From Phycisphaerales bacterium UBA5793 (GTDB taxonomy: Bacteria > Planctomycetota > Phycisphaerae > Phycisphaerales > UBA5793): 64,000 nucleotides of DNA. The notes beneath the pieces are model-generated. The model was not told where the DNA came from, ran no database searches, and saw only the letters and a program-made list of their open reading frames with translations. How positions within the stretch are numbered: the first letter of the stretch is position 1; the number at the start of each line of letters is the position of its first letter. The stretch lies in assembly GCA_002418285.1 (NCBI GenBank), contig DIDT01000018.1, positions 90,309-154,308 on the forward strand, in the 5' to 3' direction. The translations under genes and the position numbers were made by a program. This document shows positions 1-64,000 of the stretch, one piece after another.

Positions 1-246
1 CGCGTTGTTGGCTTTGGTCGGTTTGAAGAAGTCGAACACGCCGTGGTTGCCCGGCTGCTTGCCGGTGGCGAATGAAACCCAGGCCGGGCCGGTGACGGGC
101 GGGACCGTGCTCATCAGCGTGCCCCAGGATCCGCGATCCATGAGCGACTTGCAGGTGGGCATGACGCCCTGTGCGGCGAGGGGCTTCATGACGTCAAACG
201 TCATGCCGTCCAGCCCGATGATCATCACTCGCTGTTTGCTGCTCAT
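1..246 (-). CDS. Alkaline-phosphatase-superfamily protein (type I phosphodiesterase/nucleotide pyrophosphatase-like), N-terminal fragment; the gene runs off the window start
   Basis: Not in the ORF track because it is edge-truncated. The reverse complement of 1-246 reads MSSKQRVMIIGLDGMTFDVMKPLAAQGVMPTCKSLMDRGSWGTLMSTVPPVTGPAWVSFATGKQPGNHGVFDFF. The 'IIGLDG' start and the 'PPVTGPAW..TG..P..HG' Thr-nucleophile segment are typical of this family. ATG is at 246-244, 72 nt downstream of the glycosyltransferase stop on the same strand. Confidence 0.6.
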   Translation of the reverse strand, partial: MSSKQRVMIIGLDGMTFDVMKPLAAQGVMPTCKSLMDRGSWGTLMSTVPPVTGPAWVSFATGKQPGNHGVFDFFKPTKANNA

Positions 247-317
247 TGGTCTCCGCCTGCGACGATTCTACACGAGTCAGGCCGGGGCAAAGGCTCGGCG
301 ACGCCCCGGTTTCCCCT

Positions 318-1502
318 CTACCTGCCGGCGCGCTCCGCCAACACCTCTTCATACAGGTCGACCAGTTGGTCGGCCACGTAACTCCAACTCAACGTGCGGA
401 CGGTTTCGGGCAGTTCGCTGCGAACCCGCTCGCGGTACTCAGCGTCGCCGATCGCCTTGCGCAGACTCTGGACGCACTGGTCGACGTTGCCCGCTTCGAA
501 GAGTTCGCCGAGGCGTCCATTGTCAGTCTGCTCGACAAAGCAGGGGACCGTTGTCAGCACGGGGAAAAGCCCGCAGGCCATGGCTTCCATCGATGACACG
601 CAGAATCCCTCGCCATGCGAACCCATGACGTAGATATCTGCCGCGTTCTCCATTTCGGGAAGGAGCATGTTGTTCACATAGCCCATCAGCGTCACGTGGC
701 GCGTGAGGATCGCGCTGCCGGCCACGAGCGCTTTTACTTCGTCTTCGATGATTCCTGAGCCGGCCATGTAAAAGTGCGACTGCGGAAACTCCGGCGCCAC
801 CTTTTCATACGCACGCAGCACCGTGCATGGATCCTTCCGCTTGGTCAGACCGGCAGCCCAGAAAAGAACCGGCTTGCCCTTGAAACCGGTTTTCTCCAGA
901 CACGCGGCGCGATCCAGCGGGCGGAACCGATCGTCGTACCCCACGCGGATGATACGGTTTTTCGCCGGATCGAGCCCGAGACCCTCGCGATACATTTCCT
1001 CGTGGTACTTCGTGAGGTAGATGCCACGCTCAGCCATGCGGTTTGGGAACTGGAGAATCTTGCGGATGTACCCCTTGCGCGCCAGGTGCGGGCCGTGGTG
1101 CTGGTAGACGTAGGGCAGTCGATGGCGGACGAAGGAGCGAGACGCCAGATGAAAGGTGTAGGCGTAGCTGTTCATCTGCCAGTGCACGAGATCCGGTTTC
1201 CACTCGTAGATTTTGCGCAGGAAGGCACCCGACCATTGCTTGCCCTGATAGAACTTGCGCCGTGTCATGGGCCACATGGGCTTGGTGGCGAACCACTCAA
1301 CCCCGTCGCCCTCCGCCTGGCCGGTCATCGTGTACATGATGTGGACGGACACGGCCGAACCGGGGTGTCGTCGATCCAACGCAGCCTTGACGGACTCCGC
1401 CTCCTGGCCGAGCCAGTCTTTCTTGTCCACCACGGCGCGGCGCAGATCGGTTTCGCGGTCGTTGCGGGTCGGAATTGAGGGAAAGATAAACGCGATCCGC
1501 AC
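318..1502 (-). CDS. Glycosyltransferase, GT-B fold (family 4/GT1-like)
   Basis: ORF 318..1673(-). The C-terminal half carries the GT4 signature 'GSHGEGFCVSSMEAMACGLFPVLTTVPCFVEQTDNGRLGELF'. I moved the start to GTG 1502 (VRIAFIFPSIP..., the usual GT4 N-terminus), which has GGAGG 8 nt upstream. The 57 codons further upstream are Arg/Cys-rich and look non-coding. Confidence 0.85.
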   Translation of the reverse strand: MRIAFIFPSIPTRNDRETDLRRAVVDKKDWLGQEAESVKAALDRRHPGSAVSVHIMYTMTGQAEGDGVEWFATKPMWPMTRRKFYQGKQWSGAFLRKIYEWKPDLVHWQMNSYAYTFHLASRSFVRHRLPYVYQHHGPHLARKGYIRKILQFPNRMAERGIYLTKYHEEMYREGLGLDPAKNRIIRVGYDDRFRPLDRAACLEKTGFKGKPVLFWAAGLTKRKDPCTVLRAYEKVAPEFPQSHFYMAGSGIIEDEVKALVAGSAILTRHVTLMGYVNNMLLPEMENAADIYVMGSHGEGFCVSSMEAMACGLFPVLTTVPCFVEQTDNGRLGELFEAGNVDQCVQSLRKAIGDAEYRERVRSELPETVRTLSWSYVADQLVDLYEEVLAERAGR

Positions 1503-1751
1503 CGCCGATGCCTCCACCTGTTGCGGGGTGTGTGATGCGCGGCGACAAGGACGTGCGAGTGCCGTGCAGAAGACTGGGACCAGATGATAGCCTCGCCTGT
1601 CGATGGCCTGACACGAGAGATGTCGGCAGGATGATCGATCGGCATCACGATCATGTGCCTCAAGGCCCGGCACGATCTAGAGTTCGCCTCGCGATCCGCG
1701 CCCCCGGAAACAGTTCCTTGCCCTGAACGGCCGATTGACTCAACATCGCCC

Positions 1752-3257
1752 ATGAACGAGCGACGTCCGAATATCCTCATCATCGTTTTTGACGCCGCCC
1801 GGGCGGAGAACTTTTCGCTTTGCGGCTATGAGCGCCCAACGACTCCGGCACTGGAGCGGCACGCCGCGCGTCTGGCCGTCTATCGCCAGTGTGTTTCCTC
1901 GGCCATCTGGACCCTGCCCAGCACGACCGGGCTCTTTACCGGGACCTATCCCTCGACGCACCGCCTGGTCGTTGACGGCGAACGGCTGAGCCGACGCTTC
2001 ACAACGCTGGCCGAAATGCTCTCGGCAGAGAACTACGTCACGGCGAAAATCACGGGCCATGTGCCGTACGTCTCCGACTTCTCAGGGCTCGATCGAGGCT
2101 TCGCACACGTCATGGAGCCGCCTCCGAATCCGCTGCGAGCACGCTGGAGAGCGATCAAGCAGCGTCTGGCGCGGCGCGAGGGCCGGCAGCGACAGGAGGG
2201 TGTGGATCTCGGCCTGGATCTCAAGGCCGAGGCGGACGACGCCCAGCGCCGTTCGCTGCGGAACCGCCTGCGCTACTGGATGACCGGCTTTGCCGACGTC
2301 GGCGCCGCAGCGTGCATGGATCACCTGCGGCGATTTTGGCAACAGCACGAGGATCGTCCGAGATTCGCCTACCTGCATCTCCAGGAGACGCATGCGGAGT
2401 ATCGCCCTCCGCACCGCTACCGGCGCCGGTTTCTCCCCGAGGCGCTCAAGCGGCATGATCTGGCGACGATCAATCAACGACCCAATCCGCACGACGTCGG
2501 CCTCGTGAAGCTCACCGAGCAGGAGTATGAAGTCCTCACCGGTCTCTACGATGGGTGCATTGCCTACCTCGATGAGCAGGTTGGTCGACTGCTTGACGAT
2601 CTCTCAAAGCGACCGGATTTTGACAAGACGCTGATCATCGTGACCGCGGATCACGGCGATTGTCTCGGTCGACACGGCGTTCTGGGGCATCAGTTTGTCT
2701 GCTACGAGGAACTGATACATATTCCGTGGATCGTGAAGTGGCCCAGGAACATAAGCATCACCGGTGATCAGGATAATCTGATACAGAATCTCGATCTCGT
2801 TCCCACGCTCTGCAGCATCATGGGGTTGGAAGCGCCTCGGCAGTGCGAGGGAATCGACATATTGAGCCAGTCCCGCGAATTCGCCTACAGCGAACTGCTC
2901 AAGCCTTTTGGAACCGGCGCTATTCGTCAGGGGTTGCACGAAATGGCTCCGCACTTGAACCGTGGCGTGCTGGCCGTGCGCAACAGGACGCACAAGCAGC
3001 TGATCTACACGAACGACCAACCCGCGGAGTGCTTCGACCTTGTCCATGATCCCCGCGAGCGCCACAATCTGCTGACCGGAGCAAACGCGGCGGCCTCGCA
3101 TAACATCACGGACCAGCTCGCAGCTGCAACTGCCGCATGGGGTCCGCGGTGGCGCGAAGCATATGCGGATGTGCAGGCCCGACTGCTGGGCGGCCCGGAT
3201 GCCGCGATGTCACCCGAAGTGGAAGAACGGCTTCGAGCCCTCGGTTATCTCGATTAG
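1752..3257 (+). CDS. Sulfatase-fold (alkaline phosphatase superfamily) hydrolase/transferase with a non-canonical nucleophile motif
   Basis: ORF 1653..3257, start set at ATG 1752 (MNERRPNILIIVFDAARAENF). It has a sulfatase-type N-terminus with a metal-binding Asp, and 'IIVTADHGDCLGRHG'. Where formylglycine sulfatases have C/S-x-P-x-R, this protein reads W-T-L-P-S-T-T-G-L-F-T-G. Confidence 0.85.
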   Translation: MNERRPNILIIVFDAARAENFSLCGYERPTTPALERHAARLAVYRQCVSSAIWTLPSTTGLFTGTYPSTHRLVVDGERLSRRFTTLAEMLSAENYVTAKITGHVPYVSDFSGLDRGFAHVMEPPPNPLRARWRAIKQRLARREGRQRQEGVDLGLDLKAEADDAQRRSLRNRLRYWMTGFADVGAAACMDHLRRFWQQHEDRPRFAYLHLQETHAEYRPPHRYRRRFLPEALKRHDLATINQRPNPHDVGLVKLTEQEYEVLTGLYDGCIAYLDEQVGRLLDDLSKRPDFDKTLIIVTADHGDCLGRHGVLGHQFVCYEELIHIPWIVKWPRNISITGDQDNLIQNLDLVPTLCSIMGLEAPRQCEGIDILSQSREFAYSELLKPFGTGAIRQGLHEMAPHLNRGVLAVRNRTHKQLIYTNDQPAECFDLVHDPRERHNLLTGANAAASHNITDQLAAATAAWGPRWREAYADVQARLLGGPDAAMSPEVEERLRALGYLD

Positions 3258-3267
3258 GACCTCACTG

Positions 3268-4149
3268 GTGAAATTCCCTCTCAAACGTTGGCCGCGGCTG
3301 CTGCTCGCCGCGATTCACACCCGCAACCCGTGGGCGCATCGGTTGGTCGCGACATTGCCGCGGCTGAAGTTGGATCGCCCGGTGTTTGTCGTTGGCCTGC
3401 CGCGTTCCGGGACGTCAGTATTCGTCCGATATTTCGCCAAGCACCCGCACTTCGCCCACTGGTCCGAAGCGCCGACGGTGTGGGATCCTCACTACCGCGC
3501 GCGGGACACCGACCATCGATGGACGGCGGCTGAGGCGACGGACGCTGCCATTCGCCGCATCGACAACAACTTCGCCTACTACACCAAGTGGAAGGGCAAG
3601 GCCCGATTCGTCAACAAGCACCCTCGCAATTCGGTGCGCGTTCCGTTCCTCATGGCTGGCTGGCCGGACGCTCACATCATCTGCCTGCAGCGCGATCCGC
3701 GCGCGGTGGTCTGGAGCCTCGTGTGTCGCACCCGGGCCGAGTCGTGGCGGAGCGGCTATCCGCTTGGCCAGTTCGCCCGGCCCCCGGGTTGGCGCGAGAT
3801 CGACGCACGACCGGATCTCGTCGAGAAGTTCTCTCTGGCTTCCGTCGCGCTCCACGAGACCATGCGTGACGACATCGCGCAGCACGTTCCCGACGCTCAG
3901 CTGCACTCGGTGCGCTACGAGGACTTTGTCAAGGATTGCCACGGCGTGCTCAGGGGGCTCTGGGAAGCGTGCGGCGCCGAGTTCAAACCGCGAGCCGTTT
4001 CCGACGTTCCCGAGACTTTGGTTAACATGAACGCCAAGTGGAGTCGCGAGATGAAGCCCGAGGACATTGCCACCATGCAACCCATCGTCGAGCCCATGGT
4101 GCACGAACTGCGATACGATGAGGATGGCCCCTCAAAGGCGGCAGGATAA
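3268..4149 (+). CDS. Sulfotransferase family protein (paralog 1)
   Basis: ORF 3163..4149. Its 5' part overlaps the previous gene, so I set the start at in-frame GTG 3268 (VKFPLKRW...). It has the PAPS 5'-phosphosulfate loop 'VVGLPRSGTSVF' and 'NKHPRNSVRVPFL'. It aligns along its whole length with the next gene. Confidence 0.8.
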   Translation: MKFPLKRWPRLLLAAIHTRNPWAHRLVATLPRLKLDRPVFVVGLPRSGTSVFVRYFAKHPHFAHWSEAPTVWDPHYRARDTDHRWTAAEATDAAIRRIDNNFAYYTKWKGKARFVNKHPRNSVRVPFLMAGWPDAHIICLQRDPRAVVWSLVCRTRAESWRSGYPLGQFARPPGWREIDARPDLVEKFSLASVALHETMRDDIAQHVPDAQLHSVRYEDFVKDCHGVLRGLWEACGAEFKPRAVSDVPETLVNMNAKWSREMKPEDIATMQPIVEPMVHELRYDEDGPSKAAG

Positions 4150-4179
4150 GCTGCATTGCCAGCGCAAAAGGATGGATGA

Positions 4180-5106
4180 ATGAGGATCCCCGGGAAAGTC
4201 GAACGCATCCTGTGGTACACGCTCTGGGGGCGCAATCCCGTGACGCTCGCCGTCATGGCGCTGCTCCCGCACCGCCCGGTCGACCGTCCCATTTTCATCC
4301 TCGGCTCACCGCGCTCGGGCACCAGCGTCTTCAGCCGCATCTTCGGTGCGCATCCGGAACTTGCGAACTGGTCGGAAGGGCACTTTCTCTTTGATCCGCA
4401 CTATCGCAACCAGACCAACGAACATCGGTGGACCGAGAAGGACGTGACGCCGTTTGGGGCTCGGCGACTTCAGTCCAACATCGCCTGGTATTGCCGGTAC
4501 ATCTCGGTGCGACAACACATCAACGCGCATCGATTCACCAACAAACTTCCCCGAAACACGCTGCGCGTCCCCTGGTTGCTCTCGATCTTTCCCGACGCCC
4601 AGTTCATTCACATCATCCGCGATGGGCGGGCGGTGGTGCGCTCCATGGTTCGGGTGATGGAAAAACAGGGGAAACAGGATCGCACGCTGGCCGACTTTGC
4701 CCGGCCGCCGGGTTGGCAGGAGTACTACCAGGCTGATCCCTATGAAGCGCACGCCCGCCAGTGGGCCGGCATCGAGGACATCGTACAGGCTGATCTGGCG
4801 GGTCTACCCGAAGATCGGGTCTATCGCGCCAAGTACGAAGATTTCATTGTCAGCACACGAGAGATCATGCGGTCGATGTGCACGCGCTTTGGGCTGCGCG
4901 ACGATGACAAGGCCGTGTCACGCTTTCCTGAACACTTGGAGAACCGCAACAGCAAGTGGCCAACGGAGTGCACGACTGAGCAGATCGAGACCATGCGACC
5001 CTGGGTGACGCCGCTGCTGCTCAAGTACGGCTACGAAACAAGTGCGGATTGGAGCGTGCCGGGTCGCACCGATGCGCCTTCAAGCACCGTGGGCGCGTCG
5101 ACGTAG
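4180..5106 (+). CDS. Sulfotransferase family protein (paralog 2)
   Basis: It has 'ILGSPRSGTSVF', 'NKLPRNTLRVPWL' and 'IIRDGRAVVRS'. It is a clear tandem paralog of 3268..4149. Confidence 0.8.
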   Translation: MRIPGKVERILWYTLWGRNPVTLAVMALLPHRPVDRPIFILGSPRSGTSVFSRIFGAHPELANWSEGHFLFDPHYRNQTNEHRWTEKDVTPFGARRLQSNIAWYCRYISVRQHINAHRFTNKLPRNTLRVPWLLSIFPDAQFIHIIRDGRAVVRSMVRVMEKQGKQDRTLADFARPPGWQEYYQADPYEAHARQWAGIEDIVQADLAGLPEDRVYRAKYEDFIVSTREIMRSMCTRFGLRDDDKAVSRFPEHLENRNSKWPTECTTEQIETMRPWVTPLLLKYGYETSADWSVPGRTDAPSSTVGAST

Positions 5107-5130
5107 CAGTCTGAGGCACGGGGAATTCAA

Positions 5131-5865
5131 TCAGGTGACGGCGACCTGGAGTGATCGCTTGAGCGCGGGTGGAATGTTCAGCAGGCACACCCGCTTGGTG
5201 ACGTGATTCTCTCGATCAAAATCGCTGAGCAGGCGTGCAATGTCGCCCAGACGACGCCGATCTTTCGTGTTCTTGAACGGCTGAGCGATCTTGCGAATGC
5301 CGGCGTACTCGAAGAAATTGAGGCGCCCGCCCGGGGCGAGCAGGGATTTCATCCGATCGAGGATCTCGCGAACGATTTCCGGTTCGAAGTTGTTGAGCGG
5401 AAGTGACGAGACGATGAACTCGTAGTGACCCTCAAGCGGCACCGTCTGGATCGGGCCGCAGTGCACTCGAATCGTTGCGCCCGGGACGCGCTGACGGGCG
5501 GGCGCAAGGAATTTCTTTTCGAGTGTGCGGACGAACTCCTCGCTGATTTCGACGACGTCAAACACGTCGCCGGCTGCAAGTGTCGGGACGATCTGCTCGG
5601 TCATGGGGCCAGCGCCTGGTCCGACTTCGAGAATGCGGCGCGGAGCGGCGGCCTCGCGGCACTCCTTGGTCATCAGCCGGGCGAATGTCGGCATGCTCGG
5701 GACCGGCGTCCCGGTGTGGTAGTAGTCTTTCAGGGCAATCTTGATATGCGTGAGCAATTCGATGCCCTTTCTGGTCACGCGCGGCGCGGGGTCCGGGTCG
5801 GCCACTAGTATAGTCCCCGTCACCGTACGTTCTTTGGAGACCCGGGCATGGCATTGCAGCAGCAA
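5131..5865 (-). CDS. Class I SAM-dependent methyltransferase (COG3963/phospholipid N-methyltransferase-like)
   Basis: SAM motif I 'ILEVGPGAGPMTEQIV', upstream 'PVPSMPTFARLM' and acidic motif II 'VVEISEEF'. The track start at 5865 is a TTG that overlaps the divergent gene at 5848. The true start may be GTG 5823. Confidence 0.75.
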   Translation of the reverse strand: MLLQCHARVSKERTVTGTILVADPDPAPRVTRKGIELLTHIKIALKDYYHTGTPVPSMPTFARLMTKECREAAAPRRILEVGPGAGPMTEQIVPTLAAGDVFDVVEISEEFVRTLEKKFLAPARQRVPGATIRVHCGPIQTVPLEGHYEFIVSSLPLNNFEPEIVREILDRMKSLLAPGGRLNFFEYAGIRKIAQPFKNTKDRRRLGDIARLLSDFDRENHVTKRVCLLNIPPALKRSLQVAVT

Positions 5866-6468
5866 ACCGTCGAATCGCTTCTGGAGGCCGTCGGTGCAAG
5901 AACGCCCTCCCCCGGCGGTGGTGCCGTCGCGTCAATCGTCGGCTCGCTCGGTGCGGCCCTCGGTCGAATGTCACTGGGCTATTCCATCAATCGGCGATCG
6001 ACGGATGACGAACGTCGCAACTTTCAAGGGGCCATTGACCACCTATTGGCTATCGGCCGGCAGATGCTCGATCTGGCCGAGCAGGACGCCGAGGCGTATT
6101 CCCGCCTCGATGCTCTGTTTCGGCTGGCCGAGGATGATCCCCAGCGCCAGGCGCAATGGGCGGAAGCGGTGCGTGGCGCGATCAAAGCGCCCATGGCCGT
6201 CGTGGACGCCGCATGCGGGATGGCGAGCCTGCTCGCCGAAGTGGCGGAAAAGTGTAATCCGCGCCTGCTCAGCGATTTGGCCATCGCCGCGATCCTCAGC
6301 GACGCGGCCGCCCGAAGCGGGGCGTGGAATGTCAGAGTCAACCTGCCTCTTGTGGAATCCCCCAGCGAGCGAAAGACGATCGAGCAACGGCTGCAGGCTC
6401 GTCTGGCGAGCACGGCCAGCAGCGCCTACCTGGTGGAATCGGTCGCACGGCGTCGAGCGCCGCTCTGA
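5848..6468 (+). CDS. Cyclodeaminase/cyclohydrolase family protein (FTCD C-terminal-domain like)
   Basis: The N-terminus 'LLEAVGARTPSPGGGAVASIVGSLGAALGRMSLGYS' is the family's hallmark PGGG segment. Size is about 200 aa and the composition is all-helical. Confidence 0.8.
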   Translation: MALQQQTVESLLEAVGARTPSPGGGAVASIVGSLGAALGRMSLGYSINRRSTDDERRNFQGAIDHLLAIGRQMLDLAEQDAEAYSRLDALFRLAEDDPQRQAQWAEAVRGAIKAPMAVVDAACGMASLLAEVAEKCNPRLLSDLAIAAILSDAAARSGAWNVRVNLPLVESPSERKTIEQRLQARLASTASSAYLVESVARRRAPL

Positions 6469-6519
6469 GCGCAGCAGCCCATCGATTGCTCAACCTCGCG
6501 GTTTGGCCCAGCCGATGAA

Positions 6520-6750
6520 ATGGTCGTGCTCGACCGCTACGACACACCACCTGAACCCAATGATGCGGGTGCGAGTCAACGCACCAAGCCGTGGCTGATG
6601 ATCTATTTTCAGTGCTGCCACTCCTACGGCCGCTTGTATCGCAATCGAGCCGGCACGCAATACTCCGGATGCTGTCCGCGATGTGGAGCGCGCGTCAAGG
6701 CCCGGATCGGGGCCGGCGGCACCTCGCGACGGATGTTCCGGGCCGGGTGA
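6520..6750 (+). CDS. Small Cys-rich (zinc-ribbon-like) protein
   Basis: It has 'YFQCCHSYGRLYRNRAGTQYSGCCPRCGARV', i.e. CC...CC-P-R-C. It is first in a same-strand gene series. The start is uncertain; an internal ATG gives MIYFQCC. Confidence 0.4.
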   Translation: MVVLDRYDTPPEPNDAGASQRTKPWLMIYFQCCHSYGRLYRNRAGTQYSGCCPRCGARVKARIGAGGTSRRMFRAG

Positions 6751-6807
6751 TTCCGTTGAGCCCCGTATTGAGGGTGAGAGTGTTGGCGGCGCGTCTAGGA
6801 TTGGCCC

Positions 6808-7335
6808 ATGAGCCGCTTCTCCACGAACCCATCCTACGACGTGGCCCGGGCGACGGGCTGCTGCAATGCCACTGGAGCCCCCATCGAACCCGGTTCGCCC
6901 TACGTTGCGACGCTGTGTGAACGAGAGGGAGAAGAGGGTTTCGATCGACTCGACTACTCCCTCCAGGCTTGGGAGCGGGGCCAACGCCCCGACAGGCTCT
7001 TCTCGTCGTGGCGCACCACCATGCCCGTTCCCGGCGGAAGGGCCAAGCCCTTCGTGGACGATGAAGTGCTGCTGAATCTTTTTCATCGACTGGCCGACGA
7101 TCAGCAGCCGCAGCGACTTGCTTACCGGTTCGTCATTGCGCTGATCCTCTTGCGCAAGCGATTGCTCAAGCAGGACTCGACGCGCCATGAAGAGGGCCGG
7201 AGCATCTGGCTGATGCGGCTCAAAGGTGATCCGACCGACGCACCGGCGTTGGAGGTTGTCGATCCACGTCTCTCCGAAGACCAGGTGCGCGAGGTTTCCG
7301 ATCAACTGGGAGAGATTCTTCGGGGTGAATTGTGA
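6808..7335 (+). CDS. Hypothetical protein
   Basis: Balanced amino-acid composition. Its stop overlaps the next start in a GTGA 4-nt overlap at 7332-7335. The competing antisense ORF 6490..7305 is Arg/Gly/Pro-rich. Confidence 0.6.
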   Translation: MSRFSTNPSYDVARATGCCNATGAPIEPGSPYVATLCEREGEEGFDRLDYSLQAWERGQRPDRLFSSWRTTMPVPGGRAKPFVDDEVLLNLFHRLADDQQPQRLAYRFVIALILLRKRLLKQDSTRHEEGRSIWLMRLKGDPTDAPALEVVDPRLSEDQVREVSDQLGEILRGEL

Positions 7336-8279
7336 CCCGTCAGCAGATCACGAGTCTCGCGGGGCTGGTCGTGATGCAGTTAGCAACATTGGCAGGTTGC
7401 AAGACGTCCGGAACCGCCGATGACGGCGTGAAGCCTCAGCCGCTCGGGACGCCGCCGACGTATCGCGAACTGGCAGAGCGGCACAACGCTCGCATCGCTG
7501 ACATTGTTGGCTTCTACACGCGAGCCAACGTCGAAGTCTCCTGGGTTGATGAGCAAGGCAAGGAGCAGAATGAGGTTGGAGAAGGAAACCTGATCTTCGT
7601 CCGGCCCGACCAGGTCGCCCTGACCTTCGAAAAGGTTGGCAAGGTCTACCTGTGGATTGGTGGCGGGCCCGAACGCTCGTGGATGCTCTGGGGTGGCGAT
7701 GAATCGCGCGCCTACATCGCGCGAAATGAAAACATTCTCAACGTGCAGTGTGAGGAGTTTCCCATTGCACTGCTTCCTGCAGAGCTGATTGATCTCTACG
7801 GCGTGTTCGAACTGCCGCCAGAGCCGCCGGAAGGCGCGGTTGTGAACGTCTCGGGAGATGAGCAACGACAGGCCTGGGTCGTAACGGCCCCGGCCCGATG
7901 GTGTGCTCGCCGGGTCTGGCTCGAGGTCGAAGGCGGCCGCCCTCAGCGCGTTGAACTTTTCGATCCTGTGACTGGCCGGATTTGGGCCGCCAGCGAGCTT
8001 GGCGAATACAAGGAGATGGAAGTGCGCGGCGTCGCGCCAGGTCGGCAGCCATTCGTGCCCACGCGCGTGGAGGTGCGATCCGGCCCATCCAAGAGTGATG
8101 GCGTCGTACGACTCACGCTCTTCAATCCGGCCGATGCACCGGCTGGACGAACGGAGATCAAGGCCGCGCTCTTCGATTTTGAGGCGATTCGGCGCAACAT
8201 GCGCCCGCACGAAATCGTGGTGCTTGACGCCCAATGCGCCCGGCCGGCACTTCCCACGCCTCCGGACGAATCGAAGTGA
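7332..8279 (+). CDS. Lipoprotein, possibly LolA/LolB-like fold
   Basis: GTG start coupled to the upstream stop. Signal peptide with lipobox 'LATLAGC'. The fold assignment is a weak impression from the beta-rich pattern. Confidence 0.6.
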   Translation: MTRQQITSLAGLVVMQLATLAGCKTSGTADDGVKPQPLGTPPTYRELAERHNARIADIVGFYTRANVEVSWVDEQGKEQNEVGEGNLIFVRPDQVALTFEKVGKVYLWIGGGPERSWMLWGGDESRAYIARNENILNVQCEEFPIALLPAELIDLYGVFELPPEPPEGAVVNVSGDEQRQAWVVTAPARWCARRVWLEVEGGRPQRVELFDPVTGRIWAASELGEYKEMEVRGVAPGRQPFVPTRVEVRSGPSKSDGVVRLTLFNPADAPAGRTEIKAALFDFEAIRRNMRPHEIVVLDAQCARPALPTPPDESK

Positions 8280-8329
8280 ACCCCACCAGGCTAACCGTGC
8301 GCGAACGGGGTCTATCATCCACTCACAGC

Positions 8330-9994
8330 ATGCTCGTGGGTACAACAACTCGAACACCAAGAGCCTGTTTCGCCATCCGCTTTGTCGGCTGGTGGAGCGT
8401 GGCGCTGCTGACTCTCTTCGTGGGCATGATTGCACGCGCCGCGCCCCAGGACGCGCCGCGCAATCCCGTCGCCGTCTGCGATGGTGAACATCTGTGGTTC
8501 TTCGAGGCATCGGGTTCGCCCGACAATGCACGCGTCGTTGTGCTCCACCACGGGCCTGGGGACGAGTCGCAGGAAGCGGAACAGGCGAGCATCGTTGAGG
8601 ACATGCCCGAAGCCGCGCTTGCGGTCGACGGGAGGCTCTACTGCATCTTTCGAGGAAGACGCGAACCGGCCGGCGGATTTCAGAATCGCTCCGTCTCCAC
8701 CATGAGGGCGGAGTCCTTTGACAATCGAACGAGAACCTGGGTGTACGAGCCCTCCCCGCGGGCCCGCACCGTGGCGGACCTGCCGGGTGCCGGGCGCATC
8801 GCGGGTTTCGTGGCAGATGGACGTGATCCGGTGGTGCTGCTCGTTCCGCGACCCAAGTTGGTCGAAGAGCCCCAGACCGCATCGCCGGATGAGAGTCAAG
8901 GTGAGTCGGCGGCTCCACCGGTGCTACCCAGGCTGCTTCGCCTCACTCTGAGTCAGGGGTGGCAGGAGATCGCGCTGCCGGATGGAGTTGACGGGCAGCA
9001 GCAGCTCGCGCTGGTTGCCGGCGCCACTCCAGTTCTGCTCGTCACTCCACTCAAGAGCTCCGGCGCCAACTCGCTGGGTTACACACTCCGAGCCGATGGA
9101 ACCTGGAGTTCCGAGCCCATCGAGATCGATGCCGGGCGCGTCATTGATTCTGCAGTTCATGAAGGGCAGACGTTTGTCGCGCTCCGATCCGTGGATGGCG
9201 GCGGGATCGAGATCGTCCTCGTGCGCGACGCACATGCCTATTCAATCATGCAGATCGAGCAATCGAGTCGCGAAGTTCGGCTAATCGACTTCGGGGCCAG
9301 CTTGGCGCTGGCTGTGGCGCCACCGGAAGGCGACCGGCTGATCGTCACTCCGATCGACGTGGAGAAAGGCGAACTCGAACCAGCGCTGGAGTTTCAGCAG
9401 CGGCTGCGGCCGGCGCTGGAGGACTTCAGCCTGCTCGTGCTGGTGGGGGCGCTGCTCTTTGCCAGTCTCATCATGTTCATCTTCAGGCCGGCCGATCCGA
9501 CGCGGATGACGGTGACGCTGCCCAAAGGCTCGCGGATTGCCGAGCCGCGGCGACGGATTGTCGCCTTGCTCATCGACCTGCTTCCCTCGGCGCTGTTGGC
9601 CAGTCTCATTCTCGATGTTCCGTTCACCCAGGTCATTGATATCACGCACATGCCGATGCGAGCCCACCACATCGAGCAGAGTTGGCCAATGCTGCTTATG
9701 TTCATCGTCTGCATCGCGCACTCCACCATGAGCGAACTGCTTTGGGGACGGACCTTGGGCAAGGCTCTGCTTGATTGCTGGGTCGTCACCATTGACGGCA
9801 AACGCGCAGGTGTCACGGGAATCCTCGTGCGCAACGCCATGAAATTCGTCGCCCTGAGTGTGCCGCTGCTGTTCCTGTTTGTCTACATCAACCAGTACCG
9901 CCAGCGACTGGGCGATCTCGCGGGGCGCACAATCGTCGTGACGCACCACGACGGCGTCGAACCATCCGACGCATCGATTGATCGCGACGGCTGA
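8330..9994 (+). CDS. RDD-family membrane protein with a large N-terminal extracytoplasmic domain
   Basis: ORF 8234..9994, start set at ATG 8330 (MLVGTTT...WWSVALLTLFVGMIARA signal/anchor). The C-terminal roughly 170 aa has an RDD-type pattern (RRRIVALLIDLLP ... RLGDLAGRTIVV) with 3-4 TM helices. Confidence 0.7.
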   Translation: MLVGTTTRTPRACFAIRFVGWWSVALLTLFVGMIARAAPQDAPRNPVAVCDGEHLWFFEASGSPDNARVVVLHHGPGDESQEAEQASIVEDMPEAALAVDGRLYCIFRGRREPAGGFQNRSVSTMRAESFDNRTRTWVYEPSPRARTVADLPGAGRIAGFVADGRDPVVLLVPRPKLVEEPQTASPDESQGESAAPPVLPRLLRLTLSQGWQEIALPDGVDGQQQLALVAGATPVLLVTPLKSSGANSLGYTLRADGTWSSEPIEIDAGRVIDSAVHEGQTFVALRSVDGGGIEIVLVRDAHAYSIMQIEQSSREVRLIDFGASLALAVAPPEGDRLIVTPIDVEKGELEPALEFQQRLRPALEDFSLLVLVGALLFASLIMFIFRPADPTRMTVTLPKGSRIAEPRRRIVALLIDLLPSALLASLILDVPFTQVIDITHMPMRAHHIEQSWPMLLMFIVCIAHSTMSELLWGRTLGKALLDCWVVTIDGKRAGVTGILVRNAMKFVALSVPLLFLFVYINQYRQRLGDLAGRTIVVTHHDGVEPSDASIDRDG

Positions 9995-10000
9995 TCGAAT

Positions 10001-11311
10001 TCAACGGGCCAGGTCGACGATGGCCTCGCCGAGCGTCCCAATCGCGGCGATCAGTTGGCGATCGGACAGGTACGGCGCCGGGCCGAGTCGGAGGATGCCG
10101 TTACGATGATCGGCAAACATCCCTCGCTTACGAAGTTGCTCGCACACGTCGCCCGCCCGAGGCGAAGTCAGGGCGAGGAACCCGCCCAGACGCGCCAGCG
10201 GAACTGAGCGGTCGCGCGAGATCACGGCCGGATCGGCGTCCAGCGCATCAAACTGCTCGGCAAGTAGACCCACCTGGTGCTGGCTGACTTGACGAAGCAA
10301 CCCCGGCGTGAGCCCCTGCGCGTCGAAGAAGTCCAGCACGCGCGCGGCCCGGTAGTGGCTCGTCGGGTCGTACGTGGCGCCAGCAAAGCGGCTGTCGCCA
10401 TCGGAGTACGCCACGCGGCCAGGGTGCGTGCGATCGGCGATCGCATCAAACTCCGCGTACCAGCCGGTGATGATTGGCCGCAGGCGGCATTCAGCGGGAA
10501 AGCGCAGGAAGCAATTGCCCTCACCACACTGAAGGTACTTGTAGCCGCCGCCAAGAACGAACGCGTGCTCGAGCCCCTCAATCAGGGACGACGTTGCGCC
10601 GCGCCGCTGCGCATTCGAAGTGTCAAAGTGCTGGAATGCATCAACGACATTCACGCTGTGGTACATGTCTACCAGCAAGGCAGCGCCCACGCGCGAGCAC
10701 GTCTCCGCCACGTCGTGCAGACCGGGTACGATCTGGCCGCTACGAAAAAGCACGTGCGAGACCATGACCAGAGCCGTCCGTTCATCAACCGCCTCGGCCA
10801 AGCGCATGGCGATATCCGCACTTGGCTGTGAAGGAATTTTGACGATCTGCAGCGGCTGCTCCTCGAACAGGCGGTCGAACTGTCGCCGGGCGCTGTGGTA
10901 TTCACCATCGGTTGTCACGATGCGCGGCCTCTCGCGCAGGGGCAGCGCCGAAAGGAGGCGAATGAGCAGATCGTGCGTACTGGAGGCAAAGGCGTAACAC
11001 CCATCGCGGTCGCCAAGCCGCTCCATCAACCCCCGCTTGTAGCGATCGCGTTTCTCAAACGCGCGTGGCCATTTGTCGTCGACGTATCTCGCCGCGTCCT
11101 GCCAGGCTTCGAGTTGTCCTTCCAGGGCGCAGTCTGGCCAGGCCTGGTGGGAGTGGCCGGTGAGCAGCAGGCGGTTGGAGACGTCGAAGCGCGTGTAATG
11201 CGGGGCCAGCGCGTTTTCATCCGCGTACAGATCCTTAGGCGAAAGCGAGGGCGCAATCTGTTCAGAATCATCGCTGGGAGCCGCATGCGTCTTCGCATTG
11301 CCTTGTGGCAT
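10001..11311 (-). CDS. Kynureninase-like PLP-dependent enzyme (aminotransferase class V fold)
   Basis: ORF 10001..11467, start set at ATG 11311 (MPQGNAK...), 12 nt downstream of the TDO stop. It has 'LLTGHSHQAWPD' and an 'MVSHVLFRSGQ' PLP-fold pattern. The context directly after tryptophan 2,3-dioxygenase supports the call. Confidence 0.6.
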   Translation of the reverse strand: MPQGNAKTHAAPSDDSEQIAPSLSPKDLYADENALAPHYTRFDVSNRLLLTGHSHQAWPDCALEGQLEAWQDAARYVDDKWPRAFEKRDRYKRGLMERLGDRDGCYAFASSTHDLLIRLLSALPLRERPRIVTTDGEYHSARRQFDRLFEEQPLQIVKIPSQPSADIAMRLAEAVDERTALVMVSHVLFRSGQIVPGLHDVAETCSRVGAALLVDMYHSVNVVDAFQHFDTSNAQRRGATSSLIEGLEHAFVLGGGYKYLQCGEGNCFLRFPAECRLRPIITGWYAEFDAIADRTHPGRVAYSDGDSRFAGATYDPTSHYRAARVLDFFDAQGLTPGLLRQVSQHQVGLLAEQFDALDADPAVISRDRSVPLARLGGFLALTSPRAGDVCEQLRKRGMFADHRNGILRLGPAPYLSDRQLIAAIGTLGEAIVDLAR

Positions 11312-11322
11312 TGCTGGAATCC

Positions 11323-12126
11323 TCAAAGGTGAATGCGGATGGCCCACAGGTCCGGAAACAGTGGTCGGAAGAGCGTCTGGCGCAGATACTCGGCCCCGGC
11401 CGACCCGCCCGTACCCGGTTTGGTCCCGATGGTGCGCTCGACCATCTTGACATGCCGATAGCGCCACTCCTGCAGGCCTTCATCGAGATCAATGAGGCGC
11501 TCGCAGACCTGCGCGCACAGGGGACTGCTGCGATAGACCTGCACAAGGGCTTCCTGCAGAGTCTCGTTGGGTTCCCAACGCTGCGTCACATCCCGCGCGA
11601 GCAGTTCCGGCGGCACGGCAAATCCATTGGCATCCAGAAATCGCAAAAACGAATCAAACAGCGTTGGTTCGCTCAGGCGCCGCACCAGTCTCGTGCGCGA
11701 TGGGCTGCCTTCCGGTTGCGCGGCTATCGCGCCCGGCTGGCGGTGCCCAAGAATGAACTCCACCTCGCGAAACTGACCCGATTGAAAACCACTGGCGCTC
11801 TCGAGACGGCCACGAAAGGAGTTGAATGACAGGGGGGTCATGGTTTCAAGAATGTCCACTTGGCCGACGAGCGTCTTGAGGATCGTGAGAATGCGCTTGA
11901 AGGTGTGCAGGGATGCCGGAGCATCATTGGCTTCGAGTGTCGAGCGCAGGTGGTCCAGCTCGTGCAGGACCTGCTTGAACCACAGTTCGTACACCTGGTG
12001 AATGATGATGAAGAGCATCTCGTCGTGCTCGGGCCGGCCATCTTCTGCCTTCGACAGTCGATCCTGGCACGACAGCAATTCGTCGATCTTCAGGTAATTC
12101 GAGTAGGTCACAGCCGGGTTAGTCAT
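11323..12126 (-). CDS. kynA: Tryptophan 2,3-dioxygenase
   Basis: It has 'YSNYLKIDELLSCQ', 'EHDEMLFIIIHQVYELWFKQVLHELD' and 'GTGGSAGAEYL', all highly characteristic TDO motifs. Confidence 0.9.
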   Translation of the reverse strand: MTNPAVTYSNYLKIDELLSCQDRLSKAEDGRPEHDEMLFIIIHQVYELWFKQVLHELDHLRSTLEANDAPASLHTFKRILTILKTLVGQVDILETMTPLSFNSFRGRLESASGFQSGQFREVEFILGHRQPGAIAAQPEGSPSRTRLVRRLSEPTLFDSFLRFLDANGFAVPPELLARDVTQRWEPNETLQEALVQVYRSSPLCAQVCERLIDLDEGLQEWRYRHVKMVERTIGTKPGTGGSAGAEYLRQTLFRPLFPDLWAIRIHL

Positions 12127-12203
12127 GCGGGCTCCGGGGGGCGTCTGTCGGGTCGATTTCCGGGCATGGCCGTGCCCGGGCTTTGGCCTACGATGGTCGT
12201 GCC

Positions 12204-12905
12204 ATGATCAACAAAGTCTATGCGACACCTGACGCCGCGCTCGATGGCCTGCTCCGTGACGGGATGACCGTGATGGTGGGAGGTTTTGGACTCTGCGGCA
12301 TTCCCGAAAAACTCATCCTCGCTCTGCGCGACAGCGCCACCAGGGAGATCACGGCCATCTCCAACAATGCCGGCGTGGATGACTGGGGCCTGGGCCTGCT
12401 GCTGCAGACGCGGCAGATCCGCAAGATGGTCTCCACCTACGTCGGGGAGAATGACGAATTCGCCCGGCAGTTCCTCTCCGGTGAACTGGAGATCGAGTTT
12501 GTCCCGCAGGGAACATTCGCGGAGCGGATTCGTGCCGGCGGCGCGGGCATCCCCGCGTTCTTTACCCGCACTGCGGTCGGCACGCCGCTGGCCGAGGGCA
12601 AAGAGCACCACGACTTCGACGGCCACACCTACGTCATGGAGCGATGGCTCAAGGCCGATGTCGCGCTGGTTAAGGCATGGAAGGCCGACACCGTTGGCAA
12701 CCTCGTCTTCCGCAAGACGGCAAGGAACTTCAATCCGATGATGGCCATGGCGGGCACCGTGACTGTGGCTGAGGTCGAGGAGATCGTTCCCGTCGGCTCG
12801 ATCGATCCGGACTCGGTTCACACGGCCGGCATCTTCGTGGATCGCATCGTCAAGACGGACAGCGAAAAGCGCATCGAGCAGCGCACGATCACGCCGCGCA
12901 GCTAG
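12204..12905 (+). CDS. scoA: 3-oxoacid CoA-transferase subunit A
   Basis: [38 protein letters not shown]..., followed by [26 protein letters not shown]. Start set at ATG 12204. Confidence 0.9.
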   Translation: [233 protein letters not shown]

Positions 12906-12981
12906 CAGACACTCGCCGGACCAAGGCCACACTGATCGAGCGATTGGTTCGACGCGACAGCAATCAGATTCGGAGCAACGC

Positions 12982-13650
12982 ATGCCTCTGACACGAGACC
13001 AGATCACCAAGCGAGCCGCCCGTGAATTGCAGGACGGCTTTTATGTCAACCTCGGAATCGGAATGCCGACTCTTGTGGCTAATCACGTGCCGACTGGCAT
13101 GCAGGTGTGGCTGCAATCCGAGAACGGCCTGCTGGGCATGGGCCGCTTCCCGTACGATGATGAGGTCGATGCCGATCTTATCAATGCCGGCAAGCAGACC
13201 GTTACGGCGGTGCCCGGTGCTTCGTACTTTGACGGCGCCACGTCCTTTGCCATGATTCGCGGTGGACACGTCGACATGGCCATTCTCGGCGCCATGGAGA
13301 TCAGCGAAGCGGGTGACATCGCCAATTGGATGGTGCCCGGCAAGATGGTCAAGGGAGTCGGCGGAGCGATGGATCTCGTGGCGGGTGTGAAGCGCGTGGT
13401 CGTGACCATGGAGCATACGACCAAGAAGGGCGGCCCCAAGATCATCCCCATGTGTACCCTGCCGCTTACGGGCAAGGACTGCATTGACATGATTATCACC
13501 GACCTGTGCGTGATGCACCGGCGCGAGCGCGACGGCGTGAAACGCTTTGAGGTGACAGAAATCGCCCCCGACGTGACGCGCGATCAGATCGAGCAGGCCA
13601 CTTCTGCACAGTTCTGGTGGTCGCCTGACCTCAAGATCGTCGACGTCTGA
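12982..13650 (+). CDS. scoB: 3-oxoacid CoA-transferase subunit B
   Basis: It has 'YVNLGIGMPTLVANH', 'LQSENGLLG' (catalytic Glu motif) and 'GAMDLV'. It is adjacent to subunit A. Confidence 0.9.
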   Translation: MPLTRDQITKRAARELQDGFYVNLGIGMPTLVANHVPTGMQVWLQSENGLLGMGRFPYDDEVDADLINAGKQTVTAVPGASYFDGATSFAMIRGGHVDMAILGAMEISEAGDIANWMVPGKMVKGVGGAMDLVAGVKRVVVTMEHTTKKGGPKIIPMCTLPLTGKDCIDMIITDLCVMHRRERDGVKRFEVTEIAPDVTRDQIEQATSAQFWWSPDLKIVDV

Positions 13651-13717
13651 CCGCTGGTCAATCCGATAACCGGGGATCCTGTCGACTGTGCGGCCGCTGC
13701 GCGTCGTATGGCCATCT

Positions 13718-13733
13718 TGGCACCAGCTCGGCT
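13718..13733 (+). promoter_or_regulatory. Candidate sigma54-type (-24/-12) promoter upstream of the secretion operon
   Basis: TGGCACcagctcgGCtt: a perfect TGGCAC -24 element with GC at the correct 12-nt offset. It lies 92 nt upstream of ATG 13825. The -12 element is only partial (cgGC versus ttGC). Confidence 0.25.
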
Positions 13734-13824
13734 TGAATGCGTCCGGAGTATTCGCCGATATCCACATCAGTTGGATCGCGCCGCCTTCGCGCGCTGATCC
13801 GTTCGGCGGAGGTGGATCGGCGAT

Positions 13825-14325
13825 ATGGTTGGCCAGTCAGACCTGACAGTCCGGCAGTTCGAACGCAACGAGGTTGTGCTGGAGGGTGAATTCGAGGTCG
13901 CGGAAGCGCACCGCGGACAGGTCACGTTTTCCGGACGCGATGCGGCCGTGATCGATGCGCGCACACTTCGCATCACGGTGTCGGACGTGGGCGCCGGAGG
14001 CATCGGTTTTCAGTCCCCAATGTACCTCCCCCGGCAACTCCGCGGAATCGTGCGAATCTTCGACCCGACGCGCCACGGCGAAGACTCCGACGAACATGCC
14101 GTTCATTGCATCGCATTTGAACACCTCGTTCGGATTCGGCGCTGTGATCTGACAAGTCGCCTGCCGTCTTACTTCGTCGGTTCTGCCTTTGAGAATGCCG
14201 ACGAGCGGTTCGACGAGTCGCTGGCATCGCTCATGGATCGCATTTCGACCTCCATGCAGGATCGCATGATCGAGCAGCACAGTCAGCGCGGCTTCGGCCC
14301 GGATCGGGGGGGCGACCGTGTATGA
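13825..14325 (+). CDS. PilZ-domain-like protein
   Basis: 'RQFER' (RxxxR) near the N-terminus and 'VSDVGAGGIGF' (D-x-S/G-x-x-G-like). GGAGG RBS. The 3' end overlaps the gspE start by 8 nt. Confidence 0.55.
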   Translation: MVGQSDLTVRQFERNEVVLEGEFEVAEAHRGQVTFSGRDAAVIDARTLRITVSDVGAGGIGFQSPMYLPRQLRGIVRIFDPTRHGEDSDEHAVHCIAFEHLVRIRRCDLTSRLPSYFVGSAFENADERFDESLASLMDRISTSMQDRMIEQHSQRGFGPDRGGDRV

Positions 14326-16003
14326 GTCCACCGAATTCCTCGGTAAGGCGCTCGTCGAAGAGGGGTTGATTGATCGCGCACAACTTGAGCAGGCGATTTC
14401 ACTCGCCGCCGAGGCGGATTGCACCTTGGATGAAGCGATTGAGACGCTGGCGATGCTCCCTGCGTCGCGCGTGGCGCTGACCAAGGCCCAGATCTGTGAA
14501 GCGCCCTACGCCGACATCTCGCAGTATGAGATCAACTTATCAAACTGTCGGTTGATCCCCCGATCGCTGGCTCAACAGCACCTTTGTATCCCATTGTTCG
14601 TCATTGACGGTGTCATGGCGCTGGGTATCGAAGATCCGCTCAATCTGCAGGCGCTCGATCAGGTGCGCCAACTCGTTCGCCGCGAAGTCGATCCCGTCCT
14701 GTGCGAGCCCAAGGCGCTGCGGGAACTCATCGAGCGTGCCTATGCCCTGACCGACGGGAGCGAGGAGGCAATCAAGATCGATTCCCCCTCCGCAGACGGC
14801 GAAGACAGCGGTCCGATTGTCGCCGCGGTCAACACGCTGCTGCTCGACGCGATTCGAAGTGGAGCTTCGGACATCCACATCAATCCGGATCCGACGGAGA
14901 TGCATATCCGGTACCGCATCGACGGGGTGCTGCACAAACGCCAGGGACCCCCGCTGAGCATGCACGCCAAGATTGTTCAGCGCCTCAAGGTCATGGCGGG
15001 ACTCGACGTCACGCAGACCCGCCGGCCGCAGGACGGCAAGTTTCGCTTCACCCACTGTGAGCGTCGGGTGGATATCCGCCTGAGCATCCTGCCAACCATC
15101 ACGGGTGAGAATGCAGTGATTCGCATCCTCAACGCCAACAGCACGATTCTGAGCTTCACTGACCTCGGCATCGATCCGGCCACCAGTACGCAGATCGAAC
15201 AAATCCTGGCCCTGCCGTATGGCATGCTGCTCGTCACCGGCCCGACGGGCAGCGGCAAGACCACGACGCTCTACAGCGCGATCGCGCAGATCAATACCCT
15301 CGAGCTCAACATCATCACGATTGAGGATCCCGTCGAAATCCGCATGCCCCTTGTGCGACAGGTACAGGTGAATCCGGAAATCGGACTGACGTTTGCATCG
15401 ACGCTGCGGTCCGTGCTCCGTCAGGATCCTGACGTCGTGCTTGTCGGTGAGATTCGTGATGAGGAGACCGCGGCCATAGCCTTGCAGGCCTCCCTGACCG
15501 GCCACCTCGTGCTCTCCACCCTTCACACGAATGACGCAGCGGGCGCGATTGCTCGATTGACAGACTTCGGACTGCCGCCGTTCGTTATCAACTCTGCAGT
15601 GTCCGGCGTGTTGGCGCAGCGCCTGGTGCGGCGCGTGTGCGACCACTGCGCCGTCGAGGATCAACCATCGCCTCTGCAACTGGCCCAATTCAGCTTGCCC
15701 GATACCCGGGGCCTGCGACGCGGTCGAGGCTGCGCTCGATGCCTTCAGAGCGGGTATCACGGCCGCATCGGCCTGTACGAACTGCTCCGCTTTACCCCGC
15801 ATGTGCAGGAAGTCATCGCGGCCGGCGCCTCGACGGATGACATTCGCCAGGTGGCGGTCCACGAAGGGGCAAGACTCATGTGGCACGATGGGTTGGACAA
15901 GGCCCGCCTCGGACTGACGACACTCGATGAAGTCGCCCGCATGGTATTGCTCAACGAAACGACGCAAGTCATCACCGCTGCTCCACAGAGGAGGTCCGCA
16001 TGA
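14318..16003 (+). CDS. gspE: Type II secretion/type IV pilus assembly ATPase (GspE/PilB family)
   Basis: Walker A 'VTGPTGSGKTTT', Asp/His boxes, a tetracysteine 'CDHCAVED...CARCLQSGYHGR', and an N-terminal T2SSE_N/MshEN-like 'FLGKALVEEGLIDRAQLEQAI'. GTG start at 14318. Confidence 0.95.
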   Translation: MYESTEFLGKALVEEGLIDRAQLEQAISLAAEADCTLDEAIETLAMLPASRVALTKAQICEAPYADISQYEINLSNCRLIPRSLAQQHLCIPLFVIDGVMALGIEDPLNLQALDQVRQLVRREVDPVLCEPKALRELIERAYALTDGSEEAIKIDSPSADGEDSGPIVAAVNTLLLDAIRSGASDIHINPDPTEMHIRYRIDGVLHKRQGPPLSMHAKIVQRLKVMAGLDVTQTRRPQDGKFRFTHCERRVDIRLSILPTITGENAVIRILNANSTILSFTDLGIDPATSTQIEQILALPYGMLLVTGPTGSGKTTTLYSAIAQINTLELNIITIEDPVEIRMPLVRQVQVNPEIGLTFASTLRSVLRQDPDVVLVGEIRDEETAAIALQASLTGHLVLSTLHTNDAAGAIARLTDFGLPPFVINSAVSGVLAQRLVRRVCDHCAVEDQPSPLQLAQFSLPDTRGLRRGRGCARCLQSGYHGRIGLYELLRFTPHVQEVIAAGASTDDIRQVAVHEGARLMWHDGLDKARLGLTTLDEVARMVLLNETTQVITAAPQRRSA

Positions 16004-17202
16004 CTGCGCTGAGCTACGAATTCAAGGCTGTTGACTCACGCGGTCACACGCGCACCGGCATGACGGAGGCCAACTCCTGGGACGAGGCGTACCGACGAGT
16101 CGTGTCAACCGGATTGACTCCCGTTTCGGTCAAGGAACATCGCCGTCGACGCAAGGGTCGGCTGCATCGCATCACGCTTCGCGATGTGAGCCAGTTTACG
16201 TACCAACTCTCAGTGTTGATCGAGGCACGGATTCCCATTGCCGAGGGTTTGAGATCGATCGCGCGCGAGGAGTCCAACGCAGCGTTGGCGTCCATGATCG
16301 AAGACATCGCCGCCGGCATCGCAACGGGCAGTAGCGTCACAGCTGCCATGAGCGGGTATCGCGACGTGTTTGGCGATGTGTACATCGAGACCATCAACGC
16401 CGCGGAGAAGAGCGGCAATCTCGTTCGCATCCTAAGCCACCTGGCGGAGATGCTCGATCGCGAGGTCGAGACGCGAGCCAGCCTGCGGTCGGCGTTAATG
16501 TACCCCATCTGCGTCTTTGTTGCCCTGATAGCAGCAGTGACTTTTCTGATGATCTTTGTGGTGCCGCGATTCGTGACCATGTTTGAGTCACGCGGAATCG
16601 ATCTGCCGCTGGCGACGCGCGTCGTTATCGGAATGAGTCATGCCATCACGTCATACTGGTGGATCATTGCCGGTTCAGCGGTCATCGCAGTGGTCGTTCT
16701 AAGGCGAGTCGCGTCCACGGCTCATGGCAGCCTGTTGCTGGACCGATGCGTGCATCGGTTGCCGATCGTCCGCGGCGCGCTGCAGTCGGCAGCCCTGGCG
16801 CGATTCGCCCATGTATTTGGATTGTCGATCTCCAGTGGCCTCTCGATGATGGACTGCCTGGAGATGGGTGGACGCGCCGCAGGGCGACCCTTGTTGCTCC
16901 AGGACGCTCGGCGCCTGGCGACCCAGGTGTCACAGGGAGGAAGGCTTGGCGAAGTGTTGCAGGATTGCCCGTACATCTCGGGATTCGCCCGTCGGTTGAT
17001 CTCGGCCGGCGAACAATCCGCCGAGCTGCCGAACATGTGTCGCATCATTGCCCGACACTACGACCGTGAGGTGACGTACATCACACGCAATATGGCGACC
17101 CTGATTGAACCAATCGTCGTGCTTGCTCTCGCGGCGATGGTGCTCGGCCTGGCGCTGGCGATATTCCTGCCCATGTGGAACTCGATGGCTCTTCTCGGAT
17201 GA
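16000..17202 (+). CDS. gspF: Type II secretion/T4P platform protein (GspF/PilC family)
   Basis: ATGA overlap with the gspE stop. Two T2SSF-type repeats and 3 TM segments; about 400 aa. Confidence 0.9.
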   Translation: MTALSYEFKAVDSRGHTRTGMTEANSWDEAYRRVVSTGLTPVSVKEHRRRRKGRLHRITLRDVSQFTYQLSVLIEARIPIAEGLRSIAREESNAALASMIEDIAAGIATGSSVTAAMSGYRDVFGDVYIETINAAEKSGNLVRILSHLAEMLDREVETRASLRSALMYPICVFVALIAAVTFLMIFVVPRFVTMFESRGIDLPLATRVVIGMSHAITSYWWIIAGSAVIAVVVLRRVASTAHGSLLLDRCVHRLPIVRGALQSAALARFAHVFGLSISSGLSMMDCLEMGGRAAGRPLLLQDARRLATQVSQGGRLGEVLQDCPYISGFARRLISAGEQSAELPNMCRIIARHYDREVTYITRNMATLIEPIVVLALAAMVLGLALAIFLPMWNSMALLG

Positions 17203-17288
17203 CAAGTGTGGTGAGGCGCCGTTTGGACGCCGGATCAATTGAAGTACCGTGGCGGATTGGAACTGGTTTGGATCAACTGGAGGTAGTG

Positions 17289-17720
17289 ATGATGGACTCC
17301 ATTCGAATTGGACGTGGTGGACGACGGGCCTTTACGCTCATCGAGCTCATTGCCGTGATTGTCGTGCTGGCGATTCTCTCCGGCGTGGCGCTTCCGAAAT
17401 TCTTCGACTACTCGGCCAAGGCCAAGGAATCGGCGTGCCGCGGCGCGCTCGGTGGAGTGCGCAGTGCGATCGCCAACTTCTACAGCAATTCGGCGGTGGC
17501 CGGCTCGCCGGCGTACCCGAGCCTTGCGGAACTTCGCACGGCGGGCACCGTCATGCAGGAAGCCATTCCCGAGAACCCGTACAACGGCGACAGCCGCATT
17601 CGCGCCGCTTCGTGGGATGCGAACAATCCCTCCGTTTCCGGGAACCGCGGCTGGTGTTACGACGAAGCGACTGGTAAGTTCTGGCCCAATACCAACCTGT
17701 TGGGCGAGAACATCTGGTGA
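17289..17720 (+). CDS. gspG: Major pseudopilin/pilin with prepilin N-terminal methylation motif (GspG-like)
   Basis: ORF 17175..17720, start set at ATG 17289. It has 'GRRAFTLIELIAVIVVLAILSGVALPKF'. Confidence 0.85.
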   Translation: MMDSIRIGRGGRRAFTLIELIAVIVVLAILSGVALPKFFDYSAKAKESACRGALGGVRSAIANFYSNSAVAGSPAYPSLAELRTAGTVMQEAIPENPYNGDSRIRAASWDANNPSVSGNRGWCYDEATGKFWPNTNLLGENIW

Positions 17721-17723
17721 TTC

Positions 17724-18272
17724 ATGTTGCCACCCACGGGAACGAACCTCGGCCGCCGATCCGGCTTGCGGGTCGGCGGTTTTACGCTGATTGAATTGCT
17801 GGCCGTCCTGATCGTGCTGGCGATCATCAGTGCTGTCGTCGTGCCGGCGCTGACCAACCTCAGTGCAACACGGCAGACGGCGGCAGCTTCCCGCATTCTG
17901 CGAGATCTCCAACTGGCTCGGCAGCGGGCCGTGGCTCGGGGCATTCGAACTTGGGTGGTTGTCGATGCGGGCCGGCAGCAGTACGCGCTGTTCATCGAGG
18001 ACCCGACCGCTCCCGGGCGGGTCAATCGCCAGCCCATGATCGACGAAGCGACGGGTCGACCATTCGTTGTTGCACTGAATGCCGGGGAGTGGCGCGGCGC
18101 CACGATCACTGCAGTGGACCTCGCCGGCGGAAGCGAGATTGGCTTTGACAGTCGCGGAAGACCCCTCGCCGCCGATGAGTCACTTCTGACGACAGACGGC
18201 ACGATCACTCTCTCTGGCGAGCACATGCTTCGTATCACGGCACGTACGGGGATGGTCCAGCGCGCCCAATAG
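17724..18272 (+). CDS. Minor pseudopilin (GspH-like)
   Basis: It has 'GGFTLIELLAVLIVLAIISAVVVP', a GspH-like size, and sits after gspG. Confidence 0.75.
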   Translation: MLPPTGTNLGRRSGLRVGGFTLIELLAVLIVLAIISAVVVPALTNLSATRQTAAASRILRDLQLARQRAVARGIRTWVVVDAGRQQYALFIEDPTAPGRVNRQPMIDEATGRPFVVALNAGEWRGATITAVDLAGGSEIGFDSRGRPLAADESLLTTDGTITLSGEHMLRITARTGMVQRAQ

Positions 18273-18748
18273 TGCCGAGTATTGACACAGATTCCAGGTT
18301 ATGGATGGACCACATGGTATTTCGGCTTCACCACCACGGTCGCTTCGCTTTCACGCTCATCGAGACGATCGCGGCGATCGTGATTCTCGCCATGGCGGTG
18401 CCGCCGATGATGTTCGCTCTCCGACAGGCCACGGTTGATCGCATCGATCCGATTCGGTTCTCCCAGGCACGCTGGCTCGCAACCGAATGGCTCGAAGACA
18501 TCCTCGCCGACCGTCACAGCGCCACGCGCGGCTACGACTACATCATCGAGGCAAACTACCCGCATGAGACAAGCGTGGCGTCCAATCCGGCCTTTGGCCG
18601 TCAGGTGCGCATTTTCGAAACCGGCGCCGATTTGCGAACGCCGGGCGCGGGCTACAAAACGGTCACCGTCGTGCTCACCTGGGCCGACTCGAAGGGTCGG
18701 TCACGATCACTCGAAGTCGCAACGGTGCTCACGGAGTTGGAGCCGTGA
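18272..18748 (+). CDS. Minor pseudopilin (GspI-like)
   Basis: It has 'GRFAFTLIETIAAIVILAMAVPP'. The start is GTG 18272 (overlapping the previous TAG) or ATG 18305/18314. Confidence 0.7.
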   Translation: MPSIDTDSRLWMDHMVFRLHHHGRFAFTLIETIAAIVILAMAVPPMMFALRQATVDRIDPIRFSQARWLATEWLEDILADRHSATRGYDYIIEANYPHETSVASNPAFGRQVRIFETGADLRTPGAGYKTVTVVLTWADSKGRSRSLEVATVLTELEP

Positions 18749-19305
18749 GTCGCGCCGCAACCTCGATGGTTCAGCGGCGCTTTGGCTTCAGTCTGGTTGA
18801 AGTCCTTGCGGTGATTGTCATTCTGGGCCTCATCGGCGGAGTCTCATCATCGTTGATCCTGACCAATGTTGCTGTGTTTACTGAATCGAGCATTCGCATT
18901 CAGGTGCACGGTGAAGCGAGCATGACACTGGATCGAATCGTTCGCGAGATGCGCGAAATCAATCCTGATCCGAATGCTGGTCCGCCGCAGCCGTACATCA
19001 CTCACGCAAGAACCGACTCGCTGCACTGGAACGGCTCGTGCAGACTGGAGTACATGGATGGCGCGATTCTGCTTTGCACCGACGCGATGAATAGCGACCT
19101 TCTGTGCCAGGACGTCTCCGAATTCGCGCTGGACTATCTGGATAACTCCAATCGCTCGCTGCTGGTCTCCGGAGCAGTGCCCCAGGGCGACTTGTCACGG
19201 ATTCAGCGCATCGCCATTCGCTTGAGTGTGTGTCGCCAGGGCATGACGGAGTCACTCACTTCGCGAGCGTTCATCCGGGCCGCGATGACGGGAGGGATGC
19301 CGTGA
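18745..19305 (+). CDS. Minor pseudopilin (GspJ-like)
   Basis: It has 'RRFGFSLVEVLAVIVILGLIGG'. The start overlaps the previous stop. Confidence 0.7.
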   Translation: MSRAATSMVQRRFGFSLVEVLAVIVILGLIGGVSSSLILTNVAVFTESSIRIQVHGEASMTLDRIVREMREINPDPNAGPPQPYITHARTDSLHWNGSCRLEYMDGAILLCTDAMNSDLLCQDVSEFALDYLDNSNRSLLVSGAVPQGDLSRIQRIAIRLSVCRQGMTESLTSRAFIRAAMTGGMP

Positions 19306-19709
19306 AACGAGTTGCTCTGAATTACCGCCTGCTTCGGAGTCGACGTGGAAGTGTCCTGGCCGCGGTCATTGTGCTGCTTCTCATTCTCGAGATCGCCGTC
19401 GCATCACTGCTGATGAGCAGCACGAACGAGCAAAGTGTGGGCGTCGACCGACTCGACACGGTGCGGGCGTTCTACGCGGCAGAAGCGGGAACCCAAATGG
19501 CCCTGCGCGAAATGATGCTCGGCCGCGACGAGGATGGCGATGGTGTGGTGGGTGGTGTTTCCGACGACGGCGATGCGACAACCAACCCGCGATTCGGAAA
19601 TGCGTCTGTGCACGTTATGGTAACCATCGTTGCGGGAGCGATGGTTGTGACGAGTGATGGATCTTGCGGAAAGGCGATGCGCATTGTGCAGGCAACGGTA
19701 TCCGACTGA
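19302..19709 (+). CDS. Minor pilin-like protein (GspK/PilX_N-like)
   Basis: ORF 19230..19709. GTG 19302 forms a GTGA overlap with the previous stop. It has a hydrophobic N-terminal helix 'GSVLAAVIVLLLILEIAVASLL' and a 'RAFYAAEAGTQMAL' PilX_N-like segment. Confidence 0.55.
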   Translation: MKRVALNYRLLRSRRGSVLAAVIVLLLILEIAVASLLMSSTNEQSVGVDRLDTVRAFYAAEAGTQMALREMMLGRDEDGDGVVGGVSDDGDATTNPRFGNASVHVMVTIVAGAMVVTSDGSCGKAMRIVQATVSD

Positions 19710-19757
19710 TCCTCGGAGCGAGATCAGCGAAGGGTCAGACGACTGGAGGGATCGGAC

Positions 19758-21215
19758 ATGAATGGTCGCCGAGCATTCATCACGGCACTCGCGGGACTGA
19801 TGTGCGGTGGGCCGACGTCCCGGATTCTTGCCGACGGCAGGACCTACTACGTCCGTCAAGGTGGCAGCGACCTGAGTAGCGGCCTGTCGCCCGACTCGGC
19901 CCTCCGGTCGATTCAGCGCGCAGTAGCGCTGGCGACTGGAGCAGGGAACTCGATCATCATCGGTCCCGGCGTGTACTACGAGCAGGTTCTCATAGGCAGC
20001 GGTTCGGGCTTGACCGCAAGTAGCGGAACTGAAGAGGCACCCAATACCATCATCGCTGATCTGACCGGCGCCGAGACAGGTGATGCCGCCGCACCAGTTG
20101 TCCTTGAAGGTGATGGAGTGCGCGAGTGGGGGCTGAGGATCAGCCAGCGTGATCACTGGGCCGTCAGCGGTCTGACCTTTCGCGGCCAGTCGCAGCAAGC
20201 GATCTTCATCAGTAGCGCCACGGGAATTGACGTGGAGTCCTGCACCATTCACGCGCCGTCTCGGGCCGGGATCGAAGCGAATGACTGTGCCGAAATCGTA
20301 ATCGGAGGCAACACCTTCACGCGCGATACGGATTCCGGCTCGTGCATTGTCATCGATGCTGAGAGTCGAATTGGCCGTGCTTCGCTCGACGAACAGCACG
20401 ATGGCGATGATGATCACGGGGAGCATCGAGATAGTGAAACAGAGAATCGCCGGGTCGATCGAGAGCGCAGCCACGCATGGGGTCGCTACAAGCGAAACCG
20501 ACCGGCTCCGGGTGAGACCATCGTGATTGAATCCAATCGCTTCGCCGTGCTCGGTGGGCTCTACCTGGCGTCGGACTACACCCGTGAGGAGCATGGGCGG
20601 CGCGGTCACGGCGGCGAGCGTATTAACGGGATCGACGTCAACGCACACGGCGACGGAGCGACGGTCCACATTCTCAACAACATAGGCAGCGATTGCTGCA
20701 ACGGGATCAACTTGCGATTGGAGGGCGATCACGCCACGGGGATAGTTGCCAACAATTCGCTGGCCGGTTGTTGGATTGGCATCCGCGTTTCTGGGCGGAG
20801 CGATCGGGTGCTGCTCAGCGACAACATCGTGACCCATTCGAGGTTTGCAATTGCCGCTGCGGGCCGCGGATCAAGAATGACCATCTCCGGCCTGTTGACC
20901 TTCGACATCGGCGGCGCCACCTTGCTTGGGGATGGCCCGAACTCGATCGTGGGCCACGTCGAAAACGTCGATCCGCGCTGGGTTGCGCCCGGCGCGGGCA
21001 ACTTCGCTCCTGACGCCGACTCACCTGCAATCGACGCGGGACGGGGCGCCGCCGGGCTGACAACCGACATCCGCGGCCTCTCTCGGCCATACGACGGCGA
21101 TGGCAACGGCGACGCCCATCCCGATCTGGGAGCGTACGAATACCACCCCGTAGAGGATGACGACCGCCGGTTGCGGCTGGTTGAATGGCGCGAGGTTGGG
21201 GTGCAGCGGGAGTGA
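19758..21215 (+). CDS. Right-handed parallel beta-helix repeat protein with a Tat-like signal peptide
   Basis: 'MNGRRAFITALAGL' is a twin-arginine signal. 'YYVRQGGSDLSSGLSPDSALRSIQRAV' is a DUF1565/pectate-lyase-fold N-cap. It has repeated 'I..N.F' beta-helix turns and a C-terminal 'DIRGLSRPYDGDGNGDAHPDLGAYEY'. Confidence 0.75.
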   Translation: MNGRRAFITALAGLMCGGPTSRILADGRTYYVRQGGSDLSSGLSPDSALRSIQRAVALATGAGNSIIIGPGVYYEQVLIGSGSGLTASSGTEEAPNTIIADLTGAETGDAAAPVVLEGDGVREWGLRISQRDHWAVSGLTFRGQSQQAIFISSATGIDVESCTIHAPSRAGIEANDCAEIVIGGNTFTRDTDSGSCIVIDAESRIGRASLDEQHDGDDDHGEHRDSETENRRVDRERSHAWGRYKRNRPAPGETIVIESNRFAVLGGLYLASDYTREEHGRRGHGGERINGIDVNAHGDGATVHILNNIGSDCCNGINLRLEGDHATGIVANNSLAGCWIGIRVSGRSDRVLLSDNIVTHSRFAIAAAGRGSRMTISGLLTFDIGGATLLGDGPNSIVGHVENVDPRWVAPGAGNFAPDADSPAIDAGRGAAGLTTDIRGLSRPYDGDGNGDAHPDLGAYEYHPVEDDDRRLRLVEWREVGVQRE

Positions 21216-21360
21216 TTGCGGATTACCGGTCCTGAGACAGTGTTCCTGCCGGACGAAGTCGCCCTTCGCGTGTGCCGATATGGAACTGGCTTGACCGCCC
21301 AAAACCGGTCAGGCGGCGTTACTGGATCCCGCGCGGCTGAACAGCAGATCCGGATGGATC

Positions 21361-23058
21361 GTGGAGGCAGATCGGGTGCTTCGGCTCTCCGGCCAACCGA
21401 TCATCTTCGTTATCGGCAGCGAACTGATCGAGATCTCGGTCGGTCGTGGTCGTCGCGTCGCGTGCATCCGCATGGAAGTGGATCTGCCCGATGATTCACG
21501 CGAGTGGAGTGCCGCCGTTCGTGCGCTGGCGGTGCAGTTGCGTCCGAGGCTGGCCGAGCATGGCCTCGTTCGGTCCCCCACGATCGTTCTCTACGAGAGC
21601 CCGAGCAGTTCATCGCAACTGACCAGTCTCGCCACGACCAACGACAAACAGGCGCTAGCGGCCGCGCGGCTTGCCGCGCTGGGGGCGATCGGCGCCTCTG
21701 ACGAATCTGCCATCGCCGATGCGTGTGCCGTTGGTTGTGACGCCACCGGCGATCCCCCGCGTCACCATCTCGTGGCCGCCGCCGATCAGGCAGAAGTCCT
21801 TCGGGCGGTAGCCGATCTGGTTGAGTCGGTCGGACTGATCACCGAGCGGATCGTTCCGATTGACGCCGTCGCCATGACAGACATTGTCACCCCGGCGCTT
21901 TCGCACAAGGGGCCGACACAGGGTTGGTTGCACGTCGGAGTGGAGCAGTCCTGGTTGGTTGTGGTCGGAGAGGGGCATCTGCGTCTCTTTCGACCGATCC
22001 GGTTTGGTATCGAGCATCTGACCGATGTGCTGACGCGGCCGATCTGCATCACTGGAGCGCGGGCAGAACACTGCCTGACGCAGGACCGCGCCGCCTCGCT
22101 TCTCGCCGAGCACGGAATTCCCAGCCGCGAGCGCCTGCTTGATGAAGAGTCCGGCCTCTACGGTCAGCATGTGCTGCCGTTGCTCCAACCAGTGCTTCAA
22201 CGCGTGATTGTCGAACTGAAGCAGTCGCTTCGATTCGGACTTTCTGAGTCTCATCGACGGGAGTTCTCGATGCGGCTCTGCGGCGAAGGCGCGGCCCTGC
22301 CGGGTTTGGCGACGATTCTCGGCGACGCCATCGAGTGTCGAGTCGAATCACAGCCCGTCGAGGTGACCCCGATAAGGCTGTCGTGCGGGCTTGAGGCGTC
22401 GGTCTGTCATCGCCTCGTGGCCTCCTGTCCAAACCTGCTGCCGCAGCGCACGATCGCGGCACAGATGGCCCATCGATTCAATCGCAGCATCTGGGTGGGA
22501 CTGGCTGCCGGGCTGGCGCTGCTCGCACTCGATGCCCTTCGTCTGGACGGCCTGATCGCAGAGGAGAAGAGCCGCCTCATCACAGTCAGCAATCAGTTGG
22601 ACGATGCCCAGGCACGCCTGCAGCAGCGCGAGCAGGCGCTCTCGAAGGCTGCTGCATTGCAGCGGCTGCAGAACACTTATGTGGCGGCGACAGGCTTCTC
22701 GCCCGACTACTCCGCCGTACTGCGTGAGGTGGCGCTCGCGACGCCGATGTCCATTCGACTCATTCGCATGGAGAGCGTCAACTCCCCGATGGAGGCAATC
22801 ATGGGTGACGTGGCCCCGCCGGCTACCCTTTCTCTTGACGCGTACGCGATCGGGACCGACGCCGATGAAAAGATCGCGTCCTTTGTCGGGCGCCTTCGTG
22901 CGAGTGCCCTCGTGGAATCAATCGCTCTCGGATCGACAGTGCGCAGCGAAATCGATGGACAGGCCGCCCGGAGATTCGATATCCGGATTGAACTGTGCCC
23001 TGTAGTGGTCCAGAGTTCCGGATCGCTCGTTGACGCGGAATCGAGGAGCCACCAATGA
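21361..23058 (+). CDS. GspL-like / PilM-PilN fusion assembly protein
   Basis: The N-terminal roughly 350 aa has an actin-like PilM pattern ('AEVLRAVADLVESVGLITERIVPIDAVAM'). Then 'NLLPQRTIAAQMAHRFNRSIWVGLAAGLALLAL' gives the PilN signature plus a TM, followed by a periplasmic domain. GTG start; the exact start is uncertain. Confidence 0.65.
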   Translation: MEADRVLRLSGQPIIFVIGSELIEISVGRGRRVACIRMEVDLPDDSREWSAAVRALAVQLRPRLAEHGLVRSPTIVLYESPSSSSQLTSLATTNDKQALAAARLAALGAIGASDESAIADACAVGCDATGDPPRHHLVAAADQAEVLRAVADLVESVGLITERIVPIDAVAMTDIVTPALSHKGPTQGWLHVGVEQSWLVVVGEGHLRLFRPIRFGIEHLTDVLTRPICITGARAEHCLTQDRAASLLAEHGIPSRERLLDEESGLYGQHVLPLLQPVLQRVIVELKQSLRFGLSESHRREFSMRLCGEGAALPGLATILGDAIECRVESQPVEVTPIRLSCGLEASVCHRLVASCPNLLPQRTIAAQMAHRFNRSIWVGLAAGLALLALDALRLDGLIAEEKSRLITVSNQLDDAQARLQQREQALSKAAALQRLQNTYVAATGFSPDYSAVLREVALATPMSIRLIRMESVNSPMEAIMGDVAPPATLSLDAYAIGTDADEKIASFVGRLRASALVESIALGSTVRSEIDGQAARRFDIRIELCPVVVQSSGSLVDAESRSHQ

Positions 23059-23663
23059 TTGGCGCCAGCCCGTTTCGCCGGGTGCTTCCTTCCAGCGCGG
23101 TGGTGATCGCCACACTCCTGGCGTGCTTTGTGCATTTCACTCTGCCGCGTATGGACCGACTCCGCGCGGCGCGGGCGGAGTTCGAGGCTCTTTGCCAGCG
23201 AGCTGATGATGTGGAAATCCCTTCGACTCCTGTCACAGGTCCCGACGATCAGCAGGTCGAGCATCTCGTCAACCACGTCGAGAAGCTGAACGCTGCGGTA
23301 GCAGAGCCGACGGGTGTCTACGACCAACTTGTGGAAATGGCTCGCGCGACGGAACTGCAAGTGGAGTCCATCACCCCATCTCGAGCGGAGGCGGCAGGCG
23401 GTCGACTCGATTTGTTTGGCTGGACGATGGTCGCCGTGGGATCGTTTCAGGAGGTCATCAACTTCGTTGATGCGCTCAGCGCGCAAGAGGGGATACATCG
23501 CGTCGCGTCCATTCGTCTCGCGCCCGCGATGGGAGCAACGGCTCCGTCCGATCTCACCTTTACTCTCAGCGTGGAGTACGCTCAAGTGGTCGTGCCGAAC
23601 GTGCTCAAGGTACACGCGGTCCCCGTCCCGCCGCCCGAGTTCAATCGGGAGACTCTGCCATGA
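23055..23663 (+). CDS. GspM/PilO-like assembly protein
   Basis: ATGA overlap with the previous stop. N-terminal TM, then a coiled coil ('RMDRLRAARAEFEAL'), then an alpha/beta domain. The position after the L-like gene supports the call. Confidence 0.55.
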   Translation: MIGASPFRRVLPSSAVVIATLLACFVHFTLPRMDRLRAARAEFEALCQRADDVEIPSTPVTGPDDQQVEHLVNHVEKLNAAVAEPTGVYDQLVEMARATELQVESITPSRAEAAGGRLDLFGWTMVAVGSFQEVINFVDALSAQEGIHRVASIRLAPAMGATAPSDLTFTLSVEYAQVVVPNVLKVHAVPVPPPEFNRETLP

Positions 23664-24202
23664 AACTGACAACCGTGTCGGGCCGTCACTTCGTGGGACT
23701 GGTCTCCCTTGTGGCACCGCTGCTTGTGTTTGCCATCGCAAAGATCGTCGGACTCGGGCCGCTGATGACGCATGCCCAATCGGAACCCAACACGAACGAC
23801 TCTGATGTCGAAGCGCCCGCCCGGCAAGTCGATCCACCCACCCTGGAGGCCCGATTGCAGCCGCCCGCAGAATCGACCGCCAGCCTGGCCCGGACACAGG
23901 AACTTCGCGTGCAGCCTGCGGGCGAATTCGTCAGCCCGTTCTATCAGGCCATCGCGATTGAAGAACCACCCGAGCAGCAGGTCGCGCCCGTCGAAACACC
24001 GCCGCCGCCGGCGCCGACGTTTGCACTCAGTGGCGTCATGAACAGTCGCCCGCCGATCGCAGTGATTGACGGCGATGTGCATCGCGTGGGGGATGACCTT
24101 GCCAACGGGTGGCGCATCCAATCAATCGATGCAAAGACCCTTGCCGTGACTCTCCGCCACGCGGATGGTCGGGAATATCGCTTGACGACCGGCAAACCCT
24201 GA
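23660..24202 (+). CDS. GspC/PilP-like protein
   Basis: ATGA overlap with the previous stop. N-terminal TM, a Pro-rich linker, and a C-terminal beta domain 'LSGVMNSRPPIAVIDGDVHRVGDDLANGWRIQSIDAKTLAVTL'. Confidence 0.5.
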   Translation: MKLTTVSGRHFVGLVSLVAPLLVFAIAKIVGLGPLMTHAQSEPNTNDSDVEAPARQVDPPTLEARLQPPAESTASLARTQELRVQPAGEFVSPFYQAIAIEEPPEQQVAPVETPPPPAPTFALSGVMNSRPPIAVIDGDVHRVGDDLANGWRIQSIDAKTLAVTLRHADGREYRLTTGKP

Positions 24203-24216
24203 TCGTCCAACTGTGG

Positions 24217-25731
24217 TCATGCGGGCCGTTGCGGCCGATCGGGATCAGACCACTCCAGATGGAAGAACTTGCCACGAGGTTGATCGACTCGTTCGTACGT
24301 GTGTGAGCCGAAGTAGTCTCGCTGCGCCTGCAGCAGGTTTGCCGGCAACCGCTTCGATCGATAGCTGTCGAAGTAAGCCAGCGCTGACATGAACGCGGGG
24401 CAGGGCACTCCCGCCGTCGCGGCGAGTGACACCACCTGGCGCCATGCCTGTTGACCCGCATTGATATGCCGTTTGAAGGTTCGATCGAGCAGGAGGTTGG
24501 GCAACTCGGCATTCTCTTCATACGCCGAGGCAATGCGCTGGAGAAACCGTGCTCGGATAATGCACCCGCCGCGCCAGATGCGCGAGATGGTTGCAAAGTC
24601 GAGTGACCATTTGTATTCCTTCTGGGCTTCGCGCATCAGTTGGAAGCCTTGCGCGTAGGCGCAAATCTTCGAGCAGTAGAGCGCCTGGCGGATGGCGTCG
24701 ATGAGTTCCGCTCGCGGGCCAATCGTACGTTTGGATAGGACGGCGGGTCCTTTGAGCTTCTTTGATGCGCCGACACGCTCATCTTTGATTGCGCTGATGA
24801 TGCGTGCAAACACGGCCTCGGTGATCGTGGCAGCAGGAATGCCCATGTCCAGCGCATTCACGCTCGTCCACTTTCCCGTACCCTTCTGGCCTGCAGCGTC
24901 GAGCACCGAATCAACAAACCACGCGTTCTTCTTCTGTGGATCCTTCTGGTGAAGGATGTCCGCGGTGATCTCGATGAGGTAGCTGTCGAGATCGCCCTTG
25001 TTCCACTTCGCAAACACATCGCCGATTTCCGGCGGTGACATCTCCAGCAGTGTGCTCAACAGCCAGTACGCCTCGCAAATGAGTTGCATATCAGCATATT
25101 CGATGCCGTTGTGAACCATCTTGACGTAATGCCCCGCGCCATCCGGGCCGATGTACGCCGCGCACGTTTCGCCACCTTTGACGGGCTTGCCGGGCCGAGC
25201 GCCTTCGAGCGGTCGGCCGGTCTTTGGGTTGATCTTCGCCGCGATCGCTTCCCAGATCGGCTTGAGCCGCTTCCAGCTCTTCGCATCCCCACCCGCCATG
25301 AGCGATGGGCCAAATCTTGCACCCTCAGAGCCGCCGCTTACTCCCGAGCCGAAGAACTTCAGTCGGTCGGCGTAATCGCGCTCCCGGCGGATCGTGTCTG
25401 TCCACAGCGAGTTGCCGGCGTCGACAATCAGGTCGTCCTTTGCCACACCGGCGCTGATGAGTTGATCCGTCACGCTGTCAACGGGCTTGCCCGCAGGAAC
25501 GAGCAGCACCGCAATGCGCGGTGGCTTGAGTGCAGCGACGAATTCGCCATAGGACTTGGATCCAGTCAGACCACCGGGGGTGGAAGGGTTGGTCCTGAGG
25601 AACTCATCGGTGACATCGCCGCTGCGGTTGTAGACGGCGACGTGAAAGCCGTGGTCTGCCATATTCAGCACCAGGTTCTGTCCCATGGTGCCCAGCCCAA
25701 CCAGTCCGATGTCCGCTTTGCCATTGCTCAT
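24217..25731 (-). CDS. gnd: 6-phosphogluconate dehydrogenase, decarboxylating
   Basis: [29 protein letters not shown]... (Rossmann), plus '[21 protein letters not shown]' and '[13 protein letters not shown]'. Start set at ATG 25731. Confidence 0.95.
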
Positions 25732-25813
25732 GATCGATGCCTCCACTCGGGCCAAGAAACTGCGCCGGAAGGGGAGTCTAGTCGATGAGACAGCGCGAGC
25801 GACCGGTAGACGG

Positions 25814-28477
25814 TTATGGTTTGGTCGACTCGGCCGGTGAGCTCGATGACTCGGTCGTCTTGGGAATGCGTCGCGCCCATCGGCTGATCAGAGGCCGGTA
25901 GCGCTGGGGGATCGCCTCTTCATTGAGAGCACGCTCGATCGCCTGCGCCGCTTCACGCAACTGCGTGATGTCCATGGGCTGACGGTCGACAGCGCCTTCC
26001 GGGCGCGCCTGGTCGGGGCCGTACATCTCGGCAATGACGCGATCATTGCCCGGCTTGTCCTGTGTGGAGAGGTTCACATCTTCTGTGTCATACTCAAACA
26101 GTTTCGGATTCTGCACCGCCTGTGTCGGCAGCGTGCGGTCGAGGAGTGATCCGGGAGACCCGTCGGGTCCGCTGGTCCCTCCGGCGGTATTCTCGCGCGC
26201 CCTCTCCGCCGCCCATTGCTCGAGTTCCCGACGTTCTTCAGGCGACATCTGCTCCAGCAATTCCTTGGCGGCGTCGCGCATCTCCTGTGAGATTTCCTGG
26301 TTGGGAGCCGTGCCGCCGTCCTTTGACTTGTCAATCTGATCCAGCGTCTCTCGCAATCGCTTGACCTTGTCGCTGACGCCTTGTGGCCCATCGGCTGTGC
26401 GACCGGAGGGATCAATCCTGGTGTCGCCATTCGGCGTGGGACCCGGACCGGGTGCCTGGCCATCGTCAGAAGACGCGCCGGGAGTCGGTGCCGCGCCTGG
26501 CTCAGTCATGCCCTGACCGGGTTCAGGCTGCGGGGGCTGCGAACCAATGCCCGGCTCAGGTCGCGGCGTCGTGCCTTCCGTGGCCGTGGGCTCGCCTTGC
26601 TCTCCAGGCTGCGGCGTTCCCTCAGACTGGGGCTCTCCACCTTTACCGGGCGGCGGTTCGGTGGCGGGATCTCTGGACACATTTCCGCCCGGCTCAACCT
26701 TTGGCGCTTCGGTCGGCTTCTCGTCCGGCTGGGGCTGCGTCCCCTCGACAGGCTTGGCCGTTTCGCCCGGGGCGGGTGTCGCGTTGGGCTTGGTGCCGTC
26801 TCCCGGTTTGGTAGTTTCCGTCGGTGTGCCGGCCTCACCAGGCTTGGCAGTCTCATGCGGCGTGCCTGGCTGGATTCCTTCCTTGCGAGAATCGGGCTGT
26901 TCCGCGCTCTGACCCTGCTGGTCGCCGGTCGGCGGCTTGTCGCTCGCACCGCGCTCGTCGCCGTCCTGTCCCGCGGGTTTGGCGTTCTCCTCGCCCTGCT
27001 TTCCCGAGCCGTCGGTGCTGCGATCGTCTCCTCCCGGCGATTGCTCCGGTGGAGTGGCATTCGATGGATCGCGCTGAGAATCCGGTTGCGTCTTTGGTCC
27101 GCTCTCCGGTTCAGTCTTCGGCTGCTCGTGGGTCTGGGGTGGTGGAGGTGGCTGATCGATAGTGTCAGCGAGCTCCGACACTCGCCTGGCCGTCTCCTCG
27201 AGTTGCTCGCGCGACTTCTCTTCAGCCGCGCGCTCTGCGAGCTCACGCTGCACCTGCTCGGCCAACTGTTGCGCATCGATCGGATCTTGCCCCTGATCCT
27301 GCAACTCGCGGCGAATCGCGTCGAGCGATGGTATCTCCTGCCGCCACCTCTCGATTTGCTCAGGCGTCAAGCCCAGATCTTCAAGTGACGGGTCTCCGGA
27401 AGTGGCAGATTCAGCCGACTCTGGCGGCTGTGCCGACTTGGAAATCTGCTCCGCTGTCTGGCGCAGGGAGTCGGCCAGAGCCTTCTGCTCCTCGAGCGGC
27501 GCTGCTTTCAATCGTTCTTCAAGTGACTCGAGCCACTTGGTCGCCGCCGCGATGTCGCCGTCCTTCAGCGAGTTGGCAAACTCGTCAGCCGCGCCCGGCG
27601 TAGTGGGAGGCTCAAGATCAGCCAGTCGTTCTGCAGCGCGCTGCTGTCCTTCCCGCTCAATCTGTGCTTCGCGATCGAGACGATCCGCCAGCTCGATCGC
27701 TTCACGCGCCGCCGAGGACAACTCGGCATCACTCGTCCTGGACGCCGTCGACTTTGACCCGGCAGGGGCGTCGCCTGAAGAGGTGTCGAGTTGCTTGGCC
27801 AATCGATCAAGCGTGGCCAGCGCCTGCTGTTTGGCGGCGGCATTGGCCTGCTCCGTCGCCTCTGGATCAGTCGCCGCGTCATCTCGGAGTTGTGCGGCTC
27901 GCTGGCGCAGCGACTCAGCCGCCCGCTGCCGCGCATCCAGCGCGGCGATCTGATCGGCCGTCTGTTCGGGTCGGGCAAAGACGTTGTGTGGTTCGACGAG
28001 CAAGAGCAGCAAAACGCATCCAATCGCGCCAAGCAACGCCGTGCCCCACGACATGGGCCACCTGATGCGGGCCGCTCCGCGCGGGTCGATGCGAGCCGCC
28101 ACTTGCTGCGCGTCTTCATGCACCCATCGCGTCATTGGATTGTCATGATCGGCCGATGACAGCGACTGCACGGAAATCGCCGTGCCGAGTCGATCCTTGA
28201 GCTGCAGGCCGTCGTCGAGCAGCACGGCCGCATCGAGTTCGGCGGCCCGCCGATGCCAGGCGATGGCGCACGCGACGGGAGCGCCGCTGAGCGAGATCAG
28301 TGCGATCATCCACGCGGGCAGCCCCAGTGCCGTGAACCGATCGACGAGCGTCAGCACAAGTGCCGCCGCAACGGAAATGGTCAACCACAGTCCGCCAAGC
28401 CGCACCGCATCGGCAATGAGCAGCCGCCGGCGCGTTCGCGCAATCAATCGCTCAAGATGTGATGCCGGTCGGCTCAT
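25814..28477 (-). CDS. Membrane protein with a long coiled-coil and acidic/Pro-Thr-rich low-complexity region (DUF4175-like by recollection)
   Basis: Start ATG 28477 ([19 protein letters not shown]). Two N-terminal TM helices, an Ala/Glu/Gln-rich coiled coil, about 250 aa of P/T/E/G/K low complexity, and a C-terminal '[12 protein letters not shown]'. Confidence 0.6.
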
Positions 28478-28557
28478 GCTTCTTCCATCGACCACGCGGC
28501 CGCCGTCAAATCAGGCGGTTCTTCCGATTATACAGGAGGAGCGCCGTGCCGGGCTGT

Positions 28558-29340
28558 TCAAACGCATGCTTCGACTGGAATGCCGAAAAAGCGAGCCGTG
28601 TTGGCGTTGATGACCTCGTGAAACGCCTCCCACGACTCGCCACGCAACTCCGCCACGAATCGAGCCGTGTCGGCGGCGTACTGCGGCTCGTTGGGGTAGA
28701 TCTTGCGGTGGGGTTCGGGCGTCAGGAAGGGGGCGTCGGTCTCGATCATGATCCGATCAGCCGGCGTAATCTGCGCCGCTTCCCGGATACTGCCGGCGTT
28801 CTTGAATGTCACGATGCCGGTGTAACTGATCATCGCGCCAAGGTCGAGTACATCGCGAGCATCATCCCGTCCACCCGTAAAGCAGTGAAACACGAACCGC
28901 TCACCCGCCAGGCCGCTGGCCCGGAAGATCGGCAACAGTTCATCAAACGCCTCGCGGCAGTGGACAATGATCGGCAGGCTCAGCCCGCTTCCCTTGATCA
29001 CATCCAGTTGTTCGGCGAGCACGCGGCGCTGAACCTCCAGCGGCGGATGGTCATAGTGCTTGTCCATGCCGAGTTCGCCAAAGGCCACGCACCGGTCGGC
29101 TCGCGCGACCCTGAGCATCGCGTCCCAGTCGGCAGGCTCATCGGCGTGCAGGGGATGCACGCCGGCCGAGCACCACACATTTGAGTGCCCCTCGGCCAGC
29201 CGCAGGCAGTCGTGGGCATTGGCGGTGGTGGTGCAGACGGTAATCGCCCCGACCACGCCACGCAGGCGAGCTGCCTTGAGGACCGCCGGGACGCGACCGG
29301 TGTACTGAGGAAAGGTGAGATGGCAGTGGGTGTCGATCAC
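28558..29340 (-). CDS. tatD: TatD-family metal-dependent hydrolase
   Basis: It has 'MIDTHCHLTF', 'GELGMDKHY', 'IIVHCREA', 'VFHCFTG' and 'IMIETDAPFL'. Confidence 0.9.
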   Translation of the reverse strand: MIDTHCHLTFPQYTGRVPAVLKAARLRGVVGAITVCTTTANAHDCLRLAEGHSNVWCSAGVHPLHADEPADWDAMLRVARADRCVAFGELGMDKHYDHPPLEVQRRVLAEQLDVIKGSGLSLPIIVHCREAFDELLPIFRASGLAGERFVFHCFTGGRDDARDVLDLGAMISYTGIVTFKNAGSIREAAQITPADRIMIETDAPFLTPEPHRKIYPNEPQYAADTARFVAELRGESWEAFHEVINANTARFFGIPVEACV

Positions 29341-29389
29341 GTAAGCACAAGTCTACTCACAACAATTTGTGGAAAACAGCCGTTACCCC

Positions 29390-29418
29390 TTGCGATCGCA
29401 GCGGTTTTCTGTTAGGAT
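29390..29418 (+). promoter_or_regulatory. Candidate sigma70-like promoter for paralog 1
   Basis: TTGCGA, 17-nt spacer, TAGGAT, about 127 nt upstream of ATG 29545. The promoter consensus for this lineage is unknown to me. Confidence 0.25.
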
Positions 29419-29544
29419 GGCGCCAATGTGCTGGCGAGTGGATTGCTCGTGGCATCCGTGGTCTCGCCAGCAGAACTCTGACAGGGGGAGAGTTCGCTCG
29501 TGGCGGCCCCCCTGATCCTTTCGCGCAATGAGGAGGAGTAGATC

Positions 29545-30492
29545 ATGTCGAAGATCCTGCGTAATGGCGTTGCATTGGGCATCGCCGCGATGGCTCTGGC
29601 TTCCGTGGCGAATGCTCAGGTGCTCCGCCCCTCGACGCCGCATGCGGCGTTCAACTACATTCCATTTGGAGGAACCGGACAGGTTTGCACCATGCATCAG
29701 GTGTTCGACCGTTCGCTCTGGAGCGCTCCGATGGAGATCTCTGCCCTCGGCTTTTCAGTGTTTGATACAAACAATGGACAGCGGTATGACAGCGACGTCG
29801 CCATTCGTCTGGGCTACACCGAGAAGGTCCCCGGCCAGAACCCGCCGACTGGTCTTGACGGCGTACTTGCGAACAATCCGAGTGGATCGATGAACGAGGT
29901 CTTCAGCGGTCGGGTCTCTGAAGTGCTCGTTGCCGGCGGCACCGAAGCCTTCACATTCGTGATCCGCTTCGACAGGCCGTGGTGCTATGACCCCGCGCAG
30001 GGCAATCTGCTGGTCGAGATCAAGTCGTCCTGGGTCTCCGGCGCTGACCTCGCCGTCGGTCGAACGTCCGGCAGCGCTGAAGCATCTCGCGCGTACAACT
30101 CGACGCGCTTCGGCGACCTAGCCTCACCCACCACCGCCACCCGCATGGACTTCTACGAGGACGGTTGCAGCGGCGGCGGTCCTTCGCTCCGCGTCACGGG
30201 TGAGTGTCCCGGTCGCGTGACCGTCGCGTGGGGCGGCGCAACACCGAATCGTCCCATGGCGATCGTGTACGCGAATAACACTGGCAGCTTCGTCGTCCCC
30301 GGCGGACCTTGCGCCGGAACGCAACTCGGTCTCGGCACCAGCGGGATTCAGGTCGCCTTTCAGGGCGGAACCGGCTCGGGCTCCGGCCAGGTCAACAGCA
30401 ACGTGGGAACCGGTGTGTGCGGGCACTACATCCAGATGGTCGTAGTCTCCGGCAGCCCATGCGAGACGAGCAACGTCGTACAGTTGCCGTAA
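29545..30492 (+). CDS. Secreted protein, tandem family paralog 1: 'QVF' N-domain plus C-terminal 4-Cys module ending SNVVQLP
   Basis: Signal peptide ...ASVANA|Q and RBS GAGGAGG. It shares 'YDPAQGNLLVEI', 'ASRAYNS..FG' and 'ATRMDF' with paralogs 2-3. The C-terminal module is at nt 30175-30489. Confidence 0.85.
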   Translation: MSKILRNGVALGIAAMALASVANAQVLRPSTPHAAFNYIPFGGTGQVCTMHQVFDRSLWSAPMEISALGFSVFDTNNGQRYDSDVAIRLGYTEKVPGQNPPTGLDGVLANNPSGSMNEVFSGRVSEVLVAGGTEAFTFVIRFDRPWCYDPAQGNLLVEIKSSWVSGADLAVGRTSGSAEASRAYNSTRFGDLASPTTATRMDFYEDGCSGGGPSLRVTGECPGRVTVAWGGATPNRPMAIVYANNTGSFVVPGGPCAGTQLGLGTSGIQVAFQGGTGSGSGQVNSNVGTGVCGHYIQMVVVSGSPCETSNVVQLP

Positions 30493-30533
30493 GTTCAATC
30501 CTGCATTGAGAGCAGGAAACTCAGTCTTTCGGA

Positions 30534-30570
30534 GCAACCTCAGGCCGCGCCTGAGGTTGCTTTCCTTTTT
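30534..30570 (+). terminator. Rho-independent terminator after paralog 1
   Basis: GCAACCTCAGG-ccgcg-CCTGAGGTTGC (11-bp perfect stem) followed by TTTCCTTTTT. Confidence 0.75.
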
Positions 30571-30751
30571 GCATGGCATCTCGCGATCCTCAGGCGAGGC
30601 ATTGGCAGGGAAACGACCGTGATGTGCCACCAAGTTCGCGATTACGGCGCGACTCCGTCGGACCAGCATGTAGCATGCACAAGGCGAACGCGGCTGGTTC
30701 GCGCTGAGTGCACGCCCCTGCGATTCGCGTCAATTCCGTGGAGGTTGCATC

Positions 30752-31675
30752 ATGTCCCGCACCAGTCATTTGAGCGTGGCCGTCGCAGTCGCGGCAGCGG
30801 CATTCACGTCGTCGGCTCTCGCGCAGGTCTATCCGAATTTCGCCCATGAGCACTACAACAGCATGCCCTTCTGGACGGACGAAATCACATACCAGCAGGT
30901 CTTCGCCGCAGTGCAGTTTGGCTCTGCTCCCATCGAGATTCACTCAGTGGCCTTTGCGCCCTCGCCAGCCCATAACGGCGAAGAATTCCTGCTTGACCAG
31001 GTGCGAATTCATCTCGGCTACACCGACAAACAACCCGGCGAACTCTCGCCCGATCTCTCCGCCAACCCGCGCGGTTCCATGACTGAAGTCTGCAATGAGT
31101 TCAACTGCGAAGGTGTTATCGAGTCCGGCGGCGGCGACCACTTCTCGCTTCGCTTCGTCTTCACGACGTCGTTCTGCTATGACCCGGCCAACGGCAACCT
31201 GCTCGTCGAGATCCGGGCCGTGAATACGACGCTCATCGGCATTGCAACTTCGTGCTGTACCGGCATGCCGGCGGCATCACGTGCGTGGAATTCGTTCATG
31301 TTCGGCAACGGCGCCGACACCGTCGCGACGCGCATGGAGTTTCTCATCACCTCATGCGGCGGACCGATGCTGACGCTCGACGGCCACTGCCCAGGTCAGA
31401 TCGACGTCGCGTGGAGCAATGCGGCGCCCGGCGAACAGATGGGCATCGTCTATGCCCATTCGACCGGTTCATTCATGGTCCCCGGTGGACCCTGCGCCGG
31501 GACGCGACTGGGCCTCGGCGCCAATCGACTGCAATTGATCCGCACCGTAGACACCGGCTCTGGTCAGGGCGGCATCAGCGGCAACGCCGGAAGCGGCGCC
31601 TGTGGCGGATACCTTCAACTCGTCGTCGCATCCGGCAATCCCTGCACCGCCAGTAACGTGGCTCAGTTGCCCTGA
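30752..31675 (+). CDS. Secreted protein, tandem family paralog 2: 'YQQVF' N-domain plus C-terminal 4-Cys module ending SNVAQLP
   Basis: Signal peptide ...SSALA|Q. It has 'YQQVFAAVQFGSAPIEIHSVAF', 'YDPANGNLLVEI' and 'ASRAWNSFMFG'. The module is at nt 31358-31672. Confidence 0.85.
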   Translation: MSRTSHLSVAVAVAAAAFTSSALAQVYPNFAHEHYNSMPFWTDEITYQQVFAAVQFGSAPIEIHSVAFAPSPAHNGEEFLLDQVRIHLGYTDKQPGELSPDLSANPRGSMTEVCNEFNCEGVIESGGGDHFSLRFVFTTSFCYDPANGNLLVEIRAVNTTLIGIATSCCTGMPAASRAWNSFMFGNGADTVATRMEFLITSCGGPMLTLDGHCPGQIDVAWSNAAPGEQMGIVYAHSTGSFMVPGGPCAGTRLGLGANRLQLIRTVDTGSGQGGISGNAGSGACGGYLQLVVASGNPCTASNVAQLP

Positions 31676-32037
31676 ATAACGCACGCTCCCAGATCACCGA
31701 ACGTGCCGGGGGGTTGCGAACGCAGCGGCCAATCGCCAGTCGCATCGGCAAGAGGCGAGCGGCCGTCTGATGGAGGGCGTGAACAAGTTGCCCCATCGTG
31801 TCCGAACCACGGCGCGGTCATCCCTCGGTGGGTTACCACACCAGCCAGTAGTTCGTCAGTTCAAAGTGGGAAGGATTGCCTGAATCGTCACGGGGAAGCG
31901 ACCCTGATTCCATTTCAAATCGCCGTTCCGTTTCAAAGTGCGAAAGCACGGCGAACTAAAATGGACCCAGCGACACGTTCGGACCCGCGCTGAATCTGCG
32001 GGCGTCATGGCGCGCAGTACCAAACGGAGAGTAAGAA

Positions 32038-32961
32038 ATGTCTCGGATCAACAAAGTGGCAACCGCGGCAGCTGTCGCGGTGGCGGTATTTGCGTCGTCG
32101 GCAGTCGCCCAGCTCTATCCAAACCATCCGCATGGCGGCTGGAACGGCATTCCGTTCTGGACCCCGCCGTGTGGCTATCAGCAGGTCTTCGCCGCCGGAC
32201 AGTTCGGCTCCTCGCCGATCCTCATCCACTCGTTGTCATTCGCGCCGGATTCGTTCTACAACGGCGAAGACTACATCATCAGCAACCTCGTCGTCCAGGT
32301 CGGGTACACCGACAAAGCGCCGGGCGGGCTTTCGGCCGACCTGCCCAGCAACGTGCGAGGCTCATTGACGCTGGTCATGAATTCGGCATCGTTCCATGGA
32401 ACGGTTGACTCGCAGGGGCCCGACCACTTCTCCATGAGACTCCCCTTCACCACTCCGTTCTGCTACGACCCCGCCAATGGCAACCTCCTGGTGCAGATCG
32501 ACCTGAACGGCAGCTCGCTTGGCATCGCCATTTCAACCACATATGGCCTGCCGGACTCCTCGCGCGCGTGGAATTCTTCGATCTTCGGCAACAGCACCGA
32601 CACCGTGGCTGCTCGCATGATGTTCGAGACTACGCCTTGCACCTCCGGCCTGACCCTCACCCTCGGAGGCCGATGCCCTGGCTCAATCAACGTCGCCTGG
32701 AGCAACGCAACGCCGAGTCGACAGATGGGCATCCTCTACGCCCGGGCAACAGGCAGTTTTGCCGTGCCCGGCGGACCATGCGCCGGAACCCGCCTCGGAC
32801 TGGGCTCCAACCAGCTCCAACTCGTGAACACCATCGGCACCGGCAATGGAACTGGCAACGTCAATGGCCAAGCCGGCTCGGGCGCCTGCGGCGGCTATGT
32901 CCAACTCGTCGTCGTCGACGGCAACCCCTGCACGACCAGCAACGTCTTGCCGTTGCCATAG
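32038..32961 (+). CDS. Secreted protein, tandem family paralog 3: 'YQQVF' N-domain plus C-terminal 4-Cys module ending SNVLPLP
   Basis: Signal peptide ...SSAVA|Q. It has 'YQQVFAAGQFGSSPILIHSLSF' and 'YDPANGNLLVQI'. The module is at nt 32644-32958. Confidence 0.85.
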   Translation: MSRINKVATAAAVAVAVFASSAVAQLYPNHPHGGWNGIPFWTPPCGYQQVFAAGQFGSSPILIHSLSFAPDSFYNGEDYIISNLVVQVGYTDKAPGGLSADLPSNVRGSLTLVMNSASFHGTVDSQGPDHFSMRLPFTTPFCYDPANGNLLVQIDLNGSSLGIAISTTYGLPDSSRAWNSSIFGNSTDTVAARMMFETTPCTSGLTLTLGGRCPGSINVAWSNATPSRQMGILYARATGSFAVPGGPCAGTRLGLGSNQLQLVNTIGTGNGTGNVNGQAGSGACGGYVQLVVVDGNPCTTSNVLPLP

Positions 32962-33005
32962 CGGCGGCCGGCAACTGCCGCGCCCTCGGCGGAACTTGAT
33001 CCCTC

Positions 33006-33044
33006 CAGACAACCTCACGCCTTCAGTGGGGTTGTCTGTTGTAT
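33006..33044 (+). terminator. Terminator-like hairpin after paralog 3
   Basis: CAGACAACCTCAC-gccttca-GTGGGGTTGTCTG (13-bp stem with one G-U), then TTGTAT, a weak U-tract. Confidence 0.5.
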
Positions 33045-33204
33045 AGGTCAAGTCACCCCCAAATGAGCATGAGTGGAGGCAATTCATGCGCAAAAAGGGC
33101 AGAACCTGCACACGAGTTTGCGATCTTCTTGTACAATGAAAGAGCAGAGCCCTTGAGAGTGCTCGCCGTACCGCAACCGTCGTTCTCATGAAGGAGGGAA
33201 CCCA

Positions 33205-34113
33205 ATGCGTACAAGCAAGATGATTTGTGGCCTCGCTGCCCTGGCGCTCGTCGGCGGAGGGAGTGTGGCGTGGGGACAGTTCACGAACGACGATCTGGAG
33301 ACCGGCGATTTCACCGGCTGGACCGTGCAGAACACGCCCAACGGCGTCGGCGCTCCGGGGGTTATCGAGCAGTATGACATTGACGGTGGGGGCCCGAAGC
33401 CTTCGAGCTATGCCGCCAAGTTTGCCGTGGGTCAGGCTCAGTTCCAGTCGGGCCAGCAGGAAGGTGTCGAGATGGTCCAGAGCCTCGATCTCGTCGATGG
33501 CGTGGAATATACCGTCAGCTATTCCTGGGCTACCAAGCGCGAGTCGAATTCCGGCAATGTGACTGGTGGCGTCTTCTCCGTCATCGTCGACGGTCAGATC
33601 GTCGGAACGCCCCTGGATTCGGGCGGCATCGGCGGCAGTTACGGCTTTTACAAATATGGTGAGTACTCCGCCACCTTTACCGCGTCGGGCACCGGGCCGC
33701 ACGAGGTGGGTGCACGCATCACCCGACCCTACCAGTCGCCTGGCGACGTGTTCTCCTATGTCGATGACTTCGACATCGATCCGCCAACTGGCGGTGGCGG
33801 CCCCTCGCTGCGTGCGATCGGTGATTGCCCGGGTCGGGTAACCGTCTCCTGGGCCAACGCAACTCCGAGTCGTCCGATGGCGATTGTCTACGCGAACAAC
33901 ACGGGTAGCTTCGTGGTCCCCGGCGGCCCCTGCGCGGGCACCCCCCTTGGACTCGGCACCAGCGGAATCCACATCGCTTACCAGGGTGGCACCGGTGGTG
34001 GTAGCGGTCAGGTTTCCACGAACATCGGAACGGGCGTGTGCGGCCACTACATTCAGATGGTGGTCGTATCCGGCAGCCCGTGTGAGACGAGCAACGTCGT
34101 CCAACTGCCGTAA
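33205..34113 (+). CDS. Secreted protein, tandem family paralog 4: different (jelly-roll/CBM-like 'GDFTGW') N-domain plus the same C-terminal 4-Cys module ending SNVVQLP
   Basis: Signal peptide ...SVAWG|Q and RBS AAGGAGGG. The N-domain is unrelated to paralogs 1-3. The module at nt 33796-34110 is about 86% identical in protein to paralog 1's module. Confidence 0.85.
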   Translation: MRTSKMICGLAALALVGGGSVAWGQFTNDDLETGDFTGWTVQNTPNGVGAPGVIEQYDIDGGGPKPSSYAAKFAVGQAQFQSGQQEGVEMVQSLDLVDGVEYTVSYSWATKRESNSGNVTGGVFSVIVDGQIVGTPLDSGGIGGSYGFYKYGEYSATFTASGTGPHEVGARITRPYQSPGDVFSYVDDFDIDPPTGGGGPSLRAIGDCPGRVTVSWANATPSRPMAIVYANNTGSFVVPGGPCAGTPLGLGTSGIHIAYQGGTGGGSGQVSTNIGTGVCGHYIQMVVVSGSPCETSNVVQLP

Positions 34114-34157
34114 TCGGAACCAACCAGCGCCGTGCGTGCGGCACCTGCGACAAACAA

Positions 34158-34196
34158 CAACCTCATCCCGCGGCGGGATGAGGTTGCGTTTTTTTC
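34158..34196. terminator. Strong bidirectional rho-independent terminator
   Basis: CAACCTCATCCCGC/GCGGGATGAGGTTG (up to 14-bp complementary arms), followed by CGTTTTTTT on the + strand and by TTGTTGTTTG on the - strand. Confidence 0.8.
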
Positions 34197-34243
34197 AGAG
34201 CTTCCCATGCGGTACGTTGCGACCCGCAGGTTGGCGAAGTGAC

Positions 34244-34471
34244 TCACGCCGCTGGGCGGGGGCCGTCATCTTCGAGGCCATCCAATTGCTGCCGGAACGA
34301 ATCCAGCGTGGTGCTGAGTCGATCGATCGTCCGCAGGGCTTCGTCGCCGGGATCCACGCCGTCGGCGGCAGGATGGAGCATGTCTTCGATCAGTCGGAAG
34401 GGGAGTGGCCCAAAGTCGTCCTCGCTGTCAGGGCTGCACGTCTCGGTGAGCCTCAGATTGGGGTAAACCAT
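34244..34471 (-). CDS. Small acidic hypothetical protein (75 aa)
   Basis: AAGGAG lies 9 nt upstream of ATG 34471. It ends 48 nt before the bidirectional terminator. It has no recognisable family, so it could be spurious. Confidence 0.3.
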   Translation of the reverse strand: MVYPNLRLTETCSPDSEDDFGPLPFRLIEDMLHPAADGVDPGDEALRTIDRLSTTLDSFRQQLDGLEDDGPRPAA

Positions 34472-34601
34472 CGCATCGCACTCCTTGAAGTGGTTAATCG
34501 TCTGGATCGAGGTCTCCTCTTCAAGATCGTCAAGTTACGTGGATACCTTGACTTAGGGGTGGAATCAGAGTTTTCTGGACCGGATCGACCTGCAAAGTCG
34601 T

Positions 34602-34626
34602 ACAAAAACCACCCGGAACACTCCGG
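34602..34626 (-). terminator. Terminator-like hairpin after dnaB
   Basis: On the - strand: CCGGAgtgtTCCGG followed by GTGGTTTTTGT, about 40 nt after the dnaB stop. The stem is short. Confidence 0.4.
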
Positions 34627-34663
34627 ATTGGCCATGTCTGATAACCGGAGTTGGTTCAGGCGT

Positions 34664-36193
34664 TCAGATCGGGATGTCGTCGGACAGGTCCGCCGGGGCG
34701 GCCGGCTGCGCAGAACGCCCTCCCGCGGCACCTGCCGATGCGTAGGGCGAAGCACTCCCCCGGGGGCCGCGCGGGGCCTCGACTGGCGGCATCATGGGTG
34801 AGAAGTCCTTGAACTTCATGCTCGTGCCCACCCAGGTCAGTTCGACCGTGCCGGTCGGGCCGTTGCGCTGCTTGGCGACGATGAGTTCGGCAATATTGGA
34901 CGGTTCAAAATCCGGCTTGCTCTGGTTGTAGTAATCCTCGCGGTGCAGCATCATCACCACGTCCGCGTCCTGTTCGATCGAGCCTGATTCGCGCAGATCC
35001 GCCATCCGCGGGCGGTGATCTTCCCGATTCTCCGCGGCTCGGTTCAACTGGCTCAGGCAGATGACCGGAATGTTCAGTTCGCGCGCCAGCGACTTGACGC
35101 CACGGCTGATCTCCGCGACTTCCTGCTGGCGCGACTCGCGCGTCATACCCATCATCAACTGCAGATAGTCCACGATAATCAGCTTCACCTGGTGCTTGGC
35201 CACCATGCGACGAGCCTTGGCTCGCAATCCGAGCACGCTCAATCCCGGCGTGTCATCAATAAAGAGCGGAGCTTCGCTGAGACGGCCCATTGCGAACGCC
35301 AGTCGATCCCGTTCGGGCTTGGTAATCATGTTGCGCCGAAGTCTGCCTGAATCTACTTCCGCGTGGGATGCCAGCAGTCGCTCTCCCAACTGCTGCTTTC
35401 CCATCTCCAGGCTGAATACGCCGACCGGCGTGCTCATCATTGCAATATTCTCAGCGATGTTTAGTGCGAGCGCCGTCTTACCCATTGATGGACGTGCGGC
35501 GATGATGATCATTTCACCAGCTTGCAAACCAGAGAGCTTCTCGTCTAGTCCACGAAAATGCGTTTCGAGCCCGGTGATTCGGCCTTCCTCGCGAGCATGA
35601 ATTGACTCCATCACTTCGTGAATTATCTCGTTTAGTGACCGTGTACCTTCATGGTCAAACTGGAGCACGACGTCAAAGATCGCACGCTGGGCGGCGTCCA
35701 GAACATCGCGCACCTCGCCACCGTCGGTGTACGCCGCTTGCAGGATCTCGCCCGCGGCGCCGATGAGCCTCCGCACGAGAGCCTTCTCCGCCACCACCTT
35801 GGCGTAGTACGGCGCATTGATCGCCGCGGGAACACTCTCGGCAAGTTGAACGAGGTAATCGACACCGCCGACATCCGCCAGAACGCCTTTCTCCTCCAAC
35901 CGCTGGTGGAGCAGGGCGATGTCGCCGGCAGCATGCCGATCGTACAACTCGACGAGGGAGGCAAACACCGCGCCATGAGCCGGCCGGTAGAAGTCCTCAG
36001 GGGACTTGACGATCAGAATAACATCACCGATCACCTTGGGGTCGAGGATCATCGAACCCAGCAATGCCATCTCGGTTTCAACCGAGTGCGGCGGCAGGCG
36101 GTCAAAGAGGGCGCCGAGTTCCACCGAGTGACGCTCGCCGCGCCGACCGGAACGGCCGGGCGCACCTGAAGAATTGGCGGGAATCTGGGTCAT
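34664..36193 (-). CDS. dnaB: Replicative DNA helicase
   Basis: It has 'PPHSVETEMALLGSMILDP', Walker A 'AARPSMGKTALALNIA', 'IIVDYLQLM' and 'QLNRAAE'. Start set at ATG 36193. It carries an extra roughly 45-aa Ala/Pro/Gly-rich C-terminal tail. Confidence 0.95.
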   Translation of the reverse strand: MTQIPANSSGAPGRSGRRGERHSVELGALFDRLPPHSVETEMALLGSMILDPKVIGDVILIVKSPEDFYRPAHGAVFASLVELYDRHAAGDIALLHQRLEEKGVLADVGGVDYLVQLAESVPAAINAPYYAKVVAEKALVRRLIGAAGEILQAAYTDGGEVRDVLDAAQRAIFDVVLQFDHEGTRSLNEIIHEVMESIHAREEGRITGLETHFRGLDEKLSGLQAGEMIIIAARPSMGKTALALNIAENIAMMSTPVGVFSLEMGKQQLGERLLASHAEVDSGRLRRNMITKPERDRLAFAMGRLSEAPLFIDDTPGLSVLGLRAKARRMVAKHQVKLIIVDYLQLMMGMTRESRQQEVAEISRGVKSLARELNIPVICLSQLNRAAENREDHRPRMADLRESGSIEQDADVVMMLHREDYYNQSKPDFEPSNIAELIVAKQRNGPTGTVELTWVGTSMKFKDFSPMMPPVEAPRGPRGSASPYASAGAAGGRSAQPAAPADLSDDIPI

Positions 36194-36352
36194 GCGATCC
36201 TGGGGCGGTCGAAGTGCTGCGGGGTGACGGTTCGGCTCACGACCACACAGGGTATCACTTCCGCTCGTCACCGTCCGAGGATCGCCAGGTAGCCTGCCGG
36301 GGATCCACCATCAACGCACATCTGCCGCGCAGAATGGTTTGCAGACATGCGG

Positions 36353-38155
36353 CTATGCCGCGGTGCGCTCATCAGAGTCCAGGGCTCGCTCGACAACACG
36401 TACGGTGCTCAGGTTGCCGATCCCCATCGAGTCTTCGTGACACCGTTCATGGCGGGCGATCTCGAGCAGATCGCCGGTGGATCGAACTCCCGCCGAGAGG
36501 TCGGGGACTATGAACGCCCGGATCGTGCACAGCGGCAGCGGATGAGAGGAGCTGTCCGGGCCGCCGCCGAACTTGCCGCTCTTGAGCTCCTCGGCGCTGA
36601 AAAACTGTCCACGAGATCGATCAAACTCCGCCGCCAGGACCTGGAGGCGGACTTTCAGATCCGAACGCGGCGAGAGAATGAAAAAGTGATCGTCGGCAAC
36701 GTGTGCCAGGAACTCATCGGACTCTCGTTCGCCGAACTCGATCATCATGAGCGCCGCGAGTTGCCGCAGCATACTGTCGCCCATCTCGAATCCGTATGCG
36801 CGGTTGTAGCGATTGAATGTTCGAATGTCGATGATCGCCGCAGCGGTGTTCGTTCGCCGGTCAAGTCGCTTCTGGATCTGGCAGTCAAGTTGCACACGAT
36901 TGGGAAGACCAGTGAGTGACGAGGTATGCGGCGAACCCTCGGGCCGCATCTTCCCCGCCGCCATGATCAGCGATCGCATCGACAGCAGGCCGACCACATC
37001 GTCGGTGGCGACGAGAATGGGCTCCATGATCTCATTATCCGGTCGAAGCACTGCCCAGTTGATCGTCTCGGCAATGGTCATGTCCGGGCTGGCCACGATG
37101 ACTCCCGGATGGCAGAGCCGCGAAAGCTGCAGATCTGGTCGGGTCTTGCAGATGTCGCGCAATTCAGCCATCGAGACGGCGCCGAGAACGCGCGTGCCTT
37201 CCACCACCGCCACCGAATTCTCGCCACTCGAATGGCTGACGGAGTGTAATGCGTCGGAGACGCTCGTTGTCGCGGGGCAGGAGACGAGAGGCTGCGCCAA
37301 TTCGCCGATCGGCGCCATGCGCGGATCTTCGAACCGCCGCTCTTCCATTCGGTGCCGCATGTGCGGTATGACTTCGTTCCAGAGTGGATCGATGATCTGG
37401 CGGACATCCGCAGGGCGGGCCATCAGGAATCCCTGCCCATAGGCGACGCCCAGATCGATCGCCGTGCGAAGCTCCTCTTCGCGCTCGATGCCTTCCGCCA
37501 GGAGCATCATGCTGCTGAGCCGGGCAAAGTGGACGAAGAACTGGATCAGGTTGCGGCGGAACGGATCGGAGTCGAGATTCGAAACCAGCTCACGATCGAG
37601 TTTGAGCCAGTTCGGCCGAAGCCGCATGATTCGATTGAGCCCGCTCGTGCCCGCGCCGACATCGTCGATGGCAAACTGAAACCCCTGCTGGCGAAACAGC
37701 TCCGCCTGGGCCGCGAGAACTTCAACGCTGGCGGTTTCGTTTCGTTCGGTGAGTTCGAGGGTAATGTGGCTGGGTTCGAAACGACTGCCATTGCGGCAAA
37801 GCGCCGTGACTTCATCCACGATGCGCGGGTCGGAGAAAACCTGCGGAGAGAGATTGGTGAACAGGAATTCGCCCGGAGGCAGATTCTCCGCCGCCGCAAA
37901 CGTCGCTTCACGGCAGGCCCGCTCCAACTCCCAGAGCATGTCGGCCCGGGCCGCCGCTTCAAAGAGCGTGCTGGCGTCCGGGAACGGTCCATCCGCTGGA
38001 GGACGGATCAAGCCCTCCCGCGCCGTCACCAGGCCCGTGCGGAACTCGAGGATTGGTTGGAAGACGACACGCAGGTGACGGCGGCGAATCAACTCCCTGA
38101 TTTCGCTTCGAATCACCGCGGTGTCGGCATCGAGAATCGTCCTGGATTCACCCAT
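36353..38155 (-). CDS. c-di-GMP phosphodiesterase: EAL domain, CBS pair and degenerate GGDEF domain
   Basis: EAL-domain residues are 'REGLIRP' (EGL variant), 'ELTER', 'FAIDDVGAG', 'LKLDR', 'AEGIE' and 'GQGF'. The central CBS-like pair has 'VSCPATTSVSDAL...'. The C-terminal GGDEF fold has 'LTGLPNR' but 'ADDHF' at the GGDEF position. Start ATG 38155. Confidence 0.85.
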   Translation of the reverse strand: MGESRTILDADTAVIRSEIRELIRRRHLRVVFQPILEFRTGLVTAREGLIRPPADGPFPDASTLFEAAARADMLWELERACREATFAAAENLPPGEFLFTNLSPQVFSDPRIVDEVTALCRNGSRFEPSHITLELTERNETASVEVLAAQAELFRQQGFQFAIDDVGAGTSGLNRIMRLRPNWLKLDRELVSNLDSDPFRRNLIQFFVHFARLSSMMLLAEGIEREEELRTAIDLGVAYGQGFLMARPADVRQIIDPLWNEVIPHMRHRMEERRFEDPRMAPIGELAQPLVSCPATTSVSDALHSVSHSSGENSVAVVEGTRVLGAVSMAELRDICKTRPDLQLSRLCHPGVIVASPDMTIAETINWAVLRPDNEIMEPILVATDDVVGLLSMRSLIMAAGKMRPEGSPHTSSLTGLPNRVQLDCQIQKRLDRRTNTAAAIIDIRTFNRYNRAYGFEMGDSMLRQLAALMMIEFGERESDEFLAHVADDHFFILSPRSDLKVRLQVLAAEFDRSRGQFFSAEELKSGKFGGGPDSSSHPLPLCTIRAFIVPDLSAGVRSTGDLLEIARHERCHEDSMGIGNLSTVRVVERALDSDERTAA

Positions 38156-38332
38156 CGCTTTGCACCCTTTGCGCGGCGCAGCCCACCGGAAAAACCTGGC
38201 CGCACCACCACCATCGGCCACAATTGGCCATCACTTGTTTGTTTACCATCTATATAGGCTCAACCCCGCGGACGACCAGATAATAACTGGCGCTGCCGAG
38301 GCTGCGGGCAGGAAATCAACCACTCAGGCCGA

Positions 38333-38740
38333 TCAGTCGAAACGAAAAACGCCCTTGCGCCAAGCGTACACGTACGCCGCCGCCGACATGAGCAGGAAGA
38401 AGAGGATGCGGCCGAGGAACACCGCACTCAACTCGCTCCCTGGAGCGACCTGCCGAAATGTCGTCGCCCAGGGATAGAGAAAGATGATCTCCACGTCAAA
38501 GACGAGGAAGGTCATGGCCAGCAGGTAGTATCGGACATTGAACCGCTTGCGAGCCGTGTCGATGGGATTCATCCCCGACTCATACGCGCCGCCTTTGACG
38601 TCGCCTTTCCGGGCCGGACCCAGGAAGTGCGTCACGATCAGCACCACGACGGCAAACGAGACCGCCAGAACCAAGAGCAGAATAATCGGCCAGTAGTCTG
38701 CGGCAATAAGCGAAGTTGTCGGCGCTGCGTTGTGTAGCAT
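38333..38740 (-). CDS. nuoA: NADH-quinone oxidoreductase subunit A
   Basis: It has 'YESGMNPIDTARKRFNVRYYLLAMTFLVFDVEIIFLYPWA', 3 TM helices and about 135 aa. Confidence 0.85.
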   Translation of the reverse strand: MLHNAAPTTSLIAADYWPIILLLVLAVSFAVVVLIVTHFLGPARKGDVKGGAYESGMNPIDTARKRFNVRYYLLAMTFLVFDVEIIFLYPWATTFRQVAPGSELSAVFLGRILFFLLMSAAAYVYAWRKGVFRFD

Positions 38741-38809
38741 GGCGAATCAGACTCGACGGTAAGCTTAGCCCATTCAAACCACGGATCGTTCGGGGGTCAG
38801 TTCCTCGAT

Positions 38810-39310
38810 TCAGCCAGTGGGCAGCTTCACGTCTGGAGGATTGCTCGGCAGCCCCGTGTCCTTATGGATGCCGCGCAAAACGCCGGCAATCATCACGATC
38901 GTCAGCCCGAGCAGGCCCGCGATCATCGCCATTTTGCCCGGCTTGGATCGCATCGGCTCAAACGTCGCGCTTCGACCGGACATCACCGAGATGATGAAGA
39001 ACACACCCAGCGACAGCAGCACCTTGATCCCGAAAAGTGCATGGTATAACGGCCCTGTGTCTTTCACCTCCGGCAGCCGATAGGCCATGAAGTTCCAGAG
39101 GCCGCTCACCAGCAGCAGCAGGATGCACAGACCCGAGAGCATCGCCCAGCGCTTGCGCACCTTGCCCAGCCAGGCCGGCAGACCGCCTTCCCGCGGCGTC
39201 GTCGTGGGAATTGCAATCAGCCCAAGAAACAGCGTGCCGCCCAGCAGGATGATCGCCGGAATGATGTGCATCCAGCGGAAAAGGACCGCCACCCAGTCAA
39301 TGCTCTGCAT
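38810..39310 (-). CDS. Integral membrane protein, function unknown
   Basis: Start set at ATG 39310 (MQSIDWVAVLFRWMHIIPAIILLGG). It has 4-5 hydrophobic helices and lies directly upstream of nuoA on the same strand. Confidence 0.6.
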   Translation of the reverse strand: MQSIDWVAVLFRWMHIIPAIILLGGTLFLGLIAIPTTTPREGGLPAWLGKVRKRWAMLSGLCILLLLVSGLWNFMAYRLPEVKDTGPLYHALFGIKVLLSLGVFFIISVMSGRSATFEPMRSKPGKMAMIAGLLGLTIVMIAGVLRGIHKDTGLPSNPPDVKLPTG

Positions 39311-39400
39311 GTTGAGATTCCTTGTCTTTGAGATCGCCTGTTCGCAGTCGCCAGATACTAGTCCCTCCGCTCCGCCGCGAGGCTCAGGCTTGTCCCTCAC

Positions 39401-39883
39401 TCATCGCAGTGCCGAATCAAGCGTTTTAACCAGAATCAGGCATGGGTTGCCCGGCCACAGGTCATTCATCTCTTCGAGTGGAAGGAAACCCATCGATTCA
39501 TAGAACCGGCGCGTATGCTCGTAGTTCGCATCCGGCCGCGATGGACCGAGCGTCTTGACCTGCAGCAGGTGTGCGCCAATCGATCTGCAATGCGCCTCGA
39601 CGAACCGCACCATCGCCCGGCCCACCCCGGTCCGATGGTGCTCCGGCCGCACCGCCATGCAGTGAATCTCCGCCGCGCAGGGGTTGTGAATGCGAACGGT
39701 GATGAACCCGACGGGGACATCATCCAACTCCGCAACCCACGTCGGCAGCGTCCGCGTGTCGCGCACGTAGTCGAGCAGGGCACTCTCGATTCCGAACCAG
39801 TCCGGCAGCGCTCGCAGCGTGGCTTCGCACCACGCGCTCTCGTCTGCGCGGATTGGTCGAATCTCGATCGTCAGAACCACCAC
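39401..39883 (-). CDS. GNAT-family N-acetyltransferase
   Basis: It has the acetyl-CoA motif A 'VRPEHHRTGVGRAMVRFVEAHCRSIG'. The GTG start overlaps the upstream gene's stop. Confidence 0.8.
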   Translation of the reverse strand: MVVLTIEIRPIRADESAWCEATLRALPDWFGIESALLDYVRDTRTLPTWVAELDDVPVGFITVRIHNPCAAEIHCMAVRPEHHRTGVGRAMVRFVEAHCRSIGAHLLQVKTLGPSRPDANYEHTRRFYESMGFLPLEEMNDLWPGNPCLILVKTLDSALR

Positions 39884-40854
39884 GCCTTGCCCACGGGCTC
39901 TGTCAGGATCACACCCGACAGGTATTCCACGGCCTTTTCGAACCCTTCGTTGATCGACATGTACGAGTCTTCGTGCTCGATACTCAGCACGCCGTCGTAG
40001 CCGTAGCGCCGCAGCATGGAAACGAACGGCTTCCAGAACTCGTCACCGTGCCCGTAGCCGCAGGTGCGGAACACCCATGATCGTTTGTTCAACTCACCGT
40101 ATGACCGGGTGTCAAGTGTGCCGTTGATGCGCGTCTCGTGTGGATCGATCGCCGTGTCCTTGGCGTGGCAGTAGAACAGCAGCCCAGCTTCGCCCAGCAC
40201 GCGCGCCGCTTCGACCGGATCGATGCCCTGCCAGAAGAAGTGGGAGGGGTCGAGGTTGGCGCCAAGATTGGCTTTGCCCTTTTTGCCGCAGCATGCTGCG
40301 CTCAGGCGAATAAGCGTGTCGGGGTTGTAGACGGTGAATCCCGGGTGCGCTTCCCACGCCACCTTGACGCCGTGCTTACTGCAAAGTTTGCTCTGCTCCG
40401 TCCAGTAGGGGATGAGCACATCGTTCCACTGGTATTTGAGTGCTTCGCCATACTCAGGCGGCCACGCGCACGTGACCCAGTTGGGCATCGTGTCCCGCGC
40501 GCTTCCGCCGGGGCAACCTGAGAATGTGATGATGGTGTCGGTGCCGAGCTTTTTGGCCAGCTCGCACGCCGTGACGAATTCAGCGTGATCCTTCTTCGCA
40601 GCCGCCTTCACAGGTGAAACGGAATTGCCATGCACCGCCAGGCCCGAGACTTCGAGTTGACGCTCCTTGAGTTTGCCCTTGATCTCATCCTGCAGCTTCT
40701 TGCTGGCGTTCACCTTGGAGGGATCAAAGAACGGCTTGCCGGGGTAGCCGCCTACCGGCAGTTCGATCGCATCCAGACCAACTTCGGCGCAGTAGTCCAG
40801 CGCCTGGTCAAGAGTCATGCCAGTAAAGAGAGCCGCCATCACACCCAATTGCAT
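39871..40854 (-). CDS. Sugar phosphate isomerase/epimerase (xylose-isomerase-like TIM barrel)
   Basis: It has 'LDYCAEVGLDAIELP', 'AWEAHPGF', 'NLDPSHFFWQGIDP' and 'VLSIEHED'. Confidence 0.85.
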   Translation of the reverse strand: MQLGVMAALFTGMTLDQALDYCAEVGLDAIELPVGGYPGKPFFDPSKVNASKKLQDEIKGKLKERQLEVSGLAVHGNSVSPVKAAAKKDHAEFVTACELAKKLGTDTIITFSGCPGGSARDTMPNWVTCAWPPEYGEALKYQWNDVLIPYWTEQSKLCSKHGVKVAWEAHPGFTVYNPDTLIRLSAACCGKKGKANLGANLDPSHFFWQGIDPVEAARVLGEAGLLFYCHAKDTAIDPHETRINGTLDTRSYGELNKRSWVFRTCGYGHGDEFWKPFVSMLRRYGYDGVLSIEHEDSYMSINEGFEKAVEYLSGVILTEPVGKAWWF

Positions 40855-41105
40855 GTCGTGATCCTTTCCTTGCCGCCTCGCCGCCCGGAATTCGGTCGGC
40901 CGCCAGCGAGCGAATTATCGAACCGCCGCGGCCTCCGGACCATGCGCACACCCCTTCGAGATGTCCACTTTGGTGAACGTCTGCGTATTTCCTGCTCCAG
41001 TTTGCGAGATATTGCGCCGAAATAGGGGGGGACGCGAATCACCTCGTTTCGAGCTGAGAATGCAAATCGTCACCCTGGAGCGTGGGCCGCAGGTCGGAGC
41101 AGCAC

Positions 41106-41474
41106 ATGAGAATTCTCATCGTGGACGATTCGCAGACGATGCGCCTGCTCCAAAGGGCCGCACTTGAGCAGCTCGGCCACGAATGCGCGGGGGAAGCTGT
41201 GAACGGGGCGGAGGCCCTGGAGAAAGCCGCGATCTGCTCGCCCGAACTCATCCTTCTCGACTTGCGCATGCCCGTGATGGACGGCCTGACCTTTGTCAGG
41301 AACTATCGCCAGCGCGATCGACACACACCGATCATCGTTGTGACGAGCGAGAGCGACAAGCCGCGCGTTATTGAAGCCTTTCGACTCGGCGTGACGGATT
41401 TTCTCGTCAAGCCCTTTACGCCCGACACGCTCGCCCGCCGCATCGAAGACACGACGCGCCGCGCCGCCGGATGA
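41106..41474 (+). CDS. Single-domain response regulator (CheY-like receiver)
   Basis: MRILIVDDSQTMR..., phospho-acceptor 'LILLDLRMPVMDG', 'IIVVTSE' and 'DFLVKPF'. It has no output domain. Confidence 0.9.
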   Translation: MRILIVDDSQTMRLLQRAALEQLGHECAGEAVNGAEALEKAAICSPELILLDLRMPVMDGLTFVRNYRQRDRHTPIIVVTSESDKPRVIEAFRLGVTDFLVKPFTPDTLARRIEDTTRRAAG

Positions 41475-41502
41475 AGTCGAGCGCCTGCGGGTGCTGAAAG
41501 CG

Positions 41503-41985
41503 TCAGGAAAGCGCGCCCTCGATGAGGAAGAGGACGATGACCGGCGCGCACAGCGAAATCACGATCATGATTGCGATCCAGTAGTCATGTGTGGCCGGTG
41601 GAGCGCCACTCATCAGTACCCCCGATCGCTTCAACAACCACATCTGCAACGGGATGTTCGCGTAGCAACTCAGGAAACTGAACACGCCCATGAGAAACAA
41701 CACGCCGCCCAACTCCGGAACCAGGCGGGACATGCCCACGGCAAGCACAACTGCGTAGGTCGCAACTGGCCACCCAAACCGCGCGCCGATTTCCAAGGCG
41801 CTTGGTAATGGTCGCCACTGAATGGTCTTCTCGTAGTAGGCCTGACCACACTCGGGGCAGGTGCCGATCGTCGCGTGCCCGTCGAGGTGGTAGCCGCACT
41901 GGGCGCAGTACCGATGCGCGGAGGATGAGTGCGAGTGACTGCTCCGGTCGCTCGGGTCAGAACGGGTTGATTCGATGGACTTCAT
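41503..41985 (-). CDS. Zinc-ribbon membrane protein, hypothetical
   Basis: 'YCAQCGYHLDGHATIGTCPECGQAY' (CxxC...CxxC) followed by 3 hydrophobic helices. Confidence 0.5.
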   Translation of the reverse strand: MKSIESTRSDPSDRSSHSHSSSAHRYCAQCGYHLDGHATIGTCPECGQAYYEKTIQWRPLPSALEIGARFGWPVATYAVVLAVGMSRLVPELGGVLFLMGVFSFLSCYANIPLQMWLLKRSGVLMSGAPPATHDYWIAIMIVISLCAPVIVLFLIEGALS

Positions 41986-41991
41986 GGAGAA

Positions 41992-42324
41992 TCAGAGCAG
42001 GATGGTCAACCACGCGGCCGTGATCGCAAACGGTGCTGCGCGGGAGAATACGGACATTCCCGCAATCCGGCAGTAAGTGTGAAGCGTCTCCTCTCCGCTG
42101 AGATGCACGCGGGCTTGGTGCAACGGGTACATCATCGGCGCTGACACGTTTCCAAACGAAGTCAGAAGCGCAATCAGAACGATGACGCCCAATGCCTCCG
42201 GGCGCGGCGTCAACGCACCCGGGCTGTGGGGCGGCCAGCCAGCTGAACGATGGTTCGGTGCGCTCTCTGCTCCCGGCGCAGCCGGTTTGGCGATGCGAAT
42301 CTCGGCGGAGTCGCGAGGGTCCAC
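41992..42324 (-). CDS. Small hypothetical membrane protein (start uncertain)
   Basis: Its stop lies 6 nt before the next gene's start on the same strand. It has two hydrophobic segments. The N-terminal third is Pro/Ala/Arg-rich and may be non-coding. Confidence 0.3.
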   Translation of the reverse strand: MDPRDSAEIRIAKPAAPGAESAPNHRSAGWPPHSPGALTPRPEALGVIVLIALLTSFGNVSAPMMYPLHQARVHLSGEETLHTYCRIAGMSVFSRAAPFAITAAWLTILL

Positions 42325-42504
42325 GGAAGATCATAACGCGCCGCCGCCCCTTGCTCCGGTCGGGCTTCGATATGCAGTACCGCTCCTTCCGGACCGATTC
42401 GAGCAATTTTCTGCAAGGTCCGGCCACGCCATGCGACCATGATTGACAGAGCCGCTTGCGACCCCAACGGTCCGCGCTACCCGTTGAATTGAGAGGAAAC
42501 CAAA

Positions 42505-44490
42505 ATGCAACCGAACCGGAGTTGCTTCATGCGTTTGACGGTCGGCATCGCCGTCCTTTGGACTTTCACCCTGACTCTGGCCGGACCGGTCACGCAGACG
42601 GACTGGTCCGCTGGTGGACAGGTTGACGGTCCGGTGCTGCACTGGAACGGCAGTTTTGCGGATCAGTCTGGTGTAGCGTGGCGGTCAGTCGAGGGGCAGA
42701 TCGCCCTCGCCGGGTCGCAGCGCGGCCAGGCAGTGCGAGTTGTGGTCGATGAAAACGCCGACCTGCCGCGCGGCGCAGCCGCCGGCGACTTCGACGGCGA
42801 TGGCCGCACCGACATCGTCATTGGCGATCCCGTCACCGATCCATTCAATCCGATCGGCGCCATCTACTGGTGGCACGCCGAAGCGAATGGGAGCTGGACC
42901 AGGGGATACGTCTCGCAAACGTACTACGGCATCAACTTCCTCACGACCGCCGACGTCGACGGCGACGGGGACACCGATATCGTCGCCGCCGCCTACTACG
43001 GCGCCATCGATCCTCCACCCCCGCCACCCGAGTATCGCAACGGTCGATACACGTGGTTCGAAAACGTCAACGGCGAGGGGTCTGCATGGGATGAGCACAC
43101 GGTCGGAGAGTTGTATTGGGGTGCGGAATACATCGACGTGGGTGACTTCGACGGCGATGGTGACTTGGATTTCGTCGGGGCGTCCTACCTCACGCGCGGC
43201 GTCTATGAGCAGTCGAATGACATTACCTGGTTTGAGAATCTCGATGGCCAGGGCGACGCATGGGAAGCGCACGGAGTCAGTGCCGTCTACAACAACGGAT
43301 ATGAAGCGCACTTTGTCGACCTCGACGGCGACGATGATCTCGACATCCTCGCCACCCATGCCGATCGAATCTCCTGGTGGGAAAACCGCACGGGAACCGG
43401 CGACGACCTCGTGGAACACGTCATCACGGCTTCGCTGATGAACGTCGGCTATGTCAATGCAGGAGATATCGACAACGACGGCGACCTCGACATCGTTGGC
43501 TCAACCTACAGCACTTCCTCTCTCTTCTGGTGGGAGAATTCCAATGGTCTCGGCACGGCGTGGCTCCAACATGTCATCGGTGCCCATCCCAAGGGCGAAC
43601 AGGTCGAACTCGTCGATATCGAGGGCGATGGTGATCTCGATATCGTGGGTGACCGTCGACCCAGCGGAACGTATGGCGCGTTGACGATCTATACCAATGT
43701 CGATGGAAACGGCTTCACGTGGAGCGGCCGGACGGTGTCGATCGAGTCGAACACCGACTACTCGATCGCGATCGCCGATGCCGACAGCGATGGAAAAGTC
43801 GATGTCCTCGTCGCGAGTGAGGATTACTATCGCGCTCTGGGCAAGCAGGTGTCGTTTTTCAACCTCTCGACCTTTGGCTCAAGCGGCAGCCTCACCAGTT
43901 CGATTCTCGACGGCGGAACGATGCCTGGCTGGGGCGTCATGGCCTGGGATGCCGATACCCACAACGGCACATCACTTGCGGTGGCGATCCGCGCATCTGA
44001 TGACGCGAACGACCTCGGTTCGTTCGTTCAGGTGCCGACCTCCGGCACCGACCTTGCCACGCTGGTAAACAGCAACGCCCGCTACGTGCAGTATCGTCTG
44101 ACGCTCTCCGGCGGATCGGAGGTCTCGCCCGTCATTCGCGAGCTGGGCATCGCTCGAGTGGGCGGGGGCAATGGGTTGATTCTTGCCGGACCCCCGCAGG
44201 CAACGGCCGGAAGGTCGCTTGAGCTGGGCGTCCAGTCGGATCAGATCGGAGCTCGCGTGGTCTTTGCCGGAGCAGTTTCGACCGGGCGCACACCCATTCC
44301 GCCATGCCCCGGGGTGACGGCCGGCTTGGCCTCGCCGATGCGATTGGGTGCTTCGTTCATCAACGCAAGTGGTGAAGCGAGACGATCCGTTCGGATTCCC
44401 CTCGCGGCGAAAGGTCGCATGCTGTATTTCCAGGCGCTCGACGCCTCCGATTGCGTGGTCAGCAACGTGGTCGCTATCCCGGTCGACTGA
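42505..44490 (+). CDS. Secreted FG-GAP/VCBS-repeat (integrin-alpha-like propeller) protein with relaxed C-terminal module
   Basis: Signal peptide present. It has repeated Ca-binding loops (DFDGDGRTDIV, DVDGDGDTDIV, DFDGDGDLDFV, DLDGDDDLDIL, DIDNDGDLDIV, DIEGDGDLDIV, DADSDGKVDVL) and 'W(F/W)EN' strands. The C-terminal module is at nt 44176-44487. Confidence 0.85.
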   Translation: MQPNRSCFMRLTVGIAVLWTFTLTLAGPVTQTDWSAGGQVDGPVLHWNGSFADQSGVAWRSVEGQIALAGSQRGQAVRVVVDENADLPRGAAAGDFDGDGRTDIVIGDPVTDPFNPIGAIYWWHAEANGSWTRGYVSQTYYGINFLTTADVDGDGDTDIVAAAYYGAIDPPPPPPEYRNGRYTWFENVNGEGSAWDEHTVGELYWGAEYIDVGDFDGDGDLDFVGASYLTRGVYEQSNDITWFENLDGQGDAWEAHGVSAVYNNGYEAHFVDLDGDDDLDILATHADRISWWENRTGTGDDLVEHVITASLMNVGYVNAGDIDNDGDLDIVGSTYSTSSLFWWENSNGLGTAWLQHVIGAHPKGEQVELVDIEGDGDLDIVGDRRPSGTYGALTIYTNVDGNGFTWSGRTVSIESNTDYSIAIADADSDGKVDVLVASEDYYRALGKQVSFFNLSTFGSSGSLTSSILDGGTMPGWGVMAWDADTHNGTSLAVAIRASDDANDLGSFVQVPTSGTDLATLVNSNARYVQYRLTLSGGSEVSPVIRELGIARVGGGNGLILAGPPQATAGRSLELGVQSDQIGARVVFAGAVSTGRTPIPPCPGVTAGLASPMRLGASFINASGEARRSVRIPLAAKGRMLYFQALDASDCVVSNVVAIPVD

Positions 44491-44806
44491 TGGGGGCCGC
44501 AGAAGTGGTGAGTCCCGGCCGAGCGCTTCTGCTCGACTTGGGGGTCGGGCCTTTGGAGCCCAGCGAGCCGGTGCTTCCGGGGGCCCGATTCCCGGGCAAG
44601 TGGGACAGAATATACGCCAATTTAACAGACCTCGCGCGAATAACCCGCTCGGCAGAGGGGTTTGCTATGGGTTCACTGGATGATGGTCAGGAGGTCTCAT
44701 CGCTGTGCCACAGACCGCCGGGGAGCTCGGCGCGGCCAGTGGACATTGAACATTCGTTCGATCGTGTTTTTCCTTTCTTCACAGGCGAACAAGAGGATGA
44801 CTTCAC

Positions 44807-46582
44807 ATGCGCAAAGTTCACGTTGGAACCGCGGTCCTTGCCGCATGCCTCAGCTCTGCCGCACTCGCTCAGCAATGGCGACCGCTGACCCACCAGTCCA
44901 GCGTTCGGGTCTACGGCTACTTCCTGCTCATGGACGGTCGAGTTCTCGCCAATGAGTGCGAGCAGAGCGGCATCGCAACCACCCGCTGGTGGACCCTTAC
45001 GCCGGACAGTTCCGGCAGCTACCTCAACGGCACCTGGTCGCAGGTGGGCAGCACCGTCTACACGCATCTCTATTTCGCCTCGTCCATTACGCCTGCGGGC
45101 AAGGTTCTCGTCGCAGGCGGCGAATACAGCACCGGTGGTTCCGAGACCAACAAGTGCGAACTCTTCGACCCCATCGCCAACACGTGGTCGCCAGTCACGC
45201 CGCCGAGCGGCTGGAACAACATTGGCGACGCTCCCGCGGCGACGCTGCCCGATGGCCGCATGATCGTCGGCGATATCTTCGGCCGGCGCACCGCACTCTA
45301 CAACCCGGCTACCAACACGTTCTCAGCCGGGCCCAACAAACTCAACTCACGCACCACCGAAGAAACGTGGATCACGTTGCCCGATGGCACAGTGGCAACA
45401 TGGGATTGTTTTGGCCACCCGGGGTCCGAGCGCTATCTGCCTTCCACCAATCAGTGGATTTCCTGCGGCAACACGCCGGTTGATCTCGTCCTTCCCAACT
45501 CATTCGAAACCGGCGCCGGCATCGTGTTGCCCGACGGGCGGATGTTCGCCATCGGCGGAACGCCCCGCACCTGCTACTACCAGTATCCTCAGAACATCAA
45601 CGATCCGGGGACATGGACAGTTGGCCCGACGCCGCCCCTGGTGAATGGGCTTACCGTCGGAGCCGAAGATGCTCCTGCTGCACTGGCTCCCAATGGTCGC
45701 GTGCTCATGCCCCTCGGTCGAGTGTCCGCCGGTGGTGGCGAGTTCTTCGCGCCGACCTACTTCTTCGAGTACAACGGCAACAGCATCGTGCGCATCCCCG
45801 ACGCGCCCAATTCGAGCGGACCGCCATACGTCGGCCGTCTCCTGCTCCTGCCCACGGGCGAGATTCTGTGGACCGCAGGAACCGCGGATGCCTACCTCTA
45901 TACCAATGGCGGCTCGGCCAATCCGGCGTGGAAACCCGCTGTCACCGACGTGCCCGGCAATCTGCAGCGCCAACAGAGCTACACACTTCAGGGAACCCAA
46001 CTCACGGGCGTGTCCAACGGTTGCAGCTACGGTGACGAGTATGACCCGGCAACGAACTACCCGCTCATCCGCCTCGATAACACAAGCACGCGACTGGTGT
46101 ATTACGCCCGCACATTCAATCCCAGCACCCGACAGATCCAGACCGGCAACAGCATTCTCAGCGTTGGCTTCGAACTGGGAGGCAACGTGCCGGACGGTCC
46201 GTACGAACTTCGAGTCATCGCCAACGGCATCTCCTCCGATCCTGTCAATGTCCAGGTCGGCAATGGAGGCGGCATCAACCTGACCGTTACAGGCACCTGC
46301 CCGGGCTCGATCACCGTGCAGTGGTCCAATGCGCAGCCCAGCTCGACCGTTGCGCTGATCTATGCAAGGAACACCGGTTCGTTTGTGATTCCCTTCGGGC
46401 CGTGCCAGGGAACGGTTCTGGGTCTCGGGAACCAGGGCATCCGCTTGGTCAACACATTCGCATCCGATCCCGCAGGTGCTGGAAGTCGCAGTGGCTCCAT
46501 CTTCGCGCGGGCCTGCCACGACTACCTGCAGATGCATGATCTGCCGAACTGCACGTTGAGCAACGTGGCTCAGATCCCGTGA
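44807..46582 (+). CDS. Secreted kelch-type propeller protein (galactose/glyoxal-oxidase-like, with Ig-like domain) plus C-terminal 4-Cys module ending SNVAQIP
   Basis: Signal ...SSAALA|Q. It has kelch-like blades ('GKVLVAGGEY', 'LPDGRMIVG', 'LPDGRMFAIGG', 'APNGRVLMPLG'). 'YPLIRLDNTSTRLVYYART...YELRVIANGISS' resembles the E-set domain of glyoxal oxidases. The module is at nt 46274-46579. Confidence 0.8.
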   Translation: MRKVHVGTAVLAACLSSAALAQQWRPLTHQSSVRVYGYFLLMDGRVLANECEQSGIATTRWWTLTPDSSGSYLNGTWSQVGSTVYTHLYFASSITPAGKVLVAGGEYSTGGSETNKCELFDPIANTWSPVTPPSGWNNIGDAPAATLPDGRMIVGDIFGRRTALYNPATNTFSAGPNKLNSRTTEETWITLPDGTVATWDCFGHPGSERYLPSTNQWISCGNTPVDLVLPNSFETGAGIVLPDGRMFAIGGTPRTCYYQYPQNINDPGTWTVGPTPPLVNGLTVGAEDAPAALAPNGRVLMPLGRVSAGGGEFFAPTYFFEYNGNSIVRIPDAPNSSGPPYVGRLLLLPTGEILWTAGTADAYLYTNGGSANPAWKPAVTDVPGNLQRQQSYTLQGTQLTGVSNGCSYGDEYDPATNYPLIRLDNTSTRLVYYARTFNPSTRQIQTGNSILSVGFELGGNVPDGPYELRVIANGISSDPVNVQVGNGGGINLTVTGTCPGSITVQWSNAQPSSTVALIYARNTGSFVIPFGPCQGTVLGLGNQGIRLVNTFASDPAGAGSRSGSIFARACHDYLQMHDLPNCTLSNVAQIP

Positions 46583-46615
46583 GTTGCGCGACGCGTCCGG
46601 TTTGATATCATCCAC

Positions 46616-46653
46616 CGACTCCCCAGCACATCGTGCCGGGGAGTCGTCCTTTG
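46616..46653 (+). terminator. Rho-independent terminator after the kelch-module gene
   Basis: CGACTCCCCAGCAC-atc-GTGCCGGGGAGTCG (14-bp stem with one mismatch), then TCCTTTG. Confidence 0.6.
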
Positions 46654-46844
46654 ATGCGCGGGTTGCCCAGCGGATTCTCGCCTCATGACCGCCCGGTCTC
46701 GCATCAATGATGGGTCGAATTCCATGTGGCGTGTCCTCGCCGCGACGAACCCGCGATGGCATCGGGCCGTACCATCGGGAAGCACCGACTGGGGCGTCGG
46801 ATGCGACAATTCGCCTCTACAGTCAGGTGTCAGGAGAATCGTTA

Positions 46845-47936
46845 ATGACCAAGTCAATGGGTATCGCTCTATTCGCGGCCAGTTTCATCACGATGACCAT
46901 CGGTACGGTGGTCGCGCGAATATCGGCCAACCAGGATCCAGCTTCAACAGACACTCATGGAGACACGATGCACGCGTCGAGTGACCAGTCCAGGCCGAAG
47001 TACTCCAAATCAAGTTACGACATCACGCCGCTCAGCAAAGAGCGCATCGCCGAGTTGGCGGCAAAGCTCGATCCCGAGGCGTACAAGATCACCCAGAAAG
47101 CCGGCACTGAAGCCCCGTTCTGCGGCAACCTGCTCGACAACAAGAAAGAAGGAACGTACGTCTGTGTCGTCTGCGGGCTTCCTCTTTTCTCCAGCGATCA
47201 CAAGTTTCACTCGGGCACCGGGTGGCCGAGCTTCTACACGGGTTTCGATCCCGCGCACATCACCGAGATCGAAGATCGCAGCCTCGGCATGATCCGCACA
47301 GAGATCGAGTGTGCCCGATGCAGCGCGCACCTCGGCCATGTGTTTGGCGATGGTCCCAAACCCACCGGTCTTCGTTACTGTCTCAACTCGGCTTCTCTGA
47401 AGTTCTATGAAAAGGGCGAACCCATGCCTGCGGAAAGTCAGCCGGTCAGGACCGAAACCGCCTACTTCGCCGGCGGCTGCTTTTGGGGCATCGAGCACTA
47501 CTTCGACGAGGGCCCCGGTGTCATCGAAGCTGTAAGCGGTTACATGCAGGGCCAGGTCGACAATCCGACCTACAAGCAGGTCTGCTACACCAACACCCAT
47601 CACGCCGAAACGGTGAAGGTTGTCTTCGATCCAAATCGAATCTCGTACCATCGCCTGCTCGAAGCCTTTTTCGTCATGCACGACCCGACGCAACTCAATC
47701 GGCAGGGGCCCGACGTCGGCGATCAATACCGATCAGGTATCTGGTACGCGAACGATGAGCAGAAAGCCGAAGCTGAGAAGTACATCAGAGATCTCCAGGC
47801 CTCGACCAAGTACAAGGGCCGGGAGATCGTGACGCAGGTCGAAAAGGCAGAGACCTTCTGGCCCGCCGAAGAGTACCACCAGGACTACGTCAGCAAGACC
47901 GGCCGAGCCTGTCACATCGCCGATCCCTGGAAGTAG
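46845..47936 (+). CDS. msrAB: Exported bifunctional methionine sulfoxide reductase MsrB-MsrA
   Basis: ORF 46707..47936, start set at ATG 46845 with AGGAGA RBS. Signal/anchor '[24 protein letters not shown]'. MsrB motifs are '[24 protein letters not shown]' and '[12 protein letters not shown]'. The MsrA motif is '[15 protein letters not shown]'. Confidence 0.9.
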
Positions 47937-48013
47937 CGCGACCTTCAGACGCTCTGTTTCAAGGCCGAATCCCCCTTTCCGAGCCTCCAGCCTCCCAAAT
48001 GGTTGGCGAATTT

Positions 48014-48042
48014 TTGCATTTTCTGCATATTTGACGTATGTT
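48014..48042 (+). promoter_or_regulatory. Candidate sigma70-like promoter in an AT-rich patch
   Basis: TTGCAT, 17-nt spacer, TATGTT, about 95 nt upstream of ATG 48138. It is followed by a perfect 8-bp hairpin CTTGCCGG-catc-CCGGCAAG at 48069-48088 in the putative leader. Confidence 0.3.
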
Positions 48043-48137
48043 TGGGCGGTAATCAGAGCAGGCCATCGCTTGCCGGCATCCCGGCAAGAAGGGAAATGCT
48101 GCCGCAGGCGGAAACAGCCAACCACCGGAGGAGAGAT

Positions 48138-51100
48138 ATGTCATCGTCGCACGGCACGAATCGGGTCACCAGTCACGCGCGTTCATTTCCTGCAGCGATG
48201 CTGCTCTGCGTCGGTCTTGCCGCCGTCTGTACCTCAACACTCTGGGGCGAACCGGACGGATTGCCAGATCGAGTCAACCACTCCACGATGGATGAACTCT
48301 TTGGTGGCGCCGCCATCGAGACTCAGGCCAATGTCTTCACCGGCAGCGCACAGGAGCACGGGGCGCTCACGGCTCTGTCCGGCGGTGGCTTCGTGGCCGT
48401 GTGGGACAGCCGGCGGCAGGAGCACGGCGACTACGCCGTGGTCGCGCAGCGCTTCGATGCGTTCGGGCGAGCCATCGGCGGCGAAGTCCCCATCAACGCT
48501 TTTGCTCGCGGCATGCAGGAGCGCCCCGCCGTTATCGCAAGCGGCGAGTCCATCTGGTTCGTCTGGCAGTCGCATGGTCAGGATGGCAGCGCCGCCAGCA
48601 TCGTCGCCCGTCGATTCGATCACGAACTCAGGAACGCCAGCGCCGAGATTCCGGTCAATCAAACGCAGACTGGCAACCAGATGCTTCCGGCCATCGTCGA
48701 TGACGGAGCCGGTGGCGTTGTCATCGCATGGGTGGATGATTCCACCGGAGCCAGTCGAATCATGAGCCGCACCTTTGACGCGGAAGGTTCACCGATCTGC
48801 GATGAGTCTGCCGTGAGTGGAGATGTGCCCGGAAACAACTCAAATGTATCTATCGGGCGCGCCTCAGATGGCTCCTACCTCGTCGCGTGGGCGCGAACGG
48901 ATGAGCAGGGCAATCCCAACGCCGTGATCGCCCGACGCATCGCGAGGGATGGAACCCTCAGTAGTGATGAACTGATCCTCAACGAAATGGACGGGAGCGA
49001 TCACATCGAACCATCCATCGCGATGACCCGTGATGGCGGTTTCGTCGGCGCCTGGCATACCGCTGCCGATGGCGGGTTCACCGTCGATGTGCGCTTTTTT
49101 GACGCCGATGGATCACCCTTGACCGACCGCATGACCGTCGCAGGGCCGTCAAACGGGTGGAAGAGCGCGGCGACCGTACTCCGAGTTACCGATGATCGCT
49201 ACCTCGTCGTCTACAACAGTGACGGCGCCGGCGGCGACGGGAACGGCTCGGGCGTCATGGGGCAACTCATCGACGCACAGGGAGACATTCTCGCCTCACC
49301 CATGGTCCTCAATGTGAACACAAACGGTCTGCAGGAAATCACTCCCGCAACCGGCGCCAACCGAGTGGTAATCGATGAGGCAGGCCGACTCGCCACCTGC
49401 TGGAATGGCGCTTCACACGAGGGCGACGAGTCTTCCGTCAATCTCACCGTGCGGCTGCCGTTGGAGATGGCCGTTGCTGCGGCCGAGCCGGCTGGCGAGC
49501 GTCTCGCTTACTTGGTGTCGGAAGTCGATGCAAACACCCCCAACCCGCCCATCTGGGATCCCAACCATGTAGAGCTTGAACGCCTCGGCAACAGCGGCGG
49601 TGATGGGCCGGACTTCGGCTTCGAAGGCGTGACGAACACAGGGTGGACACCGCCTGATCCGGAAATGGCCGTCGGGCCCGACCGCATCCTCGCTATCACC
49701 AATGGTGAGATTACCCTCTTTGACAAGTCCGGCAACAACCTCTTCCGCGACGAGATTGAAGACTCATTTGGGTTCTGGGGAGAACTGGGCGCGACGAACT
49801 TCGTCTTCGATCCCGAGTGCGTCTGGGATCCCCATTCCCAGCGTCTCTTCGCCATGGCCTGCGAGCGCAGCAATACCGGCCGTTCGATGTTCCTGCTCGC
49901 CGTCTCAAAGACCAGTTCACCCAACACCCGGACCGATTGGTGGAAGTATCGCATCGACGTGACGTCACTTTCGGGCAATGACATCGACTCGCCGAACATG
50001 GCCGTCGACGCCAACAATGTGCTGCTTACCGCCGACTTCTTCTCACCCGACAAATATCTTCTCTACTTCATCGATAAGAATTCAATTCTCGCTGGCGGCA
50101 CGCCGGTAGCCAGGAGCGAGTTGATCACGGGGGCCAGCCAGCAGTCGATGGGCATTCCCGTCATGCACGACGCCAACGCCCCGGCCCAGTACATCCTCCA
50201 GTCTACCGAACTCACCAACAACAACACGGTGATCTTCCACGCCACGCGCGACCCATTCGGCTCCTACACCCGCGTGACCTACACGCTGACGGTTCCGGCC
50301 TACACCTATCCGAATCAACCGCCGCAGCGCGGCTCAAGCAGTCGTCCGTTCCTCTTCGAACCCCGCTTCTGGAGTTGCGTGGCCATCAACGATTCGCTCT
50401 GGGCCGTGCATCACGTCAACTCCTCCCGCGCACGCGTGCGCTGGTACGAGTTCAACATGCGCGGCTGGCCGACGAGCGGTAACAACCCCGAGATTGCCCA
50501 GTGGGGCGAACTCGACTATGGCGGCACGATCCACACCTTCTTCCCGAGCATCGGTGTCGATTCCCAAGGCAATGCTGCGATCACCTTTGCGCGATCCTCG
50601 CCGGATGAATACATCTCGATGTCGCGGGCAGTGCGCAAATTCAGCGATCCTCCCGGAACATTCCAGCCGCCCCAGTTCGTCAAGGAGAGCACCGCCGCGC
50701 ACACCTCCGGTCGCTGGGGCGATTACAGCGCCACGGTGAATGATCCGGCGACGCTCGGCTCATTCTGGGGGCATCATGAATTCACGCTCAACGGTCAGTG
50801 GCGCACGTGGATCGCCCGCTACGACGTCGGTAATCCGCCGATGATCCTCGTCTCCTCGCGACTCGTGTCGGGTGTGCGCGGAACGTTGGATGTCACCGGC
50901 GCCACGCCCAACGGGCAAGTAGTCTTCTTCTACTCGATTCGTGGGTCGGGCAGCACGTACGTTTCGCAACTTGACGTGACGCTCGATCTCAACGCGCCCG
51001 TCTTCCTCGGCGCACGCCTCGCGGACGAAAACGGCGCGGTGAGCCTCTCCAGGCACATACCTGATGGAACGACCGGTCGAAGAGTCTGGTTGCAGGCCGC

Positions 51101-51146
51101 CGAATTCCAGCGCGCCACCAATCTCGTGGAGACCGTGATCGAGTAG
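48138..51146 (+). CDS. Large secreted protein: seven ~45-aa 'h-V-x-W' repeats (predicted propeller), a second beta-rich domain, and the relaxed C-terminal module
   Basis: ORF 48003..51146, start set at ATG 48138 with GGAGGAGAG RBS. Signal 'AAMLLCVGLAAVCTSTLWG'. The repeats are listed in the findings. The C-terminal module is at nt 50841-51143. Confidence 0.8.
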   Translation: MSSSHGTNRVTSHARSFPAAMLLCVGLAAVCTSTLWGEPDGLPDRVNHSTMDELFGGAAIETQANVFTGSAQEHGALTALSGGGFVAVWDSRRQEHGDYAVVAQRFDAFGRAIGGEVPINAFARGMQERPAVIASGESIWFVWQSHGQDGSAASIVARRFDHELRNASAEIPVNQTQTGNQMLPAIVDDGAGGVVIAWVDDSTGASRIMSRTFDAEGSPICDESAVSGDVPGNNSNVSIGRASDGSYLVAWARTDEQGNPNAVIARRIARDGTLSSDELILNEMDGSDHIEPSIAMTRDGGFVGAWHTAADGGFTVDVRFFDADGSPLTDRMTVAGPSNGWKSAATVLRVTDDRYLVVYNSDGAGGDGNGSGVMGQLIDAQGDILASPMVLNVNTNGLQEITPATGANRVVIDEAGRLATCWNGASHEGDESSVNLTVRLPLEMAVAAAEPAGERLAYLVSEVDANTPNPPIWDPNHVELERLGNSGGDGPDFGFEGVTNTGWTPPDPEMAVGPDRILAITNGEITLFDKSGNNLFRDEIEDSFGFWGELGATNFVFDPECVWDPHSQRLFAMACERSNTGRSMFLLAVSKTSSPNTRTDWWKYRIDVTSLSGNDIDSPNMAVDANNVLLTADFFSPDKYLLYFIDKNSILAGGTPVARSELITGASQQSMGIPVMHDANAPAQYILQSTELTNNNTVIFHATRDPFGSYTRVTYTLTVPAYTYPNQPPQRGSSSRPFLFEPRFWSCVAINDSLWAVHHVNSSRARVRWYEFNMRGWPTSGNNPEIAQWGELDYGGTIHTFFPSIGVDSQGNAAITFARSSPDEYISMSRAVRKFSDPPGTFQPPQFVKESTAAHTSGRWGDYSATVNDPATLGSFWGHHEFTLNGQWRTWIARYDVGNPPMILVSSRLVSGVRGTLDVTGATPNGQVVFFYSIRGSGSTYVSQLDVTLDLNAPVFLGARLADENGAVSLSRHIPDGTTGRRVWLQAAEFQRATNLVETVIE

Positions 51147-51166
51147 GAGGATCCGACGAGTCTCGG

Positions 51167-52327
51167 CTACTTCTCGCGAGGCCAGAATTTCAAGTCGTGG
51201 ACCAGCGCCTTGGCGCGCTGTCCCTCGGCGTTGACAATGACCTCGGTGCCAACTGCGGTCTTGGAGTGCTTCACCATCGCAAACGCAATGATCGTGCGCC
51301 CCAGCATCGGGCTGGGGGCCGCACTCGTCACGGCTCCGATGACTTCAGCGATCTGGTCCGCTGGGTCGAAGACCTGCGAGCCGGTCACGGGCATGTGTTC
51401 GCCTTCAATCTTCAGCCCGACGAGCACCTTGGACGGGTGCCCAAGGCTCTCCATCCGGGCAACGACTTCCTGCCCGAGATAGCAGCCCTTCGTAAACGAG
51501 ACGCGCTGCCTAAGGATTCCTGTCTCATGCGGCAGCGAATCGAGACCAAAGTCGATGAGGTGCATCGCGCAGCCGGCTTCAATGCGCGCGATGTTGAATG
51601 CGTGCCAGCCGATGGATCGAAGCCCCTGCCCCAAACCCACCTCGAGAAGTTGTTCATGGATGGCGAGCGTGTCCTCCACCCGGCAGATCAGGTGCAACCC
51701 CACTTCGCCGGTGTGATCTCGTCGATGGACCACGATTGGATGGCCGTGCGCCGAACACCGCATGGTCCGGCCCGGCATGAGATCAGTCAGTGCCGCCGCC
51801 TGCGGTTCTTCAATCGTCGATCTCAGGAATTCGATTGCGCGCGGTCCGTGCAGGCTCAGGCAATGGAACTTCCCTGTCACATTTTCAAGCGTGACGTCTT
51901 CGCTGAAGATGAACCCATCAAGCGACTTCACGGTGCGCTGAGCGAGCGTCGCGTCCACGATGAGCAGCAGTTCATCCCCCAGCTCGACAACGCTGAGATC
52001 AGCTTCGATGCGGCCCTTACGGTTGAGCCAGAACGCGTCCACAACCTGCCCAGCGCCGAGTCCCTTTAGTTCATTGGTGAGCATGCGATTGAGAAAATCA
52101 CCCCGATCACCGCCGGCTACGCGGATTACACCCCGCTGCGGAACGTCCATGAGCCCGGCAGATCGACGAAGCGACGCGTACTCCGCCTCGATCTCGCCAT
52201 AAGTGGAGACGATTTCGATCCCCTCCGCTGCGACATCCGCGGCAGATCCGGGATCGCGACGGCCGTAGCGCATGAACTCGGCCTCCGCCTGTTCCTGAAG
52301 ATTGTGAAGTGGGCTGATGACTGCCAT
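51167..52327 (-). CDS. Folate-binding aminomethyltransferase-family protein (YgfZ/GcvT-like)
   Basis: It has 'AGLMDVPQRGVIRVAGGDRGDFLNRMLTNEL' and 'SFTKGCYLGQEVVARM', the K-G-C-Y-x-G-Q-E motif typical of YgfZ. Confidence 0.8.
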   Translation of the reverse strand: MAVISPLHNLQEQAEAEFMRYGRRDPGSAADVAAEGIEIVSTYGEIEAEYASLRRSAGLMDVPQRGVIRVAGGDRGDFLNRMLTNELKGLGAGQVVDAFWLNRKGRIEADLSVVELGDELLLIVDATLAQRTVKSLDGFIFSEDVTLENVTGKFHCLSLHGPRAIEFLRSTIEEPQAAALTDLMPGRTMRCSAHGHPIVVHRRDHTGEVGLHLICRVEDTLAIHEQLLEVGLGQGLRSIGWHAFNIARIEAGCAMHLIDFGLDSLPHETGILRQRVSFTKGCYLGQEVVARMESLGHPSKVLVGLKIEGEHMPVTGSQVFDPADQIAEVIGAVTSAAPSPMLGRTIIAFAMVKHSKTAVGTEVIVNAEGQRAKALVHDLKFWPREK

Positions 52328-52433
52328 TGGATTGGTCTTGCCTCTGAACGCTGCGGGGTTACGCTAGTCAACCCAGAAGGTGCGAATCGATCGCTCCTGC
52401 TTGATCATAAGTCCTTGAACGGCGAGAAACTCC

Positions 52434-53513
52434 ATGAATGTTGACCTGCTGAAAAGGTTGTGCGAAACCCCCGGAATCCCCGGACGCGAAGAGCGTGTCC
52501 GGGCGCTGATCGAACTCGAGGTGAAGGGCCTGTTTGACGAAGTGCGAACCGATCCGATGGGTTCGCTCATCTGCGTGCGAAAGCCCACGCGCAAGCCCGT
52601 CAAGGGAGCGGCGCCGCTGCGCGTCATGCTCGCCTGCCACATGGACGAAATCGGCTTTTACGTCCGCCACATTGATGACAAAGGATACCTCTGGCTTAAC
52701 CCCGCCGGCGGCTTTGATGCCCGCAACCTTTTCTCTCGCCGCGTACTGGTCTGCAGTGAAGAGAACGACCTTGTCGGCGTCATGAACCCCGGCGGCAAAC
52801 CCATCCACATCTCCTCGCCAGAAGATCGCAAGAAGATTCCCGAGGTGACTGAGTTCTACATCGATCTCGGGATGTCGCCCGACGATGTCAGGAACCAGGT
52901 CCGCATCGGAGACATGGTCGTCATGCACGAACCATTTGCCGAACTTGGCGACACCCTTGTGAGCAAGGCGATGGACAACCGCGTGGCATGCTGGCTGGGC
53001 ATCGAGTCGGTTCGACAGGTAGCAGGCAGGGGCAAAGGCAAAGCCTCGGCCAAGGGTGTTGACCATGCCTGTGAGATCCACTGCGTCTTCACCGTACAGG
53101 AGGAGGTCGGCCTGCGCGGCGCCGTCACCAGCGCCTACACCGTCAAACCTGATGTCGGCATTGGCATCGACACAACCCTCTGCTGCGACACGCCGGGAGT
53201 TCCGGAGAACGATCGCGTGACCAAGCAGGGCGACGGCGTGGCCATCACCGTCATGGATGGCTCAGTCATCTCCACCCACGCGCTCGTCAACCAGTTTGAG
53301 GAGATTGCGAAGAAGCGCAAGATCCCGCATCAGCGGTCCATCCTTGGACGCGGCGGCACCGATACCGCAGCGCTTCAAAAGGCGGGATCAGGAGCCAAGG
53401 CGATTACCATTTCCGTCGGCACGAGGTACATCCACACGGTGACCGAGATGGTCCATCGCGGCGACCTGGAAGCCGCGCGCAACCTGCTGGCTGCCTATCT
53501 CGAAGTCGCCTGA
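52434..53513 (+). CDS. M42-family metallopeptidase (FrvX/glutamyl aminopeptidase-like)
   Basis: It has 'LLKRLCETPGIPGREERVR', 'LACHMDEIGF', 'KAMDNRV', 'FTVQEEVGLRGA' and 'RYIHT'. Confidence 0.85.
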   Translation: MNVDLLKRLCETPGIPGREERVRALIELEVKGLFDEVRTDPMGSLICVRKPTRKPVKGAAPLRVMLACHMDEIGFYVRHIDDKGYLWLNPAGGFDARNLFSRRVLVCSEENDLVGVMNPGGKPIHISSPEDRKKIPEVTEFYIDLGMSPDDVRNQVRIGDMVVMHEPFAELGDTLVSKAMDNRVACWLGIESVRQVAGRGKGKASAKGVDHACEIHCVFTVQEEVGLRGAVTSAYTVKPDVGIGIDTTLCCDTPGVPENDRVTKQGDGVAITVMDGSVISTHALVNQFEEIAKKRKIPHQRSILGRGGTDTAALQKAGSGAKAITISVGTRYIHTVTEMVHRGDLEAARNLLAAYLEVA

Positions 53514-53629
53514 TCACCACCCGCGATCAGGAATCTCGTGATGTGGTGCAGAATAAACCGAGCCAGTGCCAGGTTTTGTGATTGATCGCGACATTCATGG
53601 TGCCTGAACTCCGGGCGCGGAGGTGTGAA

Positions 53630-54382
53630 ATGAACCTGAATCGGTGCTCGATTATGTCCCTGGCGGCGGCGATCACCCTCGTGGGTGGATGCCAGTCTTC
53701 GCAGGTCGATCGTTCCGCGAATATGGAGCCAGAATCAGGTGCGGGTGCGTTGGCCGCCGTGACGCCCGAGCAGGAGCGGGGCGAGGCGAGCCCGGGCAAT
53801 CGCTACGAAGAGCAGCGGGTGCACGAGGCCATGCGCGGTCTCGAGTATGAGACCGGCCGCGTCCGCCTTGACGCCGATCAGGCCACTCTGGTCGTTCCTC
53901 GCCCCGATGTATCGCTGGCGGCTGTCGAACGGCAAACCGGCGTGCAGGAGCTGATGCAGCGCAACGACGTGATCAGCGCCATCGGTGCATTCACGCGCGC
54001 TGTCATTCATGACCCGGCAGATGCAAGATCCTACACCGAACTCGGCCGCGCGCTCATGTTTGAGGGCGAGTCTAAGGATGCTGAGGCGGCGTTTCGAACG
54101 GCACTGGATCTCGATCCTGCGTTCACCGAGGCAGGCTTCCAATTGGGCGCCCTTCTCCAGATGACCGGACGCAACGCCGAGGCCGTCGATCAGTGGTTGC
54201 AGGTCGTCTCGATCGATCCGAATCACGCGCTGGCGCACAGTCGTTTGGCCATCGAGTTGTACTACGCCAGCCGTTATGAGCAAGCCTGGCTCCATGTGCA
54301 CGCGGCGCAGCGGTTGGGTGCGGTTGTTCCGCCCCAGTTCCTGCCGCTGCTTTCGGCACAGATGGCCGAGCCGGCTCGCTAG
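53630..54382 (+). CDS. TPR-repeat lipoprotein
   Basis: Start ATG 53630 with GGAGG RBS and lipobox 'LVGGC'. It has TPR-like repeats ('AIGAFTRAVIHDPADARSYTELGRAL', 'AEAAFRTALDLDPAF', 'AVDQWLQVVSIDPNHALAH'). Confidence 0.75.
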   Translation: MNLNRCSIMSLAAAITLVGGCQSSQVDRSANMEPESGAGALAAVTPEQERGEASPGNRYEEQRVHEAMRGLEYETGRVRLDADQATLVVPRPDVSLAAVERQTGVQELMQRNDVISAIGAFTRAVIHDPADARSYTELGRALMFEGESKDAEAAFRTALDLDPAFTEAGFQLGALLQMTGRNAEAVDQWLQVVSIDPNHALAHSRLAIELYYASRYEQAWLHVHAAQRLGAVVPPQFLPLLSAQMAEPAR

Positions 54383-54432
54383 TTGATGCGTCACCTCGTT
54401 CAGAACCCAGCGAAGGCGGAGGAGAAGATCTC

Positions 54433-56064
54433 ATGAACTCCACTCAAAACAACGCGGTGATCGGATCGCTTAACGGATTGGCGGTATTGCTCGTCTGCGC
54501 TGCCGGCACGCTGGCCGATCCCCCGGTGGTTGGCCCCCAGGTTCGCGTCGATGCGAACGGTGGAACGCAAGCCGCCAACGAGACGTCGTGTGCGTCTGTC
54601 GACGGTGCGCCCGGCGAGATTGTCGCCACAGCCAACGACTGGCGCGACAGCAATCCCAACGAAATCATCCGCATGTCCGTCGCAGTCTCAAACGACTTCG
54701 GTCAGACGTGGACCGACTTCCTGCTTCGCCCGCCGGCTCAAAACCAGTCGACCGTCGAAGGCGATCCGATGACCTGCTATGACCCGCGGACCGGCACCCT
54801 GTGGGTCGGCGCCATCTCCTTTGCGGGCAATGGTGGTCTCTACGTGGCGCGCAAGAACCCGGGACAAAACACCTTTCAACCGGCGGTCATGGCTCGCGCC
54901 ACCAGCAGCGCGGATAAGTGCTGGATGGCGGCTGGTCCGATCCCCGGCAACCCCAACAGCACCCGCGTCTACATCGCCTACAACCAGGGGGTGATCTACT
55001 CCTCGGACATGGGCAACACCTGGAACACGCCCCGCGCTCTTGGCTCCGGTATCGGATTCCTCCCTCGCGTCGGTCCCGAGGGGGAGCTGTACGTCGCCTA
55101 CTGGGACTTCGCCACCGGCGTCATGCTGAGGAGAAGTTTCGACGGCGGTGACACGTTCGATCCCGCCATTCGCATCGCCACCCGCATGGACACCTGGGGC
55201 ACGCAGGATGGCTCGCGGTTCCCCGGCAACTTCCGCGTTCCGCCCATGAACTCTCTCGCCGTCGATCCCAACAACGGCACGCTCTACTGTGTCTTCTTCG
55301 ACACCACCAACATCGTCAACGGTCAGCGCAACGTCGATCTGTACCTCACCCGGTCAACCGACAAAGGATCCACCTGGACGACGCCGCGCGTCATCAACAT
55401 GGACAACAGCCCGCCCGGCGATCAGTTCTTCCCCTGGCTGGAGGTTGATCGCGCCGGCAGAATTCACATGGTCTTCTCTGATTCGCGCAACACCGTACAG
55501 AATGACGGCGTGACCAACGGCATGTTCGACGCCTACTACGCCATGAGCGCTGACGGCGGTGAAACCTGGAGTGAATACCGGCTCACACCCAACTCCTACA
55601 ACTGCAACAATGACGGGCTCAATCGCAGTCAGCAGTTCCTGGGCGACTACAACGGACTCGGCCTCGGTGGCGACTTTGCCTATCCGAACTACATCTCCAC
55701 GCAGAATGGCGACACGGACATGTTCGTCCACACCATCCAGAATCGCAGCCTGACTCTCCAGCCCCCCTCGCCCGGAAACGCGGGTGAAGTGAACAGCTTT
55801 GTCACGACCAATGGGACGCCCGGAACAACCGTTTACTTCGTCTATGGATTGTCCAGCGCGCCGACGGCCGTGCCCGGCTGCCCCGGCCTGTCGCTCTTTG
55901 TTCAGTCGCCGAGCATCGCCGGAACTGCGGTGGCCAATGGCAACGGCGAGGCGACGTTGAATCGCTTCGTGAGCCGTGCCGCGCGCAACCGAAATGTCTT
56001 CCTTCAGGCAGTTGAGCAATCGTCCTGCACGCCCAGTACGGTGGTTCGAACGACCTTCGATTAG
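54433..56064 (+). CDS. Secreted BNR/Asp-box (sialidase-fold propeller) protein with relaxed C-terminal module
   Basis: It has five Asp-boxes (SNDFGQTW, SSDMGNTW, SFDGGDTF, STDKGSTW, SADGGETW) and a signal peptide. The C-terminal module is at nt 55750-56061. Confidence 0.85.
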   Translation: MNSTQNNAVIGSLNGLAVLLVCAAGTLADPPVVGPQVRVDANGGTQAANETSCASVDGAPGEIVATANDWRDSNPNEIIRMSVAVSNDFGQTWTDFLLRPPAQNQSTVEGDPMTCYDPRTGTLWVGAISFAGNGGLYVARKNPGQNTFQPAVMARATSSADKCWMAAGPIPGNPNSTRVYIAYNQGVIYSSDMGNTWNTPRALGSGIGFLPRVGPEGELYVAYWDFATGVMLRRSFDGGDTFDPAIRIATRMDTWGTQDGSRFPGNFRVPPMNSLAVDPNNGTLYCVFFDTTNIVNGQRNVDLYLTRSTDKGSTWTTPRVINMDNSPPGDQFFPWLEVDRAGRIHMVFSDSRNTVQNDGVTNGMFDAYYAMSADGGETWSEYRLTPNSYNCNNDGLNRSQQFLGDYNGLGLGGDFAYPNYISTQNGDTDMFVHTIQNRSLTLQPPSPGNAGEVNSFVTTNGTPGTTVYFVYGLSSAPTAVPGCPGLSLFVQSPSIAGTAVANGNGEATLNRFVSRAARNRNVFLQAVEQSSCTPSTVVRTTFD

Positions 56065-56100
56065 GCGCACCGCGCACTGCAAACGTCCAATGCGCGTCGT

Positions 56101-57483
56101 TCAACTGAAAACGAAATGCAGCACCAGGGCGATTGCTCCGGCCAGGGCCAGGGTGCGCATCATTCCCAGACGCCACCAGAACAACGCCGCAAAAGCGGCC
56201 GCGGTTATCGCCAGCGCCGGCCAATCGACCTGAGACCACTCGGGAACCAGCAATCGCACGCCCCACCTGCGATGCACCACAACCGTGGCAAACAGTGCGT
56301 GCAACCCGAACCAGACCGCCAGGTTGAGGACGACCCCGACTACCGCCGCCGTGACTCCGGAGAGTGCCGCTGCAAGCCGTTTGTTGGCGCGCGCCGCCTC
56401 AACATACGGGGCGCCAAGGAAAATCCACAGAAAACAAGGCACGAATGTCACCCACGCCGTCAGCACCGCCGCCAGCGTGCCGGCGAGCAGCGGTGGAAGC
56501 GTCCCCGGATGATTGAACGCCGCCATGAACCCGACAAACTGCACGACTTGGATCAGCGGACCCGGAGTGGTCTCCGCCAGGCCAAGACCTCGGAGCATCT
56601 CTTCGGCCGAGAGCCAGCCGTACAACTCCACAGCCTGCTGCGCAACATACGGGAGCACGGCGTAGGCGCCGCCGAAAGTCACGACTGCGGCTTTGCTGAA
56701 GAACAATCCAATCCGCGTGTACAGGTCATCGGGACCAAGCACCAGTGCCAGAACGAGGAGTGGACCGAACCAGAGCGCGAGACAGACGCCCAGTGTTCGC
56801 AACGCGCCTCTGGTAGACGGCGTGGCGTGCTCGGAGTCGTGCAGGTCCAGTGCCGTGAGACGATCATCTTTGTGTTGATCACCACCAGCGCCAAAGAGCA
56901 GGGGGGCAAAGTGCCCGCCTGCAAAGCCGATCACTGCCGCTCCAGCCACGATCGCCGGAAACGGTATCTCAAGAAAGAAAATGGAAACAAACGCAGCGAC
57001 GGCGATCAGCGCCATCCATCGATTGCGCAGTGCTCGTTTGCCAATTCGAATGACCGCTTCAACCACGACTGCGAGCACCGCCGCACCAAGTCCATGGAAC
57101 ACGGCCTCCACCACCGGCACATCGCGCCAGGTCGCATAGATCAGGCTCAATGTCAGGATTGATACGAACCCCGGAAGGATAAAGAGCACCCCGGCGGCGA
57201 CACCCCCGGGAGTCCGGTGCAGCAGCCAGCCGACGTACGTCGCCAGCTGCGTCGCCTCGGGGCCCGGCAGCAGCATGCAGTAATTCAGAGCGTGGAGAAA
57301 CCGGTGCTCGCTCACCCAACGCTTCTGCTCAACGAGGACGCGATGCATCACGGCGATCTGCCCTGCGGGGCCACCGAAACTGTTGAGTCCGATATACACC
57401 CAGACCCGCAACGCCTCGGCGAATGAAACTCGCCTGGCCTCGTCGTTCGGATTCGTCGTGCTCTCGCTGGGAATCTGAGACAT
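56101..57483 (-). CDS. chrA: Chromate transporter
   Basis: It has 'GLNSFGGPAGQIAVMHRVLVEQKRWVSEHRFLHALNYCMLLPGPEATQLATYVGW' and a duplicated CHR domain ('TFGGAYAVLPYV'). Confidence 0.9.
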   Translation of the reverse strand: MSQIPSESTTNPNDEARRVSFAEALRVWVYIGLNSFGGPAGQIAVMHRVLVEQKRWVSEHRFLHALNYCMLLPGPEATQLATYVGWLLHRTPGGVAAGVLFILPGFVSILTLSLIYATWRDVPVVEAVFHGLGAAVLAVVVEAVIRIGKRALRNRWMALIAVAAFVSIFFLEIPFPAIVAGAAVIGFAGGHFAPLLFGAGGDQHKDDRLTALDLHDSEHATPSTRGALRTLGVCLALWFGPLLVLALVLGPDDLYTRIGLFFSKAAVVTFGGAYAVLPYVAQQAVELYGWLSAEEMLRGLGLAETTPGPLIQVVQFVGFMAAFNHPGTLPPLLAGTLAAVLTAWVTFVPCFLWIFLGAPYVEAARANKRLAAALSGVTAAVVGVVLNLAVWFGLHALFATVVVHRRWGVRLLVPEWSQVDWPALAITAAAFAALFWWRLGMMRTLALAGAIALVLHFVFS

Positions 57484-57658
57484 CCTGGTGTCCCGGTTGC
57501 AAATTGCGAGACCGGGGGCGCTGGGTGCGTGGAGTGGCGGTGGCCCGATTGTAGTCGCGAAGACCGAGCGACCCCGGGGCGGTACACCCCAGTAGAATGC
57601 GACTATAATCGCAACGTCGGGCTCGCGCGGGCCGGCATGGATTCGTTGGAGCAGCCAC

Positions 57659-58066
57659 GTGACTCAGGAACAACAGCAACTGGAACAGACCAAGCCCATG
57701 CCGGTCGTCAATCCGTACCCGCGCGGCGCCTACGTCTTCGTACAGGAAGCGCTCGGATTCACCGTCGGCAAAGTGCACGGCGATCCGGAGAAGGTTGATC
57801 CTGGCAAGCGTCACATTAGTGGACAGCAACTCTGTCACGGCTTGCGCGACTACGCCATCACCAAGTATGGCCTGCTCGCCCGTTCCGTACTCGAACACTG
57901 GAACATTCATCGCACCGATGACTTTGGCCGCATCGTCTACAACCTGATCGAAACCGGCCAACTCTCCTGCAGCGATGAAGATCGCATCGAGGACTTCGCC
58001 GCCGTCTATTCGTTCGACGAAGCATTCGATCAGCAGCAAATCCTCGATTCGCTCATGCGCAACTGA
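57659..58066 (+). CDS. Minf_1886-like conserved protein (Planctomycetes/Verrucomicrobia-restricted family, by recollection)
   Basis: It has 'YPRGAYVFVQEALGFTV...RHISGQQLCHGLRDYAITKYGLLARSVLEHWNIHRTDDFGRIVYNLIETG' and is about 130 aa. Confidence 0.6.
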   Translation: MTQEQQQLEQTKPMPVVNPYPRGAYVFVQEALGFTVGKVHGDPEKVDPGKRHISGQQLCHGLRDYAITKYGLLARSVLEHWNIHRTDDFGRIVYNLIETGQLSCSDEDRIEDFAAVYSFDEAFDQQQILDSLMRN

Positions 58067-58157
58067 GCATTCCGATCCCAATTGATGCCTTGGCGTGTCC
58101 GTGACGCGATCGCGGGGGACTTGTCGCCGCCGGTCGGGTCGGTATCCTGCACTGACC

Positions 58158-59498
58158 ATGAGCAAGAAAAACGGCGGCGAATCCAACTCGGAACAGCGGC
58201 CGAATGATCTGCGCCACCTGCACCTGTGGCAGATCCAGGCCGTACGCGACGTCGCGGTACTCGCGGCCGTCGTCTTCCTCGTACTCTGCGGGTACTGGCT
58301 GCGCAGCGTGACAGTGCCACTGCTGATCGCCCTCGCCTTGGCCTATCTCTTTGAACCGGTCGTCGTCTGGGCGACGCGAAAGTACGGCGTCTCCCGCACC
58401 ACCGTGGCGGGCAGCCTAGTGGCCGCAGTGGGCTTGCTCTTTGCCGTGGCGGTACTCGGCATCGCCTTGTCGCTGGTGCAAACTGTCGATCTTGTTCGTT
58501 CGCTGCCCGAACGTGCGGGCGGGGCCATTCAACTTATTGATGAACACCTGCCGGCGCCGATCGGCGAATCCCTGCTCCAGGGATTACACAGTCTCATCGG
58601 CGATGAGAGTGTTGCACACACCGCTCCGGCTGGCGAGGCCGTCACGCCTGCCGACGACGACACCACGACCGAGAACGACTCGACGCCCCACGGCCGTTCC
58701 GAGTCCGCCAGCGCCGTTGACGCCACTGAGATTGCCGGTGAAATCCGATCGTGGCTCCGTGCGAATCTCGGCACGATCTTCCAGGCCACCGTCCGCACCA
58801 CCGGAGATGCGCTGAGCGTCATTCTGCAGTTCGTCAGTTCGACGGTGTACTTCGCGTTTACCCTCTTCCTGATCCCATTCTACTTCTTCGCCTTCTCCAC
58901 CGGTTGGCCGCATCTGCGCGACATGGTCGTCGAAGTGTTCCCGGTGGAGCACTCCAGGGGCATCTACGACATGCTCAAGAAGATGGATGCGGCGGTCAGT
59001 GGATTCGTCCGCGGCCGCATCGTCATTTGCGCCATCATGGGCGTGATGTTTGCGGTAGGCTGGTGGATGTGCGGCGTGCCGTACTGGTTGTTGCTTGGAA
59101 TACTGACTGGCGTGTTCAGCATCGTGCCGTATCTCGGTGGCGTTGGACTCCCGCTGGCGATCGGTCTCTTGTGGCTTGGGCAGGGCGATTTGCCGCCCGA
59201 TGCCCGCATGGCGTGGTGGGGGATCGTCCTCTGGCCCGCAGTCGTCTTTACCATCGTGCAATTGCTCGAGGGTTACGGCCTGACGCCGATGATCGCCGGC
59301 AAAGCCACCAATCTTGGCCCCGTGTCGATTCTCGTGGCCGTGCTGGCCGGCGGGGCCGTCGGTGGTGTCTACGGAATGCTGCTTGCCATTCCCGCGGCGG
59401 CGTGCATCAAGATCCTCGTCATGGATCTGCTGTTGCCGCGCATCAAGAAGTATGGTCGCGGTGAGGCTGCGGATATGCTCCCCATCAGCGGGGAATGA
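58158..59498 (+). CDS. AI-2E family transporter (PerM/UPF0118)
   Basis: Start set at ATG 58158. It has multiple TM helices and 'GVFSIVPYLGGVG' and 'LEGYGLTPMIAGK' motifs. Confidence 0.85.
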   Translation: MSKKNGGESNSEQRPNDLRHLHLWQIQAVRDVAVLAAVVFLVLCGYWLRSVTVPLLIALALAYLFEPVVVWATRKYGVSRTTVAGSLVAAVGLLFAVAVLGIALSLVQTVDLVRSLPERAGGAIQLIDEHLPAPIGESLLQGLHSLIGDESVAHTAPAGEAVTPADDDTTTENDSTPHGRSESASAVDATEIAGEIRSWLRANLGTIFQATVRTTGDALSVILQFVSSTVYFAFTLFLIPFYFFAFSTGWPHLRDMVVEVFPVEHSRGIYDMLKKMDAAVSGFVRGRIVICAIMGVMFAVGWWMCGVPYWLLLGILTGVFSIVPYLGGVGLPLAIGLLWLGQGDLPPDARMAWWGIVLWPAVVFTIVQLLEGYGLTPMIAGKATNLGPVSILVAVLAGGAVGGVYGMLLAIPAAACIKILVMDLLLPRIKKYGRGEAADMLPISGE

Positions 59499-59573
59499 AC
59501 TGATCTCAACGACACTCCATGAGTCGTCCGCAATAGAAACGTCCATCGTGGGCGCAGAAGGAGAAGGATCATC

Positions 59574-60458
59574 ATGCATGTTACCCTCACCGGCGCCTCG
59601 GGATTTATCGGCGCCGCCATCGCTCGCGATCTCAAACAAAGCGGCCACTCGACCACAGCGCTCGTCCGCTCTACGAGTAGGCGCGATCATATCGAATCGA
59701 TGGTTGATCATTTCGTGGTCGGCGATCTCGCAGACGAATCCATTTGGCCCGAGTTGTTGGAAGACTCCGACTGCGTGATCCACTGCGGCGTCGACTGGGC
59801 GCCCCTGAAAAGCAACGACCTCAAATCCCATCTCAATCGCAACCTGCTTGGCTCAATTCGTTTCCTCCAGATGAGCAACCCACGGCAGTTCATCTTCATC
59901 AGCACGATCGCCGTGCATCACGACATGCGGTCTCGCTGGCGAGGCGTGATTGATGAAGACCATCCGTTGCGGCCGGCATCGTGGTACGGTGCGTACAAAG
60001 CAGCAGTTGAGCCGCATCTCTGGACCGCCCACTTCAGCCAGGGACAGCACACCTCCGCCATTCGGCCATGCGGCGTCTACGGCCTCGATCCCAACCTCGA
60101 ACGCACCTACGGCATTGGCATGCTACGCAAACTCCGCAAAGGCCAATCGGTTGACAAAGCCGGCGGCGGCAAGTTCGTCCACGTCGATGATGTTTCCGCT
60201 GCGACGGTGGCGTGCGTGGGCAATCCCGATGCCGCTGGCAAGGCATACAACCTCGTGGACTGCTACGCCCGGTGGGCCGACTGGGCATTGATTGCCGCCG
60301 ATCTGCTCGGTGTCCAGGTCGAGGTCGATACTTCTAGTCCGAGTGAGCCCAGGAACACCTTCACGAAAGACGCTGTGCGATCGCTTGGCGTGAATCTCAA
60401 TCGCGGTCACGAAGGGATTCGCGAATACCTGCGCGAATTGATCGCCATCGCATCGTAA
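59574..60458 (+). CDS. NAD-dependent epimerase/dehydratase (SDR family)
   Basis: 'MHVTLTGASGFIGAAIARDL' (Rossmann GxxGxxG) and catalytic 'YGAYKAA' (YxxxK). Confidence 0.85.
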   Translation: MHVTLTGASGFIGAAIARDLKQSGHSTTALVRSTSRRDHIESMVDHFVVGDLADESIWPELLEDSDCVIHCGVDWAPLKSNDLKSHLNRNLLGSIRFLQMSNPRQFIFISTIAVHHDMRSRWRGVIDEDHPLRPASWYGAYKAAVEPHLWTAHFSQGQHTSAIRPCGVYGLDPNLERTYGIGMLRKLRKGQSVDKAGGGKFVHVDDVSAATVACVGNPDAAGKAYNLVDCYARWADWALIAADLLGVQVEVDTSSPSEPRNTFTKDAVRSLGVNLNRGHEGIREYLRELIAIAS

Positions 60459-60501
60459 GCAACGCTGATTCGTCGCGCAGCGTAGACCGGACTCGTTTTC
60501 T

Positions 60502-63324
60502 TCACCGCGTCGCGTTCAAAAGCAGATTAAACCGCCCCGGCCCGCCGCGCTCGCGCAAGCCGACTCGCATCTGCGTATTCAACAGCCGTGTCGACGGATC
60601 GGGCAGACGGAAGACGCGAACCGTCGTCTCGCCGGGCTGGAGTTGAGCCACATCAAGTTCGAGACGGCCGTAGCCTTCCGCCAGGACCATCGCCGACAGC
60701 CACACGGGCTGATCAGAGTTGTTCGAGATCTCCAGCGTGATGACCAGCTCTTCCCGACCCTCCGGATTGAGCGCATACTCGTAGTGCGGCACCAGTGTGA
60801 CCTTCTGGAACCCAAGTTCGACAATCGATTCCATTCGAACGGCGTTTGTGGAGATGTTCTGCAACGCGATGTCCACCACAATGCGCTTTGGCCCACCAGT
60901 CTCGTACGCCGGATAAGTGAAGATGAGCGGCATGTGAAGTTCTTCGCCGGCGCCGATCGAGAAGTGCCGGACGCGCTGGCGGATGTCCCAGTCGGCGGGC
61001 TCGATGATGCGAAGCGTGCCGGCGATGCTTGTCTTCCACGGGTTGGTCAGGATCATCTCGTGCATATGCACCGCAGCCGCACCTTCGATCCATCGCGGCG
61101 TTACGCGAAAACCCGAGCGCAGCAGTGCGAGATTGATCACTGCATCATCGATGAACTGCGGCTCGCGCGTGATCCGGATTTCGTGCACGCCGTTCGTCAC
61201 CGGCACTTGCTCCGCGTTGCCGAACGCATCGCTCAGGCTCACGGCATGATTGCCCAGAAAGATCGATGCCCGCACAACGTCCGCATCGGGCGAATCGTGC
61301 CAGACGGCAATCGTGCCGTTGCCCTGATTGTCCCGAAACACCACCGCGGTCACGTCGTTGCCCAGATCGAGGCGCGCGTGCTCCATCCGACCGCTGAGGT
61401 GGGCCGCAAGCGTGCGCCATGCGGGAAACGTCGCATCAGGCATGGGCTTGTCGGGCTGGTGATCTTCGACATGCCACGGACGTCGGATCGCAACGGAAGT
61501 CGCACCGGCTTCCCAGGCGAGCACGGTTCGTCGTACGAGGTCGTTGACTTCGTGCTCGACTCCGAACGCTTCCGGATCCGCCGATTCGATGACCACGGTG
61601 CTGGAGAGCAGGCTCTCTTTCCACGGCGCAAGATAGGATCCGATCGTCTCTGGCAGAACCTCATTGGGAAGAATGGTGGCAAAGTGAACGACTGGAATGC
61701 TCAGCGAATGCTCCCCGCCGGCTGGAAGTGCAGCCAGCGAGGCATCCGCGTTCGCATTGATGAGTGCTGCGGCCTGTAGCTGTTCGGCCGACCAGGGAAC
61801 AACCAGTTGCGGCGCTGGCACGAGTGCAAACAAGCGGCGCAGAATCGCATCAAGACGTTCGGGGCTGTTGTCCACGCGGCCAGCGCCGAGGCTGTCCGTC
61901 GGGCCAAACTGCCAGCGGTTGACAACCTGCCCAAACGAGATGAGAAAATCTTCCAGGTAGCGCCAGACCTCGTCCGTGCCGCGCCCGAATGTCTCGTAGA
62001 TCAGGGACGGGTTGGCATGCTCCTGTGTCGCCAGTTCATCGGGCAACGCCGTTATGACGAAACTCACCGCGCGCGACTCGTCATTGAGTCGCGTCACAAT
62101 CGGGCTCACAGCCGACCGATGCGCGTGCATTTGGCTCCGAGTAAAGTCCGGCCCCCACATGGGAAGCGAGATGGAGTCGCAACCGAGTACGGCGAGAAGA
62201 TCAGGCACCGTGGACCACTGCTCGAGCGGCAGGTCATCGCCGACGACGCCGAACCCCGCAAAGTGCAGAGGCAGTTTCGACTCGCTTGCGGCCTCGGGCA
62301 TCCAGGCGAAATCGAGCCAGGTGCGCGAAATCTCGGTGCCCTTCTCGCTGACATTGGCGATCGATCGATACCAACCCATGCCCGGCAATGCCGGGCGGTA
62401 CAGCGAAGGCTGCCAGTCATTTGAGATGCGCAGTTCGCGTTCATCGACGAGGTTGCCACGGTGGTCGTATGTTCGAACCATCGTGAGAAGCGATGCGGAC
62501 GCCACGTCCTGAGCCCGGACGTAAAGCGTCGGAACGGCCGGTTGCACAAAAAGGTTGTTGGGGGCCGTGGATGCAAGTTCGATGCGCGGCACGCGCCAGA
62601 TCGTAAGGTTGTCGAAGTACGCTGCCGCGCCGACCACGTCCTCGAGCAGCACGCGCGGACGCGTCGTCGGATCGGTGTTCCAGGTGGCTCGCTGTTCAAC
62701 GAGCAACTCAACCTGCAACCAGGCGGGCAAGCCGACCTGTCTGCCGTCCTTGTTCCGCAAGACCGTTCCGGGGGCAATGCCGTGAAGGATGACCTGGGCA
62801 TCGCGCCAGGCGCCATTCGTGTCCAGCAGGGACGACTCAGCCATCGACGCTTCGATGCGATGTCCATCTTCATCCACGAAATACGCAAGCACTCGGGCTC
62901 TCGATCGTCGCAGCCCTTCGGTCCGGACGTTCACGCGCAGGTGGTAATCGATCTCCGGGATCACCGGCACCACGCCCGCCACCAGTCGCAAGCCGGCATT
63001 CCCGCCGATCGTTGGAACCCGGACACAGCGATTCGGATCGTCGGGATTCGGGCGTTCCGGGTAGAACGCCGCGTCATTCCATCGCGGAAATCCCGGATCG
63101 GCGATACGAACCCAGTACAGTGGGACCGGGTCGGCATTGGTCGGCTCGTCAAAGTCAAACGCCTGAACGACGCGCGAGGTGAGATCACCGATGAGATCGA
63201 CCGGCGCTGGCGGCACGGCGGGATCGACTCGCGGCTGCTGGGCCAATACGACGCCGACCATGGCCGTTAGCATCAGGCTGGCCACGGAAGCAGCAAATCG
63301 ACATCGAAGCGAAGGCACCCGCAT
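60502..63324 (-). CDS. Large secreted hypothetical protein
   Basis: ORF 60502..63423, start set at ATG 63324 (MRVPSLRCRFAASVASLMLTAMVGVVLAQQ signal peptide). I recognise no motif. The central part could be a TIM-barrel glycosidase-like region, but that is an impression only. Confidence 0.7.
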   Translation of the reverse strand: MRVPSLRCRFAASVASLMLTAMVGVVLAQQPRVDPAVPPAPVDLIGDLTSRVVQAFDFDEPTNADPVPLYWVRIADPGFPRWNDAAFYPERPNPDDPNRCVRVPTIGGNAGLRLVAGVVPVIPEIDYHLRVNVRTEGLRRSRARVLAYFVDEDGHRIEASMAESSLLDTNGAWRDAQVILHGIAPGTVLRNKDGRQVGLPAWLQVELLVEQRATWNTDPTTRPRVLLEDVVGAAAYFDNLTIWRVPRIELASTAPNNLFVQPAVPTLYVRAQDVASASLLTMVRTYDHRGNLVDERELRISNDWQPSLYRPALPGMGWYRSIANVSEKGTEISRTWLDFAWMPEAASESKLPLHFAGFGVVGDDLPLEQWSTVPDLLAVLGCDSISLPMWGPDFTRSQMHAHRSAVSPIVTRLNDESRAVSFVITALPDELATQEHANPSLIYETFGRGTDEVWRYLEDFLISFGQVVNRWQFGPTDSLGAGRVDNSPERLDAILRRLFALVPAPQLVVPWSAEQLQAAALINANADASLAALPAGGEHSLSIPVVHFATILPNEVLPETIGSYLAPWKESLLSSTVVIESADPEAFGVEHEVNDLVRRTVLAWEAGATSVAIRRPWHVEDHQPDKPMPDATFPAWRTLAAHLSGRMEHARLDLGNDVTAVVFRDNQGNGTIAVWHDSPDADVVRASIFLGNHAVSLSDAFGNAEQVPVTNGVHEIRITREPQFIDDAVINLALLRSGFRVTPRWIEGAAAVHMHEMILTNPWKTSIAGTLRIIEPADWDIRQRVRHFSIGAGEELHMPLIFTYPAYETGGPKRIVVDIALQNISTNAVRMESIVELGFQKVTLVPHYEYALNPEGREELVITLEISNNSDQPVWLSAMVLAEGYGRLELDVAQLQPGETTVRVFRLPDPSTRLLNTQMRVGLRERGGPGRFNLLLNATR

Positions 63325-63385
63325 TGAAAGAGGTATCGACTTGCCTGCGGACGGGGCTGCAACTGTGCCGATAAGATTGGGCAAG

Positions 63386-64000
63386 ATGCCGCGTCTCTCT
63401 ACACTTGCGAGCCTTCCGCTCACCCTCCTGATCCTGGCCCTGCTCGTGCTGGCATCGGGGCTGGGAGGGGCCTACTGGCACTACCGGCAGGTGATTTCCG
63501 GCCGCGAGCAGGAACTCGAGCAATCGCTCGTCGAGGCCGCGCGGCGTCAGCAGGTACTCGAAGGCATGATCGACCGCCTCACCCGCAGCCGGCGACTCGC
63601 CCAGATCGTGGTGACCCACCAGAAAACCGGCCCCGCGGGCCTGCCCACCGAGACCACGCTTCTCATGGTCGAACTCGGCGCCGACGAAGAGCCCGTCGCT
63701 CGACACTGCTTCACCATCCCCGGCCATATCGCTTTCTTCGACGGTCTGGTGGTCAAGTTCGACCATGACGCCGTCGCGACAGCCCATCCCATGCGCGGTC
63801 AGACGGTCGTCCTTCTTCGCCGCGTCTACTCCGACCTGCTGGCGCCCAAAGACGGCCTGCCCATTGACGCGGTCGGTGAGGTTCCTGCTGCCTATGCCGG
63901 GCCGGAGCGGCCGCTCGACTTTGAGAAGAAGCTGTGGGAGCGATTCTGGGATCTGTGCAACGATCCGGTCCTCGCAACCGAGTACGGCGTGCGCGTCGCC
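63386..64000 (+). CDS. Membrane-anchored hypothetical protein, N-terminal fragment; the gene runs off the window end
   Basis: Not in the ORF track because it is edge-truncated. ATG 63386 opens MPRLSTLASLPLTLLILALLVLASGLGGAYWHYRQVISGREQELEQSL...HIAFFDGLVVKFDHD... with no stop up to 64000 (205 codons). It is divergent from 60502..63324. Confidence 0.55.
   Translation, partial: MPRLSTLASLPLTLLILALLVLASGLGGAYWHYRQVISGREQELEQSLVEAARRQQVLEGMIDRLTRSRRLAQIVVTHQKTGPAGLPTETTLLMVELGADEEPVARHCFTIPGHIAFFDGLVVKFDHDAVATAHPMRGQTVVLLRRVYSDLLAPKDGLPIDAVGEVPAAYAGPERPLDFEKKLWERFWDLCNDPVLATEYGVRVA

Follow-up and report, generated by a model that had tools for sequence, protein, structure and literature searches.

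The locus comprises twelve plus-strand genes at positions 13825-24202 of the window, the 64-kb stretch of DNA analysed here, which belongs to a metagenome-derived contig of the Phycisphaerales (Planctomycetota). All twelve are present as intact open reading frames. Both the ORF list and gene calls made independently for the source contig support the preliminary description of a co-directional "T2SS/T4P-like operon", a label that is correct. The genes encode, in order, a PilZ-domain protein, the components designated E, F, G, H, I, J and K, a beta-helix protein (BH), and the components L, M and C (Table 1). Public gene calls place the start of L at 21376 (560 aa), that of I at 18305 and that of G at 17289 or 17292. 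Adjacent genes overlap at the five junctions first described: PilZ and E share 8 nt (14318-14325), E and F share ATGA at 16000, as do L and M at 23055 and M and C at 23660, and J and K share GTGA at 19302. The tight translational coupling claimed for the operon holds at these junctions but not at F-G, K-BH and BH-L, which are uncoupled because gaps of approximately 87, 48 and 160 nt separate the genes. As originally noted, the operon ends convergently against gnd. An Rfam scan of the 13-25 kb region found no riboswitch or other Rfam element, and promoter and terminator scans gave no signal above that of shuffled sequences.

Table 1. Genes of the operon and its convergent neighbour (window coordinates).
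Feature	Position	Strand	Characteristics
PilZ-domain protein, 166 aa	13825-14325	+	overlaps ATPase gene by 8 nt
E, extension-type AAA+ ATPase (PilB/GspE family)	14318-16003	+	N-terminal MshEN; CxxC...CxxC motif
F, polytopic inner-membrane platform (PilC/GspF)	16000-17202	+	Pfam T2SSF 1.2e-46, two repeats
G, major (pseudo)pilin candidate, 143 aa	17289-17720	+	AFTLIE prepilin motif; N_methyl 3e-6
H, minor pilin, GspH/FimT-type domain	17724-18272	+	Pfam GspH 4e-7; N_methyl
Minor pilin, 'I' position	18305-18748	+	prepilin motif FAFTLIE
Minor pilin, 'J' position	18745-19305	+	N_methyl 2e-5
K, PilX_N-like non-canonical pilin, without Glu5	19302-19709	+	GTGA coupling to J
BH, exported right-handed beta-helix protein with choice-of-anchor Q domain	19758-21215	+	Beta_helix 4e-11; NosD; choice_anch_Q 1e-10
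L, PilM-PilN fusion	21376-23058	+	cytoplasmic actin-like domain, TM plus long helix, periplasmic ferredoxin-like domain
M, PilO homologue (bitopic)	23055-23663	+	family profile vs M. xanthus PilO 3jc8_O, E 4.4e-13, full length
C, PilP/GspC-HR/GspB-fold protein	23660-24202	+	TM helix, Pro-rich linker, C-terminal small beta domain
gnd	24217-25755	-	convergent; 14 nt past C stop

The ATPase matches Pfam T2SSE (3e-128) and MshEN (1.7e-19), and its closest solved structures are Thermus PilF and the PilB proteins of Geobacter and Myxococcus. Both the ATPase and the platform protein nevertheless fall below every NCBIfam equivalog cutoff, the ATPase scoring 542 bits against PilB (TIGR02538, cutoff 676) and 519 bits against GspE (TIGR02533, cutoff 630), and the platform 261 bits against GspF (TIGR02120, cutoff 424). 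The five prepilin-like genes that follow stand in gsp order. G, whose N-terminus weakly matches both PilA and GspG, comes first among the pilin genes behind F in every relative; N_methyl motifs are borne by G, H, I and J, with prepilin Glu5 conserved, and H matches TIGR01708 at 1.6e-9, below its cutoff. K, which is shorter than GspK, matches PilX_N weakly (0.037), with four orthologues matching at up to 6e-4. The family profiles of I, J and K meet PDB pilins through the N-terminal helix only, and none of the three can be assigned by sequence to GspI/J/K or PilV/W/X. Pfam searches with orthologues and profile searches of the PDB found no similarity of I and J to GspI and GspJ, and the names "I-like" and "J-like" that they were first given are therefore positional only.

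The last three genes of the operon encode the PilM, PilN, PilO and PilP alignment complex of the type IVa pilus, with PilM and PilN fused. L matches TIGR01175 (PilM, 1.4e-8) as well as Pfam PilN, its family profile finds Thermus PilM (2ych), and its AF2 model (pLDDT 82; structures were predicted from an alignment of 6 sequences) places the PilM structures 5eox, 2ych and 3jc8_Ma at the top of a Foldseek search at E ~1e-15. The fusion is itself a large family, with 514 cluster representatives at E<=1e-30. For M, Pfam T2SSM is matched by 3 of 18 orthologues. The C-terminal domain of C is modelled with pLDDT >90 and finds in Foldseek GspC-HR from a GspC-GspD complex (3oss_C; prob 1.0, TM 0.75, rmsd 2.3 A), GspB (4wfw; prob 0.99) and PilP (2lc4 and 3jc8_P; prob 0.96); nine orthologues match Pfam T2SSB and twelve match Y4YQ_C, and residues W151, I156, D157, G144 and G170 are nearly invariant among 31 orthologues. 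Binding of the secretin N0 domain is the only known role of the PilP/GspC-HR/GspB fold. Such binding is described for GspC-HR and GspB (PMC3169554, PMC9239104).

At the other end of the operon, the PilZ gene is the first gene in relatives too. Pfam detects nothing in this copy taken alone, and the family profile has no match in the PDB; at the family level the initial PilZ-like assignment is nonetheless right, with PF07238 found in 15 of 24 orthologues (best E 1.7e-9) and both c-di-GMP-binding motifs of the domain conserved, RxxxR as an invariant R10xxxR14 and (D/N)xSxxG as D54-x-S/G-x-G-G. The ATPase conserves its Walker A (P-loop) and CxxC motifs. Its MshEN c-di-GMP motif appears degenerate, scoring 20.5 bits against NF053729 (cutoff 38), with the first Arg and last Gln of the 24-residue motif replaced. 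Filament ATPases controlled by c-di-GMP are known from Vibrio MshE, through its MshEN domain, and from the PilZ-PilB(-FimX) module of Xanthomonas, whose PilZ has lost the RxxxR and DxSxxG motifs. The arrangement here, a PilZ gene coupled to the gene of an MshEN-bearing ATPase, recalls both, but the MshEN motif looks degenerate by comparison with MshE, and the PilZ protein retains the motifs missing in Xanthomonas. Through this coupling the pair is a straightforward candidate for regulation by c-di-GMP. There is also an EAL-GGDEF-CBS gene 12 kb from the operon.

The beta-helix gene is an accessory of part of the lineage, present in 9 of approximately 30 GTDB loci. Precomputed Pfam annotation assigns it a Pel9A-like_beta_helix, and a sequence search of the PDB found nothing. 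Its orthologues share an N-terminal signal peptide; export by the Tat pathway was considered and rejected, and because the RR motif varies among orthologues only a signal peptide is claimed. In several lineages the slot after J/K holds a beta-helix or another large exported protein, and the K orthologue of one locus (L021) carries fused PA14 (1e-14) and DUF7305 domains. The most likely role of BH, guessed from the position of its gene and a single fusion, is that of an accessory that binds or degrades glycans and that the filament tip either displays or delivers. It is conceivable, though less likely than not, that the operon builds a c-di-GMP-gated "glycan-fishing" pilus, with a tip slot for exchangeable beta-helix or PA14 modules.

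Comparison of synteny across relatives shows that the operon is no peculiarity of one genome. Among 32 species-level GTDB loci of the Phycisphaerales, approximately 23 have the order Z-E-F-G-H-I-J-K-(BH)-L-M-C, as do many of the 80 loci from metagenomes. Altogether it recurs at more than 100 related loci, which amount to 1.6 Mb, and gene order and overlaps are kept from 75% to ~23% identity across the order. The cluster is thus real and widely conserved in these marine-type Planctomycetes (order Phycisphaerales). Literature searches found no paper describing it.

What the operon lacks is equally constant. The absence of a secretin and an A24 peptidase from the 64 kb, first remarked in the preliminary description, was confirmed by searching every large ORF against Pfam and by phmmer with E. 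coli GspD, HofQ and GspO. A further 13.7 kb of the same contig contained no secretin, A24 peptidase or PilT, bringing the stretch covered to 77.7 kb (contig positions 35.6-113.4 kb); PilT is likewise absent from the window and the operon flanks. No linked secretin was found in the ~1.6 Mb around the more than 100 related operons, in searches whose six reference secretins, from four classes, find each other at E<=1e-13. Neither GspD nor PilQ is therefore encoded in cis in the window, the contig extension or the related loci. One ORF (L066, 8357-9853) had a profile E of 0.05 and a junction-like motif, and was rejected as a secretin, having no Pfam Secretin match at E<=1 and no homologues in other loci. 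Canonically, pilQ follows pilP and gspD follows gspC, and so the constant unlinking of the secretin is unusual.

In this lineage the peptidase does lie elsewhere, as the preliminary description had allowed that it might. Relatives carry the lineage-typical Phycisphaerales prepilin peptidase of ~500 aa as a stand-alone gene, among housekeeping genes in L045, where pilD adjoins Kdo transferase and MlaD genes; in L023 and L097 A24_N_bact and Peptidase_A24 are encoded directly upstream of L-M-C. A total of 3245 homologues of the peptidase were found, many of them named "prepilin peptidase [Phycisphaerales bacterium]". The partner of pilD is an OmpA-family gene, and at some loci C is succeeded by a TPR protein. 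Approximately 43 kb downstream on the source contig, beside a DUF1559 pseudopilin, is a second GspE-like ATPase of 561 aa, which shares 49% identity with E. coli GspE and 38% with the operon ATPase. This second ATPase with its pseudopilin, together with the PilP/GspC-HR fold of C, favours dispersed components. Scattered and shared components are familiar from the lsp type II secretion loci of Legionella and from the Xcp system of P. aeruginosa, which uses PilD. The Phycisphaerales resemble these in having dispersed components and, in relatives, a peptidase apart from the machine operon; they differ in that the secretin gene of the Legionella and Pseudomonas systems is known and has kept its linkage to one or more partner genes, whereas here it is putative and none is linked to the operon. 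Peptidases are often shared between systems, and T4aP genes are usually multi-locus (PMC6668835). The pore and the prepilin peptidase are most likely encoded at other loci of the genome, and the local omission is consequently less strange than it looked.

The components themselves are closer to those of type IVa pili, and the gene order resembles that of type II secretion. With the type IVa pili of Myxococcus xanthus, Pseudomonas aeruginosa and Thermus thermophilus the operon shares an ATPase nearest PilF/PilB, the PilM fold, PilO homology and PilP fold of its last genes, and a PilX_N-like pilin after which a large exported protein that is not a pilin occupies the position of PilY1. It departs from them in uniting PilM and PilN in one polypeptide and all genes in one operon, in an ATPase below the PilB equivalog cutoff, in an accessory protein that is a beta-helix rather than a beta-propeller, and in having neither pilQ after its pilP-like gene nor PilT or PilU nearby. 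With the gsp operon of E. coli K-12 it shares the E-F-G-H-I-J-K-L-M order and tight coupling, five prepilin-type proteins, a GspH domain, an HR-fold protein, and an L protein that, like GspL, joins an actin-like cytoplasmic to a periplasmic ferredoxin-like domain. Yet gspD and gspO are missing, I and J are unrecognizable as GspI and GspJ, K has 135 aa against ~330 in GspK, and the GspL/GspM/GspC platform is not what is found: L has a full PilM-type fold plus PilN, M is nearer PilO, and the C-like gene stands at the end of the operon rather than at its start and encodes neither PDZ nor coiled-coil domains.

The operon probably specifies those parts of a type IV filament machine, characteristic of the Phycisphaerales, that lie in the inner membrane and periplasm; the secretin of this machine would lie at another locus and its peptidase would be a stand-alone gene. 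A rather unlikely alternative is a dedicated type II secretion system, in which a periplasmic pseudopilus pushes folded, signal-peptide-bearing cargo, namely BH and/or a set of C-terminal-module proteins, through a distal secretin. The gsp-like order, the combination of one major and four minor short pilins with a GspH domain, the lack of PilT in cis and the T2SSM and T2SSB matches among orthologues are all consistent with such a system, as are the signal peptides of its proposed cargo, including six signal-peptide-bearing proteins that share a ~100-aa C-terminal module and lie within 32 kb of the operon. However, the platform proteins resemble PilM, PilN and PilO, not GspL and GspM, no protein of GspK size, PDZ or coiled-coil GspC, or GspD accompanies them, and most operons are without BH. 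Nor is the module co-distributed with the machine: in a weak test confined to the fetched flanks, it occurs only in the closest relatives (L004, L007, L011, L012 and L014), whereas the operon is order-wide.

More improbable still is a PilMNOP-type filament machine that dispenses with a secretin, either acting inside the enlarged planctomycete periplasm, for example by hauling captured polysaccharide, or exiting through a new outer-membrane conduit, the HR/PilP domain having a non-secretin partner. It would account for the more than 100 loci and 1.6 Mb without a linked secretin; the literature searches found no report of a Phycisphaerae secretin and nothing specific on secretins or type II secretion in Planctomycetes, and the OmpA-family gene beside pilD and the TPR protein after C could hint at other envelope partners. 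Yet this evidence is an absence of linkage around operons only, and C keeps a fold known only as a secretin-N0 binder. The organisms are ordinary diderms, as the genes beside pilD in L045 attest. A conserved unknown neighbour serving as an alternative pore was also rejected, clustering of the flanks giving only rpsB-tsf, CoA-transferase, gnd and the TPR protein, with no recurrent unknown outer-membrane candidate. Other Planctomycetota do possess PilQ-like genes, three of them in P. limnophila, a member of the Planctomycetia (PMC11958385), and Planctomycetes secretins are named in the legend of the TFF secretin tree, legends being the only place where the Denise 2019 supplements mention Planctomycetes. 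Thus, of the two possibilities raised at the outset, distal components hold for the peptidase, a lone gene in relatives, whereas operation without a secretin is backed by nothing beyond constant non-linkage. That the operon is a decaying or incomplete remnant without function, as the local lack of core outer-membrane and processing components might suggest, is scarcely credible and effectively refuted by conservation across the order, given twelve intact ORFs, order and overlaps that persist at such divergence, and conserved PilZ, prepilin Glu5 and ATPase motifs.

Under the preferred reading of a type IV filament machine with a distal secretin, c-di-GMP would be sensed by the PilZ protein, whose binding motifs are intact, and PilZ would in turn gate the translationally coupled PilB/GspE-type ATPase. 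By analogy with the family, the ATPase would drive the PilC/GspF platform to polymerize the major pilin G, and the four minor pilins (H, I, J and K) would form the priming complex from which polymerization starts. The PilM-PilN fusion, PilO and the PilP-like protein would, from their homologies, form the alignment complex, the HR/PilP domain of C may dock the machine to an outer-membrane secretin from another locus, and the stand-alone ~500-aa peptidase seen in relatives would process the prepilins. Such a machine would be a hybrid, type IVa-like in its components and type II secretion-like in its one-operon order and its want of a linked retraction ATPase.

The operon is an uncharacterized, lineage-specific form of a known machine, and the main recognizable filament machine at more than 100 Phycisphaerales loci. 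Its union of type IVa pilus parts with type II secretion gene order bears on the evolution of secretion systems from pili. If a secretin is found elsewhere, this would be an ordinary case of dispersed genes; if complete genomes truly have none, a type IV filament machine without a secretin would be the first of its kind in a diderm, and could help to explain the movement of polymers across the planctomycete envelope.

The preliminary description read 13825-24202 as twelve co-directional genes, and this was borne out: twelve ORFs run on the + strand, and the public gene calls, made independently for the source contig (the 174-kb JGI metagenome contig Ga0119857_1000015), agree. The overlaps attributed to the operon are likewise present (8 nt at PilZ/E, ATGA at 16000, GTGA at 19302, ATGA at 23055 and 23660), and lie among gaps of ~87 nt between F and G, ~48 nt between K and the beta-helix gene, and ~160 nt between the beta-helix gene and L; in the public calls L begins at 21376 and I at 18305. 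Two CoA-transferase subunit genes lie 5' of the operon; at its other end gnd is indeed convergent, with 14 nt separating it from the C stop codon. When all large ORFs in the 64-kb window were screened against Pfam, neither Secretin nor Peptidase_A24 was returned, and phmmer searches using GspD, HofQ and GspO from E. coli gave the same null outcome, in agreement with the claimed absence of both components; phmmer also showed just one GspE/PilB-type ATPase in the window, and no PilT.

The order PilZ-E-F-G-H-I-J-K-(beta-helix)-L-M-C is found again in relatives, which are MAGs bearing the labels Phycisphaerales, Phycisphaerae or Planctomycetota. It is kept in ~23 of 32 GTDB species-level loci and in many of another 80 loci from metagenomes, and is conserved down to ~23% L-protein identity, with the beta-helix gene confined to a subset of loci and L-M-C separated from the remaining genes in some genomes. 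Because of this order-wide recurrence and the large L family (514 of 1.84 billion cluster representatives at E<=1e-30), the system is conserved across the order, and the reading of the operon as a remnant is rejected. Three loci (L087, L088 and L123) carry a variant in which L comes straight after PilZ-E-F-G and no matches to the H-K minor pilins were detected. The operon also occurs, at 48% L identity and with the same flanking synteny, in locus L014 (WYBR01000013.1) of a MAG named 'Vicinamibacteraceae bacterium isolate PLA1' (Acidobacteriota), a taxonomic label that is therefore probably wrong.

E, an ATPase of the PilB/GspE family, has an MshEN domain, scores below both NCBIfam equivalog cutoffs and has Thermus PilF and Geobacter/Myxococcus PilB as its closest solved structures; F belongs to the PilC/GspF platform proteins. 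Prepilin motifs with Glu5 are present in G, H, I and J, H also has a GspH domain, and K has a weak PilX_N match without Glu5. The letters I, J and K are positional only, since those family profiles match solved pilins solely through the N-terminal helix. Judged by its family, the first gene encodes a PilZ domain, in which the RxxxR and DxSxxG motifs are conserved. The PilZ input may be fed by a c-di-GMP turnover protein of EAL-GGDEF-CBS type, whose gene lies 12 kb away from this operon and is syntenic in the related locus L007.

By homology, the last three genes are type IVa-pilus-like. L is a PilM-PilN fusion matching TIGR01175 and Pfam PilN, its family profile matches Thermus PilM, and its AF2 model (pLDDT 82) consists of an actin-like domain, a long helix and a ferredoxin-like domain, with PilM structures top-ranked by Foldseek (E about 1e-15). 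M is a PilO homologue (E 4.4e-13 to PilO of 3jc8). The confidently modelled C-terminal beta domain of C is structurally closest to PilP, the GspC HR domain from the GspC-GspD complex, and GspB, consistent with the Pfam T2SSB and Y4YQ_C matches of its orthologues. A large TPR-repeat protein gene lies just 3' of the PilP-like gene in L074 and ~6 other metagenome loci; in type IVa pili, TPR lipoproteins serve as secretin pilotins.

The machine resembles type IVa pili in its PilM, PilN, PilO and PilP, its PilB-like ATPase, and a large exported protein that comes after the PilX_N-like pilin, where PilY1 would be, whereas the single operon in E-F-G-H-I-J-K-L-M order, the five short pilins (one major, four minor), and the lack of a linked PilT recall a T2SS. 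It does not qualify as a canonical T2SS, with no GspD in the loci searched and no GspL/M/C-type platform, and fits a type IVa pilus only in part, lacking PilQ and PilT in cis; it is most fittingly classed as a variant, specific to its lineage, of the type IV filament superfamily. What occupies the slot around K varies: in the window's clade it is a beta-helix protein that has a signal peptide and a choice-of-anchor Q domain. The slot behaves as a changeable site for accessories or adhesins would. This variability suggests a tip-associated accessory, which would bind or degrade glycans at the filament tip.

Coordinates of features within and beyond the operon-bearing stretch
Locus	Position	Strand	Feature
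window	29542-30492	+	C-terminal module protein
window	30674-31675	+	C-terminal module protein
window	42493-44490	+	C-terminal module protein
window	44801-46582	+	C-terminal module protein
window	47937-51146	+	C-terminal module protein
window	54280-56064	+	C-terminal module protein
window	25814-28510	-	~890-aa protein; N-terminal TM segments, long Pro/Thr/Glu/Gln-rich low-complexity region
window	36353-38230	-	EAL-GGDEF-CBS protein
L021	8055-9782		K slot: K pilin fused to PA14 + DUF7305
L030	6646-8202 and 8626-9834		K slot: extra 519-aa ORF between J and K with repeated W-x-GS-W motifs, plus beta-helix gene
L074	3352-5754		TPR-repeat protein
L023	2369-4885		prepilin peptidase region
L097	7049-8656		prepilin peptidase region
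L045	10001-12373		prepilin peptidase region
L133	18150-20792		second ATPase with its pseudopilin; on the source contig, slightly past the window's end (about 66.3-68.9 kb if the window's numbering is continued)

The six module proteins look secreted, with N-terminal parts that are FG-GAP, Kelch, BNR or unassigned, and share a Cys-containing module of ~100 aa with no Pfam or NCBIfam match. Beyond the window, the module was found in the fetched flanks of the closest relatives only (L004, L007, L011, L012 and L014), and the operon spans the order; this comparison, a weak test because it covers flanks only, does not support tight co-distribution of module and operon. The ~890-aa protein has no family match; its gene lies in a region of strong AT-skew anomaly (-0.345), and the synteny gnd, ~890-aa gene, tatD is conserved in relatives.

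Where the peptidase is encoded can be seen in relatives. Directly 5' of L-M-C in L023 and L097 lies a gene for a ~500-aa prepilin peptidase (A24_N_bact at 3e-34, and Peptidase_A24), itself followed by an OmpA-family gene. It has 3245 homologues, the best 120 of which are at least 50% identical, many named prepilin peptidase of Phycisphaerales, and in L045 the peptidase-OmpA pair sits among housekeeping genes. The peptidase is therefore a stand-alone, lineage-wide gene, and an operon without it is nothing unusual, which also applies to TFF systems generally (PMC6668835). These Phycisphaerales enzymes are unusually long and carry a large insertion that separates A24_N from A24, and the OmpA-family gene that consistently follows (L023, L097, L045) is of peptidoglycan-binding type.

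A second GspE-like ATPase is encoded on the source contig ~43 kb 3' of the operon, preceded by a planctomycete DUF1559-type pseudopilin. This ATPase, of 561 aa, has an MshEN domain and shares 49% identity with GspE of E. coli and 38% with E; no F-like gene lies within the following 550 bp.

Six reference secretins, from three T2SS (gamma-, alpha- and epsilon-proteobacteria) and PilQ, HofQ and Tad CpaC, detect one another at E<=1e-13, but had no match at E<=1 across the 1.6 Mb of loci that bear the operon; none was found at positions 35.6-113.4 kb of the source contig. A marginal profile match in L066 (8357-9853), weakly like the secretin N-domain/secretin-domain junction and ending LLVLIPQRM, was rejected, having no Pfam secretin call and no homologues in other loci. 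The preliminary description had left a choice between distal components and a machine working without a classical secretin, and of these the former is favoured as probable. We infer that a secretin is encoded at another locus because the HR/PilP fold of C, known solely as a binder of the secretin N0 domain (PMC3169554, PMC9239104), is retained and conserved; because filament genes are visibly dispersed on the source contig; because PilQ-like genes occur in Planctomycetia (PMC11958385); and because the envelope looks that of an ordinary diderm, L045 having Kdo transferase and MlaD genes beside pilD. A machine without a secretin is improbable. The sole counterpoint to a distal secretin is the consistent non-linkage, which is unusual because pilQ normally follows pilP, and gspD normally gspC. 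Were complete genomes to confirm that the machine operates without a secretin, this would be a major finding.

Follow-up and report, generated by a model that had tools for sequence, protein, structure and literature searches.

Eight predicted exoproteins encoded in the window, which is the whole 64-kb stretch of DNA that was analyzed, end in one homologous module of approximately 100 amino acids that is probably, as judged from our combined analysis, a new surface-attachment or sorting domain. It defines a large unnamed family with an absolute C-terminal rule, which swaps with PEP-CTERM and dockerins, and three further unnamed tail families fill the same slot. To our knowledge, the attachment and display of the very large exoproteomes of Planctomycetota and other poorly cultured diderms remain largely unknown, and we know of no scaffold for the dockerin-bearing proteins of these phyla. 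Exosortase and rhombosortase were found by phylogenetic profiling, and the module HMM offers a handle for such profiling toward a partner, besides bringing annotation to thousands of 'hypothetical' proteins. If the partner is new machinery, a new protein-sorting system would come into view; otherwise a useful new definition of an anchor or binding domain is still gained.

One homologous module in eight window proteins

The first-pass annotation had reported eight ORFs with signal peptides and a shared C-terminal module. All eight were found where it had placed them, each with the module and each with a signal-peptide-like N-terminus (8/8). Copies with four Cys residues are referred to as strict and the others as relaxed.

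29545..30492, + strand: gene A (ORF); signal peptide, 'QQVF' jelly-roll-like passenger, Gly linker, C-terminal module
30181..30489, + strand: module copy A (HMM envelope), strict, 4 Cys, last codon at the end; E 4e-40 (A2 profile), 1e-37 (external-only profile)
30531..30563, + strand: terminator-like hairpin 3' of gene A, stem arms common with the gene D hairpin
30752..31675, + strand: gene B (ORF, passenger comparison), paralogue of A, same passenger and module
31364..31672, + strand: module copy B, strict; E 2e-38 (A2 profile), 1e-35 (external-only)
32038..32961, + strand: gene C (ORF, passenger comparison), paralogue of A and B, with module
32650..32958, + strand: module copy C, strict; E 2e-39 (A2 profile), 2e-36 (external-only)
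33205..34113, + strand: gene D (ORF), unnamed 'GDFTGW' passenger unrelated to the others, with module
33802..34110, + strand: module copy D (HMM envelope), strict
34158..34186, + strand: terminator-like hairpin 3' of gene D (DNA comparison with the gene A region)
42505..44490, + strand: gene F, FG-GAP propeller passenger (Pfam FG-GAP_3, 3e-36), with module
44173..44481, + strand: module copy F, relaxed, Cys2 and Cys4 only; external-only HMM E 8e-13
44807..46582, + strand: gene E, kelch/galactose-oxidase-like passenger (Pfam Kelch_1, 1.6e-9), with module
46274..46579, + strand: module copy E, strict; E 1.5e-40 (A2 profile), 8e-40 (external-only)
48138..51146, + strand: gene G (ORF), unnamed passenger of ~900 aa with degenerate ~50-aa repeats, with module
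50838..51137, + strand: module copy G, relaxed, 0/4 Cys left; E 3e-16 (A2 profile), 2e-6 (external-only)
54433..56064, + strand: gene H, BNR/sialidase-like propeller passenger (Pfam BNR_2, 1e-10), with module
55744..56055, + strand: module copy H, relaxed, Cys2 and Cys4 only; external-only HMM E 2e-13

The strict copies A-E are 45-86% identical to one another over ~105 aa, and the relaxed copies F, G and H show only ~20% identity to them. An HMM built from the five strict copies recovered F at 1e-5 and H at 0.055 and missed G. A second HMM, built solely from 190 external domain copies and applied to the 931 six-frame ORFs of the window, detected 8/8 copies (A-E at 1e-35 to 1e-40, H at 2e-13, F at 8e-13 and G at 2e-6) and no further copy among these ORFs. 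The relaxed copies thus belong to the same module, as had been claimed (E 2e-13 to 2e-6), and a 'TGATPNG' motif present in external members bridges copy G to the strict form. The consensus pattern proposed from the window agrees with that of the family. The strict form (A-E) does run to the final residue of the protein; in F, G and H, 2 residues separate the module from the stop. Neither Pfam-A (2025) nor NCBIfam r20 has a model that matches the module, and PDB sequences gave no match either; the first-pass annotation, too, had placed it in no named family.

Passengers

The description of a portable, beta-rich module on unrelated Sec-exported passengers was borne out. The kelch (E), FG-GAP (F) and BNR (H) labels were confirmed by Pfam; the sevenfold repeat ascribed to gene G had been seen by eye only and BLAST self-comparison of this protein was negative. 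The start codon of gene G is uncertain, as starting from a TTG at 48003 would lengthen the ORF. Genes A, B and C encode one common passenger with 45-46% identity, and the passengers of D and G matched no Pfam or NCBIfam family. Across the family the passengers are mostly propellers, lectin-like and other binding folds, not enzymes or peptidases, and include members of the choice-of-anchor Q (Choice_anch_Q), HAF and NxxGxxAF families. The 'choice-of-anchor' designation refers to surface proteins using alternative anchors (bioRxiv 10.1101/2023.03.06.531300).

Family size and the C-terminal rule

The exhaustive search yielded at least 3,414 cluster representatives (clusters at 50% identity), from Planctomycetota, Gemmatimonadota and Acidobacteriota-like contigs; members occur in Phycisphaerae and in Acidobacteriota resembling Thermoanaerobaculia, as well as in Gemmatimonadota and one or more low-GC lineages. 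Single genomes carry many paralogues, arranged in gene arrays. Position within the protein was judged for the best 150 of the 3,414 matches, and the following counts rest on 171 retrieved proteins. A terminal copy ending 0-2 aa from the protein end was present in 171/171 and an internal copy only in 0/171. Likewise, ~70 copies in stop-to-stop ORFs from ten or more genomes lay 0-2 codons from the stop, with one weak match at 8. The claim of strict C-terminal location therefore stands for the terminal copy and fails for the additional internal, tandem or N-terminal copies found in 18/171 (about 10%). A signal-peptide-like N-terminus was scored by a crude test in 142/171 members, and 29/171 (about 17%) consist of a signal peptide and the module alone, with no other cargo.

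Fold, cysteines and conservation

The AlphaFold (AF2) model of copy A is a confident 9-strand Ig/FN3-like sandwich (pLDDT 94.9, pTM 0.84), and in the full-length gene A model (pLDDT 89.9, two beta domains) the module remains a separate domain; the confidence for the lone module together with this separateness argues for a real and autonomous domain. The best Foldseek matches in the PDB were monobodies and FN3 domains (probability 0.97-1.0, TM 0.40-0.57, E >= 8e-3, identity <= 17%), which places the modelled structure in the Ig/FN3-like class at the level of fold only; relative to FN3/Ig domains the module adds two strands and a conserved loop-plus-disulfide signature.

Among 198 copies the Cys patterns were CCCC in 184, -C-C in 12, C-CC in one and none in one. 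Since Cys residues are lost in pairs, the sequences imply two disulfides, Cys1-Cys3 and Cys2-Cys4, that would staple the module. This pairing, taken with the signal-peptide-like N-termini, suggests that the module is extracytoplasmic. Conservation peaks in the loops and the last strand, and the distance from Cys4 to the protein end is 8-11 aa (exactly 9 aa in 132/171). The module terminates in a beta-strand (CxTSNVxQ[IL]P) followed by no hydrophobic helix.

Equivalence with known anchors

Two independent passengers, A and H, carry either the module or a recognised anchor in different homologues. Homologues of the A passenger end in this module (9), PEP-CTERM (~32), GC-type dockerin NF041540 (~10) or dockerin (1); NF041540 matches the alternative tails P0302, P0305 and P0321 of these homologues. 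Among 120 orthologues of the H passenger (58-89% identity) 16 carry the module, ~55 dockerin-like tails and ~49 three other tail types, which constitute the further unnamed families; no tail-less orthologue was present among the 120. The proposal of a secretion or attachment tag is supported because the module takes the same slot as PEP-CTERM, GC-type dockerin and dockerin in homologous proteins. Its export half fared less well: the cargo-less forms (29/171) and the tandem or internal copies (extra copies in 18/171) are more easily reconciled with an autonomous binding or docking domain than with a tag for export only.

Comparison with known systems

The T9SS CTD (Por_Secre_tail) is likewise an Ig-like beta-sandwich of ~80-100 aa that closes signal-peptide proteins at their extreme C-terminus; its passengers, too, are unrelated to one another, and genomes encode many paralogues of it. 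The likeness drawn to it in the first-pass annotation did not extend to homology: hhalign against a genuine CTD gave a probability of 0.05%, and neither PF18962 nor TIGR04183 matched. Searches with PF18962, TIGR04183 and TIGR04131 were negative for the 8 window proteins, 115 members and 26 module-only sequences, the last even at E <= 10. The module differs in having 9 strands, two disulfides and tandem, internal and cargo-less copies; a single terminal copy on cargo is not the rule, given the 18/171 proteins with extra copies and 29/171 without cargo. One Gemmatimonadetes contig encodes both the module and a genuine T9SS-CTD protein, so the two are separate entities. We know of no T9SS in Phycisphaerae, where the module is abundant.

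Dockerin type I and GC-type dockerin resemble the module as small C-terminal additions to diverse exoproteins, in the identical slot on the H and A passengers, and non-covalent docking is presumed for all of them. Dockerin is, however, a duplicated Ca-binding helix-loop-helix with a ~22-aa repeat, whereas the module is a beta-sandwich, all-beta in the model, without a PF00404 match; NF041540 gave no match on module proteins. No cohesin-like partner of the module was identified. PEP-CTERM and the module are alternative endings of the A-C passenger family, but PEP-CTERM is a ~25-aa motif with a TM helix and basic tail processed by exosortase, and the module folds as a domain of 100 aa. It lacks a TM segment and ends in a beta-strand, and is not PEP-CTERM-like (TIGR02595/PF07589), as had been noted. 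PPC (PF04151) is a C-terminal beta-sandwich of secreted proteins, sometimes tandem, which is thought to aid secretion and is often removed; the module has no Pfam match, and propellers and lectin-like folds, not peptidases, predominate among its passengers.

Proposed role of the module

The best explanation, which we hold tentatively (probability about 0.45), is that the module is an autonomous extracytoplasmic Ig/FN3-like domain docking Sec-exported passengers non-covalently on the surface. The protein would undergo Sec export and oxidative folding, as the signal-peptide-like N-termini and paired Cys residues suggest, with a short Gly-rich linker joining the module to the passenger C-terminus. 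The module would then dock its passenger to a protein or glycan receptor of the envelope for surface retention or display, a step proposed from the slot equivalence and matching the role presumed for dockerin and GC-type dockerin at the cell surface. The putative binding site, predicted solely from secondary structure and Cys pairing, is the conserved loop IPxGPCAGTxLGL, tied through Cys2-Cys4 to the last strand CxTSNV near the free C-terminus; this arrangement would account for the chain always stopping 8-11 residues past Cys4. Against docking, slot equivalence equally permits a sorting or translocation signal, PEP-CTERM itself being a processed sorting signal. A strict terminal position is also unusual for common binding domains (LysM, SLH and CBMs, for instance) and a hallmark of recognition signals. 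Moreover, the loci examined yielded neither a receptor or partner gene nor a neighbour that is conserved.

In a broader proposition, which we regard as doubtful, the module serves as an address tag for a surface-display or sorting system not yet described, one that has its own receptor, translocon or processing enzyme. Such a system would be common to Phycisphaerae, Thermoanaerobaculia-like Acidobacteriota, Gemmatimonadota and at least one low-GC lineage, parallel to but unrelated to T9SS-CTD/PorU, dockerin-cohesin and PEP-CTERM/exosortase, and the free C-terminus by the disulfide-tied loop would be its recognition element.

It seems unlikely that the module is a generic accessory Ig-like domain (ligand or carbohydrate binding, spacer or stabiliser) without anchoring function, whose terminal place is a by-product of 3' cassette shuffling. 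The closest folds are indeed generic FN3/Ig domains (E >= 8e-3, TM <= 0.57), the full-length gene A model resembles the sugar-binding plus Ig arrangement of GH2 N-termini, binding modules are commonly free-standing and tandem, and the cassette carries its own stop codon and terminator. Yet with internal-only copies in 0/171 and the stop fixed within +/-1 residue, terminal fixity extends across three or more phyla and shuffling alone would not maintain it. Moreover, the slot is common to dedicated anchors, not CBMs, and every H orthologue has a tail.

Unlikely as well, in our assessment, is an export or sorting signal, similar to T9SS CTD or PPC and possibly cleaved after transit, for an outer-membrane translocon or processing enzyme yet to be discovered. 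The absolute terminal copy with its fixed stop and the Ig-like fold shared with T9SS CTDs speak for it. So do the swapping with PEP-CTERM, itself a genuine sorting signal, and one free-standing copy adjoining a gene of Peptidase_C25, the family to which PorU belongs. No such neighbour appeared in 471 kb from the other module loci, and no conserved machinery gene was found at the loci examined. T9SS machinery (PorU/V, SprA, PorKLMN) was found neither in the 64-kb window nor within +/-10 kb of other loci. A link to the T2SS-like operon of the window had been suggested and lost its footing, as no GspE or GspF homologue lay near ~40 other module loci in ~10 genomes. The cargo-less 17% of members, the tandem, internal and N-terminal copies and the lack of sequence relation to T9SS CTD also argue against an export signal, and we know of no secretion system specific to this set of phyla.

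Self-association, by which passengers and free-standing units would assemble into a common surface layer or fibre, is improbable: free-standing copies could serve as filler or cap units, paralogues are many and arrayed, and the passengers are mostly propellers or other binding folds and not enzymes, but the modelled 9-strand sandwich is complete, and no strand is obviously absent from it.

Organization of the 3' cassette

Module copies A and D share 86% aa and ~80% nt identity, which on the 5' side sets in sharply at the GGGPSL linker. The similarity of the DNA begins at the linker and takes in the terminator arms; the hairpin, its stem arms being common to A and D, belongs to the 3' cassette. 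On this comparison of sequences we propose that the module may spread as a cassette consisting of linker, module, stop codon and terminator. The exact gene A protein is also present on JGI contig Ga0119857_1000015.

The C-terminal module in the eight exported proteins

The eight open reading frames (genes A–H) for which the first-pass annotation had claimed a common C-terminal module of ~100 amino acids were all found exactly where it had placed them, each with a signal-peptide-like N-terminus (8/8). In an alignment of the last ~105 residues the strict, four-cysteine copies (A–E) are 45–86% identical to each other and the relaxed copies F, G and H ~20% identical to them; since identity of ~20% could be due to chance, a two-step HMM test was made. 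The HMM of A–E, run against the 931 six-frame ORFs of the window, detected F (1e-5) and H (0.055) and missed G, and the reciprocal HMM recovered gene E at 1e-3. A profile built exclusively from 190 domain copies of proteins outside the window recovered 8/8: the strict copies A–E with E-values between 1e-40 and 1e-35, and the relaxed copies H (2e-13), F (8e-13) and G (2e-6). It recovered no ninth ORF in the window. External members carrying the motif TGATPNG form a bridge between G and the strict form, and the observation of one module in all eight ORFs, relaxed copies included, is therefore confirmed.

Among the passengers, genes A, B and C (29545–32961) share a single unnamed type, jelly-roll-like and triplicated in tandem. 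The repeats noticed in the passenger of G were not confirmed by BLAST self-comparison.

Fold and conserved positions

That the module belongs to no named family was borne out by searches of Pfam-A and NCBIfam r20, which left it unmatched in the eight window proteins and in 115 full-length family members, while 26 module-only sequences gave no family match even at E ≤ 10. The PDB sequence search returned nothing related, only spurious subtilisin matches (E > 0.2), and the literature searched held no account of the module or of the "GC-type dockerin". The module is undescribed in Pfam-A 2025, NCBIfam June 2026, the PDB and the searched literature; it is new and non-homologous, and the kind of element, a C-terminal anchor or sorting domain, is already known.

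The structural check proposed at first pass was run with AlphaFold2 on the 26-sequence alignment, which gave a very confident nine-strand beta-sandwich (pLDDT 94.9, pTM 0.84), and with Foldseek against the PDB, which matched this model to generic FN3/Ig domains only (best E 8e-3, TM 0.40–0.57). The model of full-length A has a pLDDT of 89.9 and shows the module as a distinct domain following the jelly-roll-like passenger. Conservation is highest at the CPG turn, in two loops (GATP and the long IPxGPCAGTxLGL), at the ACG motif, at a single Gln and along the last strand CxTSNV. All four cysteines are present in 184 of 198 copies; Cys1 and Cys3 are jointly lost in 12, and of the remaining two copies one has an unpaired loss and the other lacks all four. 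The joint loss implies predicted disulfides Cys1–Cys3 and Cys2–Cys4, the latter joining the long loop to the last strand, and hence an oxidising, extracytoplasmic location. The module is shown to be a new, autonomous, exported Ig-like domain with predicted disulfides.

Family size, hosts and position in the protein

A word-indexed homologue search yielded 25 relatives only, whereas a profile search run exhaustively over 1.84 billion representatives gave 3,414 matches at E ≤ 1e-3, of which 1,856 reach E ≤ 1e-10; the apparent rarity of the family was rejected as an artefact of sensitivity. The module was found in numerous MAGs from Phycisphaerae and Planctomycetota, where a genome has several loci, in one Gemmatimonadetes MAG, in a contig whose NuoB groups with Thermoanaerobaculia and in one contig at 36% GC. 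The genome scan started from a strict-only alignment, so its coverage is biased to the subtype with the motif TGSFV[VI]PGGP. Arrays of module genes are present in other genomes too, and cluster look-ups of family members returned no informative protein names.

Position was inspected for the best 150 of the 3,414 matches, and in 171/171 retrieved proteins the terminal copy lies 0–2 residues from the C-terminus, with Cys4 8–11 residues from the end (9 in 132/171). Stop-to-stop ORFs of other genomes place ~70 DNA-level copies 0–2 codons from the stop, and one weak match at 8. The rule for the terminal copy is thus absolute; the claim of a strictly C-terminal module holds for that copy and fails for the extra, non-terminal copies in 18/171 proteins, which are in tandem (two or three), internal or placed straight after the signal peptide. 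In 29/171 members (≤150 aa) the protein consists of signal peptide and module, no more. The passengers are otherwise very diverse, mainly beta-propellers (FG-GAP, kelch, SBBP, PD40, PQQ) and other binding folds; beta-helices of the choice-of-anchor Q type also occur, and a small number are proteases.

Exchange of the module with known anchors

The 120 orthologues of the H passenger, a BNR propeller, come from Phycisphaerae, are 58–89% identical and always end in a C-terminal tail of variable type: the module in 16/120, a dockerin-like tail in ~55/120 (PF00404 confirmed in several) and three other unnamed types in the remainder. Homologues of the A–C passenger carry the module in 9 cases, all close orthologues, PEP-CTERM in ~32 (PF07589/TIGR02595), the GC-type dockerin in ~10 (NF041540) and a classical dockerin in 1. 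This variation is the pattern behind the NCBI "choice-of-anchor" family names, given to surface proteins with alternative anchors (bioRxiv 10.1101/2023.03.06.531300). By position, the module is shown to be interchangeable with recognised anchors, and the tail swaps on both passengers place it in the anchor/sorting slot, a proof of position and not of function.

The three other tails, seen among H orthologues P0179–P0291 in the slot corresponding to window positions 55744–56055 of H, gave no Pfam or NCBIfam match and may be additional unnamed anchor modules:

~150 aa, ending ...W(T/R)(V/I)xP (e.g. P0180, P0188)
~160 aa, Cys-rich, CPQPGACC...CPCDxIKK...CP (e.g. P0179, P0185)
~120 aa, QTV...PPYMPSGDT (e.g. 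P0247)

P0301, a distant PEP-CTERM-bearing homologue of A–C, weakly matches NF033554, the model of the flocculation-associated PEP-CTERM protein PepA (E 1.6e-5, below cutoff), which hints at a role of the A–C passenger at the cell surface or in the extracellular matrix.

Possible mode of action, and mobility

We tentatively favour, at a probability of about 0.45, surface retention by non-covalent docking: the module would bind a putative receptor and so keep its passenger at the cell surface, the probable binding site being the conserved loop beside the free C-terminus.

Genes A and D have unrelated passengers, and their modules are 86% identical in protein and ~80% in DNA. The DNA similarity sets in abruptly at the GGGPSL linker, continues to the stop codon and returns downstream in the arms (CAACCTCA...TGAGGTTG) of strong terminator-like hairpins with stems of 13–15 bp:

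30531–30563 (+), terminator-like hairpin after gene A
34158–34186 (+), terminator-like hairpin after gene D

What moves is thus a 3′ cassette that comprises the linker, the module, the stop codon and the terminator.

We consider it unlikely that the module is a sorting signal, a reading kept alive by the absolute terminal rule and by the swap with PEP-CTERM; the cargo-less and tandem forms speak against a pure export tag and favour a binding domain. Of the original proposal of an attachment or secretion tag, the anchor slot is supported and the pure export tag fits less well. About as unlikely as the sorting signal is a generic accessory domain that owes its place in the protein to the shuffling of cassettes, and self-association is improbable.

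The first-pass annotation had drawn an analogy with the C-terminal domain (CTD) of T9SS substrates. The architecture is indeed similar, but no homology is detectable, and we know of no T9SS CTD that is tandem, internal or cargo-less. The Gemmatimonadetes contig encodes the module alongside a genuine Por_Secre_tail protein.

Genomic neighbourhood

The secretion operon to which the module had been tied is real:

13825–24202 (+), T2SS/T4P-like operon: GspE, GspF, three or four pseudopilins, choice-of-anchor Q protein, PilM-like protein

No secretin was found among its ORFs scanned with Pfam or NCBIfam. The tie itself was not upheld: tblastn with GspE and GspF detected no homologue in 471 kb of other module loci (~10 genomes), on which ground the operon was rejected as a conserved partner, and its proximity in the window is not a conserved linkage. 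Within it, 19758–21215 (+) encodes a signal-peptide beta-helix protein with a genuine choice-of-anchor Q domain near its C-terminus (41.7 bits, cutoff 25) and no anchor downstream of it; in the Thermoanaerobaculia-like proteins P0028, P0032, P0034 and P0059 this domain is followed directly by the module.

In a Phycisphaerales MAG the free-standing module protein P0018 (locus L042, 10001–10399, +) adjoins a divergent gene (8178–9842, −) for a 554-aa protein of Peptidase_C25, the family to which the T9SS sortase PorU belongs. This candidate partner, found at a single locus, was dropped as it did not recur near other module loci (471 kb). The called-gene contexts of P0009, P0018, P0028, P0062, P0067 and P0091 have no neighbour in common, and six-frame neighbour clustering gave no partner, the signal being swamped by shadow ORFs and lineage synteny.

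An 893-aa ORF at 25814–28495 (−), without NCBIfam match, carries TM-like segments at its N-terminus and a low-complexity region of great length, rich in Pro, Glu, Gln and Thr; its local AT skew of −0.345 is the window extreme. Directly upstream of H (54433–56064, +) lies a TPR protein gene (53582–54382, +). In ~25 orthologues (~710–718 aa, with TPR Pfam matches) this TPR protein is joined to the N-terminus of the same BNR propeller, and this Rosetta-stone fusion suggests that the TPR gene and H function together.

Follow-up and report, generated by a model that had tools for sequence, protein, structure and literature searches.

A C-terminal module shared by a tandem array of predicted secreted proteins in a Phycisphaerales bacterium: a candidate surface-anchoring or sorting domain of Planctomycetota evolving by gene conversion

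The gene array and its flanking elements

The window analysed here comprises 64,000 nt of contig DIDT01000018.1 (GCA_002418285.1) from the uncultured Phycisphaerales bacterium UBA5793. The ORF listing bears out the first-pass annotation in placing four same-strand genes at positions 29545, 30752, 32038 and 33205, here termed p1 to p4, all of which are also called independently as genes on public copies of the contig. The first of these, p1 (29545–30492, + strand), encodes a 315 aa protein composed of a predicted signal peptide (approximately aa 1–24), a jelly-roll N-domain (approximately aa 26–207), a Gly-rich linker and a C-terminal module, hereafter the C-module (30175–30489), and the same architecture recurs in p2 (30752–31675, + strand; 307 aa; C-module 31358–31672) and p3 (32038–32961, + strand; 307 aa; C-module 32644–32958). 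The fourth gene, p4 (33205–34113, + strand; 302 aa), combines a predicted signal peptide and a C-module (33796–34110) with an unrelated N-domain (33277–33795).

Three further carriers are encoded on the + strand, namely p5 (44807–46582), a 591 aa Kelch/galactose-oxidase-like protein with a canonical C-module at its end (46268–46579); p6 (42505–44490), a 661 aa FG-GAP/VCBS propeller protein whose terminal C-module is divergent and has two Cys (E 4e-8); and p7 (54433–56064), a 543 aa BNR/Asp-box protein that likewise terminates in a divergent copy (E 3e-5). The window accordingly holds five canonical and two divergent C-modules, i.e. seven carriers in 64 kb. The N-termini of p1–p7, as read by eye, display a basic n-region, a hydrophobic core and an AxA/AxG-Q site, which suggests that all seven proteins carry Sec signal peptides.

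Each gene of the array was described as having a long 5′ spacer of 204–362 bp, and these measure 204, 259, 362 and 243 bp for p1, p2, p3 and p4, respectively, the first being the distance to the start of the divergently oriented TatD gene at 29340. Three genes were likewise expected to be followed by hairpins, and strong ones are located behind p1 (30531–30563, + strand; a terminator hairpin with a 15-bp stem, z −4.15 and a U-rich tail), p3 (33006–33038, + strand; 13-bp stem, z −3.0, weak U tract) and p4 (34158–34186, + strand; a terminator hairpin with a 13-bp stem followed by U7, z −3.6), the last of which is bidirectional as it also scores on the − strand. The sequence CAACCTCA is common to all three stems, while the hairpin scan returned no hairpin 3′ of p2 (z −1.0). 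A conserved upstream motif, GGAAACGACCGTGAT, is found 143 nt 5′ of the p2 ATG (30609–30623, + strand) and recurs as GGAAGCGACCCTGAT 144 nt 5′ of the p3 ATG (31894–31908, + strand), the latter form being kept 5′ of p3 orthologs in four other genomes. A scan of positions 29000–34700 against Rfam produced no match at E ≤ 1, so the long spacers contain no known RNA family, and a sigma-70 promoter scan returned zero sites. We propose that the array would specify four independently transcribed, Sec-secreted two-domain proteins.

Domain composition and exchange of the C-module

The approximately 180 aa N-domain that had been ascribed to p1–p3 is indeed common to these proteins, in which all of the motifs listed for it by the first-pass annotation are found. 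In tblastn searches of the window the three N-domains match one another at E-values of 1e-24 to 1e-63; that of p2 is 42% identical to that of p1 and 56% to that of p3, and p3 orthologs in five other genomes retain 84–92% identity in this domain. AlphaFold2 modelled the p1 copy as a beta-jelly-roll with a pLDDT of 95.9, for which Foldseek searches of the PDB produced weak, generic jelly-roll matches at best, and a profile search of PDB sequences gave no meaningful match.

The p4 N-domain, which carries a 'GDFTGWT' motif, matches itself alone when compared to the window by tblastn. That it is unrelated to the p1–p3 domain, as had been claimed, is sustained by profile-profile comparison of the two families (38 versus 32 sequences) using hhalign, which returned a probability of 0.2% and an E-value of 0.3. 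Neither N-domain matches any Pfam or NCBIfam model, even at E ≤ 10. Since p4 is akin to p1–p3 in its C-module alone, the original designation of 'four paralogs' holds for this module and not for the whole genes.

The C-module, of approximately 105 aa and with four invariant Cys residues, closes all four proteins (tblastn against the window, E 1e-31 to 1e-53). It is joined at the same boundary in p4 as in p1 (...GGGGPSLRAIGDCPG and ...SGGGPSLRVTGECPG, respectively), just as previously noted, and the two modules are 86% identical. With a dN of 0.10, a dS of 1.27 and an omega of 0.08, the modules of p1 and p4 are under purifying selection; the dS value leads us to reject a recent conversion as the source of their similarity and indicates an ancient common origin preserved by this selection. 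Recent tracts are found in other genomes (see below).

Whole-gene tandem duplication on its own, with p4 as a fast-diverged copy and no domain shuffling, would offer a simpler account of the array: p1–p3 are clearly whole-gene paralogs and, within the window, the C-module tree ((p1,p4),(p2,p3)) is compatible with the N-domain tree (p1,(p2,p3)). Against this stands the lack of detectable homology between the two N-domain families by hhalign, the p4 N-domain having a family of its own with its own PEP-CTERM and dockerin variants. The congruence of N- and C-terminal trees, proposed at the outset as a check, fails strongly across six related genomes. The N-domain orthologs W1 and A1 are 73% identical while their C-modules share only 35% identity, and the same contrast is observed for W4 and B3 (73% versus 32%). 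The C-module tree instead clusters genes of the same genome despite their unrelated N-domains, with bootstrap values of 100% for {W1,W4}, {E1,E2,E3} and {A1,B3}, 92% for {C2,C3} and 86% for {D1,D3}.

The DNA of these loci points in the same direction. In genome B, 100% identity extends over at least 225 nt and stops at the stop codon, and in genome E the last 200–250 nt (approximately) of three genes with unrelated N-domains are 93–100% identical, the flanks in both genomes being at background. The data are mostly from MAGs, in which apparent conversion could be inflated by mixed strains or chimeric assembly, and B1 is located at the end of a contig. That such identity is limited to the module and breaks off at the stop codon argues for gene conversion, and same-genome module pairs of at least 80% identity with unrelated N-domains are also found on different contigs. 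The suggestion that the module behaves as an independently mobile unit is thus substantiated by the incongruent trees and the module-limited tracts, and these findings, together with the non-homology of the N-domains, refute an origin by duplication only, to which we assign a virtually negligible probability.

The mechanism that we favour is homologous recombination between module-coding regions, in tandem or dispersed, which would repeatedly replace the module of one gene with that of another, each conversion tract having its 5′ limit where homology gives out at the linker and its 3′ limit at the stop codon. With tracts delimited in this way, the C-module family is a clean natural case of module-level concerted evolution.

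The C-module family and its place among C-terminal tails

AlphaFold2 produced a confident model of the C-module (pLDDT 92.7) as an all-beta globular, FN3-like beta-sandwich, whose Foldseek matches in the PDB were weak and of a generic beta-sandwich kind, the best being to FN3 monobodies; the four Cys residues are probably disulfide-bonded. A profile search of PDB sequences uncovered no meaningful relative, Pfam and NCBIfam gave no match for whole p1–p4 (E ≤ 1) or for eight isolated modules (E ≤ 10), and our literature searches found no description of it. The C-module is an uncatalogued domain of Planctomycetota, mainly of Phycisphaerales. An exhaustive profile search recovered 2075 representatives of 50%-identity clusters at E ≤ 1e-3, of which 1165 reach E ≤ 1e-10, and the family comprises at least 1165 clusters at 50% identity.

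The position of the module is all but invariable: of 139 new top representatives, 138 have it ending 0–4 residues from the C-terminus, and among the 94 first hits all full-length carriers in which the module is complete have it at the end as well. Its conserved end, ...C-x-T-S-N-V-x-Q-[ILV]-P, suggests that the terminus itself matters. A second, internal copy is present in 11 of the 139 representatives, one 2565 aa protein contains 14 partial internal repeats, and stand-alone proteins of 127–145 aa consist of a signal peptide and the module, with nothing else. The 123 non-redundant modules recovered from fetched loci of 6–20 kb, which were gathered using a 9-sequence alignment, include 11–31 in each of the five best-sampled MAGs (sampled genome parts only), and several subtypes occur side by side in a single genome. 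Passengers are diverse: the 105 representatives span 31 Pfam families, among them propellers (SBBP, FG-GAP, Kelch and PQQ), beta-helix, subtilase, C-type lectin, DUF4394 and DUF7948. No convincing recurrent neighbour or partner gene was found near 78 module loci (approximately 660 kb), where candidates were mostly antisense ORF artefacts.

The same N-domains are also found with other tails. The first-pass suggestion that the p1–p3 N-domain resembles domains of PEP-CTERM proteins was correct, because homologs of both N-domains are encountered in other proteins bearing a PEP-CTERM or a GC-type dockerin tail. Among 94 hits of the p1–p3 N-domain, 22 carry the C-module, 11 a PEP-CTERM tail (P0032 passes the TIGR02595 and PF07589 cut-offs) and 6–7 a GC-type dockerin (P0048, P0059 and P0031 pass the NF041540 cut-off of 29 bits), and all three tails are likewise found in the family of the p4 N-domain. 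They share one junction, located after ...ATRMxF in the p1–p3 family and after ...YVDNF in the p4 family. PEP-CTERM proteins are also present in module-bearing MAGs, which indicates that the module is no simple replacement of the PEP-CTERM system.

These features permit more than one reading. The C-module could be an extracellular domain of a general kind, used for binding or adhesion (CBM-like, or for protein-protein contact or oligomerisation) and devoid of any sorting or attachment role, which would target its passengers to substrates or to each other, its terminal position being a mere habit of how modular secreted proteins are built. The generic FN3/Ig-like sandwich fold, the stand-alone proteins, the extra internal copies (including the 14 partial repeats), the several subtypes per genome and the lack of a partner gene near the 78 loci would all be compatible with such a role. 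However, ordinary binding domains are rarely restricted to the protein end as this one is in 138 of 139 diverse representatives, they seldom take, on two unrelated N-domains, exactly the place otherwise occupied by two recognised sorting or anchoring tails, and the conserved terminal motif suggests that the end of the protein is important. We consider this reading rather unlikely, while according it some weight.

We instead propose a surface-anchoring or sorting role. Each protein of the array would consist of a beta-jelly-roll on the N-terminal side, a probable ligand-binding domain that belongs to one family in three proteins and to an unrelated one in the fourth, connected by a Gly-rich linker to the FN3-like C-module that ends at the C-terminus. 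Carried in each genome by dozens of secreted proteins that are unrelated in all other respects, the module may retain its passenger on the cell surface by binding an envelope partner, protein or glycan, that is common to them all, or route it there, and would thereby do for its carriers what PEP-CTERM/exosortase and GC-type dockerin tails do for homologs of the same N-domains. Features of the C-module agree with numbers 1, 2, 6 and 7 of the criteria for C-terminal sorting signals listed by Haft (10.1101/2023.06.07.544157), the extreme C-terminal location and the many copies per genome on diverse proteins being among them. The stand-alone modules and internal second copies argue against a disposable tag and are a better fit for a binding domain, and the coexistence of subtypes in one genome complicates a single-receptor model.

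An anchoring or sorting function thus seems plausible, and for the proposal in full, that of a C-terminal surface-anchoring/sorting module of Planctomycetota evolving by gene conversion, we regard the case as evenly balanced. A more specific version, in which the module is the recognition domain of an undescribed sorting or anchoring system of Phycisphaerales/Planctomycetota whose subtypes are matched to receptors by genome-wide gene conversion, is put forward only tentatively.

The surface display of enzymes and binding proteins in Planctomycetota, especially in the almost uncultured Phycisphaerales, is poorly understood. What is new here is a large domain family, absent from Pfam and NCBIfam, by which dozens of secreted proteins in each genome are marked and which constitutes a positional alternative to two recognised sorting/anchoring tails. 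The C-module may consequently serve as a handle for surface-proteome prediction in Planctomycetota, as a phylogenetic-profiling query for the cognate machinery and as a candidate display tag.

Comparison with known sorting and anchoring systems

The C-module resembles the PEP-CTERM/exosortase signal (TIGR02595, PF07589) in its position and boundary on homologs of both N-domains and in its occurrence in many copies per genome on diverse Sec-secreted proteins of the same phylum, even of the same MAGs. In contrast, PEP-CTERM is a tripartite signal of approximately 25 residues, made up of a signature motif, a transmembrane helix and an Arg-rich end, whereas the C-module is a folded beta-sandwich of approximately 105 residues with four Cys. 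The tripartite design (10.1101/2023.06.07.544157) is absent from p1–p4, which end in ...PCETSNVVQLP with neither a hydrophobic helix nor a basic cluster, and neither the whole proteins (E ≤ 1) nor isolated modules (E ≤ 10) match TIGR02595 or PF07589, for which P0032 passes as a positive control. Being a folded sandwich with neither the transmembrane helix nor the Arg cluster that characterise classical signals, the module is not PEP-CTERM-like and implies no sorting enzyme.

The GC-type dockerin (NF041540) is similarly an alternative tail of both N-domain families in Planctomycetota; it is Cys-containing, located at the C-terminus and also encountered in tandem gene pairs. Its fold differs, however, being dockerin/EF-hand-like with repeats of approximately 30 residues that end in GC, and it has no sequence similarity to the C-module. 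No match of p1–p4 to NF041540 was obtained, and a homemade HMM detected no GC-dockerin in approximately 660 kb of module-bearing genomes, a sample biased toward module loci.

The closest functional analogy is the T9SS CTD of Bacteroidota (type A, TIGR04183; type B, TIGR04131), a beta-sandwich of approximately 80–100 residues that forms the very C-terminal end of tens of diverse proteins, secreted or surface-located, in each genome. The C-module might then itself be a secretion signal of this kind, recognised by an outer-membrane translocon and subsequently cleaved or swapped for an anchor, and its size of approximately 100 aa, beta-sandwich fold, strictly C-terminal position and dozens of diverse cargoes per genome would be in keeping with this. 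Yet no T9SS CTD model in NCBIfam or Pfam is matched at E ≤ 10 (eight isolated modules against TIGR04183, TIGR04131 and Por_Secre_tail), no T9SS CTD structure is present among the top 50 Foldseek matches in the PDB, and no T9SS component was identified among the Pfam-scanned genes of the window. Furthermore, the C-module belongs to a different phylum, in which, to our knowledge, no T9SS has been reported; its four invariant Cys point to a stable, disulfide-bonded domain, and stand-alone copies without cargo make little sense for a mere signal. We therefore deem a secretion signal improbable.

The substitution of tails recalls the 'choice-of-anchor' concept of NCBIfam (D. Haft), whereby the C-terminal sorting or anchoring tail that accompanies a given passenger domain varies from protein to protein. 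Since neither N-domain matches NCBIfam at E ≤ 10, both lie outside the named 'choice-of-anchor' families, and both behave as the concept describes. The undescribed system to which the C-module may belong would, if real, run parallel in function to exosortase/PEP-CTERM, cohesin-dockerin and the T9SS CTD.

Array organisation and genomic context

In the current study, open reading frames were found exactly where the first-pass annotation had placed four same-strand genes, namely p1 (29545-30492, 315 aa), p2 (30752-31675, 307 aa), p3 (32038-32961, 307 aa) and p4 (33205-34113, 302 aa), all on the + strand, and the same gene calls are present in public copies of the contig (JGI metagenome 3300029304 and two Logan assemblies). 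The 5' spacers measured 204, 259, 362 and 243 bp, respectively, in keeping with the range of 204-362 bp already reported, and a Shine-Dalgarno-like purine run precedes each ATG. Folding of the 3' flanks likewise bore out the claim of hairpins after three of the genes: p1 (30531-30563; 15-bp stem, U-rich tail, z -4.2), p3 (33006-33038; 13-bp stem, z -3.0) and p4 (34158-34186; 13-bp stem followed by U7, z -3.6), no significant hairpin being obtained for the p2 flank (z -1.0). Since CAACCTCA is common to the three stems, the array duplications reached beyond the stop codon. An Rfam scan of the array region gave no match. The element GGAA[AG]CGACC[GC]TGAT occurs at 30609-30623 and 31894-31908, 143-144 nt 5' of the p2 and p3 ATG, and is also retained 5' of the p3 orthologs of four further genomes (loci L008, L006, L004 and L007); likewise conserved is a small CGCGC...GCGCG hairpin located some 40-55 nt 5' of the ATG, and together they may represent a candidate promoter/operator and 5'-UTR element.

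The slot occupied by the array is conserved, flanked by TatD on one side and, on the other, by a small ORF and then DnaB, while its gene content differs: four genes in the window (W1-W4, the tree labels of p1-p4), two in related genome A (L004), at least three in genome B (L007) and three each in genomes C (L006) and D (L008). The small ORF (74-102 aa; 34244-34471, - strand, in the window), located between the array and dnaB, has no Pfam match and has counterparts in all syntenic genomes (L004, L006, L007, L008). An 893-aa ORF (25814-28495, - strand) without a Pfam match combines a high content of Pro, Glu, Thr and Gln with a transmembrane segment at its N-terminus; it causes the strong AT-skew anomaly at 26-28 kb (-0.345), and its synteny next to TatD is kept in at least four genomes. 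Genome E (L005) contains three carriers in another context; as noted for L005 1-4550, this cluster lies approximately 3 kb downstream of a phage-integrase/DUF3987/HTH_17 block and may therefore be close to an integrated element.

Domain make-up and predicted folds

The last ~105 residues of p1-p4 form a C-terminal domain (the C-module) with four invariant Cys, which is preceded by a Gly-rich linker (SGGGPSLRVTGECPG in p1, GGGGPSLRAIGDCPG in p4) and terminates at the protein C-terminus with ...C-x-T-S-N-V-x-Q-L-P. The C-modules of p1 and p4 are 86% identical (77% at the DNA level) on unrelated passenger domains (N-domains), whereas the corresponding values for C-module and N-domain are 70% and 56% for p2-p3, 57% and 42% for p1-p2, and 57% and 39% for p1-p3; p2-p4 and p3-p4 share 56% in the C-module and again have unrelated N-domains. 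All N-domain motifs previously listed for p1-p3 were recovered. The p4 N-domain, which had been described as unrelated to these, indeed matched only itself in a tblastn search of the window, and profile-profile comparison of the p1-3 family (38 sequences) with the p4 family (32 sequences) returned a probability of 0.2% (E 0.3), so the two are without detectable homology.

Three further carriers lie in the window: p5 (44807-46582), a Kelch/galactose-oxidase-like protein with a canonical C-module, and two with divergent C-modules, p6 (42505-44490; FG-GAP propeller, E 4e-8) and p7 (54433-56064; BNR/Asp-box protein, E 3e-5). A 1047-aa ORF at 48003-51146 (+), lacking a Pfam match, has homologs near C-module genes in nine fetched loci; over its final ~100 residues it is similar to a C-module without Cys (VTGATPNGQVVFF...WLQAAE...), at a non-significant E of 0.33.

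Neither the C-module nor either N-domain matched Pfam-A or NCBIfam (E<=1 for whole proteins, E<=10 for isolated domains), and a PDB sequence search with profiles of the C-module and the p1-3 N-domain found no relative. AlphaFold2 (47-sequence alignment) predicted the C-module to be a beta-sandwich of 6-7 strands (pLDDT 92.7, pTM 0.82), the best Foldseek PDB matches of which were FN3 monobodies (E >= 6e-3, TM ~0.5). On the basis of this model and these weak matches the predicted fold is of the FN3/Ig type, no solved structure being a close relative. The p1 N-domain was modelled as a confident beta-jelly-roll (pLDDT 95.9) with weak Foldseek PDB matches to phage baseplate receptor-binding proteins, PHR, CBM32 and Eph ligand-binding domains; a ligand-binding role for the modelled domain would agree with these matches, which prove nothing.

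Evolution of the C-module

The proposal that the module behaves independently of its N-domain was upheld by incongruent trees and by module-limited identity tracts. In the N-domain tree, clean ortholog groups were resolved ({W1,A1}, {W2,D2,C2} and {W3,D3,C3,A2,B2}, bootstrap 100 each; {C1,E3,D1}, 74), while the module tree clusters genes mostly by genome whatever the N-domain ({W1,W4} 100, {C2,C3} 92, {D1,D3} 86, and {E1,E2,E3} 100 despite three unrelated N-domains); it also contains {A1,B3} at 100. W1/A1 share 73% identity in the N-domain vs 35% in the C-module, and W4/B3 73% vs 32%.

DNA identity tracts were limited to the module, with flanks at background in every case: B1/B3 (100% over at least 225 nt to the stop codon, B1 lying at a contig end), E2/E3 (96-100%, -203 to stop), E1/E3 (mostly 93-100%, -254 to stop; both genome E tracts are internal to the contig) and C2/C3 (90-100%, -224 to -74). 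Judged from these MAG sequences, they are putative gene-conversion tracts, whose 5' starts vary within the module, complete swaps stopping at the linker, where homology ends. Whole-gene duplication alone is refuted by the module-limited tracts, the N-domain non-homology and the tree incongruence. In three MAGs, same-genome module pairs at least 80% identical, with unrelated N-domains, lie on different contigs, and the nearest neighbour of a module is in the same genome for 47 of 123 (19.9 expected by chance), indicating that conversion or shuffling extends beyond tandem neighbours. The p1/p4 modules (dS 1.27, omega 0.08) have an old relationship kept by strong purifying selection.

Distribution, proposed function and tail substitution

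When 1.84 billion cluster representatives were searched exhaustively by HMM, 2075 C-module proteins were retrieved at E<=1e-3 (1165 at E<=1e-10). Among 139 new top representatives, the module ended 0-4 residues from the C-terminus in 138 and an extra internal copy was present in 11. The 78 loci examined, from about nine MAG species (Phycisphaerales, Phycisphaerae or Planctomycetota; one genome scanned per species), yielded 123 non-redundant C-modules, of which the five best-sampled MAGs contain 31, 30, 17, 15 and 11. At least 13 loci (L016, L022, L024, L028, L032, L037, L051, L053, L054, L061, L071, L077, L083) derive from a MAG titled 'Vicinamibacteraceae bacterium PLA1' (WYBR01), a label that is probably wrong, given that it shares 82-97% identity with Phycisphaerae MAG Bin_17 in both modules and N-domains. 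Passengers are very diverse, comprising 31 Pfam families among 105 representatives (including propellers of the SBBP, FG-GAP, Kelch and PQQ types, DUF4394, DUF7948, beta-helix, subtilase S8, C-type lectin and ThuA), in none of which is the C-module region covered by a Pfam model.

The best-supported reading, to which we assign roughly an even chance, is that the C-module acts as a surface-anchoring or sorting domain at the C-terminus; it would retain diverse passengers at the cell surface by binding to a common partner in the envelope. No partner gene emerged among the neighbours in the 78 loci, the fold is generic, and internal and stand-alone copies exist, all of which favour a serious, if rather improbable, rival, namely a generic binding/adhesion domain with no sorting role. 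The stand-alone proteins (signal peptide plus C-module, 127-145 aa; P0151, P0181, P0187, P0207, P0214, P0242, P0246 and others) could act as scaffold, cap or competitor. P0225 (2565 aa), one of the 139 representatives, contains 14 partial internal repeats matching profile positions 8-81, after which the sequence becomes HYR-like; it has the look of a remote Ig-repeat relative, hinting that the C-module may derive from a repeated Ig-like adhesin unit. A cleaved secretion signal resembling the T9SS CTD is unlikely, and less probable than anchoring or sorting, because there is no sequence match, the four invariant Cys are indicative of a stable domain and cargo-less copies exist.

Under the anchoring or sorting reading, the C-module would fill the role of PEP-CTERM and GC-dockerin tails on homologous passengers. 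The Haft criteria for C-terminal sorting signals (10.1101/2023.06.07.544157, section 5) include terminal position, multiplicity per genome, signal peptide, carrier diversity, a transmembrane helix and an Arg cluster; the C-module displays terminal position, multiplicity and carrier diversity and lacks the helix and Arg cluster, and its carriers have putative N-terminal signal peptides, as judged by eye.

Sorting of 94 p1 homologs by custom HMMs gave four architectures: the p1-3-type N-domain with the C-module (22 hits), PEP-CTERM (11) or a Cys-rich dockerin-like tail (6-7), and other N-domains with the C-module (about 50). The earlier suggestion linking this N-domain to PEP-CTERM proteins thus proved correct. 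P0032 scores 18.8 bits against TIGR02595 (curated cut-off 16 bits) and 24.8 bits against PF07589 (curated cut-off 20.7 bits); P0048, P0059 and P0031 pass the GC-type dockerin model NF041540. The 32 p4 N-domain homologs carry the C-module (P0020, P0026, P0095-97, P0117), PEP-CTERM (ten proteins) or GC-type dockerin (about fourteen). GC-dockerin-tailed p4-type and p1-type homologs occur in tandem pairs (L087 10001-11607, 255+255 aa; L088 7044-9015, 272+273 aa), tandem duplication thus being a trait of the passenger families irrespective of tail.

In both families the joint lies a few residues past the last N-domain strand (...ATRMxF... / ...YVDNF...), so the fixed junction noted earlier marks where the passenger domain ends on its C-terminal side, and three kinds of tail are exchanged at this point. 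The C-module, both N-domains and module-restricted concerted evolution were not found in Pfam, NCBIfam or the literature searched, whereas the principle that a passenger domain can combine with any of several exchangeable sorting or anchoring tails at its C-terminus is already well known, PEP-CTERM and GC-type dockerin being the alternatives to the C-module on homologs of both N-domains.

Follow-up and report, generated by a model that had tools for sequence, protein, structure and literature searches.

Within the window (the whole 64,000-nucleotide stretch of a Phycisphaerales genome that was analysed here), two genes of one tandem array, p1 and p4, end in closely similar C-terminal modules although their N-terminal domains are unrelated, and comparison with related genomes shows that the history of the module is decoupled from the history of the passengers to which it is attached. 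The p1/p4 pair is under purifying selection; the module in general is constrained, yet not more so than the passengers. Taking this jointly with the reading of the module as an anchoring domain, we consider it likely that the similarity between the two modules stems from an old module exchange, after which the silent sites decayed under purifying selection. The four array genes, p1 to p4, lie in tandem between a TatD-family gene and dnaB, and two further module carriers, p5 and a 661-aa ORF, are located outside the array:

28558..29340, minus strand: TatD-family gene, left border of the syntenic slot that holds the array
29545..30492, plus strand: p1, signal peptide, p1-type passenger and C-terminal module (315 aa; module 30175-30489, match E 6e-41)
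30531..30563 (also 30535-30559), plus strand: terminator-like hairpin after p1, outer stem CAACCTCA/TGAGGTTG (terminator-like scan and stem pattern)
30752..31675, plus strand: p2, paralog of p1 whose module (31358-31672) belongs to another subclade
32038..32961, plus strand: p3, paralog of p2 (module 32644-32958)
33010..33034, plus strand: hairpin after p3, outer stem as in the p1 hairpin (stem pattern)
33205..34113, plus strand: p4, signal peptide, CBM-like jelly-roll passenger unrelated to those of p1-p3, and C-terminal module (302 aa; module 33796-34110)
34158..34186, plus strand: terminator-like hairpin after p4, outer stem as in the p1 hairpin (terminator-like scan and stem pattern)
34664..36271, minus strand: DnaB helicase gene, bordering the syntenic slot on the right
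44251..44481, plus strand: sixth module-like match, weak and divergent, at the C-terminal end of the ORF 42505-44490 (661 aa; E 2e-5 in an hmmsearch with the profile of the family, covering its positions 28-108)
44807..46582, plus strand: p5, 591-aa Kelch/glyoxal-oxidase-like protein with the fifth module (46265-46579; tblastn E 1e-23)

The N-terminal domain is common to p1, p2 and p3, whereas that of p4 is unrelated to it and matches CBM16, CBM4, CBM22 and a porphyran-binding CBM; the AlphaFold2 model of the complete p4 protein has a pLDDT of 86.7. Both the p1 and the p4 ORF open with a signal-peptide-like sequence. The p2 module shares 55-57% identity with the p1 and p4 modules, and the p5 module shares 44-49% with the others. 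The comparison genomes are metagenome-assembled Phycisphaerae/Planctomycetota, in which p1 has orthologs that are 60-71% identical; the p3 ortholog in the genome of Phycisphaerales PDA_C_MAG.101 (hereinafter the PDA genome; locus L015) is 75% identical, and the p5 ortholog in PE_seawater30, the closest relative of the window genome that was found (84-87% protein identity), is 84% identical. The number of module genes in the TatD-dnaB slot differs between genomes, with one in Bin_17 (L001), two in the PDA genome and four in the window, and the p4 ortholog is located outside this slot, at a different locus, in both Bin_17 and the PDA genome. At positions 4374-5249 of L015, the p1 ortholog is a pseudogene that carries an in-frame stop and a frameshift inside the module; the p3 ortholog next to it is intact. 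Over the region that was checked (about 21 kb around the array), the window is identical to the metagenome contig JGI 3300029304. No sigma-70-like promoters were found in the array.

The segments 30175-30489 and 33796-34110 comprise the last 105 codons of the p1 and p4 ORFs and can be aligned in register without gaps. The homology begins at the first codon of the module and extends to the stop codon, with an identity of 27-32% in the flanks. The initial annotation had counted by hand that about 15 of the 105 residues differ, and 15 is indeed the exact count. In the DNA, there are 72 differences among the 315 nucleotides, of which 8 fall in first, 11 in second and 53 in third codon positions, such that 45 codons differ silently and 15 contain replacements; the two modules are thus 86% identical in protein and 23% divergent in nucleotide sequence. 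The last 28 codons (GTGVCGHYIQMVVVSGSPCETSNVVQLP) encode identical protein segments and show the 12 silent differences that had been noted, and all eight of the codon pairs quoted as examples are found there; the one correction is that these differences were all assigned to third positions, when 11 are third-position changes and one, TTG/CTG, is a first-position change. The segment MAIVYANNTGSFVV likewise shows six silent changes and zero replacements between the two modules, as described.

Could this similarity be the product of a recent gene conversion or a recent duplication? The tandem arrangement and the 86% protein identity would fit such an origin, all the more so given that conversion is demonstrably active elsewhere in the module family. 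The silent sites, on the other hand, speak against it: of the 90 residues conserved between p1 and p4, 45 are encoded by different codons, compared to 50-53 +/- 4.4 expected under independent draws from the codon usage of this genome, pS reaches 0.61 along with the 23% nucleotide divergence, and the longest identical run spans 17 nt (permutation P = 0.51). The silent sites of the two modules are as scrambled as random draws, that is, saturated, and therefore no exchange between them is recent, just as the initial annotation had argued. The silent-site data rule out recent conversion or duplication of this pair, and we give this explanation practically no credence.

The same annotation had gone on to state that selection maintains the exact C-terminal sequence in both copies; taken as a history of two copies held constant since an ancient separation, this part is not supported, given that the modules cluster by genome rather than by passenger. 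In bootstrapped neighbour-joining trees of the modules, the p1-p4 grouping is recovered at 94% and that of three neighbouring PDA-genome modules at 100%, with 0% for the orthology groupings; only the supports for (p1,p4) and for the PDA trio were relied on, and the N-domain of L004 (PLA1) is not of the p1 type. According to both the identity matrices and the trees, paralogous module copies within a genome are closer to one another than orthologs are between genomes, which is the pattern of concerted evolution. Thus, the p1 module is 70-71% identical to that of its Bin_17 ortholog and the p4 module is 62% identical to that of its PDA ortholog, compared to 71-76% for the N-domains in these p1 and p4 comparisons (71% for the N-domain of p4 and its ortholog). 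Across the p1 orthologs, the identity of the N-domain stays at 69-76% whereas that of the module ranges from 38% to 70%; across the p4 orthologs, the respective values are 71-73% and 31% to 62%. The module of the p4 ortholog is even more similar to that of p1 (67%) than to that of p4 itself (62%).

In two related genomes, conversion of the module is visible in the DNA, at less advanced stages of decay. Bin_17 and the PDA genome contain tracts of near-identity, compared to the 17-nt longest run between p1 and p4. The p1 and p4 orthologs of Bin_17 are identical at 167 of 168 nt starting from exactly the first codon of the module, with no similarity upstream, although the copy in question lies at a contig end, a position in which repeats are assembled least reliably. 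The PDA genome contains three genes in a row whose N-domains are unrelated; their modules are separated by a dS of only 0.23-0.39 and form a mosaic of tracts 97-100% identical. As a separate observation, several contigs (L007, L025, L026, L030 and L033) terminate inside the module, four of them at profile position 57-58 and a fifth at position 69; this suggests that near-identical module repeats split short-read assemblies, as such repeats are expected to do.

The array also has non-coding similarity beyond the stop codons. Hairpins follow p1, p3 and p4 at a distance of 40-50 nt from the stops, with a common outer stem (CAACCTCA/TGRGGTTG) and with inner stems and loops that differ. In the entire window, this stem pattern occurs at these three sites only, with 0 expected by chance, and a search of the loci from other genomes yielded none. 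These observations suggest that the copied unit included the terminator.

The proposed exchange between p1 and p4 draws on the incongruence of the trees, the common hairpin and the analogy with related genomes, and would have left no surviving trace in the coding DNA. In this scenario, the 3' end of p4, including the module and probably the terminator hairpin too, would have been copied from, or converted by, a p1-like neighbour in the array. This event would postdate the split of this lineage from the lineages of Bin_17 and the PDA genome and, under a clock, would fall at roughly a third to half of the depth of that split, because dN is 0.10 within the p1/p4 pair versus 0.24-0.31 between the lineages. 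Following the exchange, the silent sites would have been randomised while the protein sequence was kept by selection, most strictly in residues 27-54 and 78-105. The scenario resembles concerted evolution, or interlocus gene conversion, in bacterial surface-protein families, in which copies within a genome are likewise more similar than orthologs, tandem arrays are involved and mosaic tracts stop at domain borders; within the module family, the entire range from identical DNA to saturation of silent sites is represented. It differs from these cases in that only the C-terminal module is homogenised, between genes with unrelated passengers, and in that the p1/p4 event is old, with no DNA tract left.

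Two alternatives to an exchange have to be weighed here. If the p1 and p4 modules had been separate since ancient times, had never been exchanged, and had been kept near-constant by unusually strong selection, as the initial annotation implied, then saturated silent sites, the lack of a detectable conversion tract and the low omega of the pair (0.035-0.083) would all be expected. However, copies older than the split from Bin_17 and the PDA genome should resemble their orthologs most, and instead p1 and p4 are 86% identical to each other versus 62-71% to the orthologs; the orthology signal is gone, as indicated by the 67% and 62% identity of p1 and p4 to the module of the p4 ortholog. Furthermore, the module is not exceptionally constrained in clean orthologs (omega 0.125 versus 0.067 for the passenger core, see below), and p4-type passengers in other lineages bear modules that are only about 30% identical, so that we regard ancient, never-exchanged copies as improbable. 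The clustering of modules by genome alongside random silent sites in p1 and p4 could also be produced at the protein level, without any exchange of DNA, if all modules of a genome interacted with one shared partner, which is plausible for a C-terminal anchor, such that parallel substitutions caused the modules to converge while the silent sites drifted. Such co-evolution would require about 20 or more parallel replacements and does not account for the modules p2 and p3 of the same genome, which are of a different subtype (55-57% identical). Moreover, in related genomes the same clustering comes with identical or nearly identical DNA, silent sites included, which indicates conversion rather than convergence, and the non-coding hairpin common to p1, p3 and p4 is beyond the reach of selection at the protein level. 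There is, accordingly, only a small chance that convergence explains the pair, and an old module exchange remains the preferred explanation.

As for selection on the module, the Nei-Gojobori estimates for the p1/p4 pair (pS 0.61, dS 1.2-1.3; pN 0.096, dN 0.10) correspond to an omega of 0.08 (0.083; bootstrap interval 0.035-0.16), and maximum likelihood under a codon model yields an omega of 0.035 with a dS of 2.6, these absolute values being upper bounds only, as in every comparison that involves window sequences, all of which have saturated dS. The likelihood-ratio test against omega = 1 gives 2*deltalnL = 98. With an omega of 0.04-0.08 and a likelihood-ratio statistic of this size, the claim that the pair is subject to purifying selection and not to relaxed constraint holds. 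For several pairs of paralogs, the dS estimated by maximum likelihood under the codon model went to infinity; these values were dropped, and only dN and pS were used. The 15 replacements are located in columns that are variable across the 289 family members (entropy of 2.53 versus 1.80 bits; Mann-Whitney p = 0.003). Within this family set, conservation is highest in residues 27-54 and in residues 78-105, the two blocks free of replacements.

The comparison of module and passengers that the initial annotation had proposed as a check comes out differently from what it anticipated: in close orthologs, the dN/dS of the module is not lower than that of the passenger, the very outcome that it had named as refuting its claim. 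Absolute dN/dS values between the window and its orthologs were set aside because pS is 0.5-0.66 throughout, and close orthologs from Bin_17 and PLA1 were used instead. Pooling five such pairs with a dS of about 0.5 gives omega values of 0.125 (0.085-0.174) in the module, 0.067 (0.045-0.096) in the passenger core, that is, the 140 codons upstream of the module, and 0.126 when the N-terminal part is taken in full. Of five ortholog pairs at greater distance, all have a higher dN in the module (0.119-0.308) than in the passenger (0.082-0.219). The module dN is below that of the passenger only among the window paralogs p1-p3, and this comparison is confounded because the history of the module is decoupled from that of the genes. 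An excess of silent over replacement changes in a conserved domain reflects routine purifying selection and is unremarkable on its own; the case of p1 and p4 cautions that pairwise dN/dS between paralogs can be right about selection and still miss the origin of the similarity in module exchange.

The module is a member of a large family. An AlphaFold2 model of the module alone shows a nine-strand beta-sandwich with a pLDDT of 96.7, and thus the module is predicted to adopt an Ig-like beta-sandwich fold; it contains four conserved cysteines and ends in the conserved motif C-x-[TS]-S-N-V-x-Q-[IL]-P. A Foldseek search reveals generic FN3/Ig similarity only, the best PDB matches being FN3 monobodies and Ig domains (TM-scores of 0.45-0.55, best E-value 8e-3). 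A sequence search of the PDB with the module found no relative, p1-p4 had no match in Pfam-A or NCBIfam (hmmscan, E <= 1), and we found no description of the domain in the literature. An exhaustive HMMER search retrieved 2,207 representative clusters (at 50% identity), including 1,338 at E <= 1e-10, and all named or genome-derived examples come from Phycisphaerae/Planctomycetota. In each of the 234 carriers that were fetched, no more than 5 residues separate the end of a module copy from the C-terminus, the typical ending being ...C-x-T-S-N-V-V-Q-I-P(Q); an extra internal copy is present in 11 of the 234, and 61 of the 234 are 160 aa or shorter and consist of little beyond a signal peptide and the module. 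Among the passengers are SBBP, Kelch and FG-GAP propellers, CBM96, beta-helix, DUF4394 and S8 peptidase domains, a repertoire that is usual for surface proteins. A profile built from the five modules of the window had returned only proteins of <=184 aa, probably owing to a length limit of that search, which would have been compatible with a stand-alone family of small proteins; this was rejected, given that carriers can be as long as 1,345 aa and clearly have a C-terminal copy. In a poorly studied, mostly uncultured lineage, a large part of the secreted and surface proteome bears a member of this large uncatalogued family at the C-terminus. Tandem arrays of 3-4 module genes, often with unrelated passengers, were also seen in L005, L010, L012, L013, L017 and L034.

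So what might be the function of such a module? A clue comes from homologs of the p1-type and p4-type passengers, which end, at the same junction, in a PEP-CTERM, a GC-type dockerin or the module. The homologs P0072 and P0100 match PEP-CTERM (TIGR02595; cut-off of 16 bits) with scores of 28.1 and 28.7 bits, respectively, and P0060 and P0067 match the GC-type dockerin (NF041540; cut-off of 29 bits) with scores of 33.2 and 33.7 bits. Neither signature is detectable in p1-p4: there is no NCBIfam match to PEP-CTERM, with the proteins ending in ...CETSNVVQLP without a hydrophobic helix, and there is no match to the GC-type dockerin with its CxxNCDxS...LNVxDFxCF...GC repeats. The p4 passenger type displays the behaviour known as choice-of-anchor, one passenger with alternative anchors; with respect to the choice-of-anchor C family (TIGR04362; cut-off of 120 bits), p4 has no match and the homolog P0060 scores only 21.9 bits (E 1.7e-4). 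Because homologous passengers bear PEP-CTERM or the GC-type dockerin at the same junction, we infer, with less confidence than we have in the history of the module, that it may be a lineage-specific C-terminal anchoring or sorting domain, by which passengers, glycan-binding ones among them, would be tethered either to the cell surface or to a partner that they share. The argument is purely architectural. In that case, all module copies of a genome would stay compatible with the partner through repeated homogenisation.

The known anchors provide both parallels and differences. The module holds exactly the position that PEP-CTERM and the GC-type dockerin occupy on choice-of-anchor passengers, in homologs of both the p1 and the p4 type. 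However, PEP-CTERM is a short motif followed by a membrane helix, whereas the module folds as a domain of about 105 residues and has no sequence similarity to it, and the GC-type dockerin, a pair of repeats of about 25 residues, likewise has no sequence similarity to the module. The closest parallel in shape is the C-terminal domain of type IX secretion in Bacteroidota (TIGR04183), also an Ig-like beta-sandwich of about 80-105 residues that is located at the extreme C-terminus of diverse secreted passengers and is present in many copies per genome; the module likewise combines a predicted beta-sandwich (AlphaFold2) with a position at the extreme C-terminus of secreted proteins in 234/234 carriers. 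The differences are the host, Phycisphaerae/Planctomycetota in the case of the module, and the four conserved cysteines, stand-alone versions and internal duplicates, which are atypical of type IX domains. Moreover, in the search of Pfam-A and NCBIfam, none of p1-p4 matched TIGR04183 or its Pfam counterpart Por_Secre_tail at E <= 1. To our knowledge, type IX secretion has not been described in Phycisphaerae/Planctomycetota. The fibronectin type III and Ig-like fold is similar to the module as an all-beta sandwich, but the TM-scores are only 0.45-0.55 and no relative by sequence was found in the PDB.

As an alternative to an anchor, the module could serve general purposes, as a binding or spacer domain of Ig-like fold such as a lectin or an adhesin, the C-terminal position being a mere habit of domain shuffling. 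The stand-alone proteins with a signal peptide and a module (61/234) and the internal copies (11/234) fit such a domain equally well, the Foldseek similarity is generic, and neither a partner nor a processing enzyme was found; but 234/234 carriers retain a copy at the very C-terminus, where the terminal motif is conserved, and in two unrelated passenger families the module replaces PEP-CTERM or GC-type dockerin tails at the same junction, both of which speak against it. We therefore view a general-purpose domain as possible but doubtful. Going further than an anchor as such, one can imagine that the module defines an undescribed, Phycisphaerae-specific sorting or anchoring class, in which a dedicated receptor or processing machinery would read the invariant C-terminal hairpin and the Q-[IL]-P end, and recurrent conversion within a genome would ensure that dozens of cargo genes continue to fit a lineage-specific partner that evolves along with them, comparable to the specificity between cohesin and dockerin; this extended hypothesis is speculative, and we hold it only tentatively. 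Should the module indeed be an anchoring or sorting domain, it would provide a simple sequence handle for the prediction of surface proteomes and would point to a partner system.

Several observations on individual loci can be added. The gene for P0070 (284 aa) at positions 4001-4855 of L037, a locus from the same sequencing run as the array of the window (SRR925398), encodes a module that is 77-78% identical to those of p1 and p4 and is probably a third member of the p1/p4 clade, from another locus of the same genome; three further small genes follow it in L037. Finally, the labels of L004, L011 and L012 (WYBR01, 'Vicinamibacteraceae bacterium PLA1') and of L002 and L005 (JBDZVA01, 'Planctomycetaceae bacterium') look inconsistent with the content of these contigs, and the module orthologs of PLA1 are 88-97% identical to those of the Phycisphaerae genome Bin_17.
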